Shown here: piece by piece, positions 1 through 64,000 of the stretch | How the letters are laid out: each line of letters opens with the position of its first letter | How positions within the stretch are numbered: the first letter of the stretch is position 1 | Assembly: GCA_002633005.1 (NCBI GenBank) | Contig: NMRA01000005.1 | Coordinates: 704,891 to 768,890 of the forward strand | DNA length: 64,000 bases | Reading direction: 5' to 3' | From: Phoronis australis | Lineage: Eukaryota; Animalia; Phoronida | Notes under the pieces: generated by a model | What the model was told of the DNA's origin: nothing | What the model saw: only the letters and a program-made list of their open reading frames with translations | The model's database searches: none | Program-made: the position numbers and the translations under genes

Positions 1-328
1 GGGGGGGGGGGGGTGGGCCTTGCCCCCTGCCCCTCCCCCCCCCTAAATCCGCAAATGGCTCAGTAACGCTATGATCTACGCTAGGTCCTAACTAAAATCT
101 AGCCAACAGAAGCACAAGTGTGGTTATTGTTCTCATTAGGGATACCGTTAATAATGTCTTTCGGGAATTATCGTCGTTGTTTCCGGCGAATTCATCCTGA
201 TAGCGAAATAGTTTGGCATTTTTAACTTTGCTGTACAGTGTAACGTAACCATTAATTCTTTGTGTTTGTGCGAGTCGTTTGAAAGAGAACGTAGTCTATC
301 ACGATATTTTACCGACACCAAGTGTGCA

Positions 329-453
329 TTCAGTAGCGCTAGGACCTCGCTAATGTTTTGCCAAAATCACGTGTTCTCGATGTAAAATAAACGGCAATAT
401 CTCAGGTAATCTCGCGACGTCTTGCTTTTTAGCGAGGTCCTAGCGTTACTGAA
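329..453. mobile_element. Short MITE-like element with terminal inverted repeats
   Basis: ttcagtagcgctaggacctcgctaa ... ttagcgaggtcctagcgttactgaa; inverted homologue at 6405-6540 and degenerate copy near 7125-7240. Confidence 0.7.
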
Positions 454-2108
454 CTGGAGGCAGTATACGGGTACCATTGAGTTTAGTCATCCACATGTTT
501 TGTTTCGGTGCTTATATTTGTTAGTTTAGACAGTTTTAATTGGAAAGTGTTCGTTTCTTAGAACAACGATGTTATAAAAATCTATGTCAACGTTCAGGGC
601 TTAATTTCCTTTGAAAGTTTATTCGTCTAAAATAATTTAGGAGACTTGAGGCAACAAAATTATCCTAAGTGTTCCTAATGATGGAAAATATCCGACGTGT
701 TCAGAATGCGCCGCCATGACAGAAAAAATTATGCGTCGTTTGTAGACACATTTTATGACGTCACAACATATTTGCGTGACGTTACACATTGAACAAAAAA
801 TATCTCAGAACATTGTTATTTTGATGCTGTTGAACGCTCTTACAAAAGGCATTTTCTGAACATCGAATCACATACGTGCTTTGCATGGAACACGCACGAT
901 GAAACGCGTTAAAGCTAATAGGTTGGATAGCATCGTAGAAGGCTCTGGAATTCCTCTCGAAAAACGGGATGGTCCTTCAGACGAAGGTGTGACAATTTTG
1001 TTTTGTTGAATTTGATTGACGAGCTCTGTTGTAGCTTCAGAAACATTAAACAAACCTGCCTTGGATTGTTCAAAATTTTCCGCTAGCTAAATTTGATTGT
1101 TGTACATGTATGACGTCAGAAACATCGTTCAACAATAAAAATGTGACGCATACAATTGCAACATCATTGGTATTGCCATAGTCCGTGGTATTATACAGCG
1201 TATAAATATTGCGCATCCTAACATTCTTTTCTGCTGTATATCAGTATGAAATCAAGATACGTAGGTGTGTTTGAGTTGGTGCTGAGTACAGTGGCGGATT
1301 CATGCCCCCCGCCCCCTAAAACTCTCCCACATTCCATTTGGCAGATCGGGAGTGCGAATGTCTGATGGGCAAAATGCTGGCTAATACCCTGCCCTGCCCC
1401 CCCCCCTCCCCAACTGAAAATCCAGAATCCATCCCTGGAGTATATGTTTGTACTTTGTGATCTCAGAAATAAAGCTACAACTCGACTTTACACTAAATCT
1501 GAGGATCACTAAGTGTTCACCATATGACTGGGCACTCACCTCAATGAAACATACCATAGCGATTTCAAGCACAAACGTCAAAGGTACTTATCTTGAGTAA
1601 GATTATGAGAAATGTAATCGTTGGGTTGGAATTCCAAGCCTTGGATTATGGGCGCTGATTTTGGAAAAGCGACATTCGTTGGATGAAGGAAACTTGAAAG
1701 CAACTGTGCATAGCAAATTTGGCCAAGAAACCTAGCTTACTGTGTTGGAGGCAAGTGACGGTGNGTTCCCCCCCCCCCCCCCCACTCAACATTACATTAC
1801 ATTGCAACGTCTTTAGAGGCTACTGGAGGGTGCGGCTACCGATGGCTCTCTGTTGAAATTTGCGATCACCCCGGTAGGGCAAAAATGGAAACCAAATTTT
1901 AATTCACTTGAGCCCTACATATATTCCTGACTGCTTTAATTCATGAACAAATGTAACTCGCGTGATTTTTTAAAGAGGCCTTGTTCATCATTTGGACCAT
2001 TAAACGACCATGACTGGTAACCCTGTCCTTTGAAAACATCCATCTTTAACTACCATGTCGATGGCTGTTTCATGCATACTTTTCTATCTTTCACCTGCTA
2101 ACTGTCAG

Positions 2109-2255
2109 AAGGTTTCGACGAAAAATACGATCTTACAATCACCCGAAGGACCGGCAAATTCGGCGGAAGATGCTGTTACGTGATACCACCGAGCATGCGC
2201 GAACCTATGGGTCATTATATCGTGCCTGAAGGTGGACTCCCTTTATCATCAGTAG
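2109..2255 (+). CDS. SHIPPO-repeat gene, N-terminal exon
   Basis: ctgtcag|AA GGT TTC ... GTA G|gtaagt; 147 bp, phase 1-1; GFDEKYDLTITRR...GGLPLSSV; no PGP motif. Confidence 0.6.
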
Positions 2256-5200
2256 GTAAGTATAGGCTGCAATATTAAAAGGACTGGCAGCTGCCTCAAA
2301 CATCCTTTTAATATTGGTCCTAGGTTCCAATGGACGTTTCTTGAATCGGATGACTAGCAGCTCTGTTTCTTGAAAAACAAATAAAGACTGAAGTATGATA
2401 AATTTGGTCTTACACTGCACGCCTCTATTGCTGAAAATAGTAAAATATCACCTGTGCAAAAGTGCGAAGTCTCTGAAAAGACGTACATAACTGCTAGTTT
2501 TTGAGATGTTCACTATAAATTATTTATAAAGTGCTACACCCAGCACTGACACAATGCTATTGAGGCCTGTCATTTTGAAGAAAAGAGTATCTACAGCCAA
2601 ATTAGTGGACTTCTCTCGACATCAGTGTTCACAAACCTACATGTAACCTCTCGAGCATACTCGCAAAACGCGCACCTTTAACTCACGTGGTTTTGTGTAC
2701 ATTTCGTGATTTTGTCTAATCTTTGCTTATCAAGCAAGAAACTGTCTACGTAACGCTCCTTTGAGATTTTGTGACGCTTCACAAGGAGCGAGAAATATAG
2801 AGTTCGCTGGTGAAATTGTAGAACCTGATGAAAACTCAGAAGGAGGCAGTGTAGCCTAGTGGTACAAGTGTTAGCTTTTTTACTCGAGATCGTGAGGTCG
2901 AGTCCAACTAAAGCATACTGCTATATCCTTGAGTCAGGTCTCTTACTCCTCAGCAAGCTCGATTCTAATTATTTATTAATATTATAAAGCATAAAAATGT
3001 CTCCTGTTCGGCCAATGGGCCCACCTAAGCAGCCTGCTAAACGTCTGGTACAACAAGTACTAAACCGCCTACAAACACAGACGGTAATTCAGCCCCACTC
3101 CCACCAAGAGCGAAATGGTTCTCAAAATCCAGTAAGGGTAAAAAATGTTGCCCTCTTTGATGCACAATTTCTCATGTTTGAATATTTGTCCAAGAGGAGT
3201 GACATTTGTATCTTCTACTTTGTAACAAATTCTGAAGACAATGAGGTTTTCAATCCGATCTATGCACCTAGTCTCTAGAGTCCTTGAGCCCTTACACAAA
3301 CGGCTTGATGGTGGCCGTGCACCATCTGACCTGATCACTTGTGGAACCACACGGACATTTCGCTTGCATGTTTTAGCTGTCGTAAGCATTCTCCACATTC
3401 TTATTATCGTTGGCTCCTTCCAGATTACCCGCAGCCGGGCCCATCTGACTATGACGAGACAAATGTAAACCTTGTAAAAGTAAGAGCGCCTATGTACAGC
3501 TGTAGTGGGTGGCCTGAGTCTCTGAAAGGTGAGAATTAGAATATAACAGTGTATTTTAAAGCATACATGCGTGCATTGCAACTTCGTTAGAGGATTGAAA
3601 TAATTGTTCACCTTGTTTTCGAAACACTGAAGTTTGTGACGACAACTTTATAGGGTAGTTTGCAGAAACTTGAATAAGAATAATACCACAGTTGTCCTTT
3701 TTCAAAATTTTATTTTGTTGACCTTTTGTGGATATCGTGAGACGTCATAGAATTGAGTGGAATCTCCTCAAAACACATTCGTCTTGAGTGAACTATGAGG
3801 TCACTCGTCAAGTAAGTGCTGCATAACTGACGTCACACAACTGAAGAATTTGTAAGAGATGAACTAATCAACTAGATAATCCAGACTGTGACGTCATGAG
3901 TTTAGTGGTTGGACTCCTTTGCCTGCTCAAACAACTTCGTCCGTGTCACTTTTTGGACTGACGGGGTCACGTCCCACTAATCTTCTAATATCCACAATAA
4001 GGTCAATTGCTGAAAATACTCTTAATTCCATAAAATGTTGGCTGATGACAGTTGTACAATACACACTAGGTTCGCCGAAATAAAGAAAAACGTTACTTGT
4101 GTTTCATTTTCATTGGTAGATAGATATAAAAATGAACCCCCTCTGTCATGTTGTCTACTGAATTGAAAAAAATTATAAAGAGTTTCTGCCGAATCGTCCA
4201 AGTTCTTGCAACCTAAGCATTTGTATCACCGAACATAAGGTTATAATAACAATTTGAAATGCATGTAGGTGGAATAAAAAGAAACGGAGCTTGGAAATTT
4301 TGACTTCTGAATTACAGTTAAATTGACAATATTTTCAAAGTTCAGATGTTTTACTGACTCCTGAACGTTACGGTTTAATGTCGTTTTTTGGGCTATCCAA
4401 AGGCGACTCCAAGCAGAAGAAAATTATTCATTATTTTTATTTTCCTTAGATCCGTTCGAGCACCTAATAAGGAAGCCGTCAGCTGAAGCCAAACTCGAAA
4501 AGATCAGGCAAAAGGAAGCGAAACCACTGAAACAAAGACACAAGCCGGGTTTTACGATCAAAGGAAAATCAAGTGCGTTTATTTTCTCTCAAAACTGAGT
4601 AACACATTATTCCCATTGGATTATTTGAAAACATAGCGTAGTATGTCTTAATTATTGTGAATACAGCATATAAGCAGATTAAATAACAGGGTCAACAACA
4701 GAAAAAAAAACAACAAAAGGTTTACATAACCTAATTAGCAAGTTCATTGGAAACACGTCCAGTGCTCACAAGTTGTCGTTCTAACCCTCTTCATCTCATT
4801 CAAATCGCGATTATTTTCGTCATTTGTAGCCTTACGTTCGAATGTTCTGTGACGTTATTATCTCCTTCGATATTGTCAACTGCTGAGGGCGTCGTCGACA
4901 TTGGCGAGTCGTGTCGGCGATACACTTGTAGTTGTTGGCATCGTCTTTGGCAGCGCTGCTGTCTGCATGCCCTCATTTTTTGTGTCGGTATCGGCGTCGT
5001 CCTCGTCGACGACGCTTCAGTAGGTGCCTCGCGAATGTTACTTCTGACTGGCACCGTGCCATTCGGGACACCTGTGCATGTGCGAACTTCAGCATACGGC
5101 CAATCATTCTTCCGTTTCAAAGTCACATGACTTGCCATTAGACTGAAGGTCGCACATGTGCAGATAACGTTCACCTCCGAGGAAATTTTGAAATTAGAAA

Positions 5201-8200
5201 TTTACCCAAGGTGCTCCGGATAACCGTGCCCGTTATCGTACTGAAACGTCATTATTGCGCGTCGTCAACTTCATGGTTTTCATAGTTTTTCGTTACATTT
5301 TGCCAAGGCAAGTCACTTTCATTTTAAAATATTTTCAATTGCCATATATGTTAAAGCTATAAATTCTATAATTGTTGATATGTTGTTTATTTTGCAGTTT
5401 CCACCTTATACTTTTGAATTGGGTTCTAAACTATAACACCTGCCACTCGAAGTGCAACTTCGAAACTTCTCACAAATACCAAACTATTGTTAGCACAAGG
5501 GTTGAAATTAGGAAAAATCTTCAAAAATTCGTGCACCAGTTTGAAGCTAAAGGTTTTGTTTTAAATTCTTCTCTGTGCTTGAAACAGGTGATATGAATAA
5601 CAAACGCATCGGACCGGGTCCGGCTGCATACTTCGCCTCGAAAGATTGTGTGTACTACCGAGCGCCTCGACCAGTCATTGGGAAGGCCCCGCGTAGAGAC
5701 TTGGGGTCTCACAAATCCTGTACGCTACGACAACCTCTGGAACTCTATGGTAAGACTATTTTTAGATGACAAAACGTTAAAACCATAGACATCACTAGTA
5801 TTAGGATGTCTATGGTTAAAATAGTCCGTAATGGGATTTCAAACGTTCACGTGCAGTGACGTCAAGCTCACCGTATCCCGCATGTAAACCGCTTAGTTAT
5901 TGACATTATCTGTAAATGCATTAAGGCACAGTCCTTATCGACAAGTCTGTACATTTAGTCAAACATCTACAACACTTTAGAATTTACCTCAGCGAAAGTG
6001 TATACTTTCTGAAAGTCGAAATTCCGTAGAAGATAGAAGGAACATTCACAAAACACGAGAATCAATAACGCGACTCGTGATCGAAATGCTTAAAATAAAA
6101 TCTCACAAATGCTGTCAGTTTTCTAAGTAATTGTTTCATTTCAGATTTATGCAACTTTAAAACTTTTCATAAAAATCATGCAAACTTGATGGCCTCTCAT
6201 GCAAAAGCGGAACATTTTAAAAATCTTTTAGAAAATAATGTATAAAGCACAGTATCTGAAAGCTCCATGTGAATGTGGTCAGCCATGAGATGCGATTTTC
6301 CGAAGTTGACCGAAACTGGACATTGTCGACGGTCCTGCATAATCTTAGCAACCGTTGCATTGGACGCGTCTGCGTGGTTACCAATCCATGAAACCAGCCT
6401 CCCCTTCAGTAACGCTAGGATCTCGCTAAAAAGCAAGACGTCGCGAGATTACGTGAGATATTGCCGTGTATTTTAAGTGAGAACACGTGACTTTGGCTAG
6501 ATTTTATCTAGATGCTCGCGTAGGTCCTAGCGTTATTGAACGCACGTCAGTCCTCACTAGTGGATTACGTCACCGGAAGCAAAATAGTTCAAGTTTGAAG
6601 GGACAGTGTTACAGAGTCTTGATAATCCACGTGGTTGGCTGGACACGCCGTCTACCGGTCGAGTGCGTATTAGCCAATTATTCATGAATTTTAAAAGGAT
6701 ACTTGGAACCCTGTTTTCACAATCCTCGTTCTCTCACCTGCTAATGCATCATTGGCGTCAATCTTCCCAGTTAAAGGCCGGAATCAGTTAAAAACGCATA
6801 CTCCCTATGGTAGGAGGCCTTTCCCACGGTAATTCGCTAAAAGCGAAGGTCATTGATGTTGCCCACTTAGCAAATTTGAAAGGAGTTTTCAATTTTTTTC
6901 CAAACTTTTGCAGGTTGTCAGGGGTTACATAGTATTTTTTGTTTCAGGGAACTGGATGAGAAAGTCTGTTTAAATATGTGTTAGTAGGTCGGTTTGGTGT
7001 CCTTTTATGACACGCTCGTACATCCTGCATAGATCCTAACCACCTCACTGTCAACAGTGTTGAGGTGTTGGCCTCTCATAGAGGTTGGTTGCAATGTAAA
7101 ATTCAGCTTGTTCTGGGTGGAGTGCAGTAGCTGTCTAGCCAAAATCACGTGTTCTCGTTTAAAACACCAAGACAACATGTTACGTAATCTTGCGAAGTCT
7201 AGTTGCTTTTTATCAAGGTAATAGCGTAGGTCTAGCGTTACACGGTTGCCAAGGTTACCTTGACGCGCTCAAAGCATAAAAGTCGGAAAACTGAGTGTGC
7301 TTGTATCGTTTTAGCCGAGTCACCTGGCCCAGCTGTGTACGATGTCAAATACCGTCGAGTCGGTGATGGGCCGAAAGTCACGATAATCCCCTGTCGAGCG
7401 GATGGAAATTGTGTCAACAGGAACCCTGGTAGGCAGTTATCAATTGTTATGCTCACCGATGCGGTAGTTACCTTTCTTTGCCTGGTTTTGTTCAGTTAAC
7501 ATCTATTACCCAGTGGCGAATCTAGGATATCACAAGGGGGGCCCAACATTTTGTCCGGCTGTAAGCATTTGCGCAAACCACGATTGTAGATGCGTATAGC
7601 ACCGAATGGGGGTAGGTCGGGAGGGGGGTTTCTATTTTTTCCTCTAAAACTCAAGCACTTTCCTTGATTCCTGAAGTATTATCCAAGAAAAAAAAGGCAA
7701 AAACAAAACACGGAGAACGTGTCAAACAGAAAAACTGCTAGTACCGCAGGCTCGAAATCACGACCTGGCTGTTTGTGCACGCGTGCTTTACCACTACACC
7801 ACCACGATTTAGCTGCTAATACAGTGTTAAAAGACCTACTTGTTTATGGTCCACAGCGTTTGCGCGCGAAACCTACTTCTTTTTGTAATGCTTATTACAC
7901 GTTTTATATTTTGTGCAATCGGATCTTAAAAAATTTGTTGTATTTAAAATAGTCTTCAAATGCCCAAAAGACCAAATCCGTTTTTCGTGTTGGCAGTAAT
8001 GACAGGATTGATTTGGAAATAGTCTTAAGTTAAGGTTTGACAAAGAGAGAATTATGAGTTTCTGAGTGATTCACTAACGCTTCGATTAAAATTCACATCT
8101 TACTAGCAGCTTCTGTTTTTTCATCGTCACTCAGGTTCCATTTTCTTTAAAAAATGAAGTAAATTTTCTTCATTGCACAGTGCACCAGACGACGGAAACG

Positions 8201-11200
8201 GAGTCGTAGTGCGCAGCGTCACTGCCGGTCGCCTGGGATATCGCGGGAAAGCCTATACTTAGCCATAGTTCCGTTACGAATGCGCCGTGTTTCGAATTTG
8301 ACACTTGAAATTGGATCTAAGCCCTCCCCCCCCNNNNNNNNNNNNNNNNNNNNNNNNNNNNNNNNNNNNNNNNNNNNNNNNNNNNNNNNNNNNNNNNNNN
8401 NNNNNNNNNNNNNNNNNNNNNNNNNNNNNNNNNNNNNNNNNNNNNNNNNNNNNNNNNNNNNNNNNNNNNNNNNNNNNNNNNNNNNNNNNNNNNNNNNNNN
8501 NNNNNNNNNNNNNNNNNNNNNNNNNNNNNNNNNNNNNNNNNNNNNNNNNNNNNNNNNNNNNNNNNNNNNNNNNNNNNNNNNNNNNNNNNNNNNNNNNNNN
8601 NNNNNNNNNNNNNNNNNNNNNNNNNNNNNNNNNNNNNNNNNNNNNNNNNNNNNNNNNNNNNNNNNNNNNNNNNNNNNNNNNNNNNNNNNNNNNNNNNNNN
8701 NNNNNNNNNNNNNNNNNNNNNNNNNNNNNNNNNNNNNNNNNNNNNNNNNNNNNNNNNNNNNNNNNNNNNNNNNNNNNNNNNNAGGATGCAAAGAATGGCA
8801 TGTTTTCAATTATTTCACATAAAAAGCCCAGCAGATGAGCACAGAAACTTTATTCTTTCTTGTATTTTTGACCATTTCATTCCCACTGAAAACCAAGCTA
8901 GACTAAGAAAAATAAGGGCAAAAAAATGCAAAATCGGCACTTTTCACCCGAAAAACACCACTTCCCTGCCGATGCACGACTAAAACCAACATTAGAGTCT
9001 GAAAGCAAATTTCCTACCGATTCCGAAAATGTGGTCCAAAAGTACTGTCAACCAACTAGTTTTTTGGCAATTCTTGCTTGTTTGAGGGCTGCCTAAAATC
9101 ACAGCCAATTTCTCGGTCGCTACCCAACAATGCACAATGGCAGCCGGGGGGCCGCCATCTTGAAGAAGAGTGCAGCTACAGCCAAGAAAGTGGCCTTTTT
9201 TTTATTCACAGCATGTTCACAAATACAAACAAACCACATTCACTGAGCCTACGTGCAATGCCCACCTACAAAATGCCCCCAAACTTGGCCTACCCCAAAA
9301 TTTCTATATTTTGGCAGTGCAAATTGGCCGCGGCCGCAGCCTAGCTAACTATTCAGTGCCACCTATACAACATGTTGTAAGCGGCCCTTGGATAACGTTC
9401 CTGTGGCATATTCAAAATTTTAAACCAGTACTAATACAGCTAACAAAGTATCTCGTAAACATAGGGTATCTGCCACATTCACACAATACTGCAGCGTTAG
9501 ACCAAACGTCTATTACGAGTGATACATAATTAGCCAACAGGTGGAGTAATCCATAAGGCGGCTCATAACAGGAGCTGAATACCCTGCACAACATATTCAA
9601 AATAGATCAAAAGAAACAAAAACCAGAAAAAGCGCTCTAGGCTATAACCGGGAGGATACTGTGTAAAAGAAATTAATTTTCAGCAATATCAACTGACCTC
9701 TTTTGGTACCCCTATTTTAACTGAAGGTAAAAATATAATTAAAATGTTTCTTTATTTAGTTTCATATGTTCGTTCCAGTTTACTTTCCTTAGAAGAGTGC
9801 GTGTGCGAGTGTTTCGTGCTTCCTTGCCCCCCTCCTCCCCCCTTCCCCTCCTCCCGCCTTCTTAAACCAGTAATACTGTATACATAGTGTTTGTAATAAA
9901 CAAGTTTGACTGACCAATCAGGCTTCGCTATTCGGGCTAAATGCAAACTATATTTACAATTGCTAGTTAATTTTATTATTGAAAACCTATATTAAGCTGA
10001 ACATTTCATGACAAAAATAATTTTTCTTCAGTAATAACCGATAAAGTGGTGTGAGACTCCAGCCTTAAGGTATTCTATATGAAACAGCACCATGGTGTTC
10101 CGACGTTTCTCTAGTGGTACCCATGATCTCCAGATTAGTGTCAAACGTTTGAAATATCGACGTTTTTCAAACTAACTGGGAGTTTAAGGTTCGTCTTTTT
10201 TGTTAAAATATTCGGAGTACCATTTGCGCTGTAAAGTTTCAAAGCCATCCTTGGAAATATTACGAATGGTCTACTTCATTGTTTTTTACACTAGAAAATG
10301 TCATTTATGCTGAAATGATGATTCGATACTGAAAAATAGATGAACCCTCAAGTTGTTGCACGTGGTATATTTATTTAAATTACGAATCTACGTAACAACT
10401 GGCTGCTGCTCAGTATGAATTTGACCACCTAACAAAGCTACGCACAACTCTGTAATAACGATTGATAAGGCCTCGGCTCCTGCATTTTGAGAGGCAGCTT
10501 TCTACACTGTGACAGTCATCAAACTGGGTTTCACTAAAATCCGAACCCCTGTAAGTGACTATTTTCCACCACAAGGGCTTCTTTTTAGGCGTATTAATTT
10601 CTGCTCACCCCGTTGCATGTGCTCAGTCGTTTTAAGGCCATGAAGTTCACCTGTGCCGGTGAATGGCGTCTTTAGTGCTCACACCTTCGTTAAAATTATT
10701 ACAGAGAAGGCAATAAGAGAGTATGTAAAGACAGGGGCTTATACTCGAGATCAAATCTTATGAAACATTTATGGGACATTTTGGTTTGGGGCACAGACAA
10801 AGATTGTTTTCAGATAACAAACGCACCCAATTCCATCTGTTTGTCTCAAGTCAACCGACAAGTTTCGCCTGCACCGTGCAGTTTCATTCGCCTTATAAGC
10901 TGTTTATTTTATTTCTAGGGCCTGCTCATTACAACATTAAAGAAACAAAGACGTCGTTTGGAGCTTCCTTATTATCTAGGCCTGTCACACCACGTAAGTC
11001 CTTTAAAATAAATTGTAAATCGCTTGCATGACTGTTCATACTGCATGACAATAGATATGCTACTGTAGTCGGCCTACATCCGAATTGCTCAGTGAAGAGA
11101 ACGCGTCGTCCTTAGTGTTCTTAACCGCAGCCTACAGGGATGCCGCTTTGAGTAATGAATTGCTCTACGGAAAACTACCACACGCATCAGTAAAATTACG

Positions 11201-14200
11201 GGCCTTGTAACGACAAACCCCGGCGGTCCGAGCCCGTCCTAAAATCTTGACGAAATGGGCTGCGTACTCCCAACGGGAAGGCTATCTTTGGCCAATTATA
11301 CATTGCGTGCGACACCGTGTATGGAATCCTTGATAAACTTCCATCAAGTATTTCCAACGTTGCCTTGTGTCTTCACAGTTTTAGTAGAGAAGGCTAGAGT
11401 TCTGTTATTTTAGCCAGTCTGTATCGAATTAGTTGAGAACTGAGTAAGAATTGGCTTGGTGTAAAAGGGAGCTAGAAATTAATCACTAGTTGGTTTAACA
11501 ATTATTACCTTCTTACGAATGTGCAACTACAGCAGATCATACCAGTGATATCAAAAAGGAAAGTTTAGAGGAATTTAGGTTCTGAGCTTGGCATTTCATA
11601 AAGAGGTGCAACCATTTACTTGACCTGTCTAGGGTCGTATTAATCTTTATCCCATACGTGTTGCGGAATCAGCCGTTTCAGACCTGTGAGATAAGTACAA
11701 AACGTACCTCGATTGGTGTAGATGAAGTAATGACCCACGAGACATTATTCCGCGTATCGACCGAGGCCGAAGGAATAACGTCTCGTAGGATATTACTTCA
11801 TGTACGCCACTCTTGCTGCATTATGTGTATGTATTCGTGTTCCGTTTGCGCCACTTCACGTCCGTCTGGACGCAAGACACTTATGTGTAGTGCATTCGCA
11901 ATATCCAGTTATCAAGCAATGGGTATGTAACCTCTTTTCCAGCGGCTAAGTTGAGCGACAACAGTCCTGGGCCAGCCTCGTACGTCATATCGTCTTCCTT
12001 GGGTCATGCTCCGGCTGCAGTCTTGAAACCGGACACTAAAGTTCTGAAGCGTACGTCATTGGTCTGGGAAAGTGTACTAACTAGATGATTATTTCGAAAA
12101 TGCAAAATCATTGTACTGAGCTCATGGCCTTCTTCAGGTAGCCATGATGATGACCAGTAATCTTGAAAGATTAGAGCAGGAGTCAACTAAAAACTTATAC
12201 TCCCTAGGTCACAAATTCAATGGTCCTTGGTGGGTTTCCTTTAACCACAGTTGCCGCGTAGTCATCTAAACGCGCAGACCTCGCTTGCCCGATCTGCAGA
12301 CTTCTATAGGAGTTTTCTTCCAAACTTTTGAGTGTTGTCGAGGGTTACTGAGCATTGTTTTATTTTAGAGAATTGAATGGGAAAGTCGTTTTTAATGTCT
12401 GCTAATAGGCCAAAACCTGTTTTGGTGTACTTTTAACATGAAACGAATTACATCACTTTGGTGAATTATTCCAAGAATTTTCAATGTTTGGCATCACCAT
12501 GGCTACTTGTCACTTACAACTTACAGGGGAGTTGTTTTTTTTTGAACCATGGCTTGATTACAAACAATATGTATTCCTGTCCAAGTAGTTAAAATATAAG
12601 CATGATGGTGAAATTTGATTTCCTTGGCAGCTTTGGCTATCTTTGACAAGTAAATTCCATTTCTTTATAGCTGACCGCCACGTCATGCCGGCGCCAAACG
12701 CCTATGACGTCATCAAAGTAACTACCAGAGGCGTTTGGCAAAAACCGGAGAAGTTCAATTTTACCTACCGACCGGACGACTGCAAAGGTTTGAATCAGGG
12801 TGTAAATGACTCCTGTATCGTTGAAATGTATTGCCTTTTTGGAAACAGTTTTGTAATGCGGGATACCTTAAGATACGTGTTGTCGCCAAAACTAATTAGT
12901 AGGTATTTTAATAAAAAATTGACCTGTCAATTAGGGAGAAATTCTCCATTCTAACTGCGATTTCTCGAAAACAGTAAAAGTTCATGTTTTTATTTTACTA
13001 CGTTTTAGCTGACAACTTCAGCAGGCCGGCACCAAACCAATACAGTCCAAAATGCACCGAGACGAAATCATGCGCGCCCGCCTACACTCTAAGAGAGAAA
13101 ACCAAGATCTCATATCCCGACTGTATTAACTATCCCGTCGACTGTACGTACGATTTCTTTCTTTCGTTCTTAGTCTGCCAAGTACTTTTCTCATCCAGAA
13201 TTTGTAAAACGTGCTTCCTTAACACTGAACTTCAGTGCCAAGCGTTACATTCGAAACATTAAAAATGAAGTTGGTACAGTATAAGCGCTATGCCTAAAAG
13301 TTAGTGGTGCTGAAAGAATAGCATACAATTGCTGATCCAGGCCATTTGTAAAGCGTGGGTCGGATATATGATTTTTTAAAAAAGGGGAGTTCAAGTAAAG
13401 AATTTGAAAATTCTAGCTTTGATGGGGTACTTCCCGGATCCGCCTGTGGAATAATTGAACAGCAATGGAAGTAGGTTTAACAAATTTGTCGTAATCTATT
13501 TTTCCTGGGATACGCCACGAGCTATGTTGCAAATTAAAACATGGTTAGGATTGGGAATAAGGCCATTTATGATGACGTAAGTAGAAGAAATAAAGAAGAT
13601 TGCAAGATGGACGTTGAAAAAAACGCCACCGGCTTGTACATAAAAACGCCACCGGCGTGTACATAAAAACGCCACCTGCGTGTACATAAAAACGCCACCG
13701 GCGAGTACATCAACACGCCCTTAATAATGGAAGAAAAACATGAACACCAAGAAAAGCCTGAAGGGCCTAACAGAAAATGTGTAATAAGAAACGTGAAAAC
13801 AGGCACCAGGAATTTAGGATGGGAAAAATATTGAGAAAAAAACATAGAGGTCTTGTAGACAACGAGTGGCTGCCGAAGAACTAGACCACGCTATACTTAT
13901 CAAAGAAACTGACCAATAGGTGTCGAGTAGAGAGTTACATGAATACAAAAGTAGAACCCGGAGGATGTAAATAGAAATGAGTAATGTAAAATAAACCTTA
14001 AGGTTGATATGAAAATTAAAAGTGACCATTGTCAAAATAATGACGATTTAACACATTTGACAAGTTAAATTTAATTTGTTAATTAAAACAACGACGGATT
14101 TGAACCGAAGACGGGTCTCGCACTCTTTCGGGGTGTAAGACAAATTGTGGACAACTTGGAATGCGTAGAATAATTAGCCGCCAGCCCTTCACAGTGATTC

Positions 14201-16914
14201 GTCATGGCAGACACGTACATGTTCACTTACCAGTACATATACAGTTGTTTAAAGTGACAAGCCCAAAGTTGAACAGAATTACCCATCAGACAACACTGAA
14301 ACTGCACTGATTGATTGTGACGTCGGTGCAGTGAAAAATTATTTTCACTCATAACGGGTCACTTGTAGGTCACCGTTCAAAACCAGGCCCAAACACCTAC
14401 TCCGTCAGGGAGGGCATCCTAGACAAACCAGAAGAGAAGAGGCGATGCAAGCGTGGATGGACGATGGCTGGTCGCCCTAGGACATTGCCCCCAGGTATGT
14501 GTGCTTTTGGGATTTTCCCTAGATTAGCACATAGGCGGGTATTCGGAAAATGAAAATTTTCAAACGTTTTAGAAACGCCAAATAAACGCCCGGGTGTTTA
14601 TTCTGAAAAGGGGGCGTGTAAGCGGAAAGTCATAGTTTTGGCTACGCAAACGCCCGCATGGACAGAATACACGTAGGCCTAGATTAAGAGTTTCTTGACT
14701 TTGATATTTTTTACTTAAAACACAGTGTGTTTCTAAATTTTATGATAATAAATGCGTAGCTCGCCAACACTTTGTTCGTTTTTGAAATTATAAATGCTCC
14801 ACAAAACTGAATTGTTGACTAAAAGTTGACGCTGAGTGGGCTTTTATGAAGAAATTTTCCGAATAAATGCCAGCTGTCTGGACACTTGACACCAGAAGTT
14901 GTAACACCAAATAAACGCTCATGAGTGGGATAATTTTCCGAATAAACTTCAACGGGCGTTTATTCGGGTGGGCTTATCTACGGGAAATCCCGATAACTTT
15001 AAAGTTTATTTCACCACTGTTTGATTGCCAATGTTGAATCCTTGACGGAGATGCGACTTGGGGCTTTAAAATGTTGCCACGTTCATCCGAACTTTTGACA
15101 AATTAGCCGGCATGTCAAGTCATAGCCAATGCGTGCATGCGCCATTTTCGAATTCGCTAGTTTAGAGTTGGTCCACTCCAATTAGCTCTGCAGCGTATTC
15201 TTGAGTAGCTGATGGTTTCTACGTTCTTCTTGGTAACCCAAATAGAACTGTATCACATTAAAAGATATTACGAGACATATTTTGTGCGAAAGGTACAATT
15301 CGATTTTCCTTAAACTGAATGAAATGCAACTGACAACTAATGTTGTTTGTCGGTTAAGTGTAATAAAAAATCACATTGTTTTTTGGATTAGAAATCAAAC
15401 TTAGGTCACTTAAAGCGTTGAGATTAGTTCAAAAACTAACTTTTTCCCAAACTATCAGGTGGAAACGTGTAAACAGGTTTGAGAGTTGAAAAGGGCTCAA
15501 AACGTTGTATCGTGAGTACATGAAAATGAAATAACATCGGTTTTTTTCATGAAAGCATCTATCGCTCATTATCACCTTCTGCGATCATCTCATTTCATTC
15601 AAAAGACCAGTGTGCCTGTGCTTAAAGACCGTGAACATAATTTTCAGACAAACTCCCCGGTCCAGCTGACTATGACGTTGGAAATTTCCCACCCGTTTTC
15701 GACGACGCTTACATTCGTAACAGAAGAAAATTCGTGTGGAAAAGTCACCCTCATTCTCAGCGATTCAAGCTGAAAGGTGAGCAAAGTGGTGTTTGCCTTA
15801 AGGATCATAGTCTACGCGGGATTACAAAGCGCAAAATGCAACCAAACCAAATACTGGTTCCCAGTGTGTATAGAAACCGTTATTTTGCTATCTTTTGAAT
15901 CATAAACTGATGGGATGTAAGACAGTAATTAGAAGGAAGTCAATGACCAGACGCTCTCAATCCATGTGTCAATCTCGCAGTGTGCGGTCATGCATACGTT
16001 GGCGGATACTTAGAGTGTGTATGCATTCGTTTCCTTCAGAGTCCCAGACTCCGGGTCCAGCTAACTACGATGCACCCAACAGTTGCGTTACTGAAAACAA
16101 AGCACCGGCTTTTAGCTTGGTCAGTCGGCGGAAGTTTATGGGTGAGTTGTCGTGTCAATTGCATGGCACGTTTCTACAGGTGATAGCCAACGTTCATGGA
16201 CTTTTTTCCAAATATAATATTCACATTTAGTACAAATATTCAAAATATACAAAATATACACGATTGTTTACCACTGCTATGCAAAACAGTTTCAATGTAA
16301 TATTCATGCATAAAATCAGTTTGTTGATTGAGAGAGCAAATCTTTATCGGCTACTTTAGGCCTTCTGATTTTTGGCGCTTTTAGCAATTTTGGTTTATTT
16401 TTAGTTTGTGGATCAATTTGTACTTGTTTTGCTTTCTACAGCCGTGTTAAGTATAACGATTCGGATATTTTTTATTTTCTTACCCTCAGGATATCGGTCG
16501 TCATCAACGAAGAGTTTTAAAATAGGACTCCTATAGCACATATCTCCGTTGTTTCGGGGGGGGGGAATTTGAGACGCAGCTCGTCCCTGCGTACCGTTTT
16601 ATTTTTTTTTCAAAAGCATGCTGAAATCAAAAAATAACAAATTTCGCAAAATATGTCTTCTCGTTTTCGTGAACGATTGTGCACCAATTCAAGGTGCGAA
16701 TAAAAGTTTTTCAGTCATCGAAGCAAAATAACAAAATAATATACATTAGTTTATGTTTGCAGATAAAGAGTTGAATGCAGTTGGAGCCTACTTAGTGGAG
16801 TCTGACGTCACCCGTTACGGTAAGGCCTCCGCTCTTGGCAAGAGTCTGGCTGGACGAGCGAGTCCACTTGTCTACACTGGAGTTGCGTGCAACAAGACAA
16901 ATCTCCGGCCTTAA
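2109..16914 (+). CDS. SHIPPO-1/PGP-repeat protein (ODF3/CIMAP1/STPG family), spliced gene of about 530-540 aa
   Basis: Exons 2109-2255, 3424-3528, 4450-4572, 5588-5749 (alternative donor after 5719), 7315-7428, 10919-10993, 11943-12050, 12671-12787, 13009-13143, 14369-14494, 15648-15776, 16040-16141, 16763-16914 (TAA). All are AG/GT bounded, phase 1 and open in frame. Repeated PGPxxY/PAPNxY motifs (PGPSDY, PGPAAY, PGPAVY, PGPAHY, PGPASY, PAPNAY, PAPNQY, PGPNTY, PGPADY, PGPANY). Start exon uncertain; candidate 1246-1264 (MKSRYV, phase-1 GT). Confidence 0.88.
2842..2950 (+). mobile_element. tRNA-derived SINE head (degenerate)
   Basis: A-box-like TAGCCTAGTGG and B-box-like GGTCGAGTCC, followed by ccttgagtcagg; no complete cloverleaf. 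Confidence 0.45.
3424..3528 (+). CDS. SHIPPO-repeat gene exon
   Basis: DYPQPGPSDYDETNVNLVKVRAPMYS; 105 bp; ttccag / gtgaga. Confidence 0.88.
4450..4572 (+). CDS. SHIPPO-repeat gene exon
   Basis: DPFEHLIRKPSAEAKLEKIRQK...KPGFTIKGKS; 123 bp; ccttag / gtgcgt. Confidence 0.75.
5588..5749 (+). CDS. SHIPPO-repeat gene exon
   Basis: DMNNKRIGPGPAAYFASKDCVYYRAPRPVIG; aacag / gtaaga (in-frame alternative donor after 5719). Confidence 0.8.
5784..5814. mobile_element. 31-bp mini inverted-repeat element (CATAGAC...GTCTATG) with near-perfect 8-bp flanking duplication
   Basis: gttaaaac|catagacatc actagtattag gatgtctatg|gttaaaat. Confidence 0.45.
6405..6540. mobile_element. Second copy (inverted) of the 329-453 MITE
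   Basis: ttcagtaacgctaggatctcgctaaaaagcaagacgtcgcgagattac... closely matches the reverse complement of 329-453. Confidence 0.7.
7315..7428 (+). CDS. SHIPPO-repeat gene exon
   Basis: ESPGPAVYDVKYRRVGDGPKVTI...NP; 114 bp. Confidence 0.85.
7744..7806 (-). mobile_element. tRNA-derived SINE head
   Basis: Minus strand gtggtggtgtagtggtaaagcacgc...gtgatttcgagcc with Pol III A- and B-box-like motifs. Confidence 0.45.
8334..8782. other. Assembly gap (449 N)
   Basis: Run of N inside a SHIPPO-gene intron. Confidence 0.99.
10919..10993 (+). CDS. SHIPPO-repeat gene exon
   Basis: GPAHYNIKETKTSFGASLLSRPVTP; completes a PGP motif begun in the previous exon; 75 bp; ttctag / gtaagt. Confidence 0.85.
11943..12050 (+). 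CDS. SHIPPO-repeat gene exon
   Basis: AKLSDNSPGPASYVISSSLGHAPAAVLK; 108 bp; ttccag / gtacgt. Confidence 0.85.
12671..12787 (+). CDS. SHIPPO-repeat gene exon
   Basis: DRHVMPAPNAYDVIKVTTRGVWQKPEKFNFTYRP; 117 bp. Confidence 0.8.
13009..13143 (+). CDS. SHIPPO-repeat gene exon
   Basis: DNFSRPAPNQYSPKCTETKSCAPAYTLREKT; 135 bp. Confidence 0.85.
13619..13710. repeat. Minisatellite, 23 bp x 4
   Basis: aaaaacgccaccggcgtgtacat units with small variations. Confidence 0.9.
14369..14494 (+). CDS. SHIPPO-repeat gene exon
   Basis: HRSKPGPNTYSVREG...GWTMAGRPRTLPP; 126 bp; ttgtag / gtatgt. Confidence 0.85.
15648..15776 (+). CDS. SHIPPO-repeat gene exon
   Basis: DKLPGPADYDVGNFPP...QRFKLK; 129 bp; tttcag / gtgagc. 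Confidence 0.85.
16040..16141 (+). CDS. SHIPPO-repeat gene exon
   Basis: ESQTPGPANYDAPNSCVTENKAPAFSLVSRRKFM; 102 bp; cttcag / gtgagt. Confidence 0.88.
16763..16914 (+). CDS. SHIPPO-repeat gene terminal exon
   Basis: DKELNAVGAYLVESDVTRYGKASALGKSLAGRASPLVYTG...LRP*; ttgcag acceptor; TAA at 16912-16914. Confidence 0.7.
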
Positions 16915-19107
16915 ATCGTTGAATGTTGCATTTTCAACGAAGTATCGCTCTATTTTGTTTCGCGGATTAAAGAGGGGGTTGCCGATGACTGTGCATAACC
17001 ATTTCTATGGTGGTCACGATCCTTAAATATAAAATGAAAGTGTTTCTGTTCTGTTTTAGTTTTATCTCGATGGCTGCACTAGGTTCACGTAATCGGATCC
17101 ACGGAGTCAAGCGGTTAAGACATCGGACTGGTTTTTTGTTGCGACTTATAGGCCAATTAGACCTTTTGCACGGCGGGGTAACCGCCGCTGTCATGAAAGG
17201 ACCCTACCTTGACACCCTAACCCGTCGAGATTGTGCAACTCGACCGGTTTACGTACCACACAATTTGCCGGTTCAGATCAAAGACACCTGTTGTGGTTGA
17301 TTGAATCGCCTCAGGCTGATGTTATCGTTCTCTAGATAACGAGATTGTCAACACATGATTAGGGGCGATAGTAGTATTTTCAAATTTTCGTTTTGTATAT
17401 TTGTTAATTAGCATATTTGAATAGTCCGTACATAACGATAAATCGTCGTGAGAGACCGTCCGGAGTTGGTATATGGTGCAACTCCGGAGGCTCTGAGGTC
17501 AACAGAAAACCACAGTTCAAATGTGAGTCTACACCAATGTGATAAACGAGAGTTCTAATTGCTGCGTCAGCTGCTGGTATGCTTATCTCTTTTATGACAC
17601 ACAATGCGTGACCAGTTAAAGCGTTTTCAAAATAATGTGGATAAATCAGTGAAGTGTGAGACCCCTGAGGTCCCTGTCAAGTCATCACGACAATTTTACG
17701 TAATGAAACCACAAGATTTTTGAAATTTGAAAATTGGATAAGGAATACGACTTTTACAGCCTAAATCGCTTCTTGTTGAAATTGTTTGTTCCTGATTAAT
17801 TCCGATGGGTGTGCAACATAATTGGGTCAAGTACTAAACCACCATGCAGAGTTGGAGTTTGATGTAACTGTCATCGTACAATTCCCGACATGGTGAATCA
17901 CATCAGGACACTGACTGAGCTATGTTCTCTTACATCATCATTTTGGCTGCCTGAACAGTATATGTAATGCAAGTCCTTACTTGGTGAGCGTAAGATTCAT
18001 GCAATCATGAGTTATTTCAAATTCTACTGCTGTAAAATGTATTGAGCTCAAACACGAATTTTATGACACAGTCGCCATAAGTTCATACCAACGTAGACGT
18101 GAAGGTGTCAAATCTTAGCTGAGGTTCTGGGTACGAGATTAACTTTAAAAGTCAAATCTTCAACATGACGTTTAGCTGTGCGGCGAAGGCAGGGGGTCAC
18201 GTAGAATGATCGATGGTGGCGAAGACTTGCACTATTAAAGGGCACTAGTATGGAAATGGAATGAAAAATAACACAATTTTCAGCAACTGAATGTCGATTC
18301 CCAAACTTTATTGACGGGTTTAGACAATTCGATTGAGATAGACATCAACAGTATTTCGTGTGTAAAATGTATAAACCATGGGTTAATTTCCTGTTTACCT
18401 ACTGAGAATGAAGATTTACAATGGATTTATTTCAAAGCAGTACTCCAAATCAACCTTTTAATAATGGTGTCAGTGCAGTTGTACAGCGAATACCATTACA
18501 AATATCGACCGATTCCGAGGGCAATGCCAGGTTTTTATGGACCGACAGAAAGCAGTTTTGCCCGAGGCCGAGGGAAATTTTGAACTTTCTAGGTCCATGC
18601 AGCCTGATATGTCCGAGGGATTGGTTTTCATTTTTTTATTATACGGCCACTGATGATTATTTCCTCCAATTTCTTCGCCTAGGAGATTGACATGTTCCGG
18701 CGTCCCGATTTGATGTACTTCGTCGTCTGCTAACTTTGTTTACACGATCAGGGTTTTATGGTTTCTGCAGTGTGTAATATATTAATTAATTATATAGTTC
18801 GATCACGAGTAGCGACTTCTGTGTACGACCGACTTGGATCACAGAAAAGTGGTGTTACATGGCTATATCCAAACAATGTCACCTCATAGCGGAAGTCATC
18901 GCACTGTGTTTTAGCCAACCAAGGACAGACGTATCAGTGGCCGTGCAATAATTTGCAATGGTTTGTTGTCGAGTTAAAACATTCGGACGATTTTTAATGA
19001 GCATGACATCTTTGTCTGTCTTTAAAATGGTAGATTTTAGATTCGATAGCATTTTGTTCAGTTCATGACACTGTGATTCCCCAGTGTTTATCGACCGTGA
19101 GTGCCGA

Positions 19108-19298
19108 CTAGCACAGTTCCTTAGCTAGATTCTCCAGTTCGTCAAAGTCGTCAATGGGGAAGACGTTTTCTGGTTTCGACGCGATGATCTTGAGTTGATG
19201 TTGGTTGATGCTACTTCCGATTCCAATGGCGTAGGTTCGGATGCCTGCTTGACGGTTTAGAAGCGCTTGGCCAGCAACGTTGCCGCCCGTGCTTCCAC
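19108..19298 (-). CDS. Chitin-binding/VWA gene terminal exon (VWA C-terminal half)
   Basis: GGSTGGNVAGQALLNRQAGIRTYAIGIGSSINQHQLKIIASKPENVFPIDDFDELENLAKELC*; cttccag acceptor. Confidence 0.9.
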
Positions 19299-22200
19299 CT
19301 GGAAGAGTGTAAGTATATAATTAGTTGAAGAATATTAGGGGTGAAAAAATCACTGGAAGAGGTCTGTCTGATCTCCGCCAACATCTCATGAGAACTCCGG
19401 ATACCTTGCTTCTATAATACGTCCATCATGCTCTGAAACGCACAATTTACTACCCAGACTGTAACGTACCTAACAATGTACTGTCGTGAATGCTTTATAA
19501 TTTGGCCCTATGACCATATTATATATATTTCAATAAAGAAATTGTAAAGAAACTGATATTGGGGGTGAAAAAAGACTCCAAAATATGCCTGATCTCCGGC
19601 AACAGTGTTTACGCAGTGTTTTGCGGGTTCACCGTGATTGATCCATGGACCAGAGTGTTTGCATGTCCGACTACTGAGACAGTTTTTTCGTCACGGTGAT
19701 GACGATTTCGACAACAATGTTGATAACACAGTTGATGATACATGGGCGGCGCACCATAGGGGGCTAGGGAGGCTATAGCCCCCCACTTTTTCAGTGCTAC
19801 GCCACACATGGTTTATAGGCGGTGCACCAAAGGGGGCTGAGGGGGTTTTAGCCCCCCTCACTTTTTTCAGTGCTGCGCCGCCCATGTGATAATGACATTA
19901 ATGACATCGATGGTGATCATGGTGGCTGTCGGAGATTGTGTTTAGCCATTCTTTTGCGTAATGAAAAGATGTGGTTTAGTTCAATTTTTTGAAGAAGAGG
20001 TGCGACAGTTCTAATACTTCCTCTTCCTATAACTGTAGTTGGACCTACGATACCCGTATGTATATATCTAATTTGATTGGTTCAGCCACTGTGTCTTGTA
20101 ATTTCCATTATACTCTCATTGTATTGCGTAGGACTTAGTCAAACTCAGTCGTAATCTGCTACGCTCATTACGGCCTATTGTTTTAAATGACTTATTCTTA
20201 TTAGAATGACATAAGCAAAATGATTATCATAAAAATATTCATATAAGGGCCACACTTTGGAATCTCGAAAATGGATTTCTTGCCAAGGTCGGTTTGATAC
20301 AAACAAGTCGACAGAACACATCTCTGAAACTGTACTTCACTGTGTCTACTCAACCAGATACAAGTTTGGAACTACTTCGAGTTCATAACCCCACTGTGAC
20401 GGCTGAGACGGTAGTTGTGGTGACGCTAAAGGTAATGGGGATGACGATGACGACGATAATGGTGATAGTAGAGGTTATGGAGGCTGAGGTGATGCTGATG
20501 TCGGCGATGGCGTAACAACTGTTAAACTCAGACAGAGTTAACGTTTCGTGTCCTATGTATGTTTTGAGACACGACATGGCAAGTGTCTTGTGCCTGCTTC
20601 CAAAGCATGTCACGTGTTTTATGTGTCCTTTATATAATTGCTGTGCTTACCAAATTATAATTGCATTTTTATAAATTTTTCAGCTCTTCTGACGTTAGGC
20701 CAAATGTTCACATGCGCGCAACCAGCCTAAAAAATCAGGGGGCTCGAAATTTTGAGAATGTGGACCTTTTACTAAGATTCATGGAATACGTTCAGAGCTA
20801 TGAATTGTACATTCGCTAAATTTGGTAGTTCGGGCGTTTTTATTGGACTTTCGTCTCGTCTTCTACTTTTTTGATTCTCTGAGGCTTACTTTTTTGCCCA
20901 CTTCGTCAAATGGGTGCGCGTATGGTTCAATACTAATTTGAGTGTGATTGCTAAATAATGTTTTTAGTAGAGTCTCGACCGAATAAAGTTTGATGACCAT
21001 GGCGACGTGCCCGAGCTTGGTAGAGGCCAGTCTATTAGTTGGCTAAACCTGTCGCCCATCGATTTCCTGCTCCAAAAATGGCCTGTAGCAATGCCAACTC
21101 AACATATCAATAGTCAGCAGCAATATCTCCAATTTTGTCAACGGAGGCTATCTATTCAATAAATTTTAATCTAAGTACAAAGCGTTCGTGATTGCTTTAA
21201 GAATAGCCTACTGTTGTTTTACATGTCCGGTTTATTTCCCCTCTATGTTTTACCCTAGTCACGTGACTTCAGTTGTAAATGGTCTGGATCAAAAATTGTT
21301 GGCACAAGGCCACGGCTCGGTACTTCCCGCAGAACTTACCGTCTGTTATAAAGAAGATAATCTGGGAAATCCCAGTGGCGGGATTTCGGGCTCCATTGGC
21401 TGTCGAAAACATCACTTCCCGCGCGTGCCTCAGTGCCCGGTCAATTCGAGTCTGAGCACCATTCTGAAAAACGATGGCGTCGACTTCCGACAGGGCAAAG
21501 AACTTGTTGCTGGTGAGAAAAAACTCTTTCTTGGCTTGTACTGAGAATTGTGATACCCCCACGTGGGTCTTGCCTGGAGCAACTTGCAGCCTGTTGATCA
21601 CGGTCTTGATGAATTGCTTGATTTTTGGGAAGTTCGGCCTTATGCTTCCAGATCCGTCAGCAACGAAAACAATGTCCGCGTTGTCACAATCTGCAAGTTA
21701 GTCGAAATGTTCGTTTACATAGCGATACGCATGGGCACGTAATGTCAGTAAACCATTTTGATCATGCAACCGCGTTGTCACAATCTGCAAGTTAGTCGAA
21801 ATGTTCGTTTGCATGGCGGTACGCATGGGCACGTAATGTCAGTAAACCATTTTGATCATGCAGCTGTTGCTGAAAGCAACGAATACCAATGAAGCGACCG
21901 AGACGTAATTTCGTACAGAAATTCCTCGAATGAGCATCAGAAAAAATGTATTTGCACCACACACCGTTCACAGTTTGTAAAAGGTAGTGGTAAAATAGTT
22001 TATCCGGGTTTTGCATGGTTCAGTATTGGAGTAAAGAGTTTAGATGAACGCTGCAGGAGACCCATAACACTTCGCGTTTGCAGGAGCAAATGTGTTTTTA
22101 GTGCTTACCTTGACATTTCTTGCATTGGGGGTCGTCTACGGTTATCAAAGTCTTCGCCTTACAAACTGAGTTGTAGTAGTGGTCACACACGCACACGGCC

Positions 22201-25200
22201 GGGTTGAAGGTCGTCCCAATCGGGCAGCACTGGTAACCAAAGTTGCCGTTGCTCATGTCAACTTGTTTGAAGCATTTGCAGTCTTTCGACTTGATCGTGT
22301 ACAGGTTCCCGTGGCTCTTGCACGACAGGCCATCGGGGTTAATGTTACCTGGAAAGTGTATGTTTTCGAAGGTTATGCGGTTCTCGTCTGTCCAGAATGA
22401 GATGTCGTTCATCGAAATATTGTTGACACAAGAAAACACTATCAGAAACTGGTTTTCGCCCTCACAAAATACGGAATTTCCTATTGAATAGATGCACTTG
22501 AATTTAAACAAATTATGCACTTGAATCGGTGCTATTCTACACGGTACCAGTGCTGTAGTGGGGCGTAGGCGCACGTAGGCACAGCCAATCACCTTTTGGC
22601 ATTTGAACGTAGCGCCTATGCACTGTAAGTTACTTTCGGTGCTCAAGGTGATACTGTGGGCTTTGGGCGCCTAATTACCTCTAATTTTAGCTCTACAGCA
22701 CTGCGTGGCACCATTGTCACGCACTAGGAAAATCACCTTTATCGTGATTGGAAGCCTAAAGCAGAGAATAATTGGAAACATAGTCACTGCAAGACAGTGC
22801 CTTTCTGATCCTTCATCATTTGTTGATAAAATGTCTGCTATTAAAAATTGAAGGCAAGCCAATGCTATTTCCAAGAGCAAAAACATGTTTTGGTGGTTAT
22901 TTCATCTTCTTTGTTTGTTTCTATGAAGTAAATGTATGAATAATTAAATCCACCGGTGAGTATCGCGCTCAGTGGAGCCTAGTTCGTGTATTAGGATTTT
23001 TGTGGCCCGGGGCCTCTGATGCGACATGCACCGTGCTTAGCCTTGTCACCGTTTGACAATCTAATGGATATCCTGAAAATATGACTTTAAACAGCTCTTA
23101 CTTTCCGTCCCCTCACATGTGGAACCCACACGTGATTTGGCTTGTTTATTTTACCTAATTACATACATGTATTCAAGATGGTCGATCCGTGTATTATTAC
23201 AAGTGAAGCACGTGATCACACATAGCTTCCTTCGCCAGATTCTTGCGTCTACGCTATAGAACTGCCATGCCATTATTATAGTCTTACCATCAGTGGGAGT
23301 GTATGGTCCTGGACAGATGTTGGCTTTAGACCCTTTACATTTGAAATTCCATGGCCAGTCACACACACATACAGCGGGGTTGAACTTCAAAGGGGCGGGG
23401 CATCTGTGATATCCGTTGTTGCCATTGGTCAAATCTTTCTGATGAAAGCACGTGCAGTCCTTATTAGAGATGGTGTACCGGTTTTGCCTTCGCTCACAGT
23501 ATCCGTCACCAACTGAAAAAGTCAATGTCAAACTCACAGAAAAGAATGGCATGATGGGCAAAATTTATTCTTTGAACCATTATCGTTTTCGCGGCAGGAA
23601 ACATTTTGAGGTTACAGTTGAATAGGATAAACCTCCAGAAGTCATTACCTCTTGACAAAGCTATAAAATAATAAAATTCATTGTTTTGTGATTTCATTAC
23701 AATTTGCCACTTCTCGCCGGTTTTAAGAGAATAAAATGTCTAATTCGATTTTCGGTTTTTATCAAGCAAAATCGGGCGAAATGCAACTTTCATAAAGGAT
23801 TAGTAGAGCCCACATGATTTCCTTTTTTGAATTTGAAATTGGGCCCGGATATACAGATATGACTGACGCTGTACTTTGATCTGTGTTGTCACAACTCGGG
23901 CATACAGCGAACTAAAACGAAGCGGACTTCGCTGAGTTCTACTTCGATTCCTAGCATTAGTTACATACCATATAGTCACGTTGGCTCATGTTTGCTGATG
24001 TAGCCAGTTAGAAGGCGATAGCGTGTACTTTTCTCATCCAAATTCAAGATTGGAATTTATTAAGAACACCCAAGTTAGTCCATTATATAGTAAATTTAAG
24101 TTCAAAAGCCATTGTGGCAATACTGATCGCAGCAAACATCTCATTCACCACTCGTTTTATTATTCTACGTCCCTGTTCGCCAGTGCATACTGATTGTGGG
24201 TCTGCGGGAGAAGAAGCTCAAGGGCCTTGTCTCAATAACAAAGTTTTCAGAGCGTCTAAGCCCTTTGAAATATCTTAACAAAATGGGTTGGGAACGGTAG
24301 GTGACACGTGGAATAAGTTAACCCGGGAAATTTTTGTTTTAAATATTGATTCCCTTCATTAGAAACATTACAGTTGAGTGACTGGGTCTTTTTATGAATG
24401 ATTATTTTTTAACTTTAGACGTCACTGCTCATTAATTTTGCACTCGTATTTTTCTTGAATTTCGAAGGTGTCTGAATGGCTTATAGTGTTCAGGTTAGTC
24501 TGAATCAGAATAAGTGTTCATGAGGTTTTTAACTTATATTTAACATGGCAGAAGCAACCACTACAATAACGATAATGACAAATACGGACATAGCCTGGTG
24601 TATACGGACATAGCCTGGTGTATACGGACATAGCCTGGTGTATACGGACATAGCCTGGTGTATACGGACATAGCCTGGTGTATACGGACATAGCCTGGTG
24701 TATACGGACATAGCCTGGTGTATACGGACATAGCCTGGTGTATTCTCCAGTGAAGAGAAAAGTTGTGTGTGTGCAAGAATGGTTAGGAAATCTCCAGGCG
24801 TAACTTAATTTCCGTGACACCGTGACTTGTCAAAAGTGTATTTCTAACGCGACACGGCCTGTCGAGGGATCCTTATTTAGACTGTACAACGCCTCCTACT
24901 CAGTTTTCATGGTTTTGAGGTTGGAAATAGAACTACCTTTTATGCGTTTGCTTGTCTGTATAGGTTCTATTTGTTGTATAAAATGTGAACCTACGGCCTT
25001 AAGTGCGATTATGTATAAGACCCTAGAAAATGGCCGAATTTGCGGGCTAACTTTGGAACATCACCGATTTCTCAGAAATGACTGGTCGGATTCCTGTGAA
25101 ACTATCAGACAGTTTGCTTTGTGCACTGCTCTCCAAGTGTTGTTATGCATCGTTTTTAAGTAGGATGTTTATGATCTTATGAAAAAGCTCGAAAATGCAT

Positions 25201-26543
25201 GAAATCAAAATACAAATTCTGTACTTTTACTGAAACAAATTCTGTGTTTTTTTAAATACTCATCTGAATGCGCAGACTTGTCGATTAAAGGACCTACGTA
25301 ACATAAAAACCACTTGCGCCACTATCGTCGTTACTCGACATTCACGCTCTAATTTTGCGTCATTAACTTACACACAAATGTCATTTATCAATACCATACC
25401 TGATTTGTGAACTGCACCGTTTAGCTGACCGGCTGGTGGACAGAGGTTAGCTGCTGAACCGTGACATGTCGACGCGCTTGAGTCACAGACGCATGTGTAA
25501 GGATTGAAAGTCAATGAACCCGGACAACGGTGATATCCTTCGTTTCCGTTGCTTATATCTCGCTGATGGAAACATCTACAGTCGTGACTCGAAACCGTGT
25601 AAAGATTTCCTCTTTGTCTGCAGTAACCTACCTTTTTCCCCAAAGCATCTGAAAGGCAGAAACGAACAATCCAAACAAACATGCCTTACTTTGAAAACCT
25701 TTGTTTTGGTTGTTGATAAAAACTCTATTTTGGTCAAAGGGAATGTATATTAGAAACGTTGTTTTCGGTTGTAACACTACATAAATCCACAGATGAGTAT
25801 ATTTTGTGCCAACCAGAATTTCGTGAAAGTCATGGAAACTCTGACGCTTTCAAGTTTGTTCCGCCGGTGGATGTTTCAGTGCTGGGAAAAGTACTCCTTC
25901 ACGTACCTTGGTTGCACTTCTGACCGTAGTTTTTCGAATAGGGTCATTTTCGTGAAGGTTTTAGCAAAGGACTGACGATAACTTCAAATGCATCTGACAG
26001 TACTCGCTCACGAACTGTATTATCTGTAGCACTCTAGCCGCTTATTTAAAAAATCCAGTGCAAGGCTTTTTTATGAAAGGTCGTGCTCCAGACGTTCGTA
26101 AACACGTTATATTGCTTTTTAAGAGAAAAACCAATGCAATTTCCAAACTGTATTTAAAAGCACTTCCGTGAATTGCGCATGCCTGAAAAATGTGTTCGTT
26201 CTATCGACAACTGGGTGAAAGAGTCGACCGTGAAAATGGCCTCCAACGGTTTTCATGGGAATGGTGAAATGTCAAAATTTTGGGGAAATTCGTGAACGAA
26301 ACCAAAAGAATCCATCGTCAGCGGTTTCTATAGAATTTTTTAAGATAACCGCTTGTTTTAAAAGCTTTTGTACCAGAGACCGTACCTATCGTCTTTGTAC
26401 TATGAGCGGTACGTTTTTTTCGTGTCCCTTGGTGTGCCTGGCACTCACGAGAACATCTAGATAGCAAGCGATTGCTTAACTGAAACAAACTTACAGGAAG
26501 ACAACGTCAGTACCCATACGACAACTAACGCTTTGTGGAACAT
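19108..26543 (-). CDS. Secreted protein: signal peptide + 3 variant chitin-binding type-2 (peritrophin-A-like) domains + C-terminal VWA domain, 434 aa
   Basis: Coding exons (minus) 26543-26495, 25648-25400, 23512-23288, 22348-22109, 21690-21340, 19298-19108; 1305 nt, all introns phase 1. Signal peptide MFHKALVVVWVLTLSSYALG. Three C..CxCFxQ..CP..FNP..CVCD..C repeats. VWA with MIDAS DIVFVADGSGS...T...FITDG and TYAIGIG. Confidence 0.9.
19741..19886. repeat. Two adjacent copies of a ~70-bp GC-rich MITE-like repeat (CATGGGCGGC...GCCGCCCATG ends)
   Basis: Related copies near 29268-29392 and 31247-31367. Confidence 0.55.
21340..21690 (-). CDS. Chitin-binding/VWA gene exon (VWA N-terminal part with MIDAS)
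   Basis: DCDNADIVFVADGSGSIRPNFPKIKQFIKTVI...THVGVSQFS...IIFFITD; ttgcag / gtaagt. Confidence 0.92.
21677..21864. repeat. 94-bp tandem duplication spanning the VWA exon splice acceptor
   Basis: cgcgttgtcacaatctgcaagttagtcgaaatgttcgttt... starts at both 21677 and 21771. Confidence 0.92.
22109..22348 (-). CDS. Chitin-binding/VWA gene exon (chitin-binding repeat 3)
   Basis: GNINPDGLSCKSHGNLYTIKSKDCKCFKQ...CCPIGTTFNPAVCVCD; tttccag / gtaagc. Confidence 0.85.
23288..23512 (-). CDS. Chitin-binding/VWA gene exon (chitin-binding repeat 2)
   Basis: GDGYCERRQNRYTISNKDCTCFHQ...RCPAPLKFNPAVCVCDWPWNFKC; tttcag / gtaaga. Confidence 0.9.
24582..24742. repeat. Perfect minisatellite, 20 bp x 8
   Basis: tatacggacatagcctggtg head-to-tail with no spacers; intronic. 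Confidence 0.97.
25400..25648 (-). CDS. Chitin-binding/VWA gene exon (chitin-binding repeat 1)
   Basis: ALGKKVGYCRQRGNLYTVSSHDCRCFHQ...RCPGSLTFNPYTCVCD; tttcag / gtatgg. Confidence 0.9.
26495..26543 (-). CDS. Chitin-binding/VWA gene first coding exon (signal peptide)
   Basis: caaacATG context; MFHKALVVVWVLTLSS hydrophobic; gtaagt donor in phase 1 matches the next exon; exon starts at 26560 after a ctttttag acceptor. Confidence 0.85.
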
Positions 26544-27246
26544 GTTTGCGCCGCCTCAGTCTAAAAAGAGAAACGAAAGCAGTTATGAATTCAAACTACC
26601 ATAAGTGTATGCATAGGTCTGGTCTCAATAGGCAATTTTCGGGGGAAATCTGTTTGATGTGTATTTAGCATGCATGTATCGCGCAAATCTACAACACGCT
26701 GATATTGACACAAACTTACAGTGGCGTCGAGAGGGCAGCCACGGGGGCCACTGCCTAAGGCTAGTGCGATTTAAGGGGGCTCGCCGGTGAAGTAAAAATA
26801 ACGGTACATTAAGAAATCCCTAGAGGTTTGGGTCCTTCGGTGGAAGCCCGTACAGAAGGAAATTTGTGAGATCAATTTCACCCTCCGTACTTTTGGCATC
26901 GTTTGTCTGCAACGCTTGAAAATGGGGAGGTCTGTGGATGTGTAGTGGGGGAGGGGGTTGAGGAATGTGTTAGGGGGGGGGGGGGNTAAGGGGTGCCGTA
27001 TTGCCCGGGGCCCACATTGGCTCTAGACACAACTGCAAACATTGGAAGTTCCCAGAGATTTGGATGGGTCATCTTAAACCCAGAAAATATCTTAGCGAAA
27101 ATTCACCTGGAATTTTGTTTCTTTGGAGGAGCGTACTTTCTGCATGTAGGAGGAAGCCACGGAAGTTTTACCCGTTGACAAATGTTGAGCGACATATTTT
27201 TAATCATCTGGCAATGTGTGGATTTACTTTTTTATATTTTTACTTT

Positions 27247-28100
27247 GCTCTTGCATGATAATTACATGTCACATAAAACAATACAGTATACTTCGTTCAC
27301 AAAGAGTAACATCAAATCATTAGTCAACAAGTACCGTATTTCCTTCAGGATGTAATTTAATAAAGTTAATGTACAATTGGAAATTAAGTTTTTTTAACAA
27401 ACTTTTGGCTAAATATGCAATTTTTTGCTAGCATGATCAACAGATTAATGTTACAATTTTCCGACTGAATGTTTCCCAAATAACCAAAAAACACTGCTAT
27501 TTTGTCCACGTGAAAATTTACAGGATATGTTTGTTTTAACCACTCAGCAAACAGGAGCCAGAAACCGGAGACAAGACGACATCTGATTCCCAAAAGAGAT
27601 GTACAAAAGTTTCACTGTGTTCACCACAGCAAGAGCATAGATCACTTGTTTTTATTTTAATTTTATGTAAATAATTATTAGTTGGTAATATTCTGTGAAT
27701 TAAGCGGTATTGAAACCAACGCAACTTTGCATCTTTTGTACAATTGAAGGGGAGTTTATTTGCTTTTCTCCACCATGTATCAGAGTCACTAAAATTTACA
27801 TTATTTATAACACCATTTATATCTATCTCGGATGACCACTTGTTTTTATATTCACAAGCTGTCTGAAGTGATTGTACCAAGCTGTCATAAATATTTACCG
27901 CTTGTGATTTATTATGTATAATTTTATAAATATAACTTGGAAAATTTGGTAAAAATATATTGTCTTGACTATTCTTAAGACCCCTGTACGCTGCAAAGGT
28001 TGCACTTCTTAATCCATAGAATTCTAGTATTGGAGGTTGAAAGTTATAACTATTACAGAGTTGTTCGTATGACATAAAAGAACCTTCAGCATTAAACAAA
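27247..28100 (-). mobile_element. L1/Tx1-clade LINE 3' fragment (zf-RVT region)
   Basis: LRWFQYRLIHRILPTNNYLHKIKIKTSDLCSCCGEHSETFVHLFW; closely similar, inverted, to 54231-55083. Confidence 0.85.
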
Positions 28101-28163
28101 TGTGTGGATTTACTTACAATACTTATATTTATAATAACAATAACAGAAATACTAACAAGTACA

Positions 28164-28190
28164 ACGACGACGACGACGACGACGACGACG
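28164..28190. repeat. (GAC)n microsatellite
   Basis: acgacgacg... run; source of the poly-V in ORF 27536-28276. Confidence 0.85.
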
Positions 28191-28704
28191 AGTAGAAGAC
28201 TAAGAAGAAGAAGAATAGAAACAGTGTAGTCATGATAGAAATCGTGGTATTTGAAATAATTAAAAACGATTGTCAAACTGTCTGCTGACCAGTCATCTTA
28301 AAATTAGCGACTGGAAACTTTTGAACGTATTTTGCACCTTTGATATTTGGCACTGTAGAGAGTACTAAGATCAGTGAAACGAGCATAGAGAAACGACTTT
28401 CATTCAAAACCATTGGGTTGAATAGAAACTTACCCACCTATGAAGGATTGCCCGAATGCGGTTTCTTTTGTCAGGTCTGTCGATCTGTCGGTTCTCTTTC
28501 CAACAACTCGAGAATTTATACTGTTTTCTGACCCAGTTATAGCGATTGTTAAGCCCGAAATTTCTAATTTTAGAAACATTCGTGTCCCCTGTCGAGTAAT
28601 TTACGTATGAATATTGACAGTTCTTAAACCGCAATTTAAATTCTGTGTCATCTACGTGAGCTTGATTTGATTTATTACAAATGTCTTTTTTTATTAGTCA
28701 CTTA

Positions 28705-28750
28705 CACCGTCTGCTTCGGTTATTTATTAAGCACGCTTCTTCCCTCAGTA
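28705..28750 (-). other. Putative non-coding 5' UTR exon of the chitin-binding/VWA gene
   Basis: Strong acceptor gtttgttttcttgcag and donor gtaagt; 46 bp; no ATG. Confidence 0.45.
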
Positions 28751-29461
28751 CTGCAAGAAAACAAACTGAATGAAGTCGGTAACTTAAAATGGCTCATCCA
28801 AGGGCTCCATTTTATTTAATGCTACCTTGTTAAACAGCAGTGCCATAGTGAGGATTCTCGTGGCCTTGTAAAAAGCACTGTGATGCCAGAGTTCCTTGTA
28901 ATTTGGTCTGCTCCGGTAGCCACAACTGTCTTAACGGCCGTCACGAACGTTCTCCCTCCACGTCGTCATATTTTTCTAACCCCCACCTCGTCGCCAGAGC
29001 CTTGGAGCCCTTGCCGTCCCGCTTTTGTATGCAAACAAATGCTCTTGCGTCCGAGAAGGGGCTCTGAATTTTTGCAGGTCGTTGAGCTGTAATTCTCTCA
29101 ATGTATAATGCGGCACTGCTGGACACCCGACGTCAACCGTCGAAAGTTGGTTACATGTCTAAGGTCATATCAGCTACACTTAACACAGAGCACGCGACTG
29201 AGCTATATCTGAACAAAGGATTCGTTTAAGTTTGTTACCATTGTAATATTTTGTAAGAATCCAATAATGAGCGACGCACCATAGCCCCCCTTCCCCTTAT
29301 TTGAGGGCTGCACCTCCATCTCCGTGGGTGGCGCACCCAATAGGGGGCTTAGGGTTATAGCCCCCGCTTATTTCAATGCTGCGCCGCCCATGATATTGCT
29401 ATATTCAACCACAGTAGGTGTATATGTTTAAAAATCAACCTCACAAATTGGTAAAACATAC

Positions 29462-29493
29462 CTCTGTTTGATTTCCACGAAAATTAATGTCTT
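29462..29493 (-). other. Putative non-coding 5' UTR exon of the chitin-binding/VWA gene
   Basis: Acceptor tttttttctctgcag and donor gtatgt; 32 bp. Confidence 0.4.
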
Positions 29494-32269
29494 CTGCAGA
29501 GAAAAAAAATCCCAATTATGTCTTTAGTGATAACGTATATGTAAGATATATTCTGTATTTATGAAACGAAAGTAAGTATATTTATTGCTAAAAAGTGTCA
29601 ACGGGGTGTCTGACAATTTGACGTGAAGCTCGATACTCAGTGTCACCGCTGGTAACTTGTTCATATAAGTTATCATGACGTGTTCATGGTTGAAATGCGT
29701 TTAATGTGTCATATCAGAAAACACGATCAAAATATTAAGCTGCGCAGTGCTCTCAATTGACGACGTGTCCATTAATCAAAAATGGCGGAAACTGCTCTCC
29801 ATTTAGAATACGAAATGTCAATTTCGTGTTTTAGTTTTGTACTCCACAAACAGTGTACGTGATCTTCCTCGTTTTGCTCGCGAAGGTCCCAAAAATAGAC
29901 CAAACAAACAAATTAATTTGAATATGTCATTTTCGTATATTCCACCGGAATAACTTGTTTTCAAATACTCAGTAACTTGACTTGAAAAATATTTGATGGT
30001 TTCATATCAAAATTTTAACGATAAGCCTAACGTAACCGACATAAATTCTTGATGAATACCAATTAACCGCCATTGTTTTGTTATTTGAATGACATATTGC
30101 GAGAACTGATTTTGGCAAATCCATAATGATTCTATTTACATTCTTCATAGGTATTGTTGAGAGCACCACGATCACGTTTAGCTTCATTGGTACACCAAAT
30201 GATTGAGAGTAGATGAGTTCGTTGGAAACTCATGCGCACACCCAGTACCGTATTTATTGCTAGTCATGTTGTACGNCACTACACCCAAGGCCGGGGGGTC
30301 TAATCCTTGTGCTCAAAAATCATTTTTGTGATGTTCTATTCTATTTTTGTGCGAACTTGTGATTAGAGTCTATTATTTTGTGCTCCAGTAGATTATAGTT
30401 TATGCTCATGACTTTCTAATCCAGGTTCTGACTTCATCACACGGCCCCTATATTTGCGATACAAAGTCGAGTGAGAACTCGAAATTTCAAATTCAGTCTC
30501 AATGCTGGGGTTATCAAGGGCAAACTGAGTACGTCCTCATGCACTCGAGTTTCTCTTGAGTTCGCACAAGTGTAGACAAGAAAATGACAAAAATTCGAAT
30601 TAGATTTCGAGTAAAAAGATTAGACCCTAGGCCTTGGTCTATATCGCTGATTATGCAACTGAATACCAAAAACGTTTGGATTTAGAAGCCGGGTAAAAAT
30701 CCACCGTATGGCATTTCGCTGATATCGGTTTGATCCTCTCCCCATAACACATCGGTTCCCCTTATCATAACATACCGGTTTGATCGTCTCATCAGAACAT
30801 TTACTGGTGAGTCGTGACGGCTTCCTATAGTGCGTTTTCACTGTTTTATGTTGTGTGGAAAAGACATTTCTATTCGAATGTATAGTGATGACGTAGTCTG
30901 CCACAGTTATGACGCAAACACGAACAGAAATGTACACTCACAGCACATTTTAAAAAATTTTACGGGTCTGGTAACCATGAGCTATAGATTTATTTCGAAC
31001 GCTCATTTTAAACCCTTTCAGTTATCATAGCAGACTCGACATATGCATACACTGTTTCATATCCATGACTTCATTGTTATTGTCAACCTGTATGTGGCCG
31101 AAACATGTGCAGTGAAAGTGTTGCTCTGATTTTAAGATGATAAACAAATGGTACGAGTAAATGAAAGCGGTGTATGCTATTTATTTCTAAAACGGGATAA
31201 GATTAGGGTAGATGCCATATTGTTTCAAGAAACTAAAACGTCGCAACATGGGACGACAGTCCCTCCAGCCTCCTGTGGTGCGCTGCCCATGACCATGGGC
31301 GGCAGTGCCTTGAAATAAGTAGGGGGAGGCTATAGCCCTCCCAGACCCCTATGGTGCGCCGCCCATGTACAAAAAATAAATGTTCACATTGATATGTCTG
31401 TTATACATCGCTACTTTAGCAAGGCCATATGTAGAAACTCCAGTACTGGCGGTTGCATAAAATAGTCCCAAATGGAGACTCAACTAAGTTCCCTAAATCT
31501 GTTGCGTATTTGTTTCGTTCTCTATTCACAGATATAGTACTTTATCTATCATTTTATATTAATTATGAGCTACTGTGTGACTTATGACATTTTCTAATAA
31601 TATATTAACAAAAAATTTAGTCCTTAATTCGGTCAAAATAATTAGGGACTTAGTCCTTAAATTAGGGGGCGTTGCATGAAAAGACCCCTTCCCATTTTCA
31701 ATACTGTTGAGAAGTTAACGAAAAGTTCACTCTCGATTTTTATCAACGCCAAAAACTGACTGAGTAATATCAGACTCAAACAGTAGAAGGAAGGACAGTC
31801 AATGTTTTCACATACTCACAAATACGCAGTAGACTAAGGGAACTTAGCTGAGACTTTTTCATGCAACGGGGCACAGGAAGAATAAACTGTTCCAGTATGA
31901 CAAACAGCCTATAGTTCGAGTCGTGATTCAGTAAAGCTAACGAGATTAAAACTCGCCTAATTACACTGCTCTAAACGTACCTTACATAAAAATTGCTCCT
32001 AACACTCCACGTTATAAAAATGGTCTCGGTTTTCTCTTTGCTCAGGTTCCAAAAAATATCTGGACCTATACAAAGAAATGGCGGTTAACGCGTTGAGACC
32101 ACGCAAAACAATATACGCTTGAACTTCGTTGGCGTCTGGTAATTCATGTATTCGTCGAGCATGACTACCAAACTGACACCTATTGGCAACACACAATGAA
32201 TCAAATGTAACTTTATCAACGACAATACTTTCTTCTAGTCTTCTCAAATCAATGAAAACTTCGAAGTAA

Positions 32270-32580
32270 AACATTATTCTGCCTGCACCACCAACAATAT
32301 CATTTACCTAATAACATGTACAAAATGTTCCATTCAATATGTAGGACACTAAACTCGGCATAATCTACAAACTCGGAAGATTTAACATAATATATAAAAC
32401 ATTTCTGATACTATAGGTAATCATTTCAATTCCAAAACCATAGTCTACAAGATCTTTCTGTACAAATAACAAAAAAAACTCCAATACTCCAGTACCCCTC
32501 ACAGACTCAAAAGAGAACAATTTTGGATAAATAGGCTTAACACACTTGAACCCAAGGGATTAAACAAAGACTTTTTAAAT
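32270..32580 (+). mobile_element. Penelope-like element remnant (GIY-YIG endonuclease C-terminus), degenerate
   Basis: NNIIYLITCTKCSIQYVG ... HFN ... KREQFWINRLNTLEPKGLNK, with stop and frameshifts. Confidence 0.8.
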
Positions 32581-33529
32581 TATATCCTTTACTTTTTTCC
32601 GCAACAATCTATCATGTTCATTACGCCAAATATCACGTCATTTGCCATATCGTGTTTCATTTTTTTAATTACTTTATTTCCGTTTCTCACAAAGGATGTG
32701 ATTATATCCAAAAATTTCAGTTGATCCATTATTGTTGTTTTATTTACACGAATATGGTCTACATTTCGTCAAACAATAGTATCCTTCAGACGATCTGGAT
32801 CACCTCATTTAGTTTCAGATTTATTTTCTACCACTTACACCTAAGAACAGATCTAAAGATCCTTTCGGCGTAAAGAGCAAGTAGATCGAAACAATTTTTC
32901 GGGCTTTCAAGTTACTTAACTGTTGTACATTAAATTCTTCATAATGTACATTAAAAAATCTAGGACATCTTAACATAAGTAAATGGCCAAAAAACAAAAA
33001 GTTATTGTTTTACACAGGGCGGGTTAATAGTGCATTTTAGAAGTACGTTGCACTTAACATTGTTCCCTAGCAGTAGTAACGGTTCTCGGGTGGCAACAAT
33101 AAATTGAATTTTTTTCCAACCCATTATCGACAGATCCCACAAAGGTGCGAAGGCAGTCAGTCACCGATAGATTGCACGTTGCTAACTAAAATATTGTTAC
33201 CTCACTGTAGTACGTGTATTTCGCTTTGTAATCATTTAGCCATGTCAATTTCTGTTTTGGTGACTGTAATGTAACGTTGTTCAGCCGAGTAAATTTCAAA
33301 GGCACCAATTATTTTGTATATGAAGATTTCCACAGGATGTGGTAATGAGAAGAAGGTGACTTGTACCAATTCTAAACAGGCAAGAACTCATCCTAATGTA
33401 AAAACTACATATATGTTCAAGAACAAGCTATATATCGATGGACATATTTTCCAGTCGAAACAAAGGGTGAATTACCATCGTTCGCACAGGACTAGGAACT
33501 GATATAACCGGTGGGTGGATGTAAACAAC

Positions 33530-33810
33530 TGGATCGTTTCGAAAACTGGCGAATCTCTCGAACTGAACTTACATGAGGTTTTGTTTGGAAGGCATAATGC
33601 CGAACATGTTATTAATTTGGTTACGTTTGGTCAAATATCACATTTATAAAGCGAGATTAAACTCTGTCGTTCTGTGTTTGCAGCTACTCAAAAAGAACTC
33701 TAGATATCACGACTTTGAAAAAGTAATTTTCTATAATAATTATGAATACGACTTATTCTTTGCAGGGTGGACCCCTACAATTCATTTGCGTAATTTTCCA
33801 ATTTGACAGT
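33530..33810 (+). mobile_element. Degenerate L1/Tx1-type LINE 3' end fragment
   Basis: Frameshifted LELNLHEVLFG..VINL..VKYHIYKARL motif typical of the ORF2 C-terminus. Confidence 0.55.
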
Positions 33811-35430
33811 ATTCTGATCCCGTATGTTTTGTGATGTGTGTATGCGTGCGTGTTTGTGTGTTCTACTATGACATATTTTGTTCAATAAATATATGTAAAA
33901 TAGTTGTTCAGACTTCAACTATTAAGTTCCGAAACAAAGACAAATTTCAGGTTAGATCGTGCCGTCCGCAGAATCGACACCATCTTCTGCTTTTCAAATC
34001 CCAAAGCCCATTTGACTTCAGCCTGTTAGCGCACTTTTATGAAAAATAAATTCAATAAACGATAATGTCCCAGCGCAATGTGCAATTGCCATTTATGTTC
34101 GACATGTGTTTCGTTATGAACATAGAAACATAGACCGTGCGTCAGCGTTTGCAGACATTAAAAGTGGAATTGGGTTGGCGAAAATGATCATTAACTATGA
34201 CGTAGCAATGGACATGAAAGTCTTTGAAGCGAGCATAGAAAATCTAACAGTTAATGAATTAAGAGGATAGAGGAAGCTAAATAGAACAACATAAAACATA
34301 AAAGATAAACAGAACCGAAAAACATAAAATATGGGACATAAAGAGAAAATGAGGTATAAAAAAACGTCACAACACAAGAAGGAACGATCCAAACAGTCAA
34401 AAGGGGGATCAGATTAGAAGGATGGGTACACATGCTCACATAAATATATTTAAATAATGAATTCAATTTAATGTAATGTATCACTCTACAGCAGGAATGT
34501 GCAAATTTTAGTTTCATTTGCTCTTTCCAGGGTTGAACAACAATCAGTCTAAACAATTCATATGGCAAGAAATAATGGGGTTTACCCACTCACAAATTGG
34601 TGGATAGAGTGAGACTCGAATCACATGACACGAACACTGACCTGAAGAATATTAACTCCAGTTTGAGAAGAGATGTAAGCAAGAGCATAATAATGACCTT
34701 GGTTTAGTTCAAATAACACTAAAACAGTTGAAAAAGCAATATATTATTGGATGAAGTGCTAATAAACCATTATCATCCTAAAACCAATGGCGCAACTAAA
34801 TGAATACACCTTAATAAAAGAATAAAATATTTGCGAATAAGTGCTGCAAAAAAATCTTTCGACTAGGCACATAATAATTGCCTTCCATTCACAAAAGCAA
34901 AACAAAGCACATGATAAAAGTTGAGAAATGAAAACCACTGACAAAATGGTATGGCAGTTTACACTTCTTCAGTTATACAGGTAAAATGGGGCATACCTGG
35001 GTCATTACATACAGGACAGTGCTCTGAATGGCAGCACACCGCGGATAATTAAGTAATTAAGCCATTGCCCTAACACAAGAGTATTCCCATCAACTCAACC
35101 ATACACCATTTGGAATGCAAACCCCGGCATGAAATTTAAAAGCAAAAACAAGGACTTCCTTTGCTTTAACATGAACACAAAACCCATCGGTGGTTTTCAA
35201 AGATGTCACAGTGTCTTATAATGCTTTAAATATCACAGACTGTTTATGTGAGGTAGGGTTAGCCACAGGATCTCTTACTTTGGCTGCAGTGCTAAACATG
35301 GCGTGTCACTTGTCCAGGTCTAAGGTATAAACTATGTCTATAAAAATGAAACAGAGTACTTTCATGCCACAGGAGCGTTCAATGCAAGAAATACAATTTC
35401 CGATCTTTCCTTTGGCAGCAAGATTGTACT

Positions 35431-35487
35431 TCATGCAGGCTGTCCACCGATAAATTTCATAGTGGGGATGCCCTTGATCTTGAGTAA
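35431..35487 (-). CDS. CARD-kinase-caspase gene terminal exon 16
   Basis: LLKIKGIPTMKFIGGQPA*; strong acceptor tttttatgtttcag, phase 0. Confidence 0.65.
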   Translation of the reverse strand, partial: LLKIKGIPTMKFIGGQPA

Positions 35488-38400
35488 CTGAAACATAAAA
35501 ACCACTTGTTAACACATTTTAAATCATGTATTACCTTAATGTCAGATGTCTGTTGGTAATACATTGGAGAAACTTTTCAATGTGTCTACTGCTACACGTC
35601 AAGGGTAATTTTCAAGCCTTTAAGCAAGAGAACCCCCAACATTAACAGTCATGCGATGATAGTTCCTATTGTAAAACATTTAATAAAAAATGCTCGTAAA
35701 AACTCGCTCCTCCATCACTAACAGTTTCGGCCTAAGGCAGACAACTTGCGGTGTGACTAAGGGACAAATCCCATGATCAAGCACTGCTCACAACATTCGC
35801 TTAAGACACATAAGCGATCTAATGTTATGTATTGTTTGACTGCAACGCATCATATATTGGCATGACTAGTCGAATTTTGAAACTTAGACTTAATGAGCAT
35901 TCTAGGCTAAAAACAGTTCTGTTAATAGCCATGTGATAGATACCAGTCACGAAATTTTTACAATGTCAGAATTTTATATCACGATGCCTGTAAATTCCGT
36001 CTGTTTGGAAAATAAAGTTTTAAAATTTTAGAGCACAAACCCCAACTCAATAGAATGTCCTCATCCTATTATATCCAGCTATTCACACACTCTCTGTAAT
36101 TTCTTTCAAAAAAGTTCAAGCAAATAAATAAATATAAAAACAAAATTTCCTGCCATATGTTTTGCACGTGCGTATTCATTCTCTTGAAAATACAGCTCGG
36201 TGGAAATTGTGAAACGTCGAGTACTTGTAATAAAGAATTTTATAAAATCTTGATCGTCAATTTTATCCTAGTCCCAGCGTTCATTAAATCTGTCGACCTT
36301 ACCACAACGTACTGAGGCACACAGTTGTAGACATTTAACCTGTGTCCTTAGTAGACCGTCTGGCAACTATGAACAATTGGAGGTAAAGTTCGGAGATTAG
36401 ACCCTAGGACCTGATCACTCACAAACATTCAAGTTCCATTGGCCCAAAGATAACCCAGAGAGTGAAATCACATTGCTGGTCCCAGGGAATAACAGTCATC
36501 TCTTGTAGTCCAACACCGATTGGAACCACGAAACAAAATGCCAAAGCTGTCAAAATCTCCTTAAAGACGCAACAAATCGTGACTTTCTACAAAGGCGAAT
36601 TTCCTTTTCCAAACCAACATCATCACATTCTTACCTTTCATTTGAATTGAAATTGGCTATTGCTACGAACCTCACCCCCGGCTAGACACACTGCATTATT
36701 TGGTGGGTGAAACTTACCCACAACCCACTACAACAGGAAGTCAATGTTACTCTGAACTAGTAAATGACCTATCAGTTCTTCTCTAGCTTCTCATTTGAGT
36801 AAAGAACAATCTGTGAGACCAATTTAAAACAGAGCGGACCCTTTAAACTCACCTCTGAGAGATCATTAAAATTTTCAAGCTCTTTATTCCAACTTGTATA
36901 CAACTTGTAGTTTTCTGATTTGCTATAACTTTCTGGAAGATTCACATCTAAAACAATAACATAACCTTAAATAATGTATCGGACAAGGTATACAATAACA
37001 CCAGTCCTATTCTGGACAAAAATAATTGACAGATGACTTTTTCCTATTTTTCAAAGTCTGTCTTGTTACATATACTGAAATCTTCACAAAATGTTATTTT
37101 ATCATGTAAAAACCTAGGTATCAAAGACTTGCTCTTTTTGTTGAGAAATTATAGACAAAATCACAGTTCCCTTTACTGCCATATTGTGTGCTAAACAGGT
37201 GAAGAATCACCGGGGTACTATACTAGGGTAAAACTTCTCCAGTTTGGGACAATCTCTAGAGTTTGGGACAAGGAAACTCCTATAAGAATGAAGAATTTTT
37301 TGTTTTAGGAATTTGGGACAAGGGCCAATTTGGCCATATTTCTCAAATTTCAGTCATTTTCAACCTACAGAGTGGGCAGTTTTACCCTCTTTCCAATGAT
37401 TCTTGAATATGGGACGGCCAATATTGACTATTTCTAGAATTTGGGACAGGCTCGATCCTTGAGCAAGTCCCAAAATCGAGAATTGTTACTAACAGTACTT
37501 CAACTTTTCTAACTTTACTTATGGTCCAGTAAACAATTATCCTACCAACTACACAATCATTTGGTGTTGATCACATTAGTTTTAGGCCAAAACATGCGCA
37601 CAAACTTTAAAATTAGAGTGTAAGTAAACAAAAACATATTGATCAGACGTTTCAATCAGGTAACACAGGTGGAGAAATTGTAAATGCGCAGTCTGTTCTC
37701 CACCTGATTGAATAATGTGAACTTTTGCCTTGAGAATGCTTTATAGTGAATAATGTACAGTCTGTTCTCCACCCGATTGAATAATGTGAACTTTTGCCTT
37801 GAGAATGGTTTATAGTAAACAAACCAAAACGTAGGATCAATATGACTTTGTTTACTAACGCTAATTTTAAAGTTCATACATTTGGTGTAAACACCAACAA
37901 AGCAGGAACAACAACTAGGAGAGTGAATTTACTAAGTAAACATCGAAACACTTTCCACAAAAATGTTTAAGCTCATAGCCTTCAACCACAGTTTCTAATA
38001 TAGTAAGTTGACTATCTCCGTTACAGTGGCGGATCTACAGGGGGGGTTCAGGGGGTTTAAACCCCCCCCCTCGGGCCAGGACCCAAAAATTAAAAAAACA
38101 AAAAAAACAAAAGCGGCTCCAGCAAAACAAAAACGGCACCGCCAGCGTGTGTAAACCCCAAGTAAACCAACTTGGAAAAAATTGAGGGGGGGGGTTCACT
38201 CTGAAAATATAGTTTTTTGCGTTGTGAATTGCTGAGTCTTTGTGGCCCATCGGCAATACGCGCGGGGATTTATTGTGCGCGCGCTTCCGTCGACACTTCT
38301 GAAGTAGCCAAGCATTTTAGATGGATTCATCACTGAAAGAGCAGTTCTATAGCTGATTTCTTTAGGTAACTAGCTTCTTCACTCTAAGATATATTTTGAT

Positions 38401-41400
38401 TTGATTAGGGGAAATACTGCGGTGCCGCAACCCTGATATTCAGGCGAATTGACGTGCAACGTTTTTACCTCATCTGTCATGCCGTGTCATTCTATTACAC
38501 TCCACNGAGATGCAAATAGGTCCCGGGATGCTTCGTCAAGGTTTGAAGTAGTCCCTGATGGACGGATCAAATTTAGTTGCGCATGTAAGTCTTTTGAATG
38601 GACTTGGCATCCTCAAGGGTCTTAGTGTCAACTGAGCTGCGAAACGAGATGCTGACATTGTAGAGGCTTACAAGCTCATTGACACAGCAGTTGACGAAGT
38701 GCAAGCGTTGGGAACAAACATCGAAGATATCTGGGTAGAATGGTTCCAAGATGAGCAAATCATTGGATCCGATATACAAATTCCTCAGCAGTCTAGACAA
38801 CAGAAGGATAAGACTAACGTATGAGTAACCACTGGGGATTAAAATTTTAGAGAGAAGTTTTCAATTCAATTTTTTTGCATAGTACACTTTAGGTCTCGCG
38901 ACGGACCAGGCCAGCTTGATTTGTGTAGATGTTGAGTTTCAGTGTACTTCTGGTCCCTCGGCGAACTAGTCTTGTGATTTTTTTACCAAAGTGTGCTTTG
39001 TAAAACTATTTATCTCAGCCAGTACTGTTTGGTCCCGCGACAGATAGACTATTTTTATAGGGATAATAAGCACAGGTGTACTCTTGGTCTCGTGACGGAC
39101 CAGGTCAGCTTTTTGTGTACTCTCAGTGTACATCTGGTCCCTCTGCAAACTAGTCAAGTGTATCTTTTCACCACTGTGCACAGGATGTTTTGGTTTCGTG
39201 AAACTGTTTTCAGATAATTTGTTTCCCGATAGATTTGACGTTTTTCAATTGTTGTCAACGTGATTCAGCTTAATAAAGTGATACCTAATTATTTATTGTC
39301 GCTTTTAATAATAGACTATGAGTTGAGAACACCATCGTTCGCCAGTTTTTCTCGCAGCGAGACAGAACACATGTTTATTTCCGGACTAACAGTACAGATC
39401 TTCGTTCTTAAACAACTTGAGGCTGCTGTTACGCGATCATCTGATATTCAAGTTTTTACGCCTCGTCGGTGCTCCTTAATTATGCTCTTGAATATTTGGA
39501 AATTGTCTAAACCCCTGTATACACAACACACTTTTTCGTATACGACTTTTCGTATGCTAAAAAAGGTGTGTGTAAACAGATGTTCCAACAAAATTTTTGC
39601 TGGTGGCGTGACTCATACCCAGATGTGCACAATATGGTTTCACGAAACTTATGTGCCAAGTTCATGTGACGAAATCGAGAAGGGTTTTTAATTACCTTAA
39701 GAAAAACTCCAGAGACATGTTAAGTGCCAGAAACTTACCGGGATGTATGGAAATTTCACTATTTGGCTACAAAAACAAAAAAAATTCTTACACGGGAGGG
39801 GAAACCCCCCTCCCGACCTCCCCCCGCTCGGCGCCACGCGCCTAGGATTCGACCTTTGCGGGAATCCTAAACCCCCCCTTGCTGAAAACGTAGATCCGCC
39901 ACTGCGTTAGTCTCGACCACTGACTATTTCACACTTACAGCACATTGCATGCTTATTCAGAACCAGCTGCTTAAACTCCCTCAGTTGGTCCACGGTCGTC
40001 TTTTCCACCTTTTTGAAATCATCATCAGTGATGTAAACCCTTTTAGTGACGATGTCGTTCCTATCACGACTGTCCACAAAATCAACCAGGTGATCAATAA
40101 TTTCAGAGTGGCACTCATAAGCAAGATAAATATCTTCGCCTAAATGTTCACCCTTATAAGTTGGTTTTATCGAGAGATGGTGATGCAAGTACGACTTGAG
40201 GAAATTTAAGTCAATGAAACCATTGCTGACAATTCTCCTCTTATCTTCCTCACATTTGTGGCAAGTTTGTGATGTGCATGACTTGAGGCGGCTAGACAAG
40301 CAACTGACAAGAGCGTCAGAAAACACGCTGTGACAATCACCCGCAAAGCCACTTCTAGACTTTTCGCTCGCACCACACGAGGATATCTGTATTCCAGTTG
40401 TGCCTGAAGCCGTTAGATCGAAGGCGAACCCTTGTTTTGCTGCATAGCAGCAGTCGATAACAACCAAGACATCAGCAGGATGGTCCATTTGATGTAAGAC
40501 AGTCTTTAACTGCTCAGCCTTCAAGTGTTTCTCCCCGGTTAAGAATAAGCCTTGCTTAGAATCTCCATGCCCAGAGTAGAAGATAACCAACCTTCCCCTG
40601 CCTAATAGAGGAAAATTGGCATCCATCTTCTTTACCATGTCTTGTAGTGTCGTAACAATAGCATCTGAAGTCAAGTTTCCTTTTTGTTGGCAACATAATT
40701 TAACATTGCTTGGCCTAAAAACATAAAAGGCCATGAAAGTAAAATGAAGAACGTGCTGTATATAAAAACAGTTTGTGCAACAAAAAAGACAAAAAGTATG
40801 TATACTTCAGGGCATCATGAAAATGCCTAAAATTGCAAGGAATAATTTCTGGAAATCTCCACATTATTTTTAGCAATTCTAGGAGTGTTCATCATTACCT
40901 CATCCCGCACACAGCAGGATGTTGGAATATATTGCAAACTCGCTCGGCATCACGGTAAAACATATTCTTTGGATCAACAGTTTGATAGGTGTCGCCTCCA
41001 ATTGCAAGCAAGAACCAATTATCGTTACCTACAACAAATAAAGCAAGATCAATAAAAATTAATGGTATGTTGTCATCACAATTGTTACATTAAATTTGTA
41101 TTTTGCCCTTGTCAATGCCGACTTCTTAACCAAAGTGCTTTGGGGCTTAAAAGCATTACCCTATTCATCCAATCTTAAATTATAGTCGAATGAGCCAGCA
41201 ATTCAAGTCAAAGCGCCATTGTCAAATCCGCAATTTTAAGGACGACCAACCCCAATAAACTCTGAAGCGTTTTCTTGAATTGCCAATGAAACATAATAAC
41301 ATCAATCAATTTAATCAGAGTTTCAATTTTTTCAAACAGGCAAAATTTAATATAAAGTTTTTTGTTAAGATGTGATTTACGTTTTCTTGGCTGTGCACCG

Positions 41401-44400
41401 ACAAAATGGCTGCCAACTTTGAAAGCCAATTTGTATGAGGTTTTGAAAGCAGAAATACTCATTCGAATACGAACAAAGAATACGATTAATGAAAGGTTCA
41501 CACTTCTCAAAAAACTTGCAAAATGTCGTTTTGACGGTTTTACAGAGGGGAAAATTTGTGTTTCAAAACATATTATTCTGTACCGTGATCGGAACTACAT
41601 GTACTTACCAATGGGTGCACGATTGTATTCACCATGAGAAGGACAAAACACTGGATTTGCAAATCTGTTCACGAGACAACCTTTGCAGTAGAATATACAT
41701 TGGCTATCAGGGCAAACAGAGATGCCAACTGAAAAGTAAACAAACACCAGCAATGACAGCCATCAAATCATAGCATGTGAAGTAACTAAAACGCATCAAC
41801 ATATTAGACATCATCTTCCAATTTGATTTAGGACACCAAAAGACCGATTCTGTGACGAAACCATTACACATATCTATTTACAGTAAAAACAAAGAACAGT
41901 CATCATGGGTAGTAGTTAACTGATGTTAGGTTGGTTATTGAACAAAGAACCAGTTGGTCTGGGGTCATAAATGATACATCTAGTCATACACAACTCGGAT
42001 ACATTTTATTTGCCAACTATCCCATTGAAGAGAGGTTGCTCTAAATGAGATAGTCCTGATGAAAAAAGTGTCTGTAGCACATCTCCAACACCTTACCCCT
42101 GGGGTTCATTAAGCACGATATGCACGTTTCTTTGCAAGACTCCTCAAACAGTTTAAAGTCGTTCATCGTCATCAAATCCTAAAAACAGAAAGTTTCTGTT
42201 TAAATCCTGCAACTTTACCCCAAAAAGTGTGAAGGAGTTAAAAAACTTGATATATCTATGTAATAAACTTTTGCTGTTTGCATCAGCAGTCCAACAGTAC
42301 AAAATTATACAGTTAATGTGAGTAAACTTGAGCGTACAAGGTGAACAGAATAGTTATTCCCGCACTGATGACAAACCTAAGATCATTGCAGCTCCCTCTG
42401 TGATAAGTAGCAAGAATAAAACCAATTAGTGGGGAACTTCTATGAATAAGTCACCCTCTCATCGAATTTTTCTTGCAACATACTATTTTGAATCTGGAGT
42501 TAAAAACAATACAAAATGCTAACTTATCAAATGCAAATTAAATAAACATCCATTTGGACTATTAATCTAAACCCAGCACACAGAGGAAGTAAAATATGAA
42601 CCCCTTCTGCACTTCTGTAGACTGACAAACCTTTTGTAAACTTGCTAACCACTAAATTAAGTGAAAATTTTCATTGAAATGAAACAGCAAAAGTAAATTT
42701 AGTCTGGATCTATCCATGAAATTCACTGGTCAGAACATCATGTATACACATAATACGGCACCAATGGGCATATTACCTTCAGCACATTGCACAAATCAAC
42801 TGCAGTCTTCCGTTCCTGTGGAGGCTTCAAGCACCCAATGGCAGCATCCAAATATTTTTCACTCACCTTCCCCCACATGTTCTGCAAACAGACGAAAACG
42901 ACTCTATAGCATGCCTCCAAAGTCACAAAACAGCAACAAGAATAGGGGAAAAGCGAGCAATGTGCCCGCACTGTTAAAGACCTTTTTGCCACACAAAGGT
43001 AGCTTTTGTCTACATTTGACGCCTGTACTCTGAGTAGCTGTAGGGGCAAACGTGACCTATGGGCCAGTCCATTTTTGAGTACCAATTTGATGCCCGTTAT
43101 TCAAGGGAGATAACAAGTTCTCAAAATGCAGGCCACCCCATAAGTGATTACTGTTGTATGAGCCCATTCTACAAAGCGAATAAAGAAAGAAAACCATAAT
43201 TTATTTAAACCAAAATTAAGAAAAATTCATCAAAGAAGTCCTGTATGTTTTCATCTTTGTTTGGTCTTGAATTTTTCTTAATGCATTGCGCACGATTGTG
43301 TTAACAATTGTAAATAACTATAGCATTCTTATGTATCATATGTTGGTCATATCACGTGACCTACAGTTAGAAAAGATATAGTCCTGGGCCTCGGTCGGGA
43401 CTGAGATCTACTTACAATAACTAAAGGTCACATGATGTCACCAACATATGGAGGGTAAGAAGGCTAACAATTCTTACTTACATAACATCTATGCGCTGAC
43501 TTATATAACACCACAATAGGACAGATTGGCTCACCTTGCGGGCTACTTTCCAATTTCGATATTTATTTATCAACCTCAAAAATAATTTCAGGATTTTTTA
43601 AAGTTCTAATTTTATTGTACTACACTACAGACAAATACAACCACTGTTTTTTTTACAAATTAAAGTGTCTTACATGATTTTACAGGTTAATTTTATGTAG
43701 AAATCAAGCAAATTGAGTGATTAAAAATTTCTAACTACTTTTTAGAGAGATATCAGCAAATTGTCATTGAAAGATAGTTTCATTAAAATTTACAAAGAAA
43801 TATGTTGTGTTATGAATGTACCTTTTTTAAAAATGAAACTTTGACTTGAAAAAGATGGTAACGTCATAACAACAACACTTAAGTATAAAGTGTATTTTTA
43901 CAACCCTTGATCTTTCTTCTTTAAGAAAATAAAATTTACCTTTTAATGATTGACACAGTCTAGTTCTTCTGGTATTTGACTTTGAATTAACGTTACTTAA
44001 TCAGGTCCTACGTTATCTCGACTAACAGAACCTATCTGAATCTAACGGCAAATGAGTCCATTTGTCTTTCTCTGGACTTCACACGATAGGGGTTGCTCCA
44101 TCTTTCAATGAAGATACAAATTTAAAATATCTTAGTTTTGTAGAACACAGTTATCTAAGATAAGACTTTGTTTATAACAAGTCAAAATTAAGATGAATTT
44201 AAGACAATTCTTAAGTGAAGACGCTTTGTGGAACAAGCAGCACAATCATGACAAATCAAAGTTTTAAAATTTTTGTAAAAATAAACATGTCACCTTAAAG
44301 TGTTCATATCTCAAATGTAAGCTCATTGCCATTCTTTGATATTGTGGCGACACAATGAAATACACTTCATCGCCACCTGGTGATGGAGTACTTGGTGGTG

Positions 44401-47400
44401 AGAGTTCAACGTTCTCGAATCGCGATTTAATAACCAAATAGCATTTCCCAACATTTTGTAAATCCTTTGCGACCGAAATGTCACCAAATCATTGCATACC
44501 AATGCTGTATTCAAATAACTCATGCACAAATGTCCAATATCTAACAATGTCCGTGAATGAAAGCAATTGCATTTTGCCCGTCCATTTGAAAGGTGGTCTA
44601 GGGAACGTTGCTGTCGTGCTTTCAGAGACATAAGAATTGCATGTTGAATGTATGGAATTAGATACCTTGTCGACCCAGAGACTGAGTGCCTCTTTAATCA
44701 TCGTCCAGTCATTCTCACAGTCTTTGAGTACACGGTGAATATCGTCGATTGAATTTAAGGTCAACAAGCGCAGCATGACTGAAAAAGCAAGGCGAGTCCA
44801 AGATCTGAAATAACCACAGCGTACCAAACCCTTGCACAACTCTGCTACTGCAGCAACAATGATAAAAAAATTTCCAGTTTGAGACAATCTCTAAAATTTG
44901 AGACGCCGAAATTTAAGGTGAAATTGAATTTTTTCATTCTGAAGATCGAGACGTAGAAAAATTTTGGTGTTCATTGTATTTCTCAAATATTGGGACACTG
45001 AGAACCAGTTTGATGCCTGTTATTCAGTGGGGAAACTTGTTCTCAAAATTCGGGCACGTTATATCAGACTATTACCAGACACTGTGCATCACCAAAACTG
45101 CATTTGAATACTTAGGACACCAAACTTGCATACTTTTCAGTAAATTTGCAGATATCACATGTAGACCAAACATAAAAAATTTGAGCTTGTCAGCGTGTTA
45201 GCCTATTGGAACTGTGTTCAGCTGATACTTTTCCAACTAGTTTTTACTCACTTTAATACACTTAGTGATATGATAACCAAATTTTTAAAATTCAGAATGG
45301 TGGACAGCGTTTGCAGTAATGAAAAGATCCAATTAATCAATTAATAGGTTACTTACTGAAGTTATTAATAAATAATTACGTTTAATACATGCCGCAGTGG
45401 TAATATCTACCATGAATTGTGATAAGTCACTACAAAGAGCTCCATGCTTCAAAAGTTATCATCATTTCTTAAACCAAAAACATATTTACAAAAAGTGTGC
45501 CCATGAATCTGTACTGGACAATGTTTTGCACCTGACGACATGTTCTTAAGCATTCAAAAGAGTTTGAAATAATTATTCATTGCAAGCCTCTATAAACACG
45601 CACTACCATACTGTCTGTCAAAATATCTCAACGGGCAACATATGCGCATGAAAACAACTTGCAATACAAATTCAACATTCTTTGGAACAACGAGGTAGAA
45701 ATTCACAACAGCCTCTCGCGCTTTGTCATTTTGACAATATGTAATAGCTGTAGATAATCGACCAATCACAGAGAGAAGTCACTGCTTACAGCCCCGTGAT
45801 TCGTCAGTTATCTTTACAGTTGCTATATTAAGAATGAATTGGAGAAAGTTTTCCACTTAGGAGCTCACATTTTAGTTAGAATATAATGAAATGAATATAA
45901 TGAAATGAATATGTATTAATTTAATATAATGAAATGAATATGTATTTTCAATATTTCTAATCAGGCAGTAGGCACTTTCAACATTGTTAGAAACCGTGGC
46001 GTGTGAAATGAAAAAATAACAGCTTTTGAAATCATTTTTGACCAATACTGACAAGTTTTGTCATATGTGAGACACTTCAATATGTAAGAATGTCATATTT
46101 CACAGAGATAATGGGAGGATTACTTGTGTAACAGACTGACTACTAAGATGATCATTTTATAGGTGTTAGTTCTAAGATACACCTGTAGGTGGCTTTATCA
46201 ATCAATATGTTTACTACAAGTTGTTGCTGGTAAGTTCCATAAGCTGATCATACACCATCAGAACAGAAATACTTTTGTTCTCGAAATTGATAGGTCACGC
46301 TAGGTGACCAGGTATGACTATGTAAGGTATTCATGCACTTTGAAATTCTTCTAACTATAACAGTATAAAGATGATACTACAAAAGAAATCATCTGTCTAA
46401 GATGAATGATTTTTTTAAAGAAACATTCAAGGCATTATAACTTATAAGTACTTCAGTCAACCTACTAAGTCCAACAGAATACACGTCATGTCGTGGCCTG
46501 CTTTTTGCCATGTACTGCAAAGCCTCCGGGTCACTGTAAGCTTGATTGACAACAGATGAAACAGTGGCACACGATCTGTCATCATGAATGTGACAACTCC
46601 ATCCTAGATCACCCAGACGTACGTTCAGCTTCTCATCCAACAGGATGTTTCTTGGTGCTATATCCCGATGAACAATCTGTTTTCTAAAAATAATAACAGA
46701 CACTAATAACAATGACAATGAGTTTGACAAACCTTTATGAATTAATTAGTTTTGTTTTGTTTAGGCCAAGTAAATAAGAGCAGAACACTAATTAGTTGAA
46801 ACATCAAACATTTGACGAACTTGAACTGCAGCCTATAATTCAGTAGGAAAAGAATACACTGAAAGAAACGGCTACAAGAGAGATCCTATTTATTAGCATG
46901 GGATGAAGATGAGAGAACAGGAATACCCTTATAGGTTGGTTGCCTTACAAATTGCACTCCACTCATGGGAATCACCTGTAGATTGCACCTTACAAACCCT
47001 TTGCCTTTCCCATGTAATAAATCTAATCAGGTGGAAATAATTACAGGCACACTACTTTCTTAAGGAAACTTTCATGCTCAATTAACTCAGGCATGCATTT
47101 ATGAATAGGCTTGACTTGATGCTTGGCTGGGACATATCTTGCTCTCAACAGAATTATTTTGATGTTCTAAAGACCCTTTCATGTTGACTTAACTCCAGTG
47201 TGAGGGGAGGGGGAGCTTCGATGTAAACAGCGCAGTTAACTGGACTGTTCATACTGGCTTCGGTAGTTAATGACCATCAAAGCAAGCGGTTGGTGCCGCT
47301 GTCGTCATCGAAGTTATCACAAGGTAGTGTTGCACGCTAAGATTTTTTTCAGTGTTTCAATTTGGAAACATTTACATGTGCTAAGTGACATTAAACTTAT

Positions 47401-50400
47401 TTTTAAATCGATTGGTTGTTATTAGAGAAAAAAAAGTAGCAGTAGTGATGGCACTACCCTGTAACTGTTGACGATAACAGTGGCACCTGGCGATAACTCC
47501 GATTGGACCAAAGTTAAGCGTTCATACTGCACCGCAGCGTCAACGCTGCCATGTTAACTGGAGCTGTTAACTGGGATCCAGGACCGGAGTTAAGCGTTCA
47601 TACTGACCGCAACTCCCCAAACCATCGACGCATCGACATTGGTATGAAAGGCCCTTTAGAGACAATAGCACCCAGCTTAGTCTTGGTGTAGCAAGGTCTG
47701 TAAAGGCTATTCCAATGTCACGGCTATTTCAGGGTAACAAACAACCAAATGTACCAGCATAAACTCACTTTGAGGTGGTTTTGTTGTGAAGGTGACAAAC
47801 AGCTTGACAAAGTTGATAAGTGATTCTCAACCTCATCTCCACATCAATCTCCTGGCTGGCAATGAAACGTTCCAGTTCACCTTTGACCATGTAAGGGGAG
47901 ACAATTCTCCTGGGAGGTTGCTCACACATGGCAACCACGGGAAGAATGTAAGGGTGCTTCACATGTGCAGATTCTTTTTCCTGAGGAAGACAAAAGCCAA
48001 AAAGTTACATGTCGTGAACACATCCACTAAAACAAGAAACTGTAGGAACACCGCATTTATCCACCTTCACTCTTATCAGGCTTCTATTGCGAGTCAGCAT
48101 GAGTGAATAATTGGCTGATAAGCCACCTCTGGAACTACTTTTGGCTGAATGGATGACCAGGCCATAAAATGATAATTAGCCAAGACCAGTTACTATTATG
48201 CAACAAAGAATAATGTCTTGCATCACCTAGCCTTGGTGAAAAGCTGTATACTGTATTGGCTCAAACAAACGCTTAGAAAAATTCATTTCACGGGGAGGGG
48301 ACGCTTATTGTAGTGAGCCTACGGCAGTTGAAACCCGGTTTCCCAAACGGGTAAAATCGGAAGCTAGGATTCATCAAATTTACGCTCTGTGACGTATTTG
48401 TAGCCTATGACAGCCTTTCTACAAAATTGTGGTGCATTGCTATCAACTTCCGTTGTTAAATTACGATAATTTTTCAAAAAATTGTGCTCATCACAGGGCG
48501 AAAACTTGCCGACTGATGCGTCGCTGAATCGCGATCGTCAATAGGAAAACTTGTACTCTTGAATAAAAATATAGTTTCGACTCAACAAATTACCTGAAAT
48601 CTTCCTGATGTTTTACAATTTTTAAAGTTCCTGTGGAGTCCAGATTAATTGCGATTAAGTCCAAATGTGCGCTACATCGTACTCCACAACACGAGAAAAA
48701 TCTCTGGATGAACACACATGTTGTTGTCACGTGACGTTTGTTTTGAAGGTCGTCTGCGTATGAGAGTGAGTGAGCGTGCGTGTGCGGGTCATCGACGATA
48801 GACTTTTTTGTTACAAAAGGCGGAGGATTATGCAAGAAAATGGCGTTTACTAGATTGTTTTTCACTTAAACGGCTGTAACGTGCAAGGTGAGTGCGCTCG
48901 CAGAGTCACATCTCGGAAGTTTCCGGTTTGACGGATGACAAAGAACGATCTCAATGAAATTACACAAAGTCGTTTTAGAGCTTGTAATAGCTATACAAAA
49001 CGTATTTTGAGTATTAAAATGCATTTTTTCCAAAACCTAAATAACACACGGAGTAGTTCTACATTTATACAATCCTAACTTGGGTCCTATATTTTTGTAT
49101 TCGTGCGCGCCGAATGAAAGTAATCGTGAGTGTTTCTGTGTTGCAAAATCTCTTATCCTGGGCCGATTTGAAAAATTCAAAGTTGTATTCGTATTTGTTT
49201 TCGCTCCTCTTTTCAAATATTACAGTAAAAACTACGTAAAATTCTCTCCATAAAAAGTACAGTTGTTAGGCTAGACTGTAATCAGCTGATCATATCCGCA
49301 TGAGCGAAGCCAATTATCCTCGCTCGTGACTCGATGACTAGAGCAGCTTGGCGGCATCCCTTTGATCGTGAGCCGAGTGCGACTCAGCCAAGGTGGATAA
49401 ATACGGTCTACTTCAATTTTCCATACCCCGCCGTTTACCTTAACCACTGGGGTTAGAACCAATCTTATTTAGTGGGAATGTTCATAGCATGTAAGTGGCA
49501 GGAAAGAAGGGGGCGGGGGGGTAATGAGAAAAGTTATTAGGCAAAACTTATGCCGTCACAGATTGAAGTGAGCTAGACGCAGTGGACTTAGCTGAATGCA
49601 TTGGATGAGAAAATAGGGGTCATAAACCAACACACCTGTTTAGCGTATGAGTTTCAAAGACAAAAAGCAAACAATAAGTAATGCAAGGTCACTTCCTTAA
49701 CATCGTGCCACATGCTGACATCACACTTAGTTGAAGACAATCCCACACACGAGTCATGTCATTGAAATCATGTCTCAACGTGAGGCCTTTAGATACCTCA
49801 AAAAGGATGCCAGACTGCAGCGACTGTTGCTACAGAGGACATAACTACACTTGCGTTTCACATCAACTAACTAAAGTTGTTGCCAGTTTATGATGTCCGT
49901 TGGCGAGAATCCACTAGATATGTCCGTTGGCGAGAATCCACTAAATTTGTCTATTACGTTCTAACATGACTTCTCACTGAGGACGTTTAACCTTGACCTT
50001 TCCCCTTTAGGTCTTACCATAGTGAACTGTTTGCCACTTCGACGACTTCCAGTGTCATTCCATTCCGTTTTCACAACAACTTCCAACTGTCTGAACTTCT
50101 CGCGAGCTGCATTATTAAATGAATAAAAACTATGAGTTGACAAATTAAGGTTCTTTTAAATCAGATGTGTATTGAAAGTTAGAAATGTACTGTCTTTTAG
50201 AATGCTTGCTATAAGTAGAATGTTGAAGTCCTCATTTTTGAAAGTAAAATTCTTGGGGAAAACAGCATTCTACAGAAAATCTCGCTACTGTGTATTTAAT
50301 ACTAAATGGCTTCGGTATAATTTTCAGTAACAATATGTTTAATTCATGAAATTAAAAAATTACTGGTTAGTAACAAAATTACACACATTTTACAATGGTA

Positions 50401-53400
50401 GAGCAAACTATGAAAATTAAAGCCATGTCTTCTAGTCAAAACTATAGAGTGTGCTGAAGGATAAGGGCAATGCATTATGGGAAGTGCTTCAGTTGTGATT
50501 ATTGCCTGCTTGTTGTACTGGTGAAGTGCATGGATTTAACAGGTGTGAATGAAATAATTGCAGTTGCAAGAGCGCACGGATGTTTAAAAGAACTACACAG
50601 TCCTCAATATGATGGCATGCCGTGCTGAGCGAGGATATTGAGAAAGAAACCTCAGTATACACTAGTCATTCCCAAAAAAAACAATTAATTTCATCAAAAA
50701 CAGACACTCGCAGCACGAATAAAAATGTTCATTCAAGGTTTCATCAGGATAACTGACCTATCGTCAGGATTTTGAGTGACGGCTTAACTGACCAATCAGA
50801 ACACATCATTCTGGACACACCTTTGTTTCCAAGCCACCATTTTTCCCCGACAAACAACACGTTGCCGGGTAAAACTTGTTTGTTTGTCGGCATTACGCAA
50901 GGGGGCAAAGCTTGCGATTGGTCAATTATATATAATAAGACAGCAAGTGTCGACATTCCAGTCAGGTAACATCCATGTAGTGAAATGAGAGTAGCAAGAG
51001 ATACAGGTAGGTCATCACCACAGTTTCAGGGTCACTGAGCTCTGCATGTTATTCAGAGAATCAGTAGCATGCTGGTCCTGAATGGCCAATGACTCTTTAA
51101 TGTGCAGTAATTCCTGTACAGGTTCTCTACAGATAACACTAACTGATTTGGCTTGGTTATTGTTGCTAACACAATGCCTATAGACGTTGCTTTTGTCTGA
51201 GGTGTGATGTTCATTCAGTCTGTCACAGAGGCATCTCTGTGCGAGTCCGAAACAGAATTCCTTGCAGTTGTCACATTCAACCTTATATACAACATTACTT
51301 TTATTTAATAAAGGGATAGGTGACTTCAGTTTACACAGTCAGCATATTTGAAAGTTTACACGAACCACATAGACGGAACGTTGAACAAACATGAACTTTT
51401 TTATTTATGCAGCGATTGTTAATCTTACTATGGCCAAAAACTGATGTAATTTCACCTGTTCAGATTCTGAAGACGCTTTTAATGAAGAATATGCATCCAT
51501 AAAGAAAGTTTTTTGCTTTCAAAAGTTTGCGAGTTTGTTTGGACAAGGCTTAGATGTATAAATGAGACGAGCAAAAAAGCATGTCTTTTCAGTTTTAGTT
51601 TTATGCAGTTTATGGCATAGTGAATGGTTGGAAATGTGCAATATTATTGAAATAACTACCTTTTCAGAATCGACACAGCCTGTGCATTGTAACGGACTGA
51701 ATTATATGTTTCAGTATGCGGAATACATTATACAATTCAGACGTACAGATGTATTTATCTGATCACAATTTTTGTCTTGCATTATGTACATTTCTGTACA
51801 TAGTAATTCGAGTAGAGACCATAAGACTAGAAAATGTGAGACCGCCAAGCATGGGAAACTAGCACCGGCATGAACGATATTGGCTACAGGGGTCATCTTC
51901 CCAACTTGTTGTTGGGCTATAGAATTGAGCAAGTTGGGAGCAACGGGAAAACCCCGTAATGGGGGGGAGGACTTCAACAGTTTTGTGCACTGAAGGACAC
52001 ACCTGCGCTATGAACTTTGCGAACGCCACAACAAAATTGTGACGTTGTCTTAAAAACATGCTCAAACTTGAATAATGACTAGGTCACTTCTAGCAGGCCA
52101 TTGCTTTTTCGGTTGGAGTCGGCTAGACGGACAAAAATTTGTGATCTAAGCAATATTAGAAATAACTCAAAATAAAACAAATTACAACCCAATACTTAGA
52201 AAAAAATCTCCTTTAACTTTTAAGTATATCAATTTGATCTTTGTCGTCATTTTTGCAAGACAGGTACAACTCCAAAATCATTATGTACATAAAATCATGG
52301 CTATCCACTTTAAGCCACTACAAAACATGGAATGGAGACAATTGCTCCAGAGACAAACCTTTTAGTACTTTCCCATAGTCACCTTCCCCTACAACTGTTG
52401 TGGTAACTCCAATGTCTCGGTCAAACGTGGCTTTGTCCAACAGATAAAAAGCTTGCCACTTTTCACCAGGAAATGGTGCGGCAACGTGTTTGCTGTGAAA
52501 ATATATTACACTTTGTAAGAAATTCCATGATGGCCATACGAACTTTCACACCTAATGATTCCACAATTATCGGAAAAACCATTTGCTGATTGCTTAAAAA
52601 CATTCAATAACAAAGCAGACCCAAACACTAGCAACTTATCAGACTACAATCATATTTTCAACGTATACTTTAATTATCGCGTACTTCCATTGCTAAGGAT
52701 CAAATTTGTAGGTAAATCTTTGAATAGACTGATGCTTATATTCCAAGATCGATGTAACTGCCACGAGCACGCATGTTTTTCCACAAACACAAACAATCAA
52801 ACTGAAACTGCAGTGACAACATTTAAAATTTTAAACAGCTCGCCTCAAAAATAATAATAACTGATTAAGACCTCACTAACTTCTGACGCAATGCCCACAT
52901 TACCTGATTTTTGAAATGTCATTGGTAGGGGAGGTGGGTGGTCTACTCTCCATAGCATGTACATGCCTTGCCAAAGACCCTAGGGAACTAGCGCCCCCTA
53001 CAAAATGGAATAGTGAAAGAAAATCAGCAATTAGCTCAACTAAAGCTTGCAACAGATTACATCTTCAACCTTCGGTATTCCACTCCAAAAGGCAAACGAA
53101 AGCAGAAACAAATTTTAATTAAAATTTCAAATTCTAAGTGTCACCTTAAGGATTTTACCTTCTGTCACTCTCACAACTTGCTTAGGTTTACGAGACTTCG
53201 TGTTTGAGCCATGACCCTGCAACAAAGACCAACACGCTGACAACAAGTGCTTCACATAATTTTTACCACAAATGGGATCAGATAACAAACAACTGTATCT
53301 CTACTGTTCACCTTTCAAGTTCATCATCAAAAATCTCACCTGTTTCCAAACAATGAACATTACTTCACTTTTTGTAAAATAATGAATTTCCAAGGTAGAA

Positions 53401-56400
53401 AATGAACTTCAAGGCAAACACCTGGGGTTTTCTGTCTTTTATAAGTGTCTATGGTCATAAACCTTGCAATAGGATCACAGCATGACAACAGTTAAGCCAG
53501 TGAAAAGCCACTTCTAACCTTACACAACATTACAAATATCTCTCATTTTGTTTCAACTCCAAATGCCAGCAGGTTTCCAAATCCAGATATCAATTTAGTC
53601 CATCGATTATAATACAATACCAGATATTAACTATAGTGGCAGGCTTTTGGAAATTAAGAAAATGGTGGGCTCTTGTTCAAGAAGAATTCTTACTGTTTTA
53701 GGTAAAATACCCGTGGTTAAGACACTTTTATTGCCCAAGATTGTTCATTTGCTTCAATCCCTCCCTAACCCCTCCATTGACATGACTCAAGAATTAGAGC
53801 GAGTTTTTTTGGCTTCATTTGGAATAGGAAGAATGACAGAGTTAGCTGAAATGAAATTGTACAAAATCAGGATAATGGTGGTTTAAGAATGGTTCATGTT
53901 CGTTTTTTATTAAGTCTTTGAAAATATCGTGGCTTCGTAAACTATTCACCTCAAATACCATACGTGACCTTGCAGAGGCAGTTTTGGGTAGCAATGTACG
54001 GTTGATAACTTTTTTAAAATGAGGGACACTTTCTTCCAAAAAATACATGAAGGAACAGAGAATCTGTTCTGGAAGCAAGTTTTAAGCGATGTTGTGCTCC
54101 TGTTTCAAATGTATGACAAAAATGAAAATATTATTTACTCTCCCCTATGGTATATAATTCAAAGATTAAAGTCGGTAGAAAATCTATTTTCTACAAGACC
54201 TGGTATTAAAGGGAAGTCTATCGTGTGTGTGATTTGTTTAATGCTGAAGGTTCTTTTGTGTCATACAAAGAACTCTGTAACAGTTATAACTTTCAACCTC
54301 CAATACTAGAATTCTATGGATTAAGAAGTGCAACCTTTGCAGCGTACAGGGGTCTTAAGAATAGACAAGAAAATATCTTTTTACCAAGTTTTCCAAGTTA
54401 TATTTAAAAAATTTTGCATAAATCACAAGCGGTAAATATTTGTAACACCTTAGTACAGACACTTCAGACAGCTTGTAAATATAAAAACGAGTGGTCACCT
54501 GAGATAGATATAAACATTGTTATAAATAATGTAAATTTTAGTGAACCTGATACATGGTGGAGAAAAGTAAATAAACTCCCCTTCAATTGTACAAAAGATA
54601 CAAAATTCAATTTCTTTCAATACTGCTCAGTTCACAGAATATTGCCAACCAATAATTAGTTGCATAAAACTGAAATAAAAACAAGTGATTTATGCTCTTT
54701 CTGTGGTGAACACAGTGAAACTTTTATCCTTCCGTTTTGGGAATGTCGTCTCGTCTCCGCTTTCTGGCTCCTGTTTACTGAACAGTTAAAACAAACGTAT
54801 CATGTAAATTTTCATGTGGACAAAATAACGATGTTTTTCGCTTTTTTGGAAAACACTCGGTCGGAAAATAATAACATTAATCTGTTGATCATACTAGCAA
54901 AAAATTACATATTTACCCAAAAATTTGCTAAAAACTCTCAATTTCCAAATGTTTGTAAACTTTATTAAGGTTACATCCTGAAGAAAATACGATACTTGTT
55001 GACTAGTGATTTAATGTTATTCTTTGTAAACGATGTATACTGTATTGCTTTATGTGACATGTGAATTATCATGCTAGAGTAATATAAAAATTTAGTCCAT
55101 CGTAAAGTGTTGATACAGGTCTTTTGTTTGCCATCAAGACTTTCACACCACTAACGTACCACAATTCAAAGAGTGACTAAGACTCAGTTTAGGTGAAACC
55201 TCTTGACTGTAAATACTGGTTAACATTCAAAGGCTTTTTCAGCAAATTTTTATCATATTTTTCTCACATTCCAAACAGATCCCAAAATCACAACAAAGAG
55301 TCTCAGAATTAACGACACTAGTGGTTCTAGTACTAACTTGTAAATCTTCTGACAAAGTACAAAGTGCCGCAAAACTGGTCAAATTTTTAATGAACTAGTT
55401 ATATACTGTAAGAAGCCTTAATCATAAAATGTATGGCAAAATCTCACAAATTTCGGACACAATTTGGGGGACACTATTTTTTCATTAAATGAAACACAGG
55501 AACAAAATCTGCTGGTTTGCCTGATCCAACTTTTGTACCACAGCTACTGAGAACAGACAATGTTTTATACAAAACTAAGGAGATTTCACTGCAGTTAAAC
55601 AAAATAAAACAGGTTTAGAGCAGTTTTTGAGGGACATCATAAAGCCTCTGAGAACATGGACAAATAATATCAGTTACCTTTATCTCCTGGAGTTTACTTT
55701 CAAGGAGTTCTGCTTCATCACGATAGTCAGCTTTACGGAGAAGTTTCAAGAATTCCGGCCAGTACCGAATTCTCATGGAAAAGTTTGCTGATAAAAGGTT
55801 TTCCATAGCCCGAGTATTCCCGTAATTTGTATACGCACACTCCAACTGTTCCTGTTATTTAAAATATTGGTCATGATGACTGACATGAAAATTCTGTTTA
55901 ATGCAGAATATGAAATTTCACAGAAATGAAAGTCTACCCAGACATACTACTATAAGCCTAGAGAAATCACATCTTTAAACAATACCATGACGGCGTTTTC
56001 CCGTTGCTCCCAACTTGTTTGATTCTATAGCCCAACAACAAGTTGGGAAGATGACCCCTGTAGCCAATATCTTACATGACTGATTAACTCCATTAGTTCG
56101 ATAATTGCTCTAATCTTCAGTAAGATCCTATCTAGCCTACCTTGGCTGTGCTGTTAAAAATAAAAGTTAGGTTATAATCTATTTGAACATAAACCAATAA
56201 CATTTCTGAAATCCTTATCAAATGATGATCATTTTTAGTTTTTGAATCGCCAAAATCACCCAACTACAACGGTTACCGAAGTTACGACAATCTATTCTTT
56301 CCGAACGGGCCAATTCGTTCTGGGTTTGACTGTGTTCACACATGGTCTGCAATAAGCCTGGTAGATAATTGGCCTGCTTGTTGTCATAACAGACAAAAGA

Positions 56401-58033
56401 CTGTGCTTGGCAGTTAACAAAGGAGCTAGATGTTATCCCACCGTCACAACCCTCTACGTCTGGTGAAGTCACTGAATGCGGGAAAACGCCGTCATGAATT
56501 TAAATGGCGTACTTATTTAGGTGATTTAAGTGATATAGGACCCTAGAAAAATGAACAAATTTGACCAACTTTGAACATTATATCTCAGAGATGAGTGATA
56601 AGATTCTTATGACAGTTTGGTAAACTATGCTTTGTGTACGCTCTCCAAACATGGACTGTTATGATTTTCATGAAAAAGAAATCAGGCAGCATGAAACGAA
56701 AACAAAATGGTAATTTAGAAAACTGTATCAGCATTTTCAAGATTTCATTTTAACATTGAATATCACAAACATTTTCAAGTCTGGTCTGCACACCACCTGT
56801 TGGCCACATCACGTGAATTAATGAAGATGAGTCTGAAAAGATTTCTGCCTCCGGCCCGGCGGACTCGAACGCAGGACCTTCTGCTATCTGTGCAGACGCT
56901 CTTAGCGTGCAGGTGGTATGCAAACCAAACTTAAAAATGTTTGTGATACGTTATATTCTTGTTTACTTTAGTTTGACTTTTATGACTTATTACAAACATT
57001 TTTACATTTGGTCTGCACACAACCTGTTGGCCACACCATGTGGCCTGATAATGTGGCCAACAGGTGGCGTGCAGACCAGACTTAAAAATTTTTGTGACCT
57101 ACATTTCCACTCTGGTTCCATAATTTAGACATTTAACATATTAAACAAAATTTGGTCATGATACTGGTACCATGGTTTTGCTATCAATGCACCTTCCTTT
57201 TTGCTAGATTTAACTAAAAAATACACTGTCACATGACCCAATTCAGTAGTGTCAGATTGATAAAAAGTCAAACATCAAATTTTACAGGAAGGCTTTCTAC
57301 TCGAGTCAAATAAAACTTTTACTGAGTTAAAGAAGCTTTGAACATAATACTCGACTATCTTCTCATTTCTAATCCTGAAAAATGGCTCGAAAGACTCTCT
57401 CACCAACATCAATGTGTTCAGGGGTGTGTCTGTTGTTGTGAAAACTTAAATTCTGTCTTGGTGTGAAGGAAAAATTGTTTCATGAAAAGTGAAATTTAAG
57501 ATGAGAGAGACTCCAAAAACTGACTTAAGTTTGCAAAAACATGCAGACATAACAAGGGATCATCTATGCTTCGATGAGATGTCAAAAATGGACTTTGATA
57601 TCATCAAACTCATAAGCATTTGTCAGTATCAAAATGGCTTATGTTGACACTTCACATGTAACAAGTAAAGTGATCCCAGCGCCACCTAGCAATGAACTTT
57701 AGTCGCCATAGTGTCACCCACCTTTAAATCCGATGTTATTTATATACCGAAGCTGATGTACTGGTTCAAGTTATCATCGCATTTTAGTTCAAATGACACT
57801 ATTCTCAGAGTTAACGTGGTGAAAATGGGGCTAAAACTGACAGGACAGTACAACTGAGATCTGCTTCAAACAGTGAACAAACTATATGATCCCTGGAACA
57901 AATAACTTACTACTTCACTTCGGGACAAGTGAATATCATCCTCCAGGTAACACTTGATGTTACAAAAAGTGATTCTTGAAGTAAGCTTACGGGTACACTG
58001 CCTAAGAGCTTTTCTTCTCAAGTCATCCTCCAT
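35431..58033 (-). CDS. Multidomain protein: CARD + IRAK/Pelle-like protein kinase + RING-like Zn finger + metacaspase-like (peptidase C14) domain + unknown C-terminal domain, 859 aa
   Basis: 16 coding exons (minus): 58033-57911, 55851-55678, 53216-53159, 52997-52904, 52492-52359, 50106-50018, 47980-47769, 46683-46466, 44778-44666, 42881-42777, 42178-42097, 41728-41609, 41028-40899, 40714-39939, 36947-36853, 35487-35431. Total 2580 nt; every junction is GT-AG and phase compatible, with no internal stop. Kinase motifs appear in order: GEGDYGKV, VVVK, E, HPYIL, HRDIAPRN, DLG, YSDPE, DVYSVG, C..PPQER. Protease motifs: YSGHG and IDCCY. Confidence 0.85.
36853..36947 (-). CDS. CARD-kinase-caspase gene exon 15
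   Basis: YVNLPESYSKSENYKLYTSWNKELENFNDLSE; gttttag / gtgagt; phase 1 to 0. Confidence 0.75.
37689..37817. repeat. 69-bp tandem duplication
   Basis: cagtctgttctccacc..gattgaataatgtgaacttttgccttgagaatg at 37689 and 37758. Confidence 0.85.
38024..39904 (+). mobile_element. Non-autonomous hAT-family DNA transposon, copy 1 (intronic)
   Basis: TIR cagtggcggatctac / gtagatccgccactg; 5-bp TSD cgtta (38019-38023 and 39905-39909); transposase remnant near 38510-38830: LKGLSV..KRDADIVEAYKLID...TNIEDIWVEWFQ...IQIPQQSRQQKDKTNV, resembling PRKRIR/ZMYM-type hAT transposases. Confidence 0.85.
39939..40714 (-). CDS. CARD-kinase-caspase gene exon 14 (metacaspase-like catalytic core, 776 bp)
   Basis: LVIFYSGHG...VLVVIDCCYAA...IQISSCGASEKS...HSVFSDALVSCL; ttttag / gtaagt. 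Confidence 0.92.
40899..41028 (-). CDS. CARD-kinase-caspase gene exon 13 (caspase-fold first strand and helix)
   Basis: NDNWFLLAIGGDTYQTVDPKNMFYRDAERVCNIFQHPAVCGM; ttgtag / gtaatg. Confidence 0.85.
41609..41728 (-). CDS. CARD-kinase-caspase gene exon 12 (RING-like finger)
   Basis: VGISVCPDSQCIFYCKGCLVNRFANPVFCPSHGEYNRAPI; tttcag / gtaagt. Confidence 0.85.
42097..42178 (-). CDS. CARD-kinase-caspase gene exon 11 (start of RING-like finger)
   Basis: DLMTMNDFKLFEESCKETCISCLMNPR; ttttag / gtaagg. Confidence 0.82.
42777..42881 (-). CDS. CARD-kinase-caspase gene exon 10 (kinase subdomain XI)
   Basis: NMWGKVSEKYLDAAIGCLKPPQERKTAVDLCNVLK; ttgcag / gtaata. Confidence 0.82.
44666..44778 (-). CDS. CARD-kinase-caspase gene exon 9 (kinase subdomains IX-X)
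   Basis: IMLRLLTLNSIDDIHRVLKDCENDW...WVDK continues DVYSVGL; tttcag / gtatct. Confidence 0.82.
46466..46683 (-). CDS. CARD-kinase-caspase gene exon 8 (catalytic loop, activation segment)
   Basis: IVHRDIAPRNILLDEKLNVRLGDLGWS...QAYSDPE...HDVYSVGL; ttttag / gtaggt. Confidence 0.92.
47769..47980 (-). CDS. CARD-kinase-caspase gene exon 7 (kinase subdomains III-VIa)
   Basis: EKESAHVKHPYILPVVAMC...SPYMVKGEL...MRLRITYQLCQAVCHLH; cctcag / gtgagt. Confidence 0.9.
50018..50106 (-). CDS. CARD-kinase-caspase gene exon 6 (kinase VAIK-equivalent lysine)
   Basis: AREKFRQLEVVVKTEWNDTGSRRSGKQFTM; atgcag / gtaaga. Confidence 0.85.
52359..52492 (-). CDS. CARD-kinase-caspase gene exon 5 (kinase Gly-rich loop)
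   Basis: ...TTTVVGEGDYGKVLK; tcacag / gtttgt. Confidence 0.88.
52904..52997 (-). CDS. CARD-kinase-caspase gene exon 4 (linker)
   Basis: GASSLGSLARHVHAMESRPPTSPTNDISKI; ttgtag / gtaatg; phase 1 to 2. Confidence 0.65.
53159..53216 (-). CDS. CARD-kinase-caspase gene exon 3 (linker)
   Basis: GHGSNTKSRKPKQVVRVTE; ttgcag / gtaaaa; phase 0 to 1. Confidence 0.65.
53606..55088 (+). mobile_element. 5'-truncated L1/Tx1-clade LINE with 14-bp TSD, antisense in the intron after coding exon 2 of the kinase gene
   Basis: TSD aatttagtccatcg at 53592-53605 and 55089-55102; frameshifted ORF2 C-terminus (SRRILTVLGKI.VVKTLLLPK; HRILPTN; LCSFCGEHSET). Confidence 0.88.
55678..55851 (-). CDS. CARD-kinase-caspase gene exon 2 (CARD C-terminal half)
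   Basis: EQLECAYTNYGNTRAMENLLSANFSMRIRYWPEFLKLLRKADYRDEAELLE. Confidence 0.85.
55986..56496. mobile_element. MITE with 18-bp perfect TIRs
   Basis: catgacggcgttttcccg ... cgggaaaacgccgtcatg; related inverted fragment near 51869-51950. Confidence 0.7.
56851..56906 (-). mobile_element. tRNA-derived SINE head fragment
   Basis: Minus strand agagcgtctgcacagatagcagaaggtcctgcgttcgagtcc; B-box GTTCGAGTCC. Confidence 0.45.
57911..58033 (-). CDS. CARD-kinase-caspase gene exon 1 (CARD N-terminal half)
   Basis: MEDDLRRKALRQCTRKLTSRITFCNIKCYLEDDIHLSRSEV; exon starts at 58040 after ctttcag; gtaagt donor. Confidence 0.8.
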
Positions 58034-61000
58034 GAACCCTCTGAAAGAATACCACCAAATGAATAATTTTTATACATCTCTCTAGAGAACACCAAGTTAA
58101 GTATGTAATGACTCTTTTCAAATCGTGGACACTTCGATCTTGGAACTACTCTTGATTGTAGATAAGATCAGTTCGCAAATTTAGATGTTTTTACTTTTAT
58201 AATTGGAAAAAACAGGTGCAATTTCAAAAGATGTTTACAGCGATATGGCTTTGGTTGTTTATAGCCACGGTGATGCATTATTTGCAGAAAACCTTCCAGC
58301 GTACATGACTTACAAGGATGTGTCACCACTTATCAAGGATGTAGACAACCTTGGTACACACGTATCTTAGATAAAAATTTCAAAAAAAAATTTAAAGTTC
58401 ATATACAATACCAGACATATGATCACAACTTATTGCCACACAATCAAGGAGTAAAATTAAGGAATAATTTGCCAAACTACTCAAGGCAAATTTGTGGATT
58501 GAAGCAGACAGTGCTACCATTGCTACTTAGCAGTAGAGAAGGTGGCCATCCCATAGGGCCTTCATACGACGGAAGCATTTTGGCAAATTATGCCTCACAC
58601 TAAGTAAAACATCAAAGTCAAGTAGCTATGAAAATGGAGGGACATCTTAAAAGGCCGTCAATGTCTTTAATTCCTTCCAACTTGAAGGAATACTCCCATG
58701 ATCAAACATTTTTCAAGCAGTCCTTCATTCAGTTGTCCAAACTGGCACCTGGCTATTTTTATACTGTTCGCGCTCACTCTCTAGGATTGAAAGAGGTCTC
58801 TCAATTTAGTTCACAAAGATTTGCAAAATAATATAATGGCCATGAAACTGGCAGAATACCTCCATAAACAGGAAAATACATCTTTATTCAATTTTATGAC
58901 CTTTACTCAGTTCTATACTCATGTATTATTAAAGTTCGTCATTTTTTAAACAAGAGCAACACAGCCCATTGAAATTACCCATGACTGCACTACAAACGTT
59001 GTGCTTCTAGGGGTGTTTATCTGCATCATAGAAAATGGTCATTAGATGGCACAGAATACACTGATGAACTCATCCAAAAATGGAAAGGAGTCATCGTCTC
59101 TCAAAACTATCTGAAGTTACATAAAAAAAATAAAATTGCCACTAGTGAGCACAGCAGCTGTAGTTGGATTGGTCTGAAACTCACTGTCATTTGTTGCCAT
59201 ATCCATAGGAACACACCTGCGAAATTTCTGAAAGATCTTGCAAAGGGTAAAGGAGATACAGGCCTGGACACAAAAAATTTAAAATTACCACTAAGGGATG
59301 CCACAGTAATGAACACATCTGAAAATCAAAGTTAGCCTCCGTCTTCTCATCAGGATCACATCTCCAAATTTTATGATTCTTCAAGCGGTTTGGTGGATGG
59401 AGAGGGTGATGTCAAAAATGTACTCAAAATTTTTTTAAAGGGCCACCGAGTGGCGCAGAATACGTCAAATCCACACGCAAATGAGAAACGGTCTTCTTCT
59501 TATAAATATAAACCTAGTTGTAAAAGTTCATGATAATAGAAACGGCCACTATACATCGAATCTTTCTGAAAATGGGAATCTTTCGGCCCTCATGGAAATC
59601 TACTTATTAAATTTCATTAAAATCTGCTGAGTTTCAGAGATACAGAGGACAACAAAAAAAAATGCCACTAGGGGGCACAGCAGCAGTGCGATCCATCCAA
59701 ATGTCGTCATTGTCCGTTTTCAACTTCATACAAATACACTTGCCAAATTTAAAAATGATTCTGCGGAGGATTTCGGAGATACAGCAATAAGCACAAAAAC
59801 GCCACTTGGAGGCACCACAGTAGTCCAAAAATCGTCACCAGCTGTCCTTTTCACAGTAGAAACATAAACACAAATTTTCAAAGTCATCCTTACAGTGGTT
59901 TGGTTGATAGAGAGGCCACTAGATGGTGCAAAATATATGTTGAATGCATCTGAAAATAGGAACATGTCATTGTTTCTTTATAGAAAGCTATTCACCACAT
60001 GTCAGAAAAATCCGTCACGGATTTTCAGAGAAACCGAGGAAAACGGAAAAAAATGAAATTGCCACTGGGGGGCACTGAGTTCTTCGGATCTGTCCGAAAG
60101 TCGTCGTCATCTGTTATAAACTTCATATACATATACCTGCTAAATTTAATAAAGATCTGGCAGCGGGTTTAGGAGATACAGTCATCGGCACAAAAAATAC
60201 AGAACTGTCACAAGCAGGCACCACAGAAGTAGAATTCCTCAGAAAATCATTGTCAGCCACCATCTTCACAGTAGGAACATAATTATATGCCAATTTTCAC
60301 AATCATCCTTAGAGTGGTTTGGTAGACAGAGGGGCGGACGCCAAAAACACACTCCAAAACAATAAAAAATGGCTAATAGGTGGCACAAAATACCTTGCGT
60401 CCATCTTAAAACAAGAGGGTAGCATCATCTCGGAAATAGATGCATATTTGCGAAGTTGAGGACATTTGATGATACAGAAGTAAATGTAGAAAAACTAAAA
60501 TTGCCACTAGGGGGCAAACCAGTAATCGGATCTATCCAAAAATTCGCTCATCGATGCTGTCCCATCCGTGAAAGGAACACATGCGCAAAATTTCATGAAC
60601 ATACATCAAAGGGTTTTGGAGATAGAGCAGCAGACACAGGATGCCGGAAGGACGGGAATGACAGTGTAACACGTGCACATATAAATATGTGGGCACATAA
60701 AAAGGTTTGGGCTCCGTTTCATGAAAGTTTAAGTCCCCAGAGTTTGATTGTTGTCATGACATCAACAACATTGTTTAACAAACGCAATGTGTCTTTCCAG
60801 ACTTATATCAAGGAGTGCAGTACGATAGGAGTGTTCACTGGTGAGTTCGCTGTAATCGCTACTACTAGTGCCACCAAGTAGCAAATAAGTAATGGTCAAG
60901 TACAAACCGTGGGAACAGTGGGGAAGGGTGCCTTTTACAGCACAATTAATTGCATAAATTGATCACGAAAACACCAGAACTGTCATTTTTACGTTTCCTA

Positions 61001-61620
61001 AGGATCCTGAAAGGCAAGGACTATTTGTTATTCAATATGATAAATTGTCCTTCATTTTGTGTCAAAATGTCAACATCGATATCACTCGAACAATCGCAGG
61101 GATAATTTTAGAAATAATTACCCATGGCCATTGGCCTTGATGACTGGTGACAGCCACAGTCACAGAGCCTAAATCCATGTATGAGTCAAGTTAGAGAATC
61201 TGCGGGTCTCGGTGAAAAAAATTGACATAATTTTAATGTGCCAGGTAACGGCCCAAGTTAAGCAACACCAGTACATCAATGAAAACTTCTATTCGCCAAT
61301 GGCTGGGGATGCGGGACGCGGCCTTAAAAATTATCCCCGGATCAACTCTTGTAATGAAAAGTTTGAAAATACCCAGGATGGTACTGACATAACCACATGG
61401 CCAGTGGTCATTACAAGAAGTCCTTGGGGACAGGCACAAAACCAGGCCAAATCTCATCTCCACCTCAACACATGTTGCCAATGGTCAGAGTGATCTAGCG
61501 ACCAAAATTTATGATCGGAGGGACTCAACACCCAAGTGGCACACCTCTTGGTTTTCACCAGTTTTGCAGTCTTAGCACGTACCCTCTGGGGGATCAACAC
61601 CCACTTGCCGCACATCTGTT

Positions 61621-64000
61621 CAGTGGCGGATCTACGTTTTCAGCAAGGGGGGGTTTAGGATTCCCGCCAGGGTCGAATCCTAGGCGCGTAGCGCAAAGCG
61701 GGGGAGGTTCGGAGGGGGGTTTCCCCTCCCGTGTAAGATATTTTTTTGTTTTTGTAGCCAAATGGTGAAATTTCCATGCATCCTAGTAAGTTTCTGTCAC
61801 TTAACATGTCTCTGGAGTTTTTCTTAAGATAATTAAAAACCGTTCTCGATTTCGTCATATGAACTTGGCACATAAGTTTCGTGAAACCATATTGGGCACA
61901 TCTGGGTATGAGTCACGCCACCAGCAAAAATTTTTGTTGGAACATCTGCTTGCACACACTTTTTTTGGCATACGAAAAGTCGTATACGAAAAAGTGTGGT
62001 GTGTATACAGGGGTTTAGGCAATTTCCAAATATTCAAGAGCATAATTAAGGAGCACCGAGGTGGCGTAAAAACTTGAATATCAGATGATCGCGTAACAGC
62101 AGCCTCAAGTTGTTTAAGAACGAAGACCTGTACTGTCCGGAAATAAACATGTGTTCTGTCTCGTTACGAGAAAAACTGGCGAACGATGGTGCTCTCAACT
62201 CATAGTCTATTATTAAAAGCGACAATAAATAATTAGGTATCACTTTATTAAGCTGAATCACGTTGACAACACTTGAAAAACGTCAAATCTATCAGGAAAC
62301 AAATCATCTGAAAACAGTTTCACGAAACCAAAACATCCTGTGCACAGTGGTGAAAAGATACACTGGACTAGTTTGCAGAGGGACCAGATGTACACTGAGA
62401 GTACACAAAAAGCTGACCTGGTCCATCACGAGACCAAGAGTACACTGACCTGTGCTTATTATCCGTTCAAAAATAGTCGATCTGTCGCGGGACCAAACAG
62501 TACTGGCTGAGATAAATAGTTCTACAAAGCACACTTTGGTAAAAAAATCACAAGACTAGTTCGCCGAGGGACCAGAAGTACAGTGAAACTCAACATCTTC
62601 ACAAATCAAGCAGGCCTGGTCCGACGCGAGACCTAAAGTGTACTATGCAAAAAATTTTGAATTGAAAACTTCTCTCTAAAATTTTAATCCCCAGTGGTTA
62701 CTCATACGTTAGTCCTATCCTTCTGTTGTCTGGACTGCCAAGGAATGTGTATATCGGATCCAATGATTTGCTCGTCTTGGAACCATTCTACCCAGATATC
62801 TTCGATGTTTGTTCCCAAAGCTTGCACTTCGTCAACTGCTGTGTCAATGAGCTTGTAAGCCTCTACAATGTCAGCATCTCGTTTCGCAGCTCAGTTGACA
62901 CTAAGACCCTTGAGGTTGCCAAGTCCATTCAAAAGACTTACATGTGCAACTAAATTTGATCCGTTCATCATGGACTACTTCAAACCTTGACAAAGAATCC
63001 CAGGACCTATTTGCATCTCTTGCAATTTTCGAAATAGACGTCCCAATGTCTGAACGCTTGAAACCCGAAATACTAATATCAAATAAATGCCCATGGGCAT
63101 GAGCGTTTCATCGGGTGAGCCTTTCTGCGGAAATTCCCAGTATGGAAGACGGCAGTGTGCTTATTGCAGGTAGACAGACAGTAGGTGTTGAGGTTGGAAC
63201 TAGGGCTCCTTAGGAGGCCTATTGAACATCGCACGAGTCTCGCAAGACTTTGTTGTGAAAGAACAGCCTCCCCGCAATTTGTGGTACTGTACACTTTTCG
63301 CGAATGCGGTCACTTTCTCAATGTGAGTGGCTCCTTGGTCATTCCTAGAATGTGTCTTCAAACGGAATTGCGACCAGACCACGGTGCCCGCCACAATAGC
63401 AATTCTTCGGAAAAAGAATTTTTTGCAAAAATATTACATGTACATGTACATGTACACAATATTACATGTACATGTACACTGTATGATATTGCGCAAGACA
63501 ACTTTACTATACACCAGCAGTTACAAACGTGTTGAGTGTAATAGAATGACACGGCATGACAGATGAGGTAAAAACGATGCACGTCAATTCGCCTGAATAT
63601 CAGGGTTGCGGCACCGCAGTATTTCCCCTAATCAAATCAAAATATATCTTAGAGTAAAGAAGCTAGTTACATAAAGAAATCAGCTATAGAACTGCTCTTT
63701 CAGCGGTGAGTCCATCTAAAATGCTTGGCTACTTCAGAAGTGTCGACGGAAGCGCGCGCACACAATAAATCCCCGCGCGTTTTTGCTGATGAGCCACAAA
63801 GACTCAGCAATTCACAATGCAAAAAACTATATTTTCAGAGTGAACCCCCCCCCTTCAATTTTTTTAAGTTGGTTTACTTGGGGTTTACACACGCTGGCGG
63901 TGCCGTTTTTGTTTTACTGGAGACGCTTTTGTTTTTTTTTTAATTTTTGGGTCCTGGCCCAAGGGGGGGTTTAAACCCCCTGAACCCCCCCCCGTAGATC
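61621..64000 (-). mobile_element. Non-autonomous hAT-family DNA transposon, copy 2 (inverted; far TIR runs off the window edge)
   Basis: Starts cagtggcggatctacgttttcagc; reverse complement closely matches 38024-39904, plus ~510 bp extra at about 63020-63531; window ends in ...cgtagatc (TIR). Confidence 0.88.

Follow-up and report, generated by a model that had tools for sequence, protein, structure and literature searches.

Gene organization and transcription

The window (the whole 64,000-nucleotide stretch of Phoronis australis DNA that was analysed) carries a 16-exon gene model on its minus strand, running from position 58033 to 35431. When rebuilt by coordinates, the exon chain gives a frame of 2580 nt encoding 859 aa, with GT-AG borders at all 15 introns and its sole stop at the frame end; the original prediction of a single ORF spliced from 16 exons was reproduced. 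A second copy of the gene is absent within the 64-kb window. The long open frame at 44267-44890 was rejected as a separate gene, as it has no Pfam matches and its middle is exon 9. The exons are listed below.

57911..58033, minus strand: exon 1, ATG and first half of the predicted CARD (aa 1-41); fills CARD_2 positions 1-38, no Pfam match alone
55678..55851, minus strand: exon 2, second half of the predicted RIG-I/MAVS-type CARD (aa 42-99); Pfam CARD_2 E-value 5.5e-4, under the curated cut-off
53159..53216, minus strand: exon 3, linker; minus-orientation RNA cover (bin 52819-53400)
52904..52997, minus strand: exon 4, Ser/Pro/Thr-rich linker; aligns to the linker of relative P0008
52359..52492, minus strand: exon 5, kinase Gly-rich loop (G185-G190)
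50018..50106, minus strand: exon 6, kinase beta3 Lys207; Lys in 8/8 sequences
47769..47980, minus strand: exon 7, alphaC Glu225 to alphaE; Pfam E-value 2.3e-7, 13/13 PDB matches RIPK4/RIPK2
46466..46683, minus strand: exon 8, catalytic loop Asp302/Asn307, DLG Asp320 and activation segment; Pfam E-value 1.2e-13, donor RNA-confirmed
44666..44778, minus strand: exon 9, kinase alphaF-alphaG; both ends RNA-confirmed
42777..42881, minus strand: exon 10, end of kinase C-lobe; both ends RNA-confirmed
42097..42178, minus strand: exon 11, start of Cys finger (C459, C462); acceptor RNA-confirmed, residues invariant in 7/7
41609..41728, minus strand: exon 12, remaining finger (C473, C478, C482, C485, C496, H499); donor RNA-confirmed
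40899..41028, minus strand: exon 13, protease beta1 and alpha1, pocket Asp534; acceptor RNA-confirmed
39939..40714, minus strand: exon 14, protease core (His600, Asp638, Cys640) and insert C702/C705/H730; Peptidase_C14 E-value 1.2e-5, RNA depth up to 12
36853..36947, minus strand: exon 15, C-terminal extension; minus-orientation RNA cover, without homology support
35431..35487, minus strand: exon 16, final codons and TGA; minus-orientation RNA cover (bin 35100-35710)

Three RNA runs (X1, X2 and X3) confirm 4 of the 15 introns overall, and 4 of the 6 (introns 8-13) in the stretch 39800-46800, where introns were listed if supported by at least 3 reads. The confirmed junctions are 46466>44778 (0, 6 and 5 reads in X1, X2 and X3, respectively), 44666>42881 (2, 4 and 6 reads), 42777>42178, which bridges the kinase and finger (2, 6 and 8 reads), and 41609>41028, which bridges the finger and protease (3, 2 and 6 reads). 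All supporting junction reads in this stretch are oriented as predicted for minus-strand RNA. Junctions 42097>41728 (within the finger) and 40899>40714 (within the protease) are unlisted at this threshold in all three runs. Over 35100-53400, where repeats dominate the mapped joints, none of the gene's introns is among the 15 joints listed, with 52 further joints beyond these; RNA cover of the exon bins (exons 3-5, 15 and 16 among them) is only or mostly of minus-strand orientation. Transcription of the gene is low in all three runs. The two bridging junctions had been named in advance for checking, and both are present in the reads. Together with seven gene models from other phyla (see below), they uphold the claim that the kinase, finger and caspase-fold protease are carried on a single polypeptide.

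Domains of the predicted protein

A CARD is predicted ahead of the kinase in the same chain. Exon 2, scanned alone, matches Pfam CARD_2 with E-values of 5.5e-4 and 1.5e-4 (20-22 bits; cut-off 28.2). The match with E-value 5.5e-4 (20.3 bits) covers profile positions 39-91 of 93 and, because it starts at position 39, the 41 aa of exon 1 would supply the missing start. Exon 1 alone has no Pfam match, the CARD has no PDB match, and a pairwise CARD versus DED comparison gives no signal. The RIG-I/MAVS type of the CARD hints at nucleic-acid sensing.

The kinase domain has Pfam E-values of 2.3e-7 and 1.2e-13 and a full catalytic set (G185-G190 loop, K207, E225, D302, N307 and D320), of which the Lys/Glu/Asp/Asn/Asp residues are retained in 8/8 aligned sequences. 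Judged by these residues, which are those expected of an active kinase, it is predicted to be active. The closest solved kinases of relative P0017 are plant RLKs and IRAK4, while all 13 PDB matches of exon 7 are to RIPK4 or RIPK2. The domain appears RIPK/IRAK-Pelle-like, with nearest matches that vary by query (RLK/IRAK4, RIPK4/2 or PhK/Snf1/BTK). Its catalytic loop reads HRD-x-A-x-R-N; the Lys usual in this loop of Ser/Thr kinases and the Thr of the P+1 loop are both missing. The kinases of the hemichordate relatives are non-RD.

Between the kinase and protease lies a Cys finger with eight invariant ligands (C-x2-C-x10-C-x4-C-x3-C-x2-C-x10-C-x2-H; 7/7 sequences). The C3HC4 RING pattern differs from it at ligand 4 (here Cys) and ligand 8 (here His). 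RING ligases usually have Arg after the last ligand; in the finger, this residue is an invariant Gly. There is no Pfam RING match, a structure search returned RNF4 at an E-value of 1.7 only, and the pLDDT of the finger in the predicted structure is under 50.

The protease belongs to clan CD, family C14: exon 14 matches Peptidase_C14 above the Pfam cut-off (E-value: 1.2e-5), and His600, Asp638, Cys640 and Asp534 are invariant in 7/7 sequences. Structures were predicted for bivalve relatives, so the fold evidence refers to the AF2 model of bivalve relative P0004 rather than to the window protein. This model is of clan CD with six core strands; its neighbours include legumain (VIA Z 19.5, rmsd 3.0, 212 aligned), plant metacaspase 4 (18.3), MALT1 (17.1), caspase-9 (16.8) and GPI transamidase. 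Among PDB sequences, the family profile scores best against a fungal metacaspase (E-value: 9.5e-10), and in an alignment of relative P0010 with a fungal metacaspase, the Asp534 motif coincides with the alpha1 Asp of the latter. The closest look-alikes of the protease are bacterial and phage caspase-family clusters (score 0.92), and the SGH and D-C-C motifs also occur in bacterial caspase-family proteins. The CxxC…H insert (C702/C705/H730) is family-specific.

A true caspase was rejected on two grounds. The caspase motif is QACxG (PMC8878197) and is replaced here by D-C-C-Y/H, and where caspases have a basic pocket that accepts Asp, D534 and D638 are acidic in 7/7 sequences. The acidic Asp on both alpha1 and L4 is a metacaspase feature; in TbMCA2 and MALT1, these residues make a pocket for basic residues (PMC4357240). 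From its acidic pocket residues D534 and D638, the protease is predicted to cut after Arg or Lys, as do MALT1 and metacaspases. The eight-stranded metacaspase sheet was rejected, as only 18 strandless residues separate beta4 from the next core strand in the P0004 model. The window protease is equally short at this point, and the hemichordate relatives have a long insert there. Metacaspases bind calcium through four conserved Asp (PMC4357240); in seven sequences, no invariant Asp was found between His600 and Asp638 or after Cys640, and the protease is predicted not to require calcium, like MALT1.

For residues 751-859, homology to the C-termini of the bivalve relatives could not be detected (263/500 shuffles scored equally well), and the idea that this region is a ubiquitin-like fold shared with bivalves was dropped as unsupported by the shuffle test.

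The domains named in the original prediction fared unevenly. The complete kinase and the caspase-fold protease with an intact His-Cys dyad are both borne out, and the label metacaspase-like suits a protease with acidic pocket residues and metacaspases as its nearest PDB sequences. Exon 2 does resemble CARD_2, but the death-fold CARD scores under the Pfam cut-off. The RING-like finger keeps its eight ligands but is not recognised as a RING by any library.

Relatives and conserved core

Exon 14 retrieved no relatives in a word-based search, and an exhaustive search yielded 12. Seven gene models, some from hemichordates and some from freshwater mussels, contain the kinase–Cys finger–C14 protease core (24-31% core identity), with several paralogues in each mussel genome. 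Chance is excluded because the joined model aligns collinearly with the Glandiceps RefSeq protein XP_077979683 over 585 columns (30% identity, E-value: 3.6e-59). Tandem DEDs occupy the position of the CARD in 2/7 relatives, from two phyla; none of the seven has a CARD, and five have no Pfam death fold in their models, several of which are visibly incomplete. The constant core and differing N-termini show a family conserved among bilaterians, in which the N-terminus can be swapped, rather than an isolated case. The all-in-one CARD–kinase–finger–protease originally proposed holds for its kinase-finger-protease core, but the protein is not alone and its CARD is not shared. No description of a kinase–finger–C14 protease family was found in a literature search.

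Bdelloid rotifers (Rotaria) carry a protease of the same type, without kinase or finger, fused to large GTPases of VLIG/URGCP or URGCP/GBP type. The CxxC…H insert is present in these proteases too, and they cluster with the kinase–finger–protease family. In a quick protease tree that used 57 of 78 other sequences and contains no eukaryotic metacaspases, caspases or paracaspases, a branch separates the animal proteases from the bacterial ones (SH-aLRT 93).

Proposed model and comparison with known systems

We consider it probable that the locus is one spliced animal gene with a conserved core, encoding an immune or cell-death enzyme that is activated by clustering through its predicted CARD. 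The CARD, replaced by tandem DED in two relatives, would dock onto an upstream death-fold filament, and the clustered RIPK/IRAK-like kinase domains would phosphorylate one another. Clustering or phosphorylation would then turn on the protease, a predicted calcium-independent Arg/Lys cutter like MALT1. The finger would hold two zinc ions and serve as a ubiquitin link or as a brace between kinase and protease; of all these steps, ligase activity has the weakest support. The CARD–tandem DED swap and the rotifer GTPase fusions are in keeping with a role in immunity or cell death. Given the five relatives' models without a Pfam death fold, docking of this kind would not be universal in the family.

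Low transcription, a finger unrecognised as a RING and fold neighbours that are processing enzymes (legumain and GPI transamidase) would also suit a signalling scaffold or processing enzyme with no ligase and no special immune role, in which the finger is a structural zinc hinge and the kinase and protease act in development, stress or protein maturation. This is unlikely, as the death folds, RIPK/IRAK-type kinase and rotifer fusions suggest conflict or immune systems, and the fast divergence and mussel paralogues suit immune genes. It is quite improbable that exons 1 and 2, with the CARD, form a small gene of their own and that the true protein is a kinase-finger-protease with a disordered N-terminus, as most relatives' models are. 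RNA cover of introns 1 and 2 is absent (read mapping spanned 35100-53400), intron 2 contains fragments of LINEs as well as three AATAAA sites on the strand of the gene, and the lack of CARDs and scarcity of death folds among the relatives agree with such a split. However, the exon 2 end and exon 3 start are both phase 0 with normal splice sites, exon 3 requires an upstream exon, death folds lie in the matching position in two relatives from two phyla, and several of the relatives' models are visibly incomplete. A protease that kills in the style of bacterial caspase-like effectors by cutting a pore-former or other executor, with the kinase merely a trigger, would agree with its bacterial and phage look-alikes and its repeated use as the C-terminal effector of unrelated sensors, but is very improbable because no executor gene is recognised within the window and the animal/bacterial split of the tree does not indicate recent borrowing with a bacterial partner.

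Returning to the clustering-activated enzyme, a broader and tentative proposal is that it represents an ancient bilaterian one-chain signalosome. It would be a further Arg/Lys-cutting caspase-fold lineage besides MALT1, with its own zinc insert, switched by the kinase and finger of the same polypeptide. The N-terminal death fold may have been swapped (CARD, tandem DED), or the protease fused to large GTPases (rotifers), to reach different sensing pathways, and the whole may form a death or immune pathway that is independent of caspases and that model animals lack. According to reviews, the C14 proteases of animals are caspases and paracaspases, and animals have no metacaspases (PMC5756287). 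The protease described here is metacaspase-like, has its catalytic residues intact and is retained with a kinase and finger in both deuterostomes and lophotrochozoans; surveys that search by QACxG or by resemblance to human caspases are likely to miss it. If active, it would add a proteolytic arm to invertebrate immunity, illustrate how death folds are exchanged on an unchanging enzymatic core and offer a one-gene system for testing the order of kinase, ubiquitin and protease steps.

Among known systems, the bdelloid rotifer Peptidase_C14 expansion also comprises divergent animal C14 proteins (PMC11258130), whose domain architectures are undescribed in the available excerpt of that paper; the Rotaria proteins found here differ in being GTPase fusions. 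The kinase-prodomain caspases of Macrostomum lignano and Eisenia andrei likewise fuse a kinase to a caspase-fold protease in lophotrochozoans (PMC11463336). They are reported to be single, species-specific caspases that lie within a caspase tree, and neither finger nor death fold is mentioned in the excerpt available. Metacaspases and prokaryotic ortho-/metacaspase-like proteases share the sequence affinities and the SGH and D-C-C motifs noted above, but the window and bivalve proteins have no room for the two extra strands and do not conserve the calcium Asp set. RIPK1/RIPK2 and IRAK/Pelle similarly join a death-fold adaptor to a kinase of the type nearest to this one (RIPK4/RIPK2, IRAK4, plant RLKs). 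Unlike the present protein, they have no protease; its CARD is N-terminal and of CARD_2 type, and its Lys-less catalytic loop and the non-RD hemichordate kinases also depart from them.

Type 2 paracaspases consist of the protease domain alone, unlike the multidomain architecture here. Type 1 paracaspases are activated by dimerisation and cut after Arg. They combine a death domain, Ig domains and a paracaspase domain (PMC5978004), and assignment to this MALT1-like type was rejected because Pfam scans of the relatives and window exons contain no Ig domain. MALT1 ranked no higher than legumain or metacaspases in the fold comparison, and the motif D-C-C-Y/H and CxxC…H insert also set the present protein apart. 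It resembles MALT1 and the type 1 paracaspases of the CBM complex in having a predicted death fold at the N-terminus, a clan CD protease with a predicted core of six strands, acidic pocket residues on alpha1 and L4 and predicted Arg specificity (PMC4357240, PMC5978004), with a kinase and Cys finger in place of the Ig domains.

Gene structure and transcript evidence

The gene lies on the minus strand (58033 to 35431). Strand reading and splice-site tests bear out the original prediction that 16 exons, separated by 15 GT-AG introns, join in a single frame of 859 aa. At 11 of the 15 acceptors at least 10 of 15 bases are pyrimidines; across the region, 17% of all AG sites reach that content. The gene is real. 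It and its surroundings contain the following features:

~5500-16200, plus strand: dispersed exons that encode PGP-x-x-Y repeats and by eye look like ODF3/SHIPPO-repeat proteins
~8335-8780: assembly gap, about 450 N
~17000-25700, minus strand: a neighbour gene that encodes a VWA domain (E-value: 6e-28) and has three look-alike Cys-rich exons
27264-28297 and 53600-55062: decayed LINE 3' fragments, mutually inverted (zf-RVT E-value for the first: 1e-8)
38024-39904 and 61621-~64000: a 1.9-2.4 kb repeat with short terminal inverted repeats, present as two copies in inverted orientation that are 89-97% alike
44778-44666, minus strand: exon closing kinase subdomain IX (splice-site test)
59125-60540: six dispersed 51-nt look-alike units that have a conserved core in common and lie upstream of the first coding exon of the gene

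The second LINE fragment is inside intron 2. The intron 14 copy of the 1.9-2.4 kb repeat has a 5-bp target duplication and begins 35 bases beyond the exon 14 donor. It adjoins an in-frame stop; retention of the intron would therefore yield a shorter protein ending soon past the protease. One Cys-rich exon of the VWA gene weakly matches chitin-binding CBM_14, and the VWA gene resembles those for invertebrate matrix proteins. Two pieces of the PGP-x-x-Y exons have no Pfam match.

Three stranded raw-read RNA runs with the same species label were mapped to 35100-53400 and to 39800-46800. In the former, repeat-derived reads dominate and none of the gene's introns is among the 15 joints listed (52 further joints are unlisted); the exon bins are covered in the minus-strand RNA orientation. 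In the latter, four of the six gene introns are among the joints listed, with exactly the predicted lengths of 1687, 1784, 598 and 580 (11, 12, 16 and 11 reads, respectively). These include the kinase-finger and finger-protease joints, which supports one transcript for kinase and protease and makes their location on separate genes very unlikely. The two introns absent from this listing divide the finger and the protease, and the halves of each are conserved together in relatives. RNA thus confirms four of the 15 introns; nine are in the mapped stretches and not among the joints shown, and the two CARD introns are outside them.

Kinase, finger and protease domains

The Gly loop, K207, E225, D302, N307 and D320 of the kinase are present and are kept in all eight sequences compared. 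Exon 7 matches RIPK4 or RIPK2 in 13 of 13 matches to solved structures and exon 8 matches mixed kinases; the closest structures to the kinase of P0017 (the Ptychodera relative) are plant RLKs and IRAK4. The kinase appears RIPK/IRAK-like, and is not placed in one subfamily. In its catalytic loop, position +4 is Arg and Lys is missing from +2; the P+1 Thr is missing too. By known kinase motifs, this pattern makes Tyr or dual specificity possible. The kinases of the hemichordate relatives are non-RD.

Eight Cys/His residues of the finger are invariant in seven of seven sequences (P0005, whose model lacks the first finger half, is left out). Ligand spacing is RING-like, but ligand 4 is Cys and ligand 8 is His. 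None of six family members scanned has a Pfam RING match, a PDB profile search reached RNF4 at an E-value of only 1.7, and AF2 confidence is low (pLDDT <50). The conserved ligands suggest a two-zinc finger.

Protease residues H600, D638, C639, C640 and D534 are invariant across the aligned family sequences. In the relative P0010, the D534 motif lines up with the Asp that a fungal metacaspase has on alpha1. TbMCA2 and MALT1 build their basic-residue pocket with one alpha1 Asp and one L4 Asp, according to the part of PMC4357240 consulted, and on this basis cleavage after Arg/Lys is predicted. The top PDB match of the family profile is a metacaspase (E-value: 9.5e-10). The AF2 model of P0004, a bivalve relative (mean pLDDT 66; mostly 75-94 across residues 51-190), is of clan CD, with legumain ranked first by Foldseek and VIA Z values of 19.5 for legumain, 18.3 for metacaspase 4, 17.1 for MALT1 and 16.8 for caspase-9. 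Unlike type I/II metacaspases, it lacks their two extra strands and conserved calcium aspartates.

A CxxC…H/Y insert past the catalytic Cys is found in 14 of 14 sequences (this protein, eight from hemichordates and bivalves, five GTPase-fused), in four of five short relatives and in one of 78 other sequences. In a quick tree of 76 domains, one branch separates the 14-sequence set and the five short relatives from the rest (SH-aLRT 93, under the starred level); the sequences were picked by similarity to the family, with 57 of the 78 others kept and no eukaryotic metacaspases, caspases or paracaspases. Kinase-finger members plus two others group at 86.

Family extent

With exon 14 as query, an exhaustive search yielded 12 proteins. 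Those with a named source are from Glandiceps, Saccoglossus, Potamilus and Sinanodonta, and a second search added Ptychodera. In seven relatives' gene models the order of kinase, finger and C14 protease is the same; residues 107-646 of this protein align to Glandiceps XP_077979683 (30% identity, E-value: 3.6e-59). Two mussel models have gaps that start or stop at intron sites of this gene, which suggests common intron positions. By Pfam, two of the seven N-termini carry tandem DEDs, five carry no death fold and none carries a CARD; the CARD form is seen in this gene only. Database names are "uncharacterized", "hypothetical" or a single domain. The gene belongs to an apparently undescribed bilaterian family, in which the kinase-finger-protease core is fixed and the N-terminus varies.

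The short ENA relatives P0002, P0006, P0010 and P0015, some starting about where exon 14 starts, are probably single exons of further members, and the family range would therefore be wider than the named species. The N-terminal 250-390 aa of mussel P0011, P0013 and P0014 (without death folds) contain Gln-rich stretches and a short Ala-Glu-Leu/Val-Trp motif repeated twice; P0011 and P0014 also have Gln-Gly-Pro tandem repeats. These may be another means of oligomerisation that takes the place of the death fold.

When longer proteins were searched with a profile, five GTPase-fused proteases ranked first (two of Rotaria, three look-alikes), then bacterial caspase-family proteins. In the five (P0018-P0022, 1655-1842 aa; Rotaria is a bdelloid rotifer), a URGCP/GBP-type large GTPase is followed at the C-terminus by a metacaspase-like protease with the same CxxC…H insert (P0019 residues 409-663 and 1419-1595). 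The rotifer fusions may be GTPase-gated protease effectors. Two bdelloids have 101 and 69 divergent C14 proteins in the part of PMC11258130 consulted.

Proposed model and known systems

What the data show is anatomy, expression and conservation; the functional steps that we propose are as follows. Death-fold recruitment would cluster the protein, and clustered kinases would phosphorylate one another in trans. The MALT1-like protease would cut after basic residues, relaying an immune or death signal, and the finger would either brace kinase and protease or connect to ubiquitin. Such a relay is on balance the probable role; a non-immune processing enzyme or scaffold is unlikely. That the CARD exons form a separate gene is more doubtful still. 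Exon 2, scanned alone, matches Pfam CARD_2 at positions 39-91 of 93, under the curated cut-off, and exon 1 contributes 41 residues against the 38 positions absent from exon 2; that the CARD joins exon 3 is predicted from the reading phase, the splice sites and the presence of death folds in two relatives. A direct lytic effector is very improbable.

The kinase-finger-protease architecture was not found described in the full texts searched (subscription journals, InterPro and CDART being outside the scope), including the parts consulted of PMC8195603, PMC11258130, PMC5978004, PMC10967218, PMC8878197, PMC2246300, PMC11463336, PMC5756287 and PMC4357240; members may be present in the architecture lists among the source data of PMC8195603 and in the PMC11463336 tables. 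Single kinase-prodomain caspases, placed within caspase trees, occur in Macrostomum and Eisenia, according to the part of PMC11463336 consulted. The parts of the family and its proposed signalling logic are all of known kinds.

Follow-up and report, generated by a model that had tools for sequence, protein, structure and literature searches.

A Peptidase_C14 domain of apparent metacaspase/bacterial-caspase kind in a spliced CARD-like–kinase gene of Phoronis australis

The window, meaning the whole stretch of 64,000 nucleotides of Phoronis australis contig NMRA01000005.1 that was analysed, carries on its minus strand an expressed gene whose product consists, in this order, of a CARD-like domain, an IRAK/RIPK-like kinase, a Cys/His-rich module and a C14 domain. 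A chain of minus-strand GT..AG junctions running from 57911 to 41028 was found in three RNA runs of the same species, and tblastn with five homologues matched the kinase, Cys module and C14 exons in the same order within the window. The coding exons, and the intron that interrupts the C14 domain, are the following.

57911..58033, minus strand: first coding exon, an open reading frame with its ATG (Met at 58033), encoding the 41 N-terminal residues of the CARD-like death-fold domain
55678..55851, minus strand: second coding exon, remainder of the CARD-like domain (CARD_2 below the cut-off); both junctions in RNA
52321..53216, minus strand: region with the next exon (acceptor 53216) and the kinase N-lobe exon (GEGDYGKV), from the translation of the open reading frame
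47769..47989, minus strand: kinase exon, hinge/C-helix region (Pfam PK_Tyr_Ser-Thr, E 3e-7); upper border approximate
46466..46683, minus strand: kinase exon of 218 bp with HRDIAPRN, DLG and SDPE (Pkinase, E 1.7e-14); both junctions in RNA
44666..44778, minus strand: kinase C-lobe exon of 113 bp; RNA junctions 44778/46466 and 42881/44666, frame consistent
42777..42881, minus strand: exon for the end of the kinase, 105 bp; junctions in RNA, frame consistent
42097..42178, minus strand: 82-bp exon encoding the first Cys pair of the Cys-rich module; acceptor 42178 in RNA, donor deduced
41609..41728, minus strand: 120-bp exon encoding the remainder of the Cys/His module (CPDSQCIFYCKGC...CPSHG); acceptor deduced, donor in RNA
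40899..41028, minus strand: exon A, encoding strand 1 and helix 1 of the C14 domain (FLLAIGGD..., FYRDAERV); acceptor used in RNA
40715..40898, minus strand: intron within the C14 domain, 184 bp, GT..AG (GTAATG...TTTTAG), GC 0.31
39939..40714, minus strand: exon B, 776 bp, encoding the remainder of the C14 domain (His49, Asp87, Cys89) and about 60 further residues; PF00656 match and RNA
36853..36947, minus strand: next coding exon after the C14 exon; 12 spliced reads in run X6, lower border deduced (GTGAGT at 36852)

RNA depth over the gene was low (about 1-15; about 2-15 on the minus strand of exon B), and the individual junctions recurred among the three runs: donor 57911 was joined to 55851 in 6, 3 and 7 reads, 55678 to 53216 in 3, 2 and 8, 47769 to 46683 in 5, 2 and 14, and donor 41609 to acceptor 41028 in 3, 2 and 6 (11 reads together). 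The donor GTAAGG at 42096 was deduced from sequence, frame and read depth. Matches obtained by tblastn cover 47989-47768 with homologue P0009 (E 3.8e-11) and 41708-41598, in the Cys/His module, with homologues P0009 and P0008. The junction between exons A and B is not among the RNA junctions listed, with a depth there of about 1-3; it was accepted because its splice sites are canonical, the frame is kept, the depth drops in the intron (0.27, 0 and 0.62 in the bin 40680-40845 across the three runs) and the spliced product fits the homologues without gaps, exon A aligning to the start of their domain. Downstream of exon B, 12 reads of run X6 continue from donor 39939 into letters that match 36918-36947 exactly, with the frame kept; among the three runs, only X6 had enough such reads for this splice to 36947 to pass the listing threshold, X5 and X7 staying below it. 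Read-through to the TAA at 39909-39907 was rejected as the main form of the 3' end in view of these X6 reads, while X5 and X7 may read through. The two outer borders, 41028 and 39939, that a first-pass annotation had given to the domain are therefore a real acceptor (11 reads) and a real donor (12 reads, X6), and exon A, which it had ended at 40898, keeps its acceptor and ends at 40899, the donor GT being 40898-40897. Stranded, GT-AG-spliced transcripts that join the C14 exons to the upstream exons also uphold its placing of the domain in an animal gene. Bacterial contamination or misassembly was dropped as an explanation because the C14 exons are spliced to animal-type exons.

Upstream of the protease domain, the CARD_2 match had an E value of 1.5e-4 to 5.5e-4 and, at 22.2 bits, fell below its Pfam cut-off of 28.2, and the CARD-like exon found no match among PDB sequences. 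Clear death effector domains (DEDs) were detected by Pfam in homologues (E 4e-18 and 7.7e-24). The kinase domain, by its Pkinase match and the motifs in 46683-46466, has its catalytic motifs present, and the kinase of homologue P0009 is closest to plant RLK/Pelle kinases, followed by IRAK4 (1e-23) and RIPK2 (5e-20). No Pfam family was found for the Cys/His module, and no family for the C-terminal 120 residues of exon B together with the exon at 36947. Searches with PADLOC and Rfam gave no match.

All of the motifs named in the first-pass annotation were located on the minus strand where it had placed them: FLLAIG (41014-40997) and RDAE (40954-40943), both within exon A, followed by YSGHG (40578-40564, His codon 40569-40567), IDCCYA (40458-40441, codon of the second Cys 40449-40447), ISSC (40386-40375), SEKS (40368-40357) and HSVFSDAL (40332-40309). 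The stop-to-stop open reading frame 39907-40806 matched Peptidase_C14 (PF00656) with 25.9 bits (E 9.6e-6), above the Pfam gathering cut-off of 21.4 bits. Numbered along P0001, the translation of exon B, residues G48, H49, D87 and C89 are invariant in an alignment with relatives (83 of 83 rows), and at least 90% of these rows share G50. Since H49 and C89 are invariant, the putative catalytic pair of the family is the His and Cys that had been singled out beforehand. Exon B also encodes a cluster of cysteines (C146, C151 and C154) and a last strand reading IYLAY. The QACxG pentapeptide of caspases is absent, exon B reading IDCCYA, and the residue preceding the Cys pair is Asp in every row. As judged from its sequence, then, the segment 39939-41028 of the minus strand encodes a caspase-fold Peptidase_C14 (clan CD) domain of the metacaspase/bacterial-caspase kind and not a caspase.

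A single-sequence HMMER scan found 11 matches at E<=1e-3 among 1,835,955,588 representative proteins. Organism names are attached to seven of these relatives, which come from the hemichordates Saccoglossus and Glandiceps and the unionid mussels Potamilus and Sinanodonta. All family members found are annotated as 'hypothetical' or 'uncharacterized'. Among the 14 family proteins scanned with Pfam, 11 passed the PF00656 cut-off, five had both Pkinase and C14, and two had a DED, which in hemichordate and unionid members replaces the CARD-like domain. With exon B alone, a single-sequence search of a word-indexed set of 5.8 billion proteins returned nothing at near or longer lengths, and one of PDB sequences returned only two chance CinA rows (E 0.26-0.42). 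In the ESM Atlas, C14 clusters from bacteria and viruses came up only as leads at 0.91, a value within reach of shuffled proteins. By sequence similarity the gene is assigned to a small, unnamed family of bilaterians in which death-fold kinases carry a metacaspase/orthocaspase-like protease.

The order kinase–Cys module–C14 is present in hemichordates and unionid bivalves as well, in relatives that are only 24-28% identical, several of which read DED–kinase–Cys module–C14; this argues that the fusion is old and not a recent insertion. The first-pass annotation had suggested a late addition of the domain by retroposition or transfer, starting from the size of its large exon, and the contrast itself stands: exon B measures 776 bp, whereas the other exons that were delimited range from 82 to 218 bp, and 34 nt downstream of the exon B donor lies the end of a dispersed repeat. 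However, the C14 domain is interrupted by the 184-bp intron, splicing links the donor of exon B to another exon, tblastn detected neither another C14 copy in the window nor any homologue match downstream of 39900, and the composition of exon B (GC 0.43, GC3 0.46) equals that of the other exons (GC 0.41-0.48). The divided domain and its host-like composition leave a recent transfer or retroposition unsupported and, with a domain order already kept among such distant relatives, a recent addition in the Phoronis lineage is extremely improbable.

To place the domain among known C14 proteins, a family profile of 257 positions was compared with PDB sequences. This gave 17 matches at E<=10, of which ten were metacaspases (E 3.1e-11 to 1.7e-5) and the remaining seven were four GPI transamidase sequences, GSU0716 and two chance rows; no caspase and no MALT1 was among the 17. 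The claim that the C14 domain is not a caspase is thus borne out both by the lack of QACxG and by a profile that retrieves metacaspases first. Outside the animal family, the best profile scores belonged to bacterial caspase-family proteins with TIR or EAD domains, which reached 70-88 bits in a search of 5.8 billion proteins of 23-592 aa, against about 52 bits for canonical fungal type I metacaspases, of which P0106 was confirmed as such by its match to Yca1 (5e-106), and 46 bits for solved metacaspases. The sole NCBIfam match was to NF047832 (caspase_w_EACC1), at 26.5 bits, short of its cut-off of 140.

An AlphaFold model built with the family alignment reached a pLDDT of 83.5 and a pTM of 0.83 for a chain that leaves out exon A (first strand and helix 1), the single-sequence model being unusable (pLDDT 42.5). 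This model shows an alpha/beta fold in which the His follows strand 3 and the Cys follows strand 4. In a VIA comparison, the 24 best matches (Z>=8.6) were all clan CD or Raptor/CHAT caspase-like domains, and Foldseek was concordant; they included legumain (Z 14.3), AtMC4 (13.4), AtMC9 (13.3), GPI8 (12.9), GSU0716 (12.3), caspase-3 (12.0), MALT1 (11.2), Yca1 (10.8) and TbMCA2 (8.6). The modelled fold is that of clan CD, and differences in Z of about 1-3 are too small to tell metacaspases apart from legumain or caspases. A diverged true caspase or MALT1-type paracaspase could explain the matches to caspase-3, -8 and -9 (Z 12.0-11.7) and to MALT1, the presence in the same protein of a death-fold domain, typical of both groups, and the D-x-C, which MALT1 has as well according to the section on it in PMC4357240. 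Against such an identity stand the missing QACxG, the composition of the PDB matches described above and the finding by Pfam that no Ig or Death domains flank C14, neither in the window gene nor in the homologues; AtMC4 and AtMC9 also score above MALT1 by 1-2, while Yca1 and TbMCA2 score below it, differences of the size that does not separate these groups. We regard this alternative as very unlikely.

The two acidic positions on which the first-pass annotation had based its prediction of specificity are conserved, the helix-1 Asp of RDA in six of the seven rows that cover it and D87 in 83 of 83. Both align with the NDA and D-x-C of metacaspase-1, and they correspond to Asp95 and Asp211 of TbMCA2, given as its S1 residues in the relevant passages of PMC4357240 and PMC6426788. 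The same annotation had treated D-x-C, together with xSGHG, as typical of metacaspases and bacterial caspase homologues; it does occur in metacaspases, but MALT1 has the same two acidic positions, Asp365 and Asp462, the latter in a D-x-C (PMC4357240, in its account of MALT1). Because MALT1 shares them, D-x-C does not separate metacaspases from paracaspases, and the acidic S1 positions argue for a basic P1 residue and not for metacaspase membership. For the C14 domain we predict proteolytic activity with cleavage after Arg or Lys. Downstream, SGHG is followed by DSKQGLFLTGEKH, in which no acidic run was seen by eye, and an acidic calcium-site stretch looks absent after SGHG on the same visual reading. 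The calcium-binding aspartates of TbMCA2 are Asp173, 189, 190 and 220.

Pseudo-enzymes are common in the C14/clan CD superfamily, and the domain could in principle be a pseudo-protease without catalysis, acting for the kinase as no more than a scaffold or a means of dimerisation. Examples within the superfamily are c-FLIP (Z 10.1 against the model) and the pseudo-orthocaspases treated in part of PMC6426788, where a metacaspase role that needs no catalytic residues is also cited. However, the His, the Cys, the Gly next to the His and the Asp before the Cys are invariant in the 83 rows, all animal members included, and this would be the pattern of active enzymes, even if a conserved dyad does not prove proteolysis; a pseudo-protease is accordingly the less expected reading, and we hold it to be unlikely.

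Of the phylogeny that the first-pass annotation had proposed, the part covering bacterial caspase homologues and fungal metacaspases was built. The tree is unrooted and comes from the 83-row alignment, in which most rows lack an organism name. In the free tree the family and a clade of 32 rows come out together; those rows of the clade that have names are bacterial, and the SH-aLRT of 79.6 leaves the node unsupported. A tree constrained to unite the family with fungal type I metacaspases was not rejected (p-AU 0.636), its log-likelihood being 6.1 higher; either the bacterial clade or the fungal metacaspases could therefore be the sister group. An ancient bacterial origin of the C14 domain is possible. 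More specifically, the domain may have come from a compact bacterial caspase-family protein of a conflict system, gained by an early animal and fused to a death-fold kinase, either in a bilaterian or older ancestor or with subsequent spread between marine invertebrates. The highest scores outside the family, which are bacterial, the joining in the free tree and the patchy distribution of the named members (two hemichordates and two unionids) are in line with such a gain, and lateral spread of immune genes among marine invertebrates is raised in a part of Kaur et al. 2021 (PMC8195603). However, beyond the limits of the tree, the composition and introns are fully host-like, and the higher bacterial scores may stem from the lack of the long metacaspase insert, since metacaspase alignments to the family profile need inserts of 50-100 residues. 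We put this origin forward only tentatively; it concerns the source of the domain alone and is compatible with the interpretation that follows.

The interpretation we consider probable is that the locus encodes a metacaspase/orthocaspase-like C14 domain in a CARD-like–IRAK/RIPK-like-kinase–Cys-module gene, that this domain is a protease for Arg or Lys sites, and that the protein acts in immunity or cell death. The signalling role, the mode of activation and the pathway are suggested by the architecture, through analogy with MALT1 in the CARD-Bcl10-MALT1 complex, to which an IRAK/RIPK-type kinase would be added in one chain. In this scheme the death-fold domain would recruit the protein to an oligomeric signalling platform, where crowding would activate both kinase and protease; in innate immune or cell-death signalling, substrates or the protein itself would next be cut by the protease after basic residues.

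Among animal C14 proteases, caspases and paracaspases are the two groups usually distinguished. The gene described here is expressed in an animal and has relatives in two distant phyla, and its C14 domain finds its closest recognisable kin among metacaspases and bacterial caspase homologues. In a further reading, which we find somewhat doubtful, bilaterians would have a third, so far unrecognised C14 branch besides caspases and paracaspases, of metacaspase/orthocaspase type, specific for Arg or Lys, derived from bacterial conflict caspases and hard-wired to an IRAK/RIPK-like kinase and a death-fold adaptor; a single polypeptide would then act both as kinase and as protease on a platform of immune signalling. 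Should the domain prove active, the protein would be a novel point in invertebrate innate immunity or cell death at which protease and kinase are combined, and also a useful comparison for the origin of MALT1-like and RIPK-like signalling. To our knowledge, no IRAK or RIPK with a protease domain has been reported. Our literature search found no description of a death-fold–kinase–Cys module–C14 architecture; Hulpiau et al. 2016, reportedly a survey of paracaspases, may bear on it.

Among known systems, the metacaspases (C14B; Yca1, TbMCA2, AtMC4, AtMC9 and C. glabrata MCA1) are the best profile matches with solved structures, and share with the family SGHG, D-x-C, the helix-1 Asp, a (Q/E)-x-S after strand 5 and the clan CD fold (Z 13.4-8.6), a basic P1 being predicted for the family on the same grounds. 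The family differs from them in its compact domain, which has no long insert between its halves, in the Cys cluster inserted between helices 4 and 5, in lacking a Pro/Gln-rich or LSD1-type prodomain, with C14 lying on the C-terminal side of a kinase, and in its occurrence in animals, from which metacaspases are 'notably absent' in the wording of one passage of a review (PMC4357240). Bacterial caspase-family proteins (orthocaspase-like) share the compact form of the domain, which lacks the metacaspase insert, and are fused to signalling or adaptor domains (TIR, EAD1 or EAD7), the bacterial counterpart of a death-fold adaptor (PMC8195603). However, these proteins are only 19-29% identical to the family, whose partner domains are eukaryotic (CARD-like or DED, IRAK/RIPK-like kinase) and whose gene has spliceosomal introns. 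MALT1, a type 1 paracaspase, would by analogy offer the same combination of a death-fold adaptor and an Arg-specific C14 protease in an immune signalling complex, and shares D-x-C and the helix-1 Asp (PMC4357240, in its treatment of MALT1) as well as the fold (Z 11.2), whereas the family lacks its Ig and DD domains, leaves MALT1 outside the profile matches at E<=10 and carries the kinase within the chain. The IRAK and RIPK death-fold kinases likewise combine a death-fold domain with a kinase from the RLK/Pelle–IRAK–RIPK group, while in the window gene the death-fold domain is N-terminal and CARD-like, with a DED in its place in the homologues.

The stop-to-stop frame at 40806-39907 on the minus strand carries YSGHG, IDCCYA, ISSC..SEKS and HSVFSDAL, all four at the positions given in the first-pass annotation, which had noted a metacaspase or bacterial-type caspase domain in an animal gene. 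The frame passes the Pfam Peptidase_C14 (C14) threshold (25.9 bits against a cut-off of 21.4, E 9.6e-6), confirming the motif observation. FLLAIGGD and FYRDAERV lie in a second, short frame upstream. The two frames correspond to the following exons:

41028-40899, minus strand: exon A (130 bp), canonical splice sites
Between exons A and B, minus strand: intron of 184 bp, GT..AG, reading frame kept across it
40714-39939, minus strand: exon B (776 bp), canonical splice sites

Three RNA-seq runs, whose species label agrees with that of the DNA, were mapped on 38600-58500 and 39850-44800, and reads over exons were almost exclusively in the orientation of minus-strand RNA. The A/B junction was below the listing threshold of this mapping, with a depth of about 1-3 at the site. 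The borders of the kinase N-lobe exons and the 3' end of the gene are provisional. Seven GT..AG junctions were among the joints listed:

57911/55851, minus strand: RNA-seq junction
55678/53216, minus strand: RNA-seq junction
47769/46683, minus strand: RNA-seq junction
46466/44778, minus strand: RNA-seq junction
44666/42881, minus strand: RNA-seq junction
42777/42178, minus strand: RNA-seq junction
41609/41028, minus strand: RNA-seq junction

At 39939, 12 reads of run X6 leave exon B and continue with letters exactly matching 36918-36947; therefore, the gene extends beyond the C14 exon, and the TAA at 39909-39907 would serve as the stop codon only on transcripts that retain the 39939-36947 intron. 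Run X7 showed four linked differences in exon B (40557, 40651, 40653, 40666) in 4 of 10-18 reads, which could represent an allele or a close paralogue.

A dispersed repeat, about 1.85 kb long, is present as two inverted copies (38092-39905 and ~61454-63947, 92-97% complementary), between which lie the CARD exon, exon B and everything that separates them. One repeat end (39904/39905) falls 34 nt past the exon B donor in the direction of transcription, at a distance of 2 nt from the read-through stop. RNA reads cover the repeat in both orientations and their flanking letters are mixed, which indicates many genomic copies. Intronic RNA pile-ups at 44999-45054, 47117-47712 and 48008-49400 (bin-mean depth up to ~100, numerous loose ends) may come from repeat copies transcribed elsewhere; they include an unusual joint, 47117->47678, which carries 33 additional letters and was covered by 30, 40 and 91 reads in the RNA runs. 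The loci 27539-28297 (minus), 32239-32724 (plus) and 51015-51338 (minus) include a fragment of a retroelement that matches zf-RVT (E 9.9e-9) and two further ORFs, one of which lies inside a kinase intron; by eye, both resemble the GIY-YIG endonuclease modules found in Penelope-like elements. Minus-strand ORFs at 21272-21697 and 23154-23564 encode a VWA domain (E 6.2e-28) and match chitin-binding Peritrophin-A (CBM_14) below threshold; they probably belong to a neighbouring extracellular-matrix gene.

The exons farthest upstream encode a 99-residue N-terminal domain whose match to Pfam CARD_2 is below threshold (E 1.5e-4). Next comes a protein kinase that contains HRDIAPRN, DLG and SDPE (Pkinase, E 1.7e-14), and after it a module rich in Cys and His (C-x3-C-x2-C ... 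C-x4-C-x3-C-x2-C ... C-x2-H), divided between two small exons, for which the Pfam scan returned no family match; exon A follows directly. The family's kinase, taken from P0009, is nearest to plant RLK/Pelle kinases, then to IRAK4 and RIPK2. The Cys/His module at 42178-41609, with eight ligands and a CPxHG end, also stands just ahead of the C14 domain in hemichordate and mussel proteins.

Word-indexed protein searches returned zero relatives. A full HMMER scan of 1,835,955,588 representatives gave 11 proteins at E<=1e-3 (best E 5.2e-9, 33% identity). The seven with species names, all annotated as "hypothetical" or "uncharacterized", come from the hemichordates Saccoglossus kowalevskii and Glandiceps talaboti and the unionid mussels Potamilus streckersoni (two proteins) and Sinanodonta woodiana (three); the other four lie on contigs of 0.25-1.07 Mb (two) or ~1 kb (two). 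Pfam detected Pkinase together with Peptidase_C14 in 5 of 14 family proteins, Pkinase alone in two more, both of which nonetheless align across the C14 domain, and DED in two, with two DEDs in the Glandiceps protein. When five long family proteins were compared with the window by tblastn, the kinase exons, the Cys-module exon and exon B were matched in the same order. Thus, these matches, the common Cys module and the Pfam domains indicate that the death-fold – kinase – Cys module – C14 layout is common to a deuterostome and a protostome phylum, with C14 identity to the hemichordate and mussel relatives of only ~24-28%. No description of this architecture was found in the literature searched. 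Three ORF-type predictions from other animal assemblies (P0002, P0003, P0007) start within ~16 residues of the exon B start, which hints at a common intron between helix 1 and strand 2. A C14 domain of this Cys-cluster subtype also occurs in a 699-residue Lys/Asn-rich protein on metagenome contigs of 1.4-10 kb (P0010, P0016, P0135). Its N-terminal region is unrelated to that of the family, and no sequence other than those of the named animals is closer.

The class of the C14 domain was addressed with A1, an 11-row family profile. Of all PDB sequences, 17 matched the profile at E<=10, and none of these was a caspase or MALT1; ten were metacaspases, including C. glabrata MCA1 (E 3.1e-11), AtMC9 (2.1e-8), AtMC4 (1.6e-7), Yca1 (5.9e-7) and TbMCA2 (about 1e-5), and the others were four GPI transamidase sequences, bacterial GSU0716 and two chance rows. 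A search of 5.8 billion proteins, 23-592 aa in length, gave 185 matches: two metagenomic proteins sharing the subtype ranked highest, followed by bacterial caspase-family proteins that carry a fused TIR, EAD1 or EAD7 (70-88 bits); canonical fungal type I metacaspases scored ~52 bits. The retrieved protein P0106 is a canonical metacaspase (Yca1 match, 5e-106). The sole NCBIfam match was the bacterial caspase_w_EACC1 model, far under its cut-off.

The exon B part (210 residues, 83-row alignment) was modelled with pLDDT 83.5 and pTM 0.83, and the top VIA-align matches among 48,161 chains were exclusively clan CD proteins, consistent with Foldseek. On this model the clan CD fold is certain, and the differences in Z between subfamilies (legumain 14.3, OaAEP1 14.1, AtMC4 13.4, AtMC9 13.3, GPI8 12.9, GSU0716 12.3, caspase-3 12.0, caspase-8 11.8, caspase-9 11.7, MALT1 11.2, Yca1 10.8) are too small for structural classification, the model covering the domain without strand 1 and helix 1.

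G48, H49, D87 and C89 are invariant in all 83 rows, and the helix 1 Asp of RDA is kept in six of the seven rows spanning it. HMMER aligns the RDA Asp, the H49 motif and the D87/C89 motif with NDA, SGHG and D-x-C of metacaspase-1. McLuskey and Mottram (PMC4357240) list Cys92, Asp95, Ser156 and Asp211 as S1 residues of TbMCA2, and Asp365, Asp462 and Glu500 as those of MALT1. From these aligned acidic positions, basic P1 specificity, as proposed earlier, is a fair prediction, but the motif does not discriminate metacaspases from paracaspases, given Asp365 and Asp462 of MALT1. A Cys cluster (C146, C151, C154; C-x4-C-x2-C, 40278-40252) forms an insertion between helices 4 and 5, matches no known family and is common to the hemichordate and mussel proteins; C151 and C154 are kept in at least 90% of A1. 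The cluster is a mark of this C14 subfamily, and both it and the Cys/His module may be zinc sites.

The suggestion that the domain was added late, by retroposition or recent transfer, is contradicted by the intron interrupting it and by its host-like composition (exon B GC 0.43 and GC3 0.46; remaining exons 0.41-0.48; introns GC 0.31-0.40). In a quick IQ-TREE analysis (83 rows, 328 columns), the window sequence clustered with the hemichordate and mussel proteins and P0007 (SH-aLRT 93), joined next by P0003 and P0011 (89) and then by P0010/P0016 (85). The family group was joined at 79.6 to a clade of 32 rows, in which every named member is bacterial. A constraint uniting the family with fungal type I metacaspases was not rejected (p-AU 0.636, log-likelihood 6.1 higher). 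An ancient bacterial origin is one possibility.

The simplest reading of an adaptor – kinase – dyad-intact C14 layout is a recruitment-and-proximity scheme, in which the N-terminal death-fold adaptor would bring the protein to an oligomeric platform, where proximity would switch on the kinase and a putative Arg/Lys-specific protease. Such a protein could functionally resemble both MALT1 and IRAK/RIPK, here combined in one chain.
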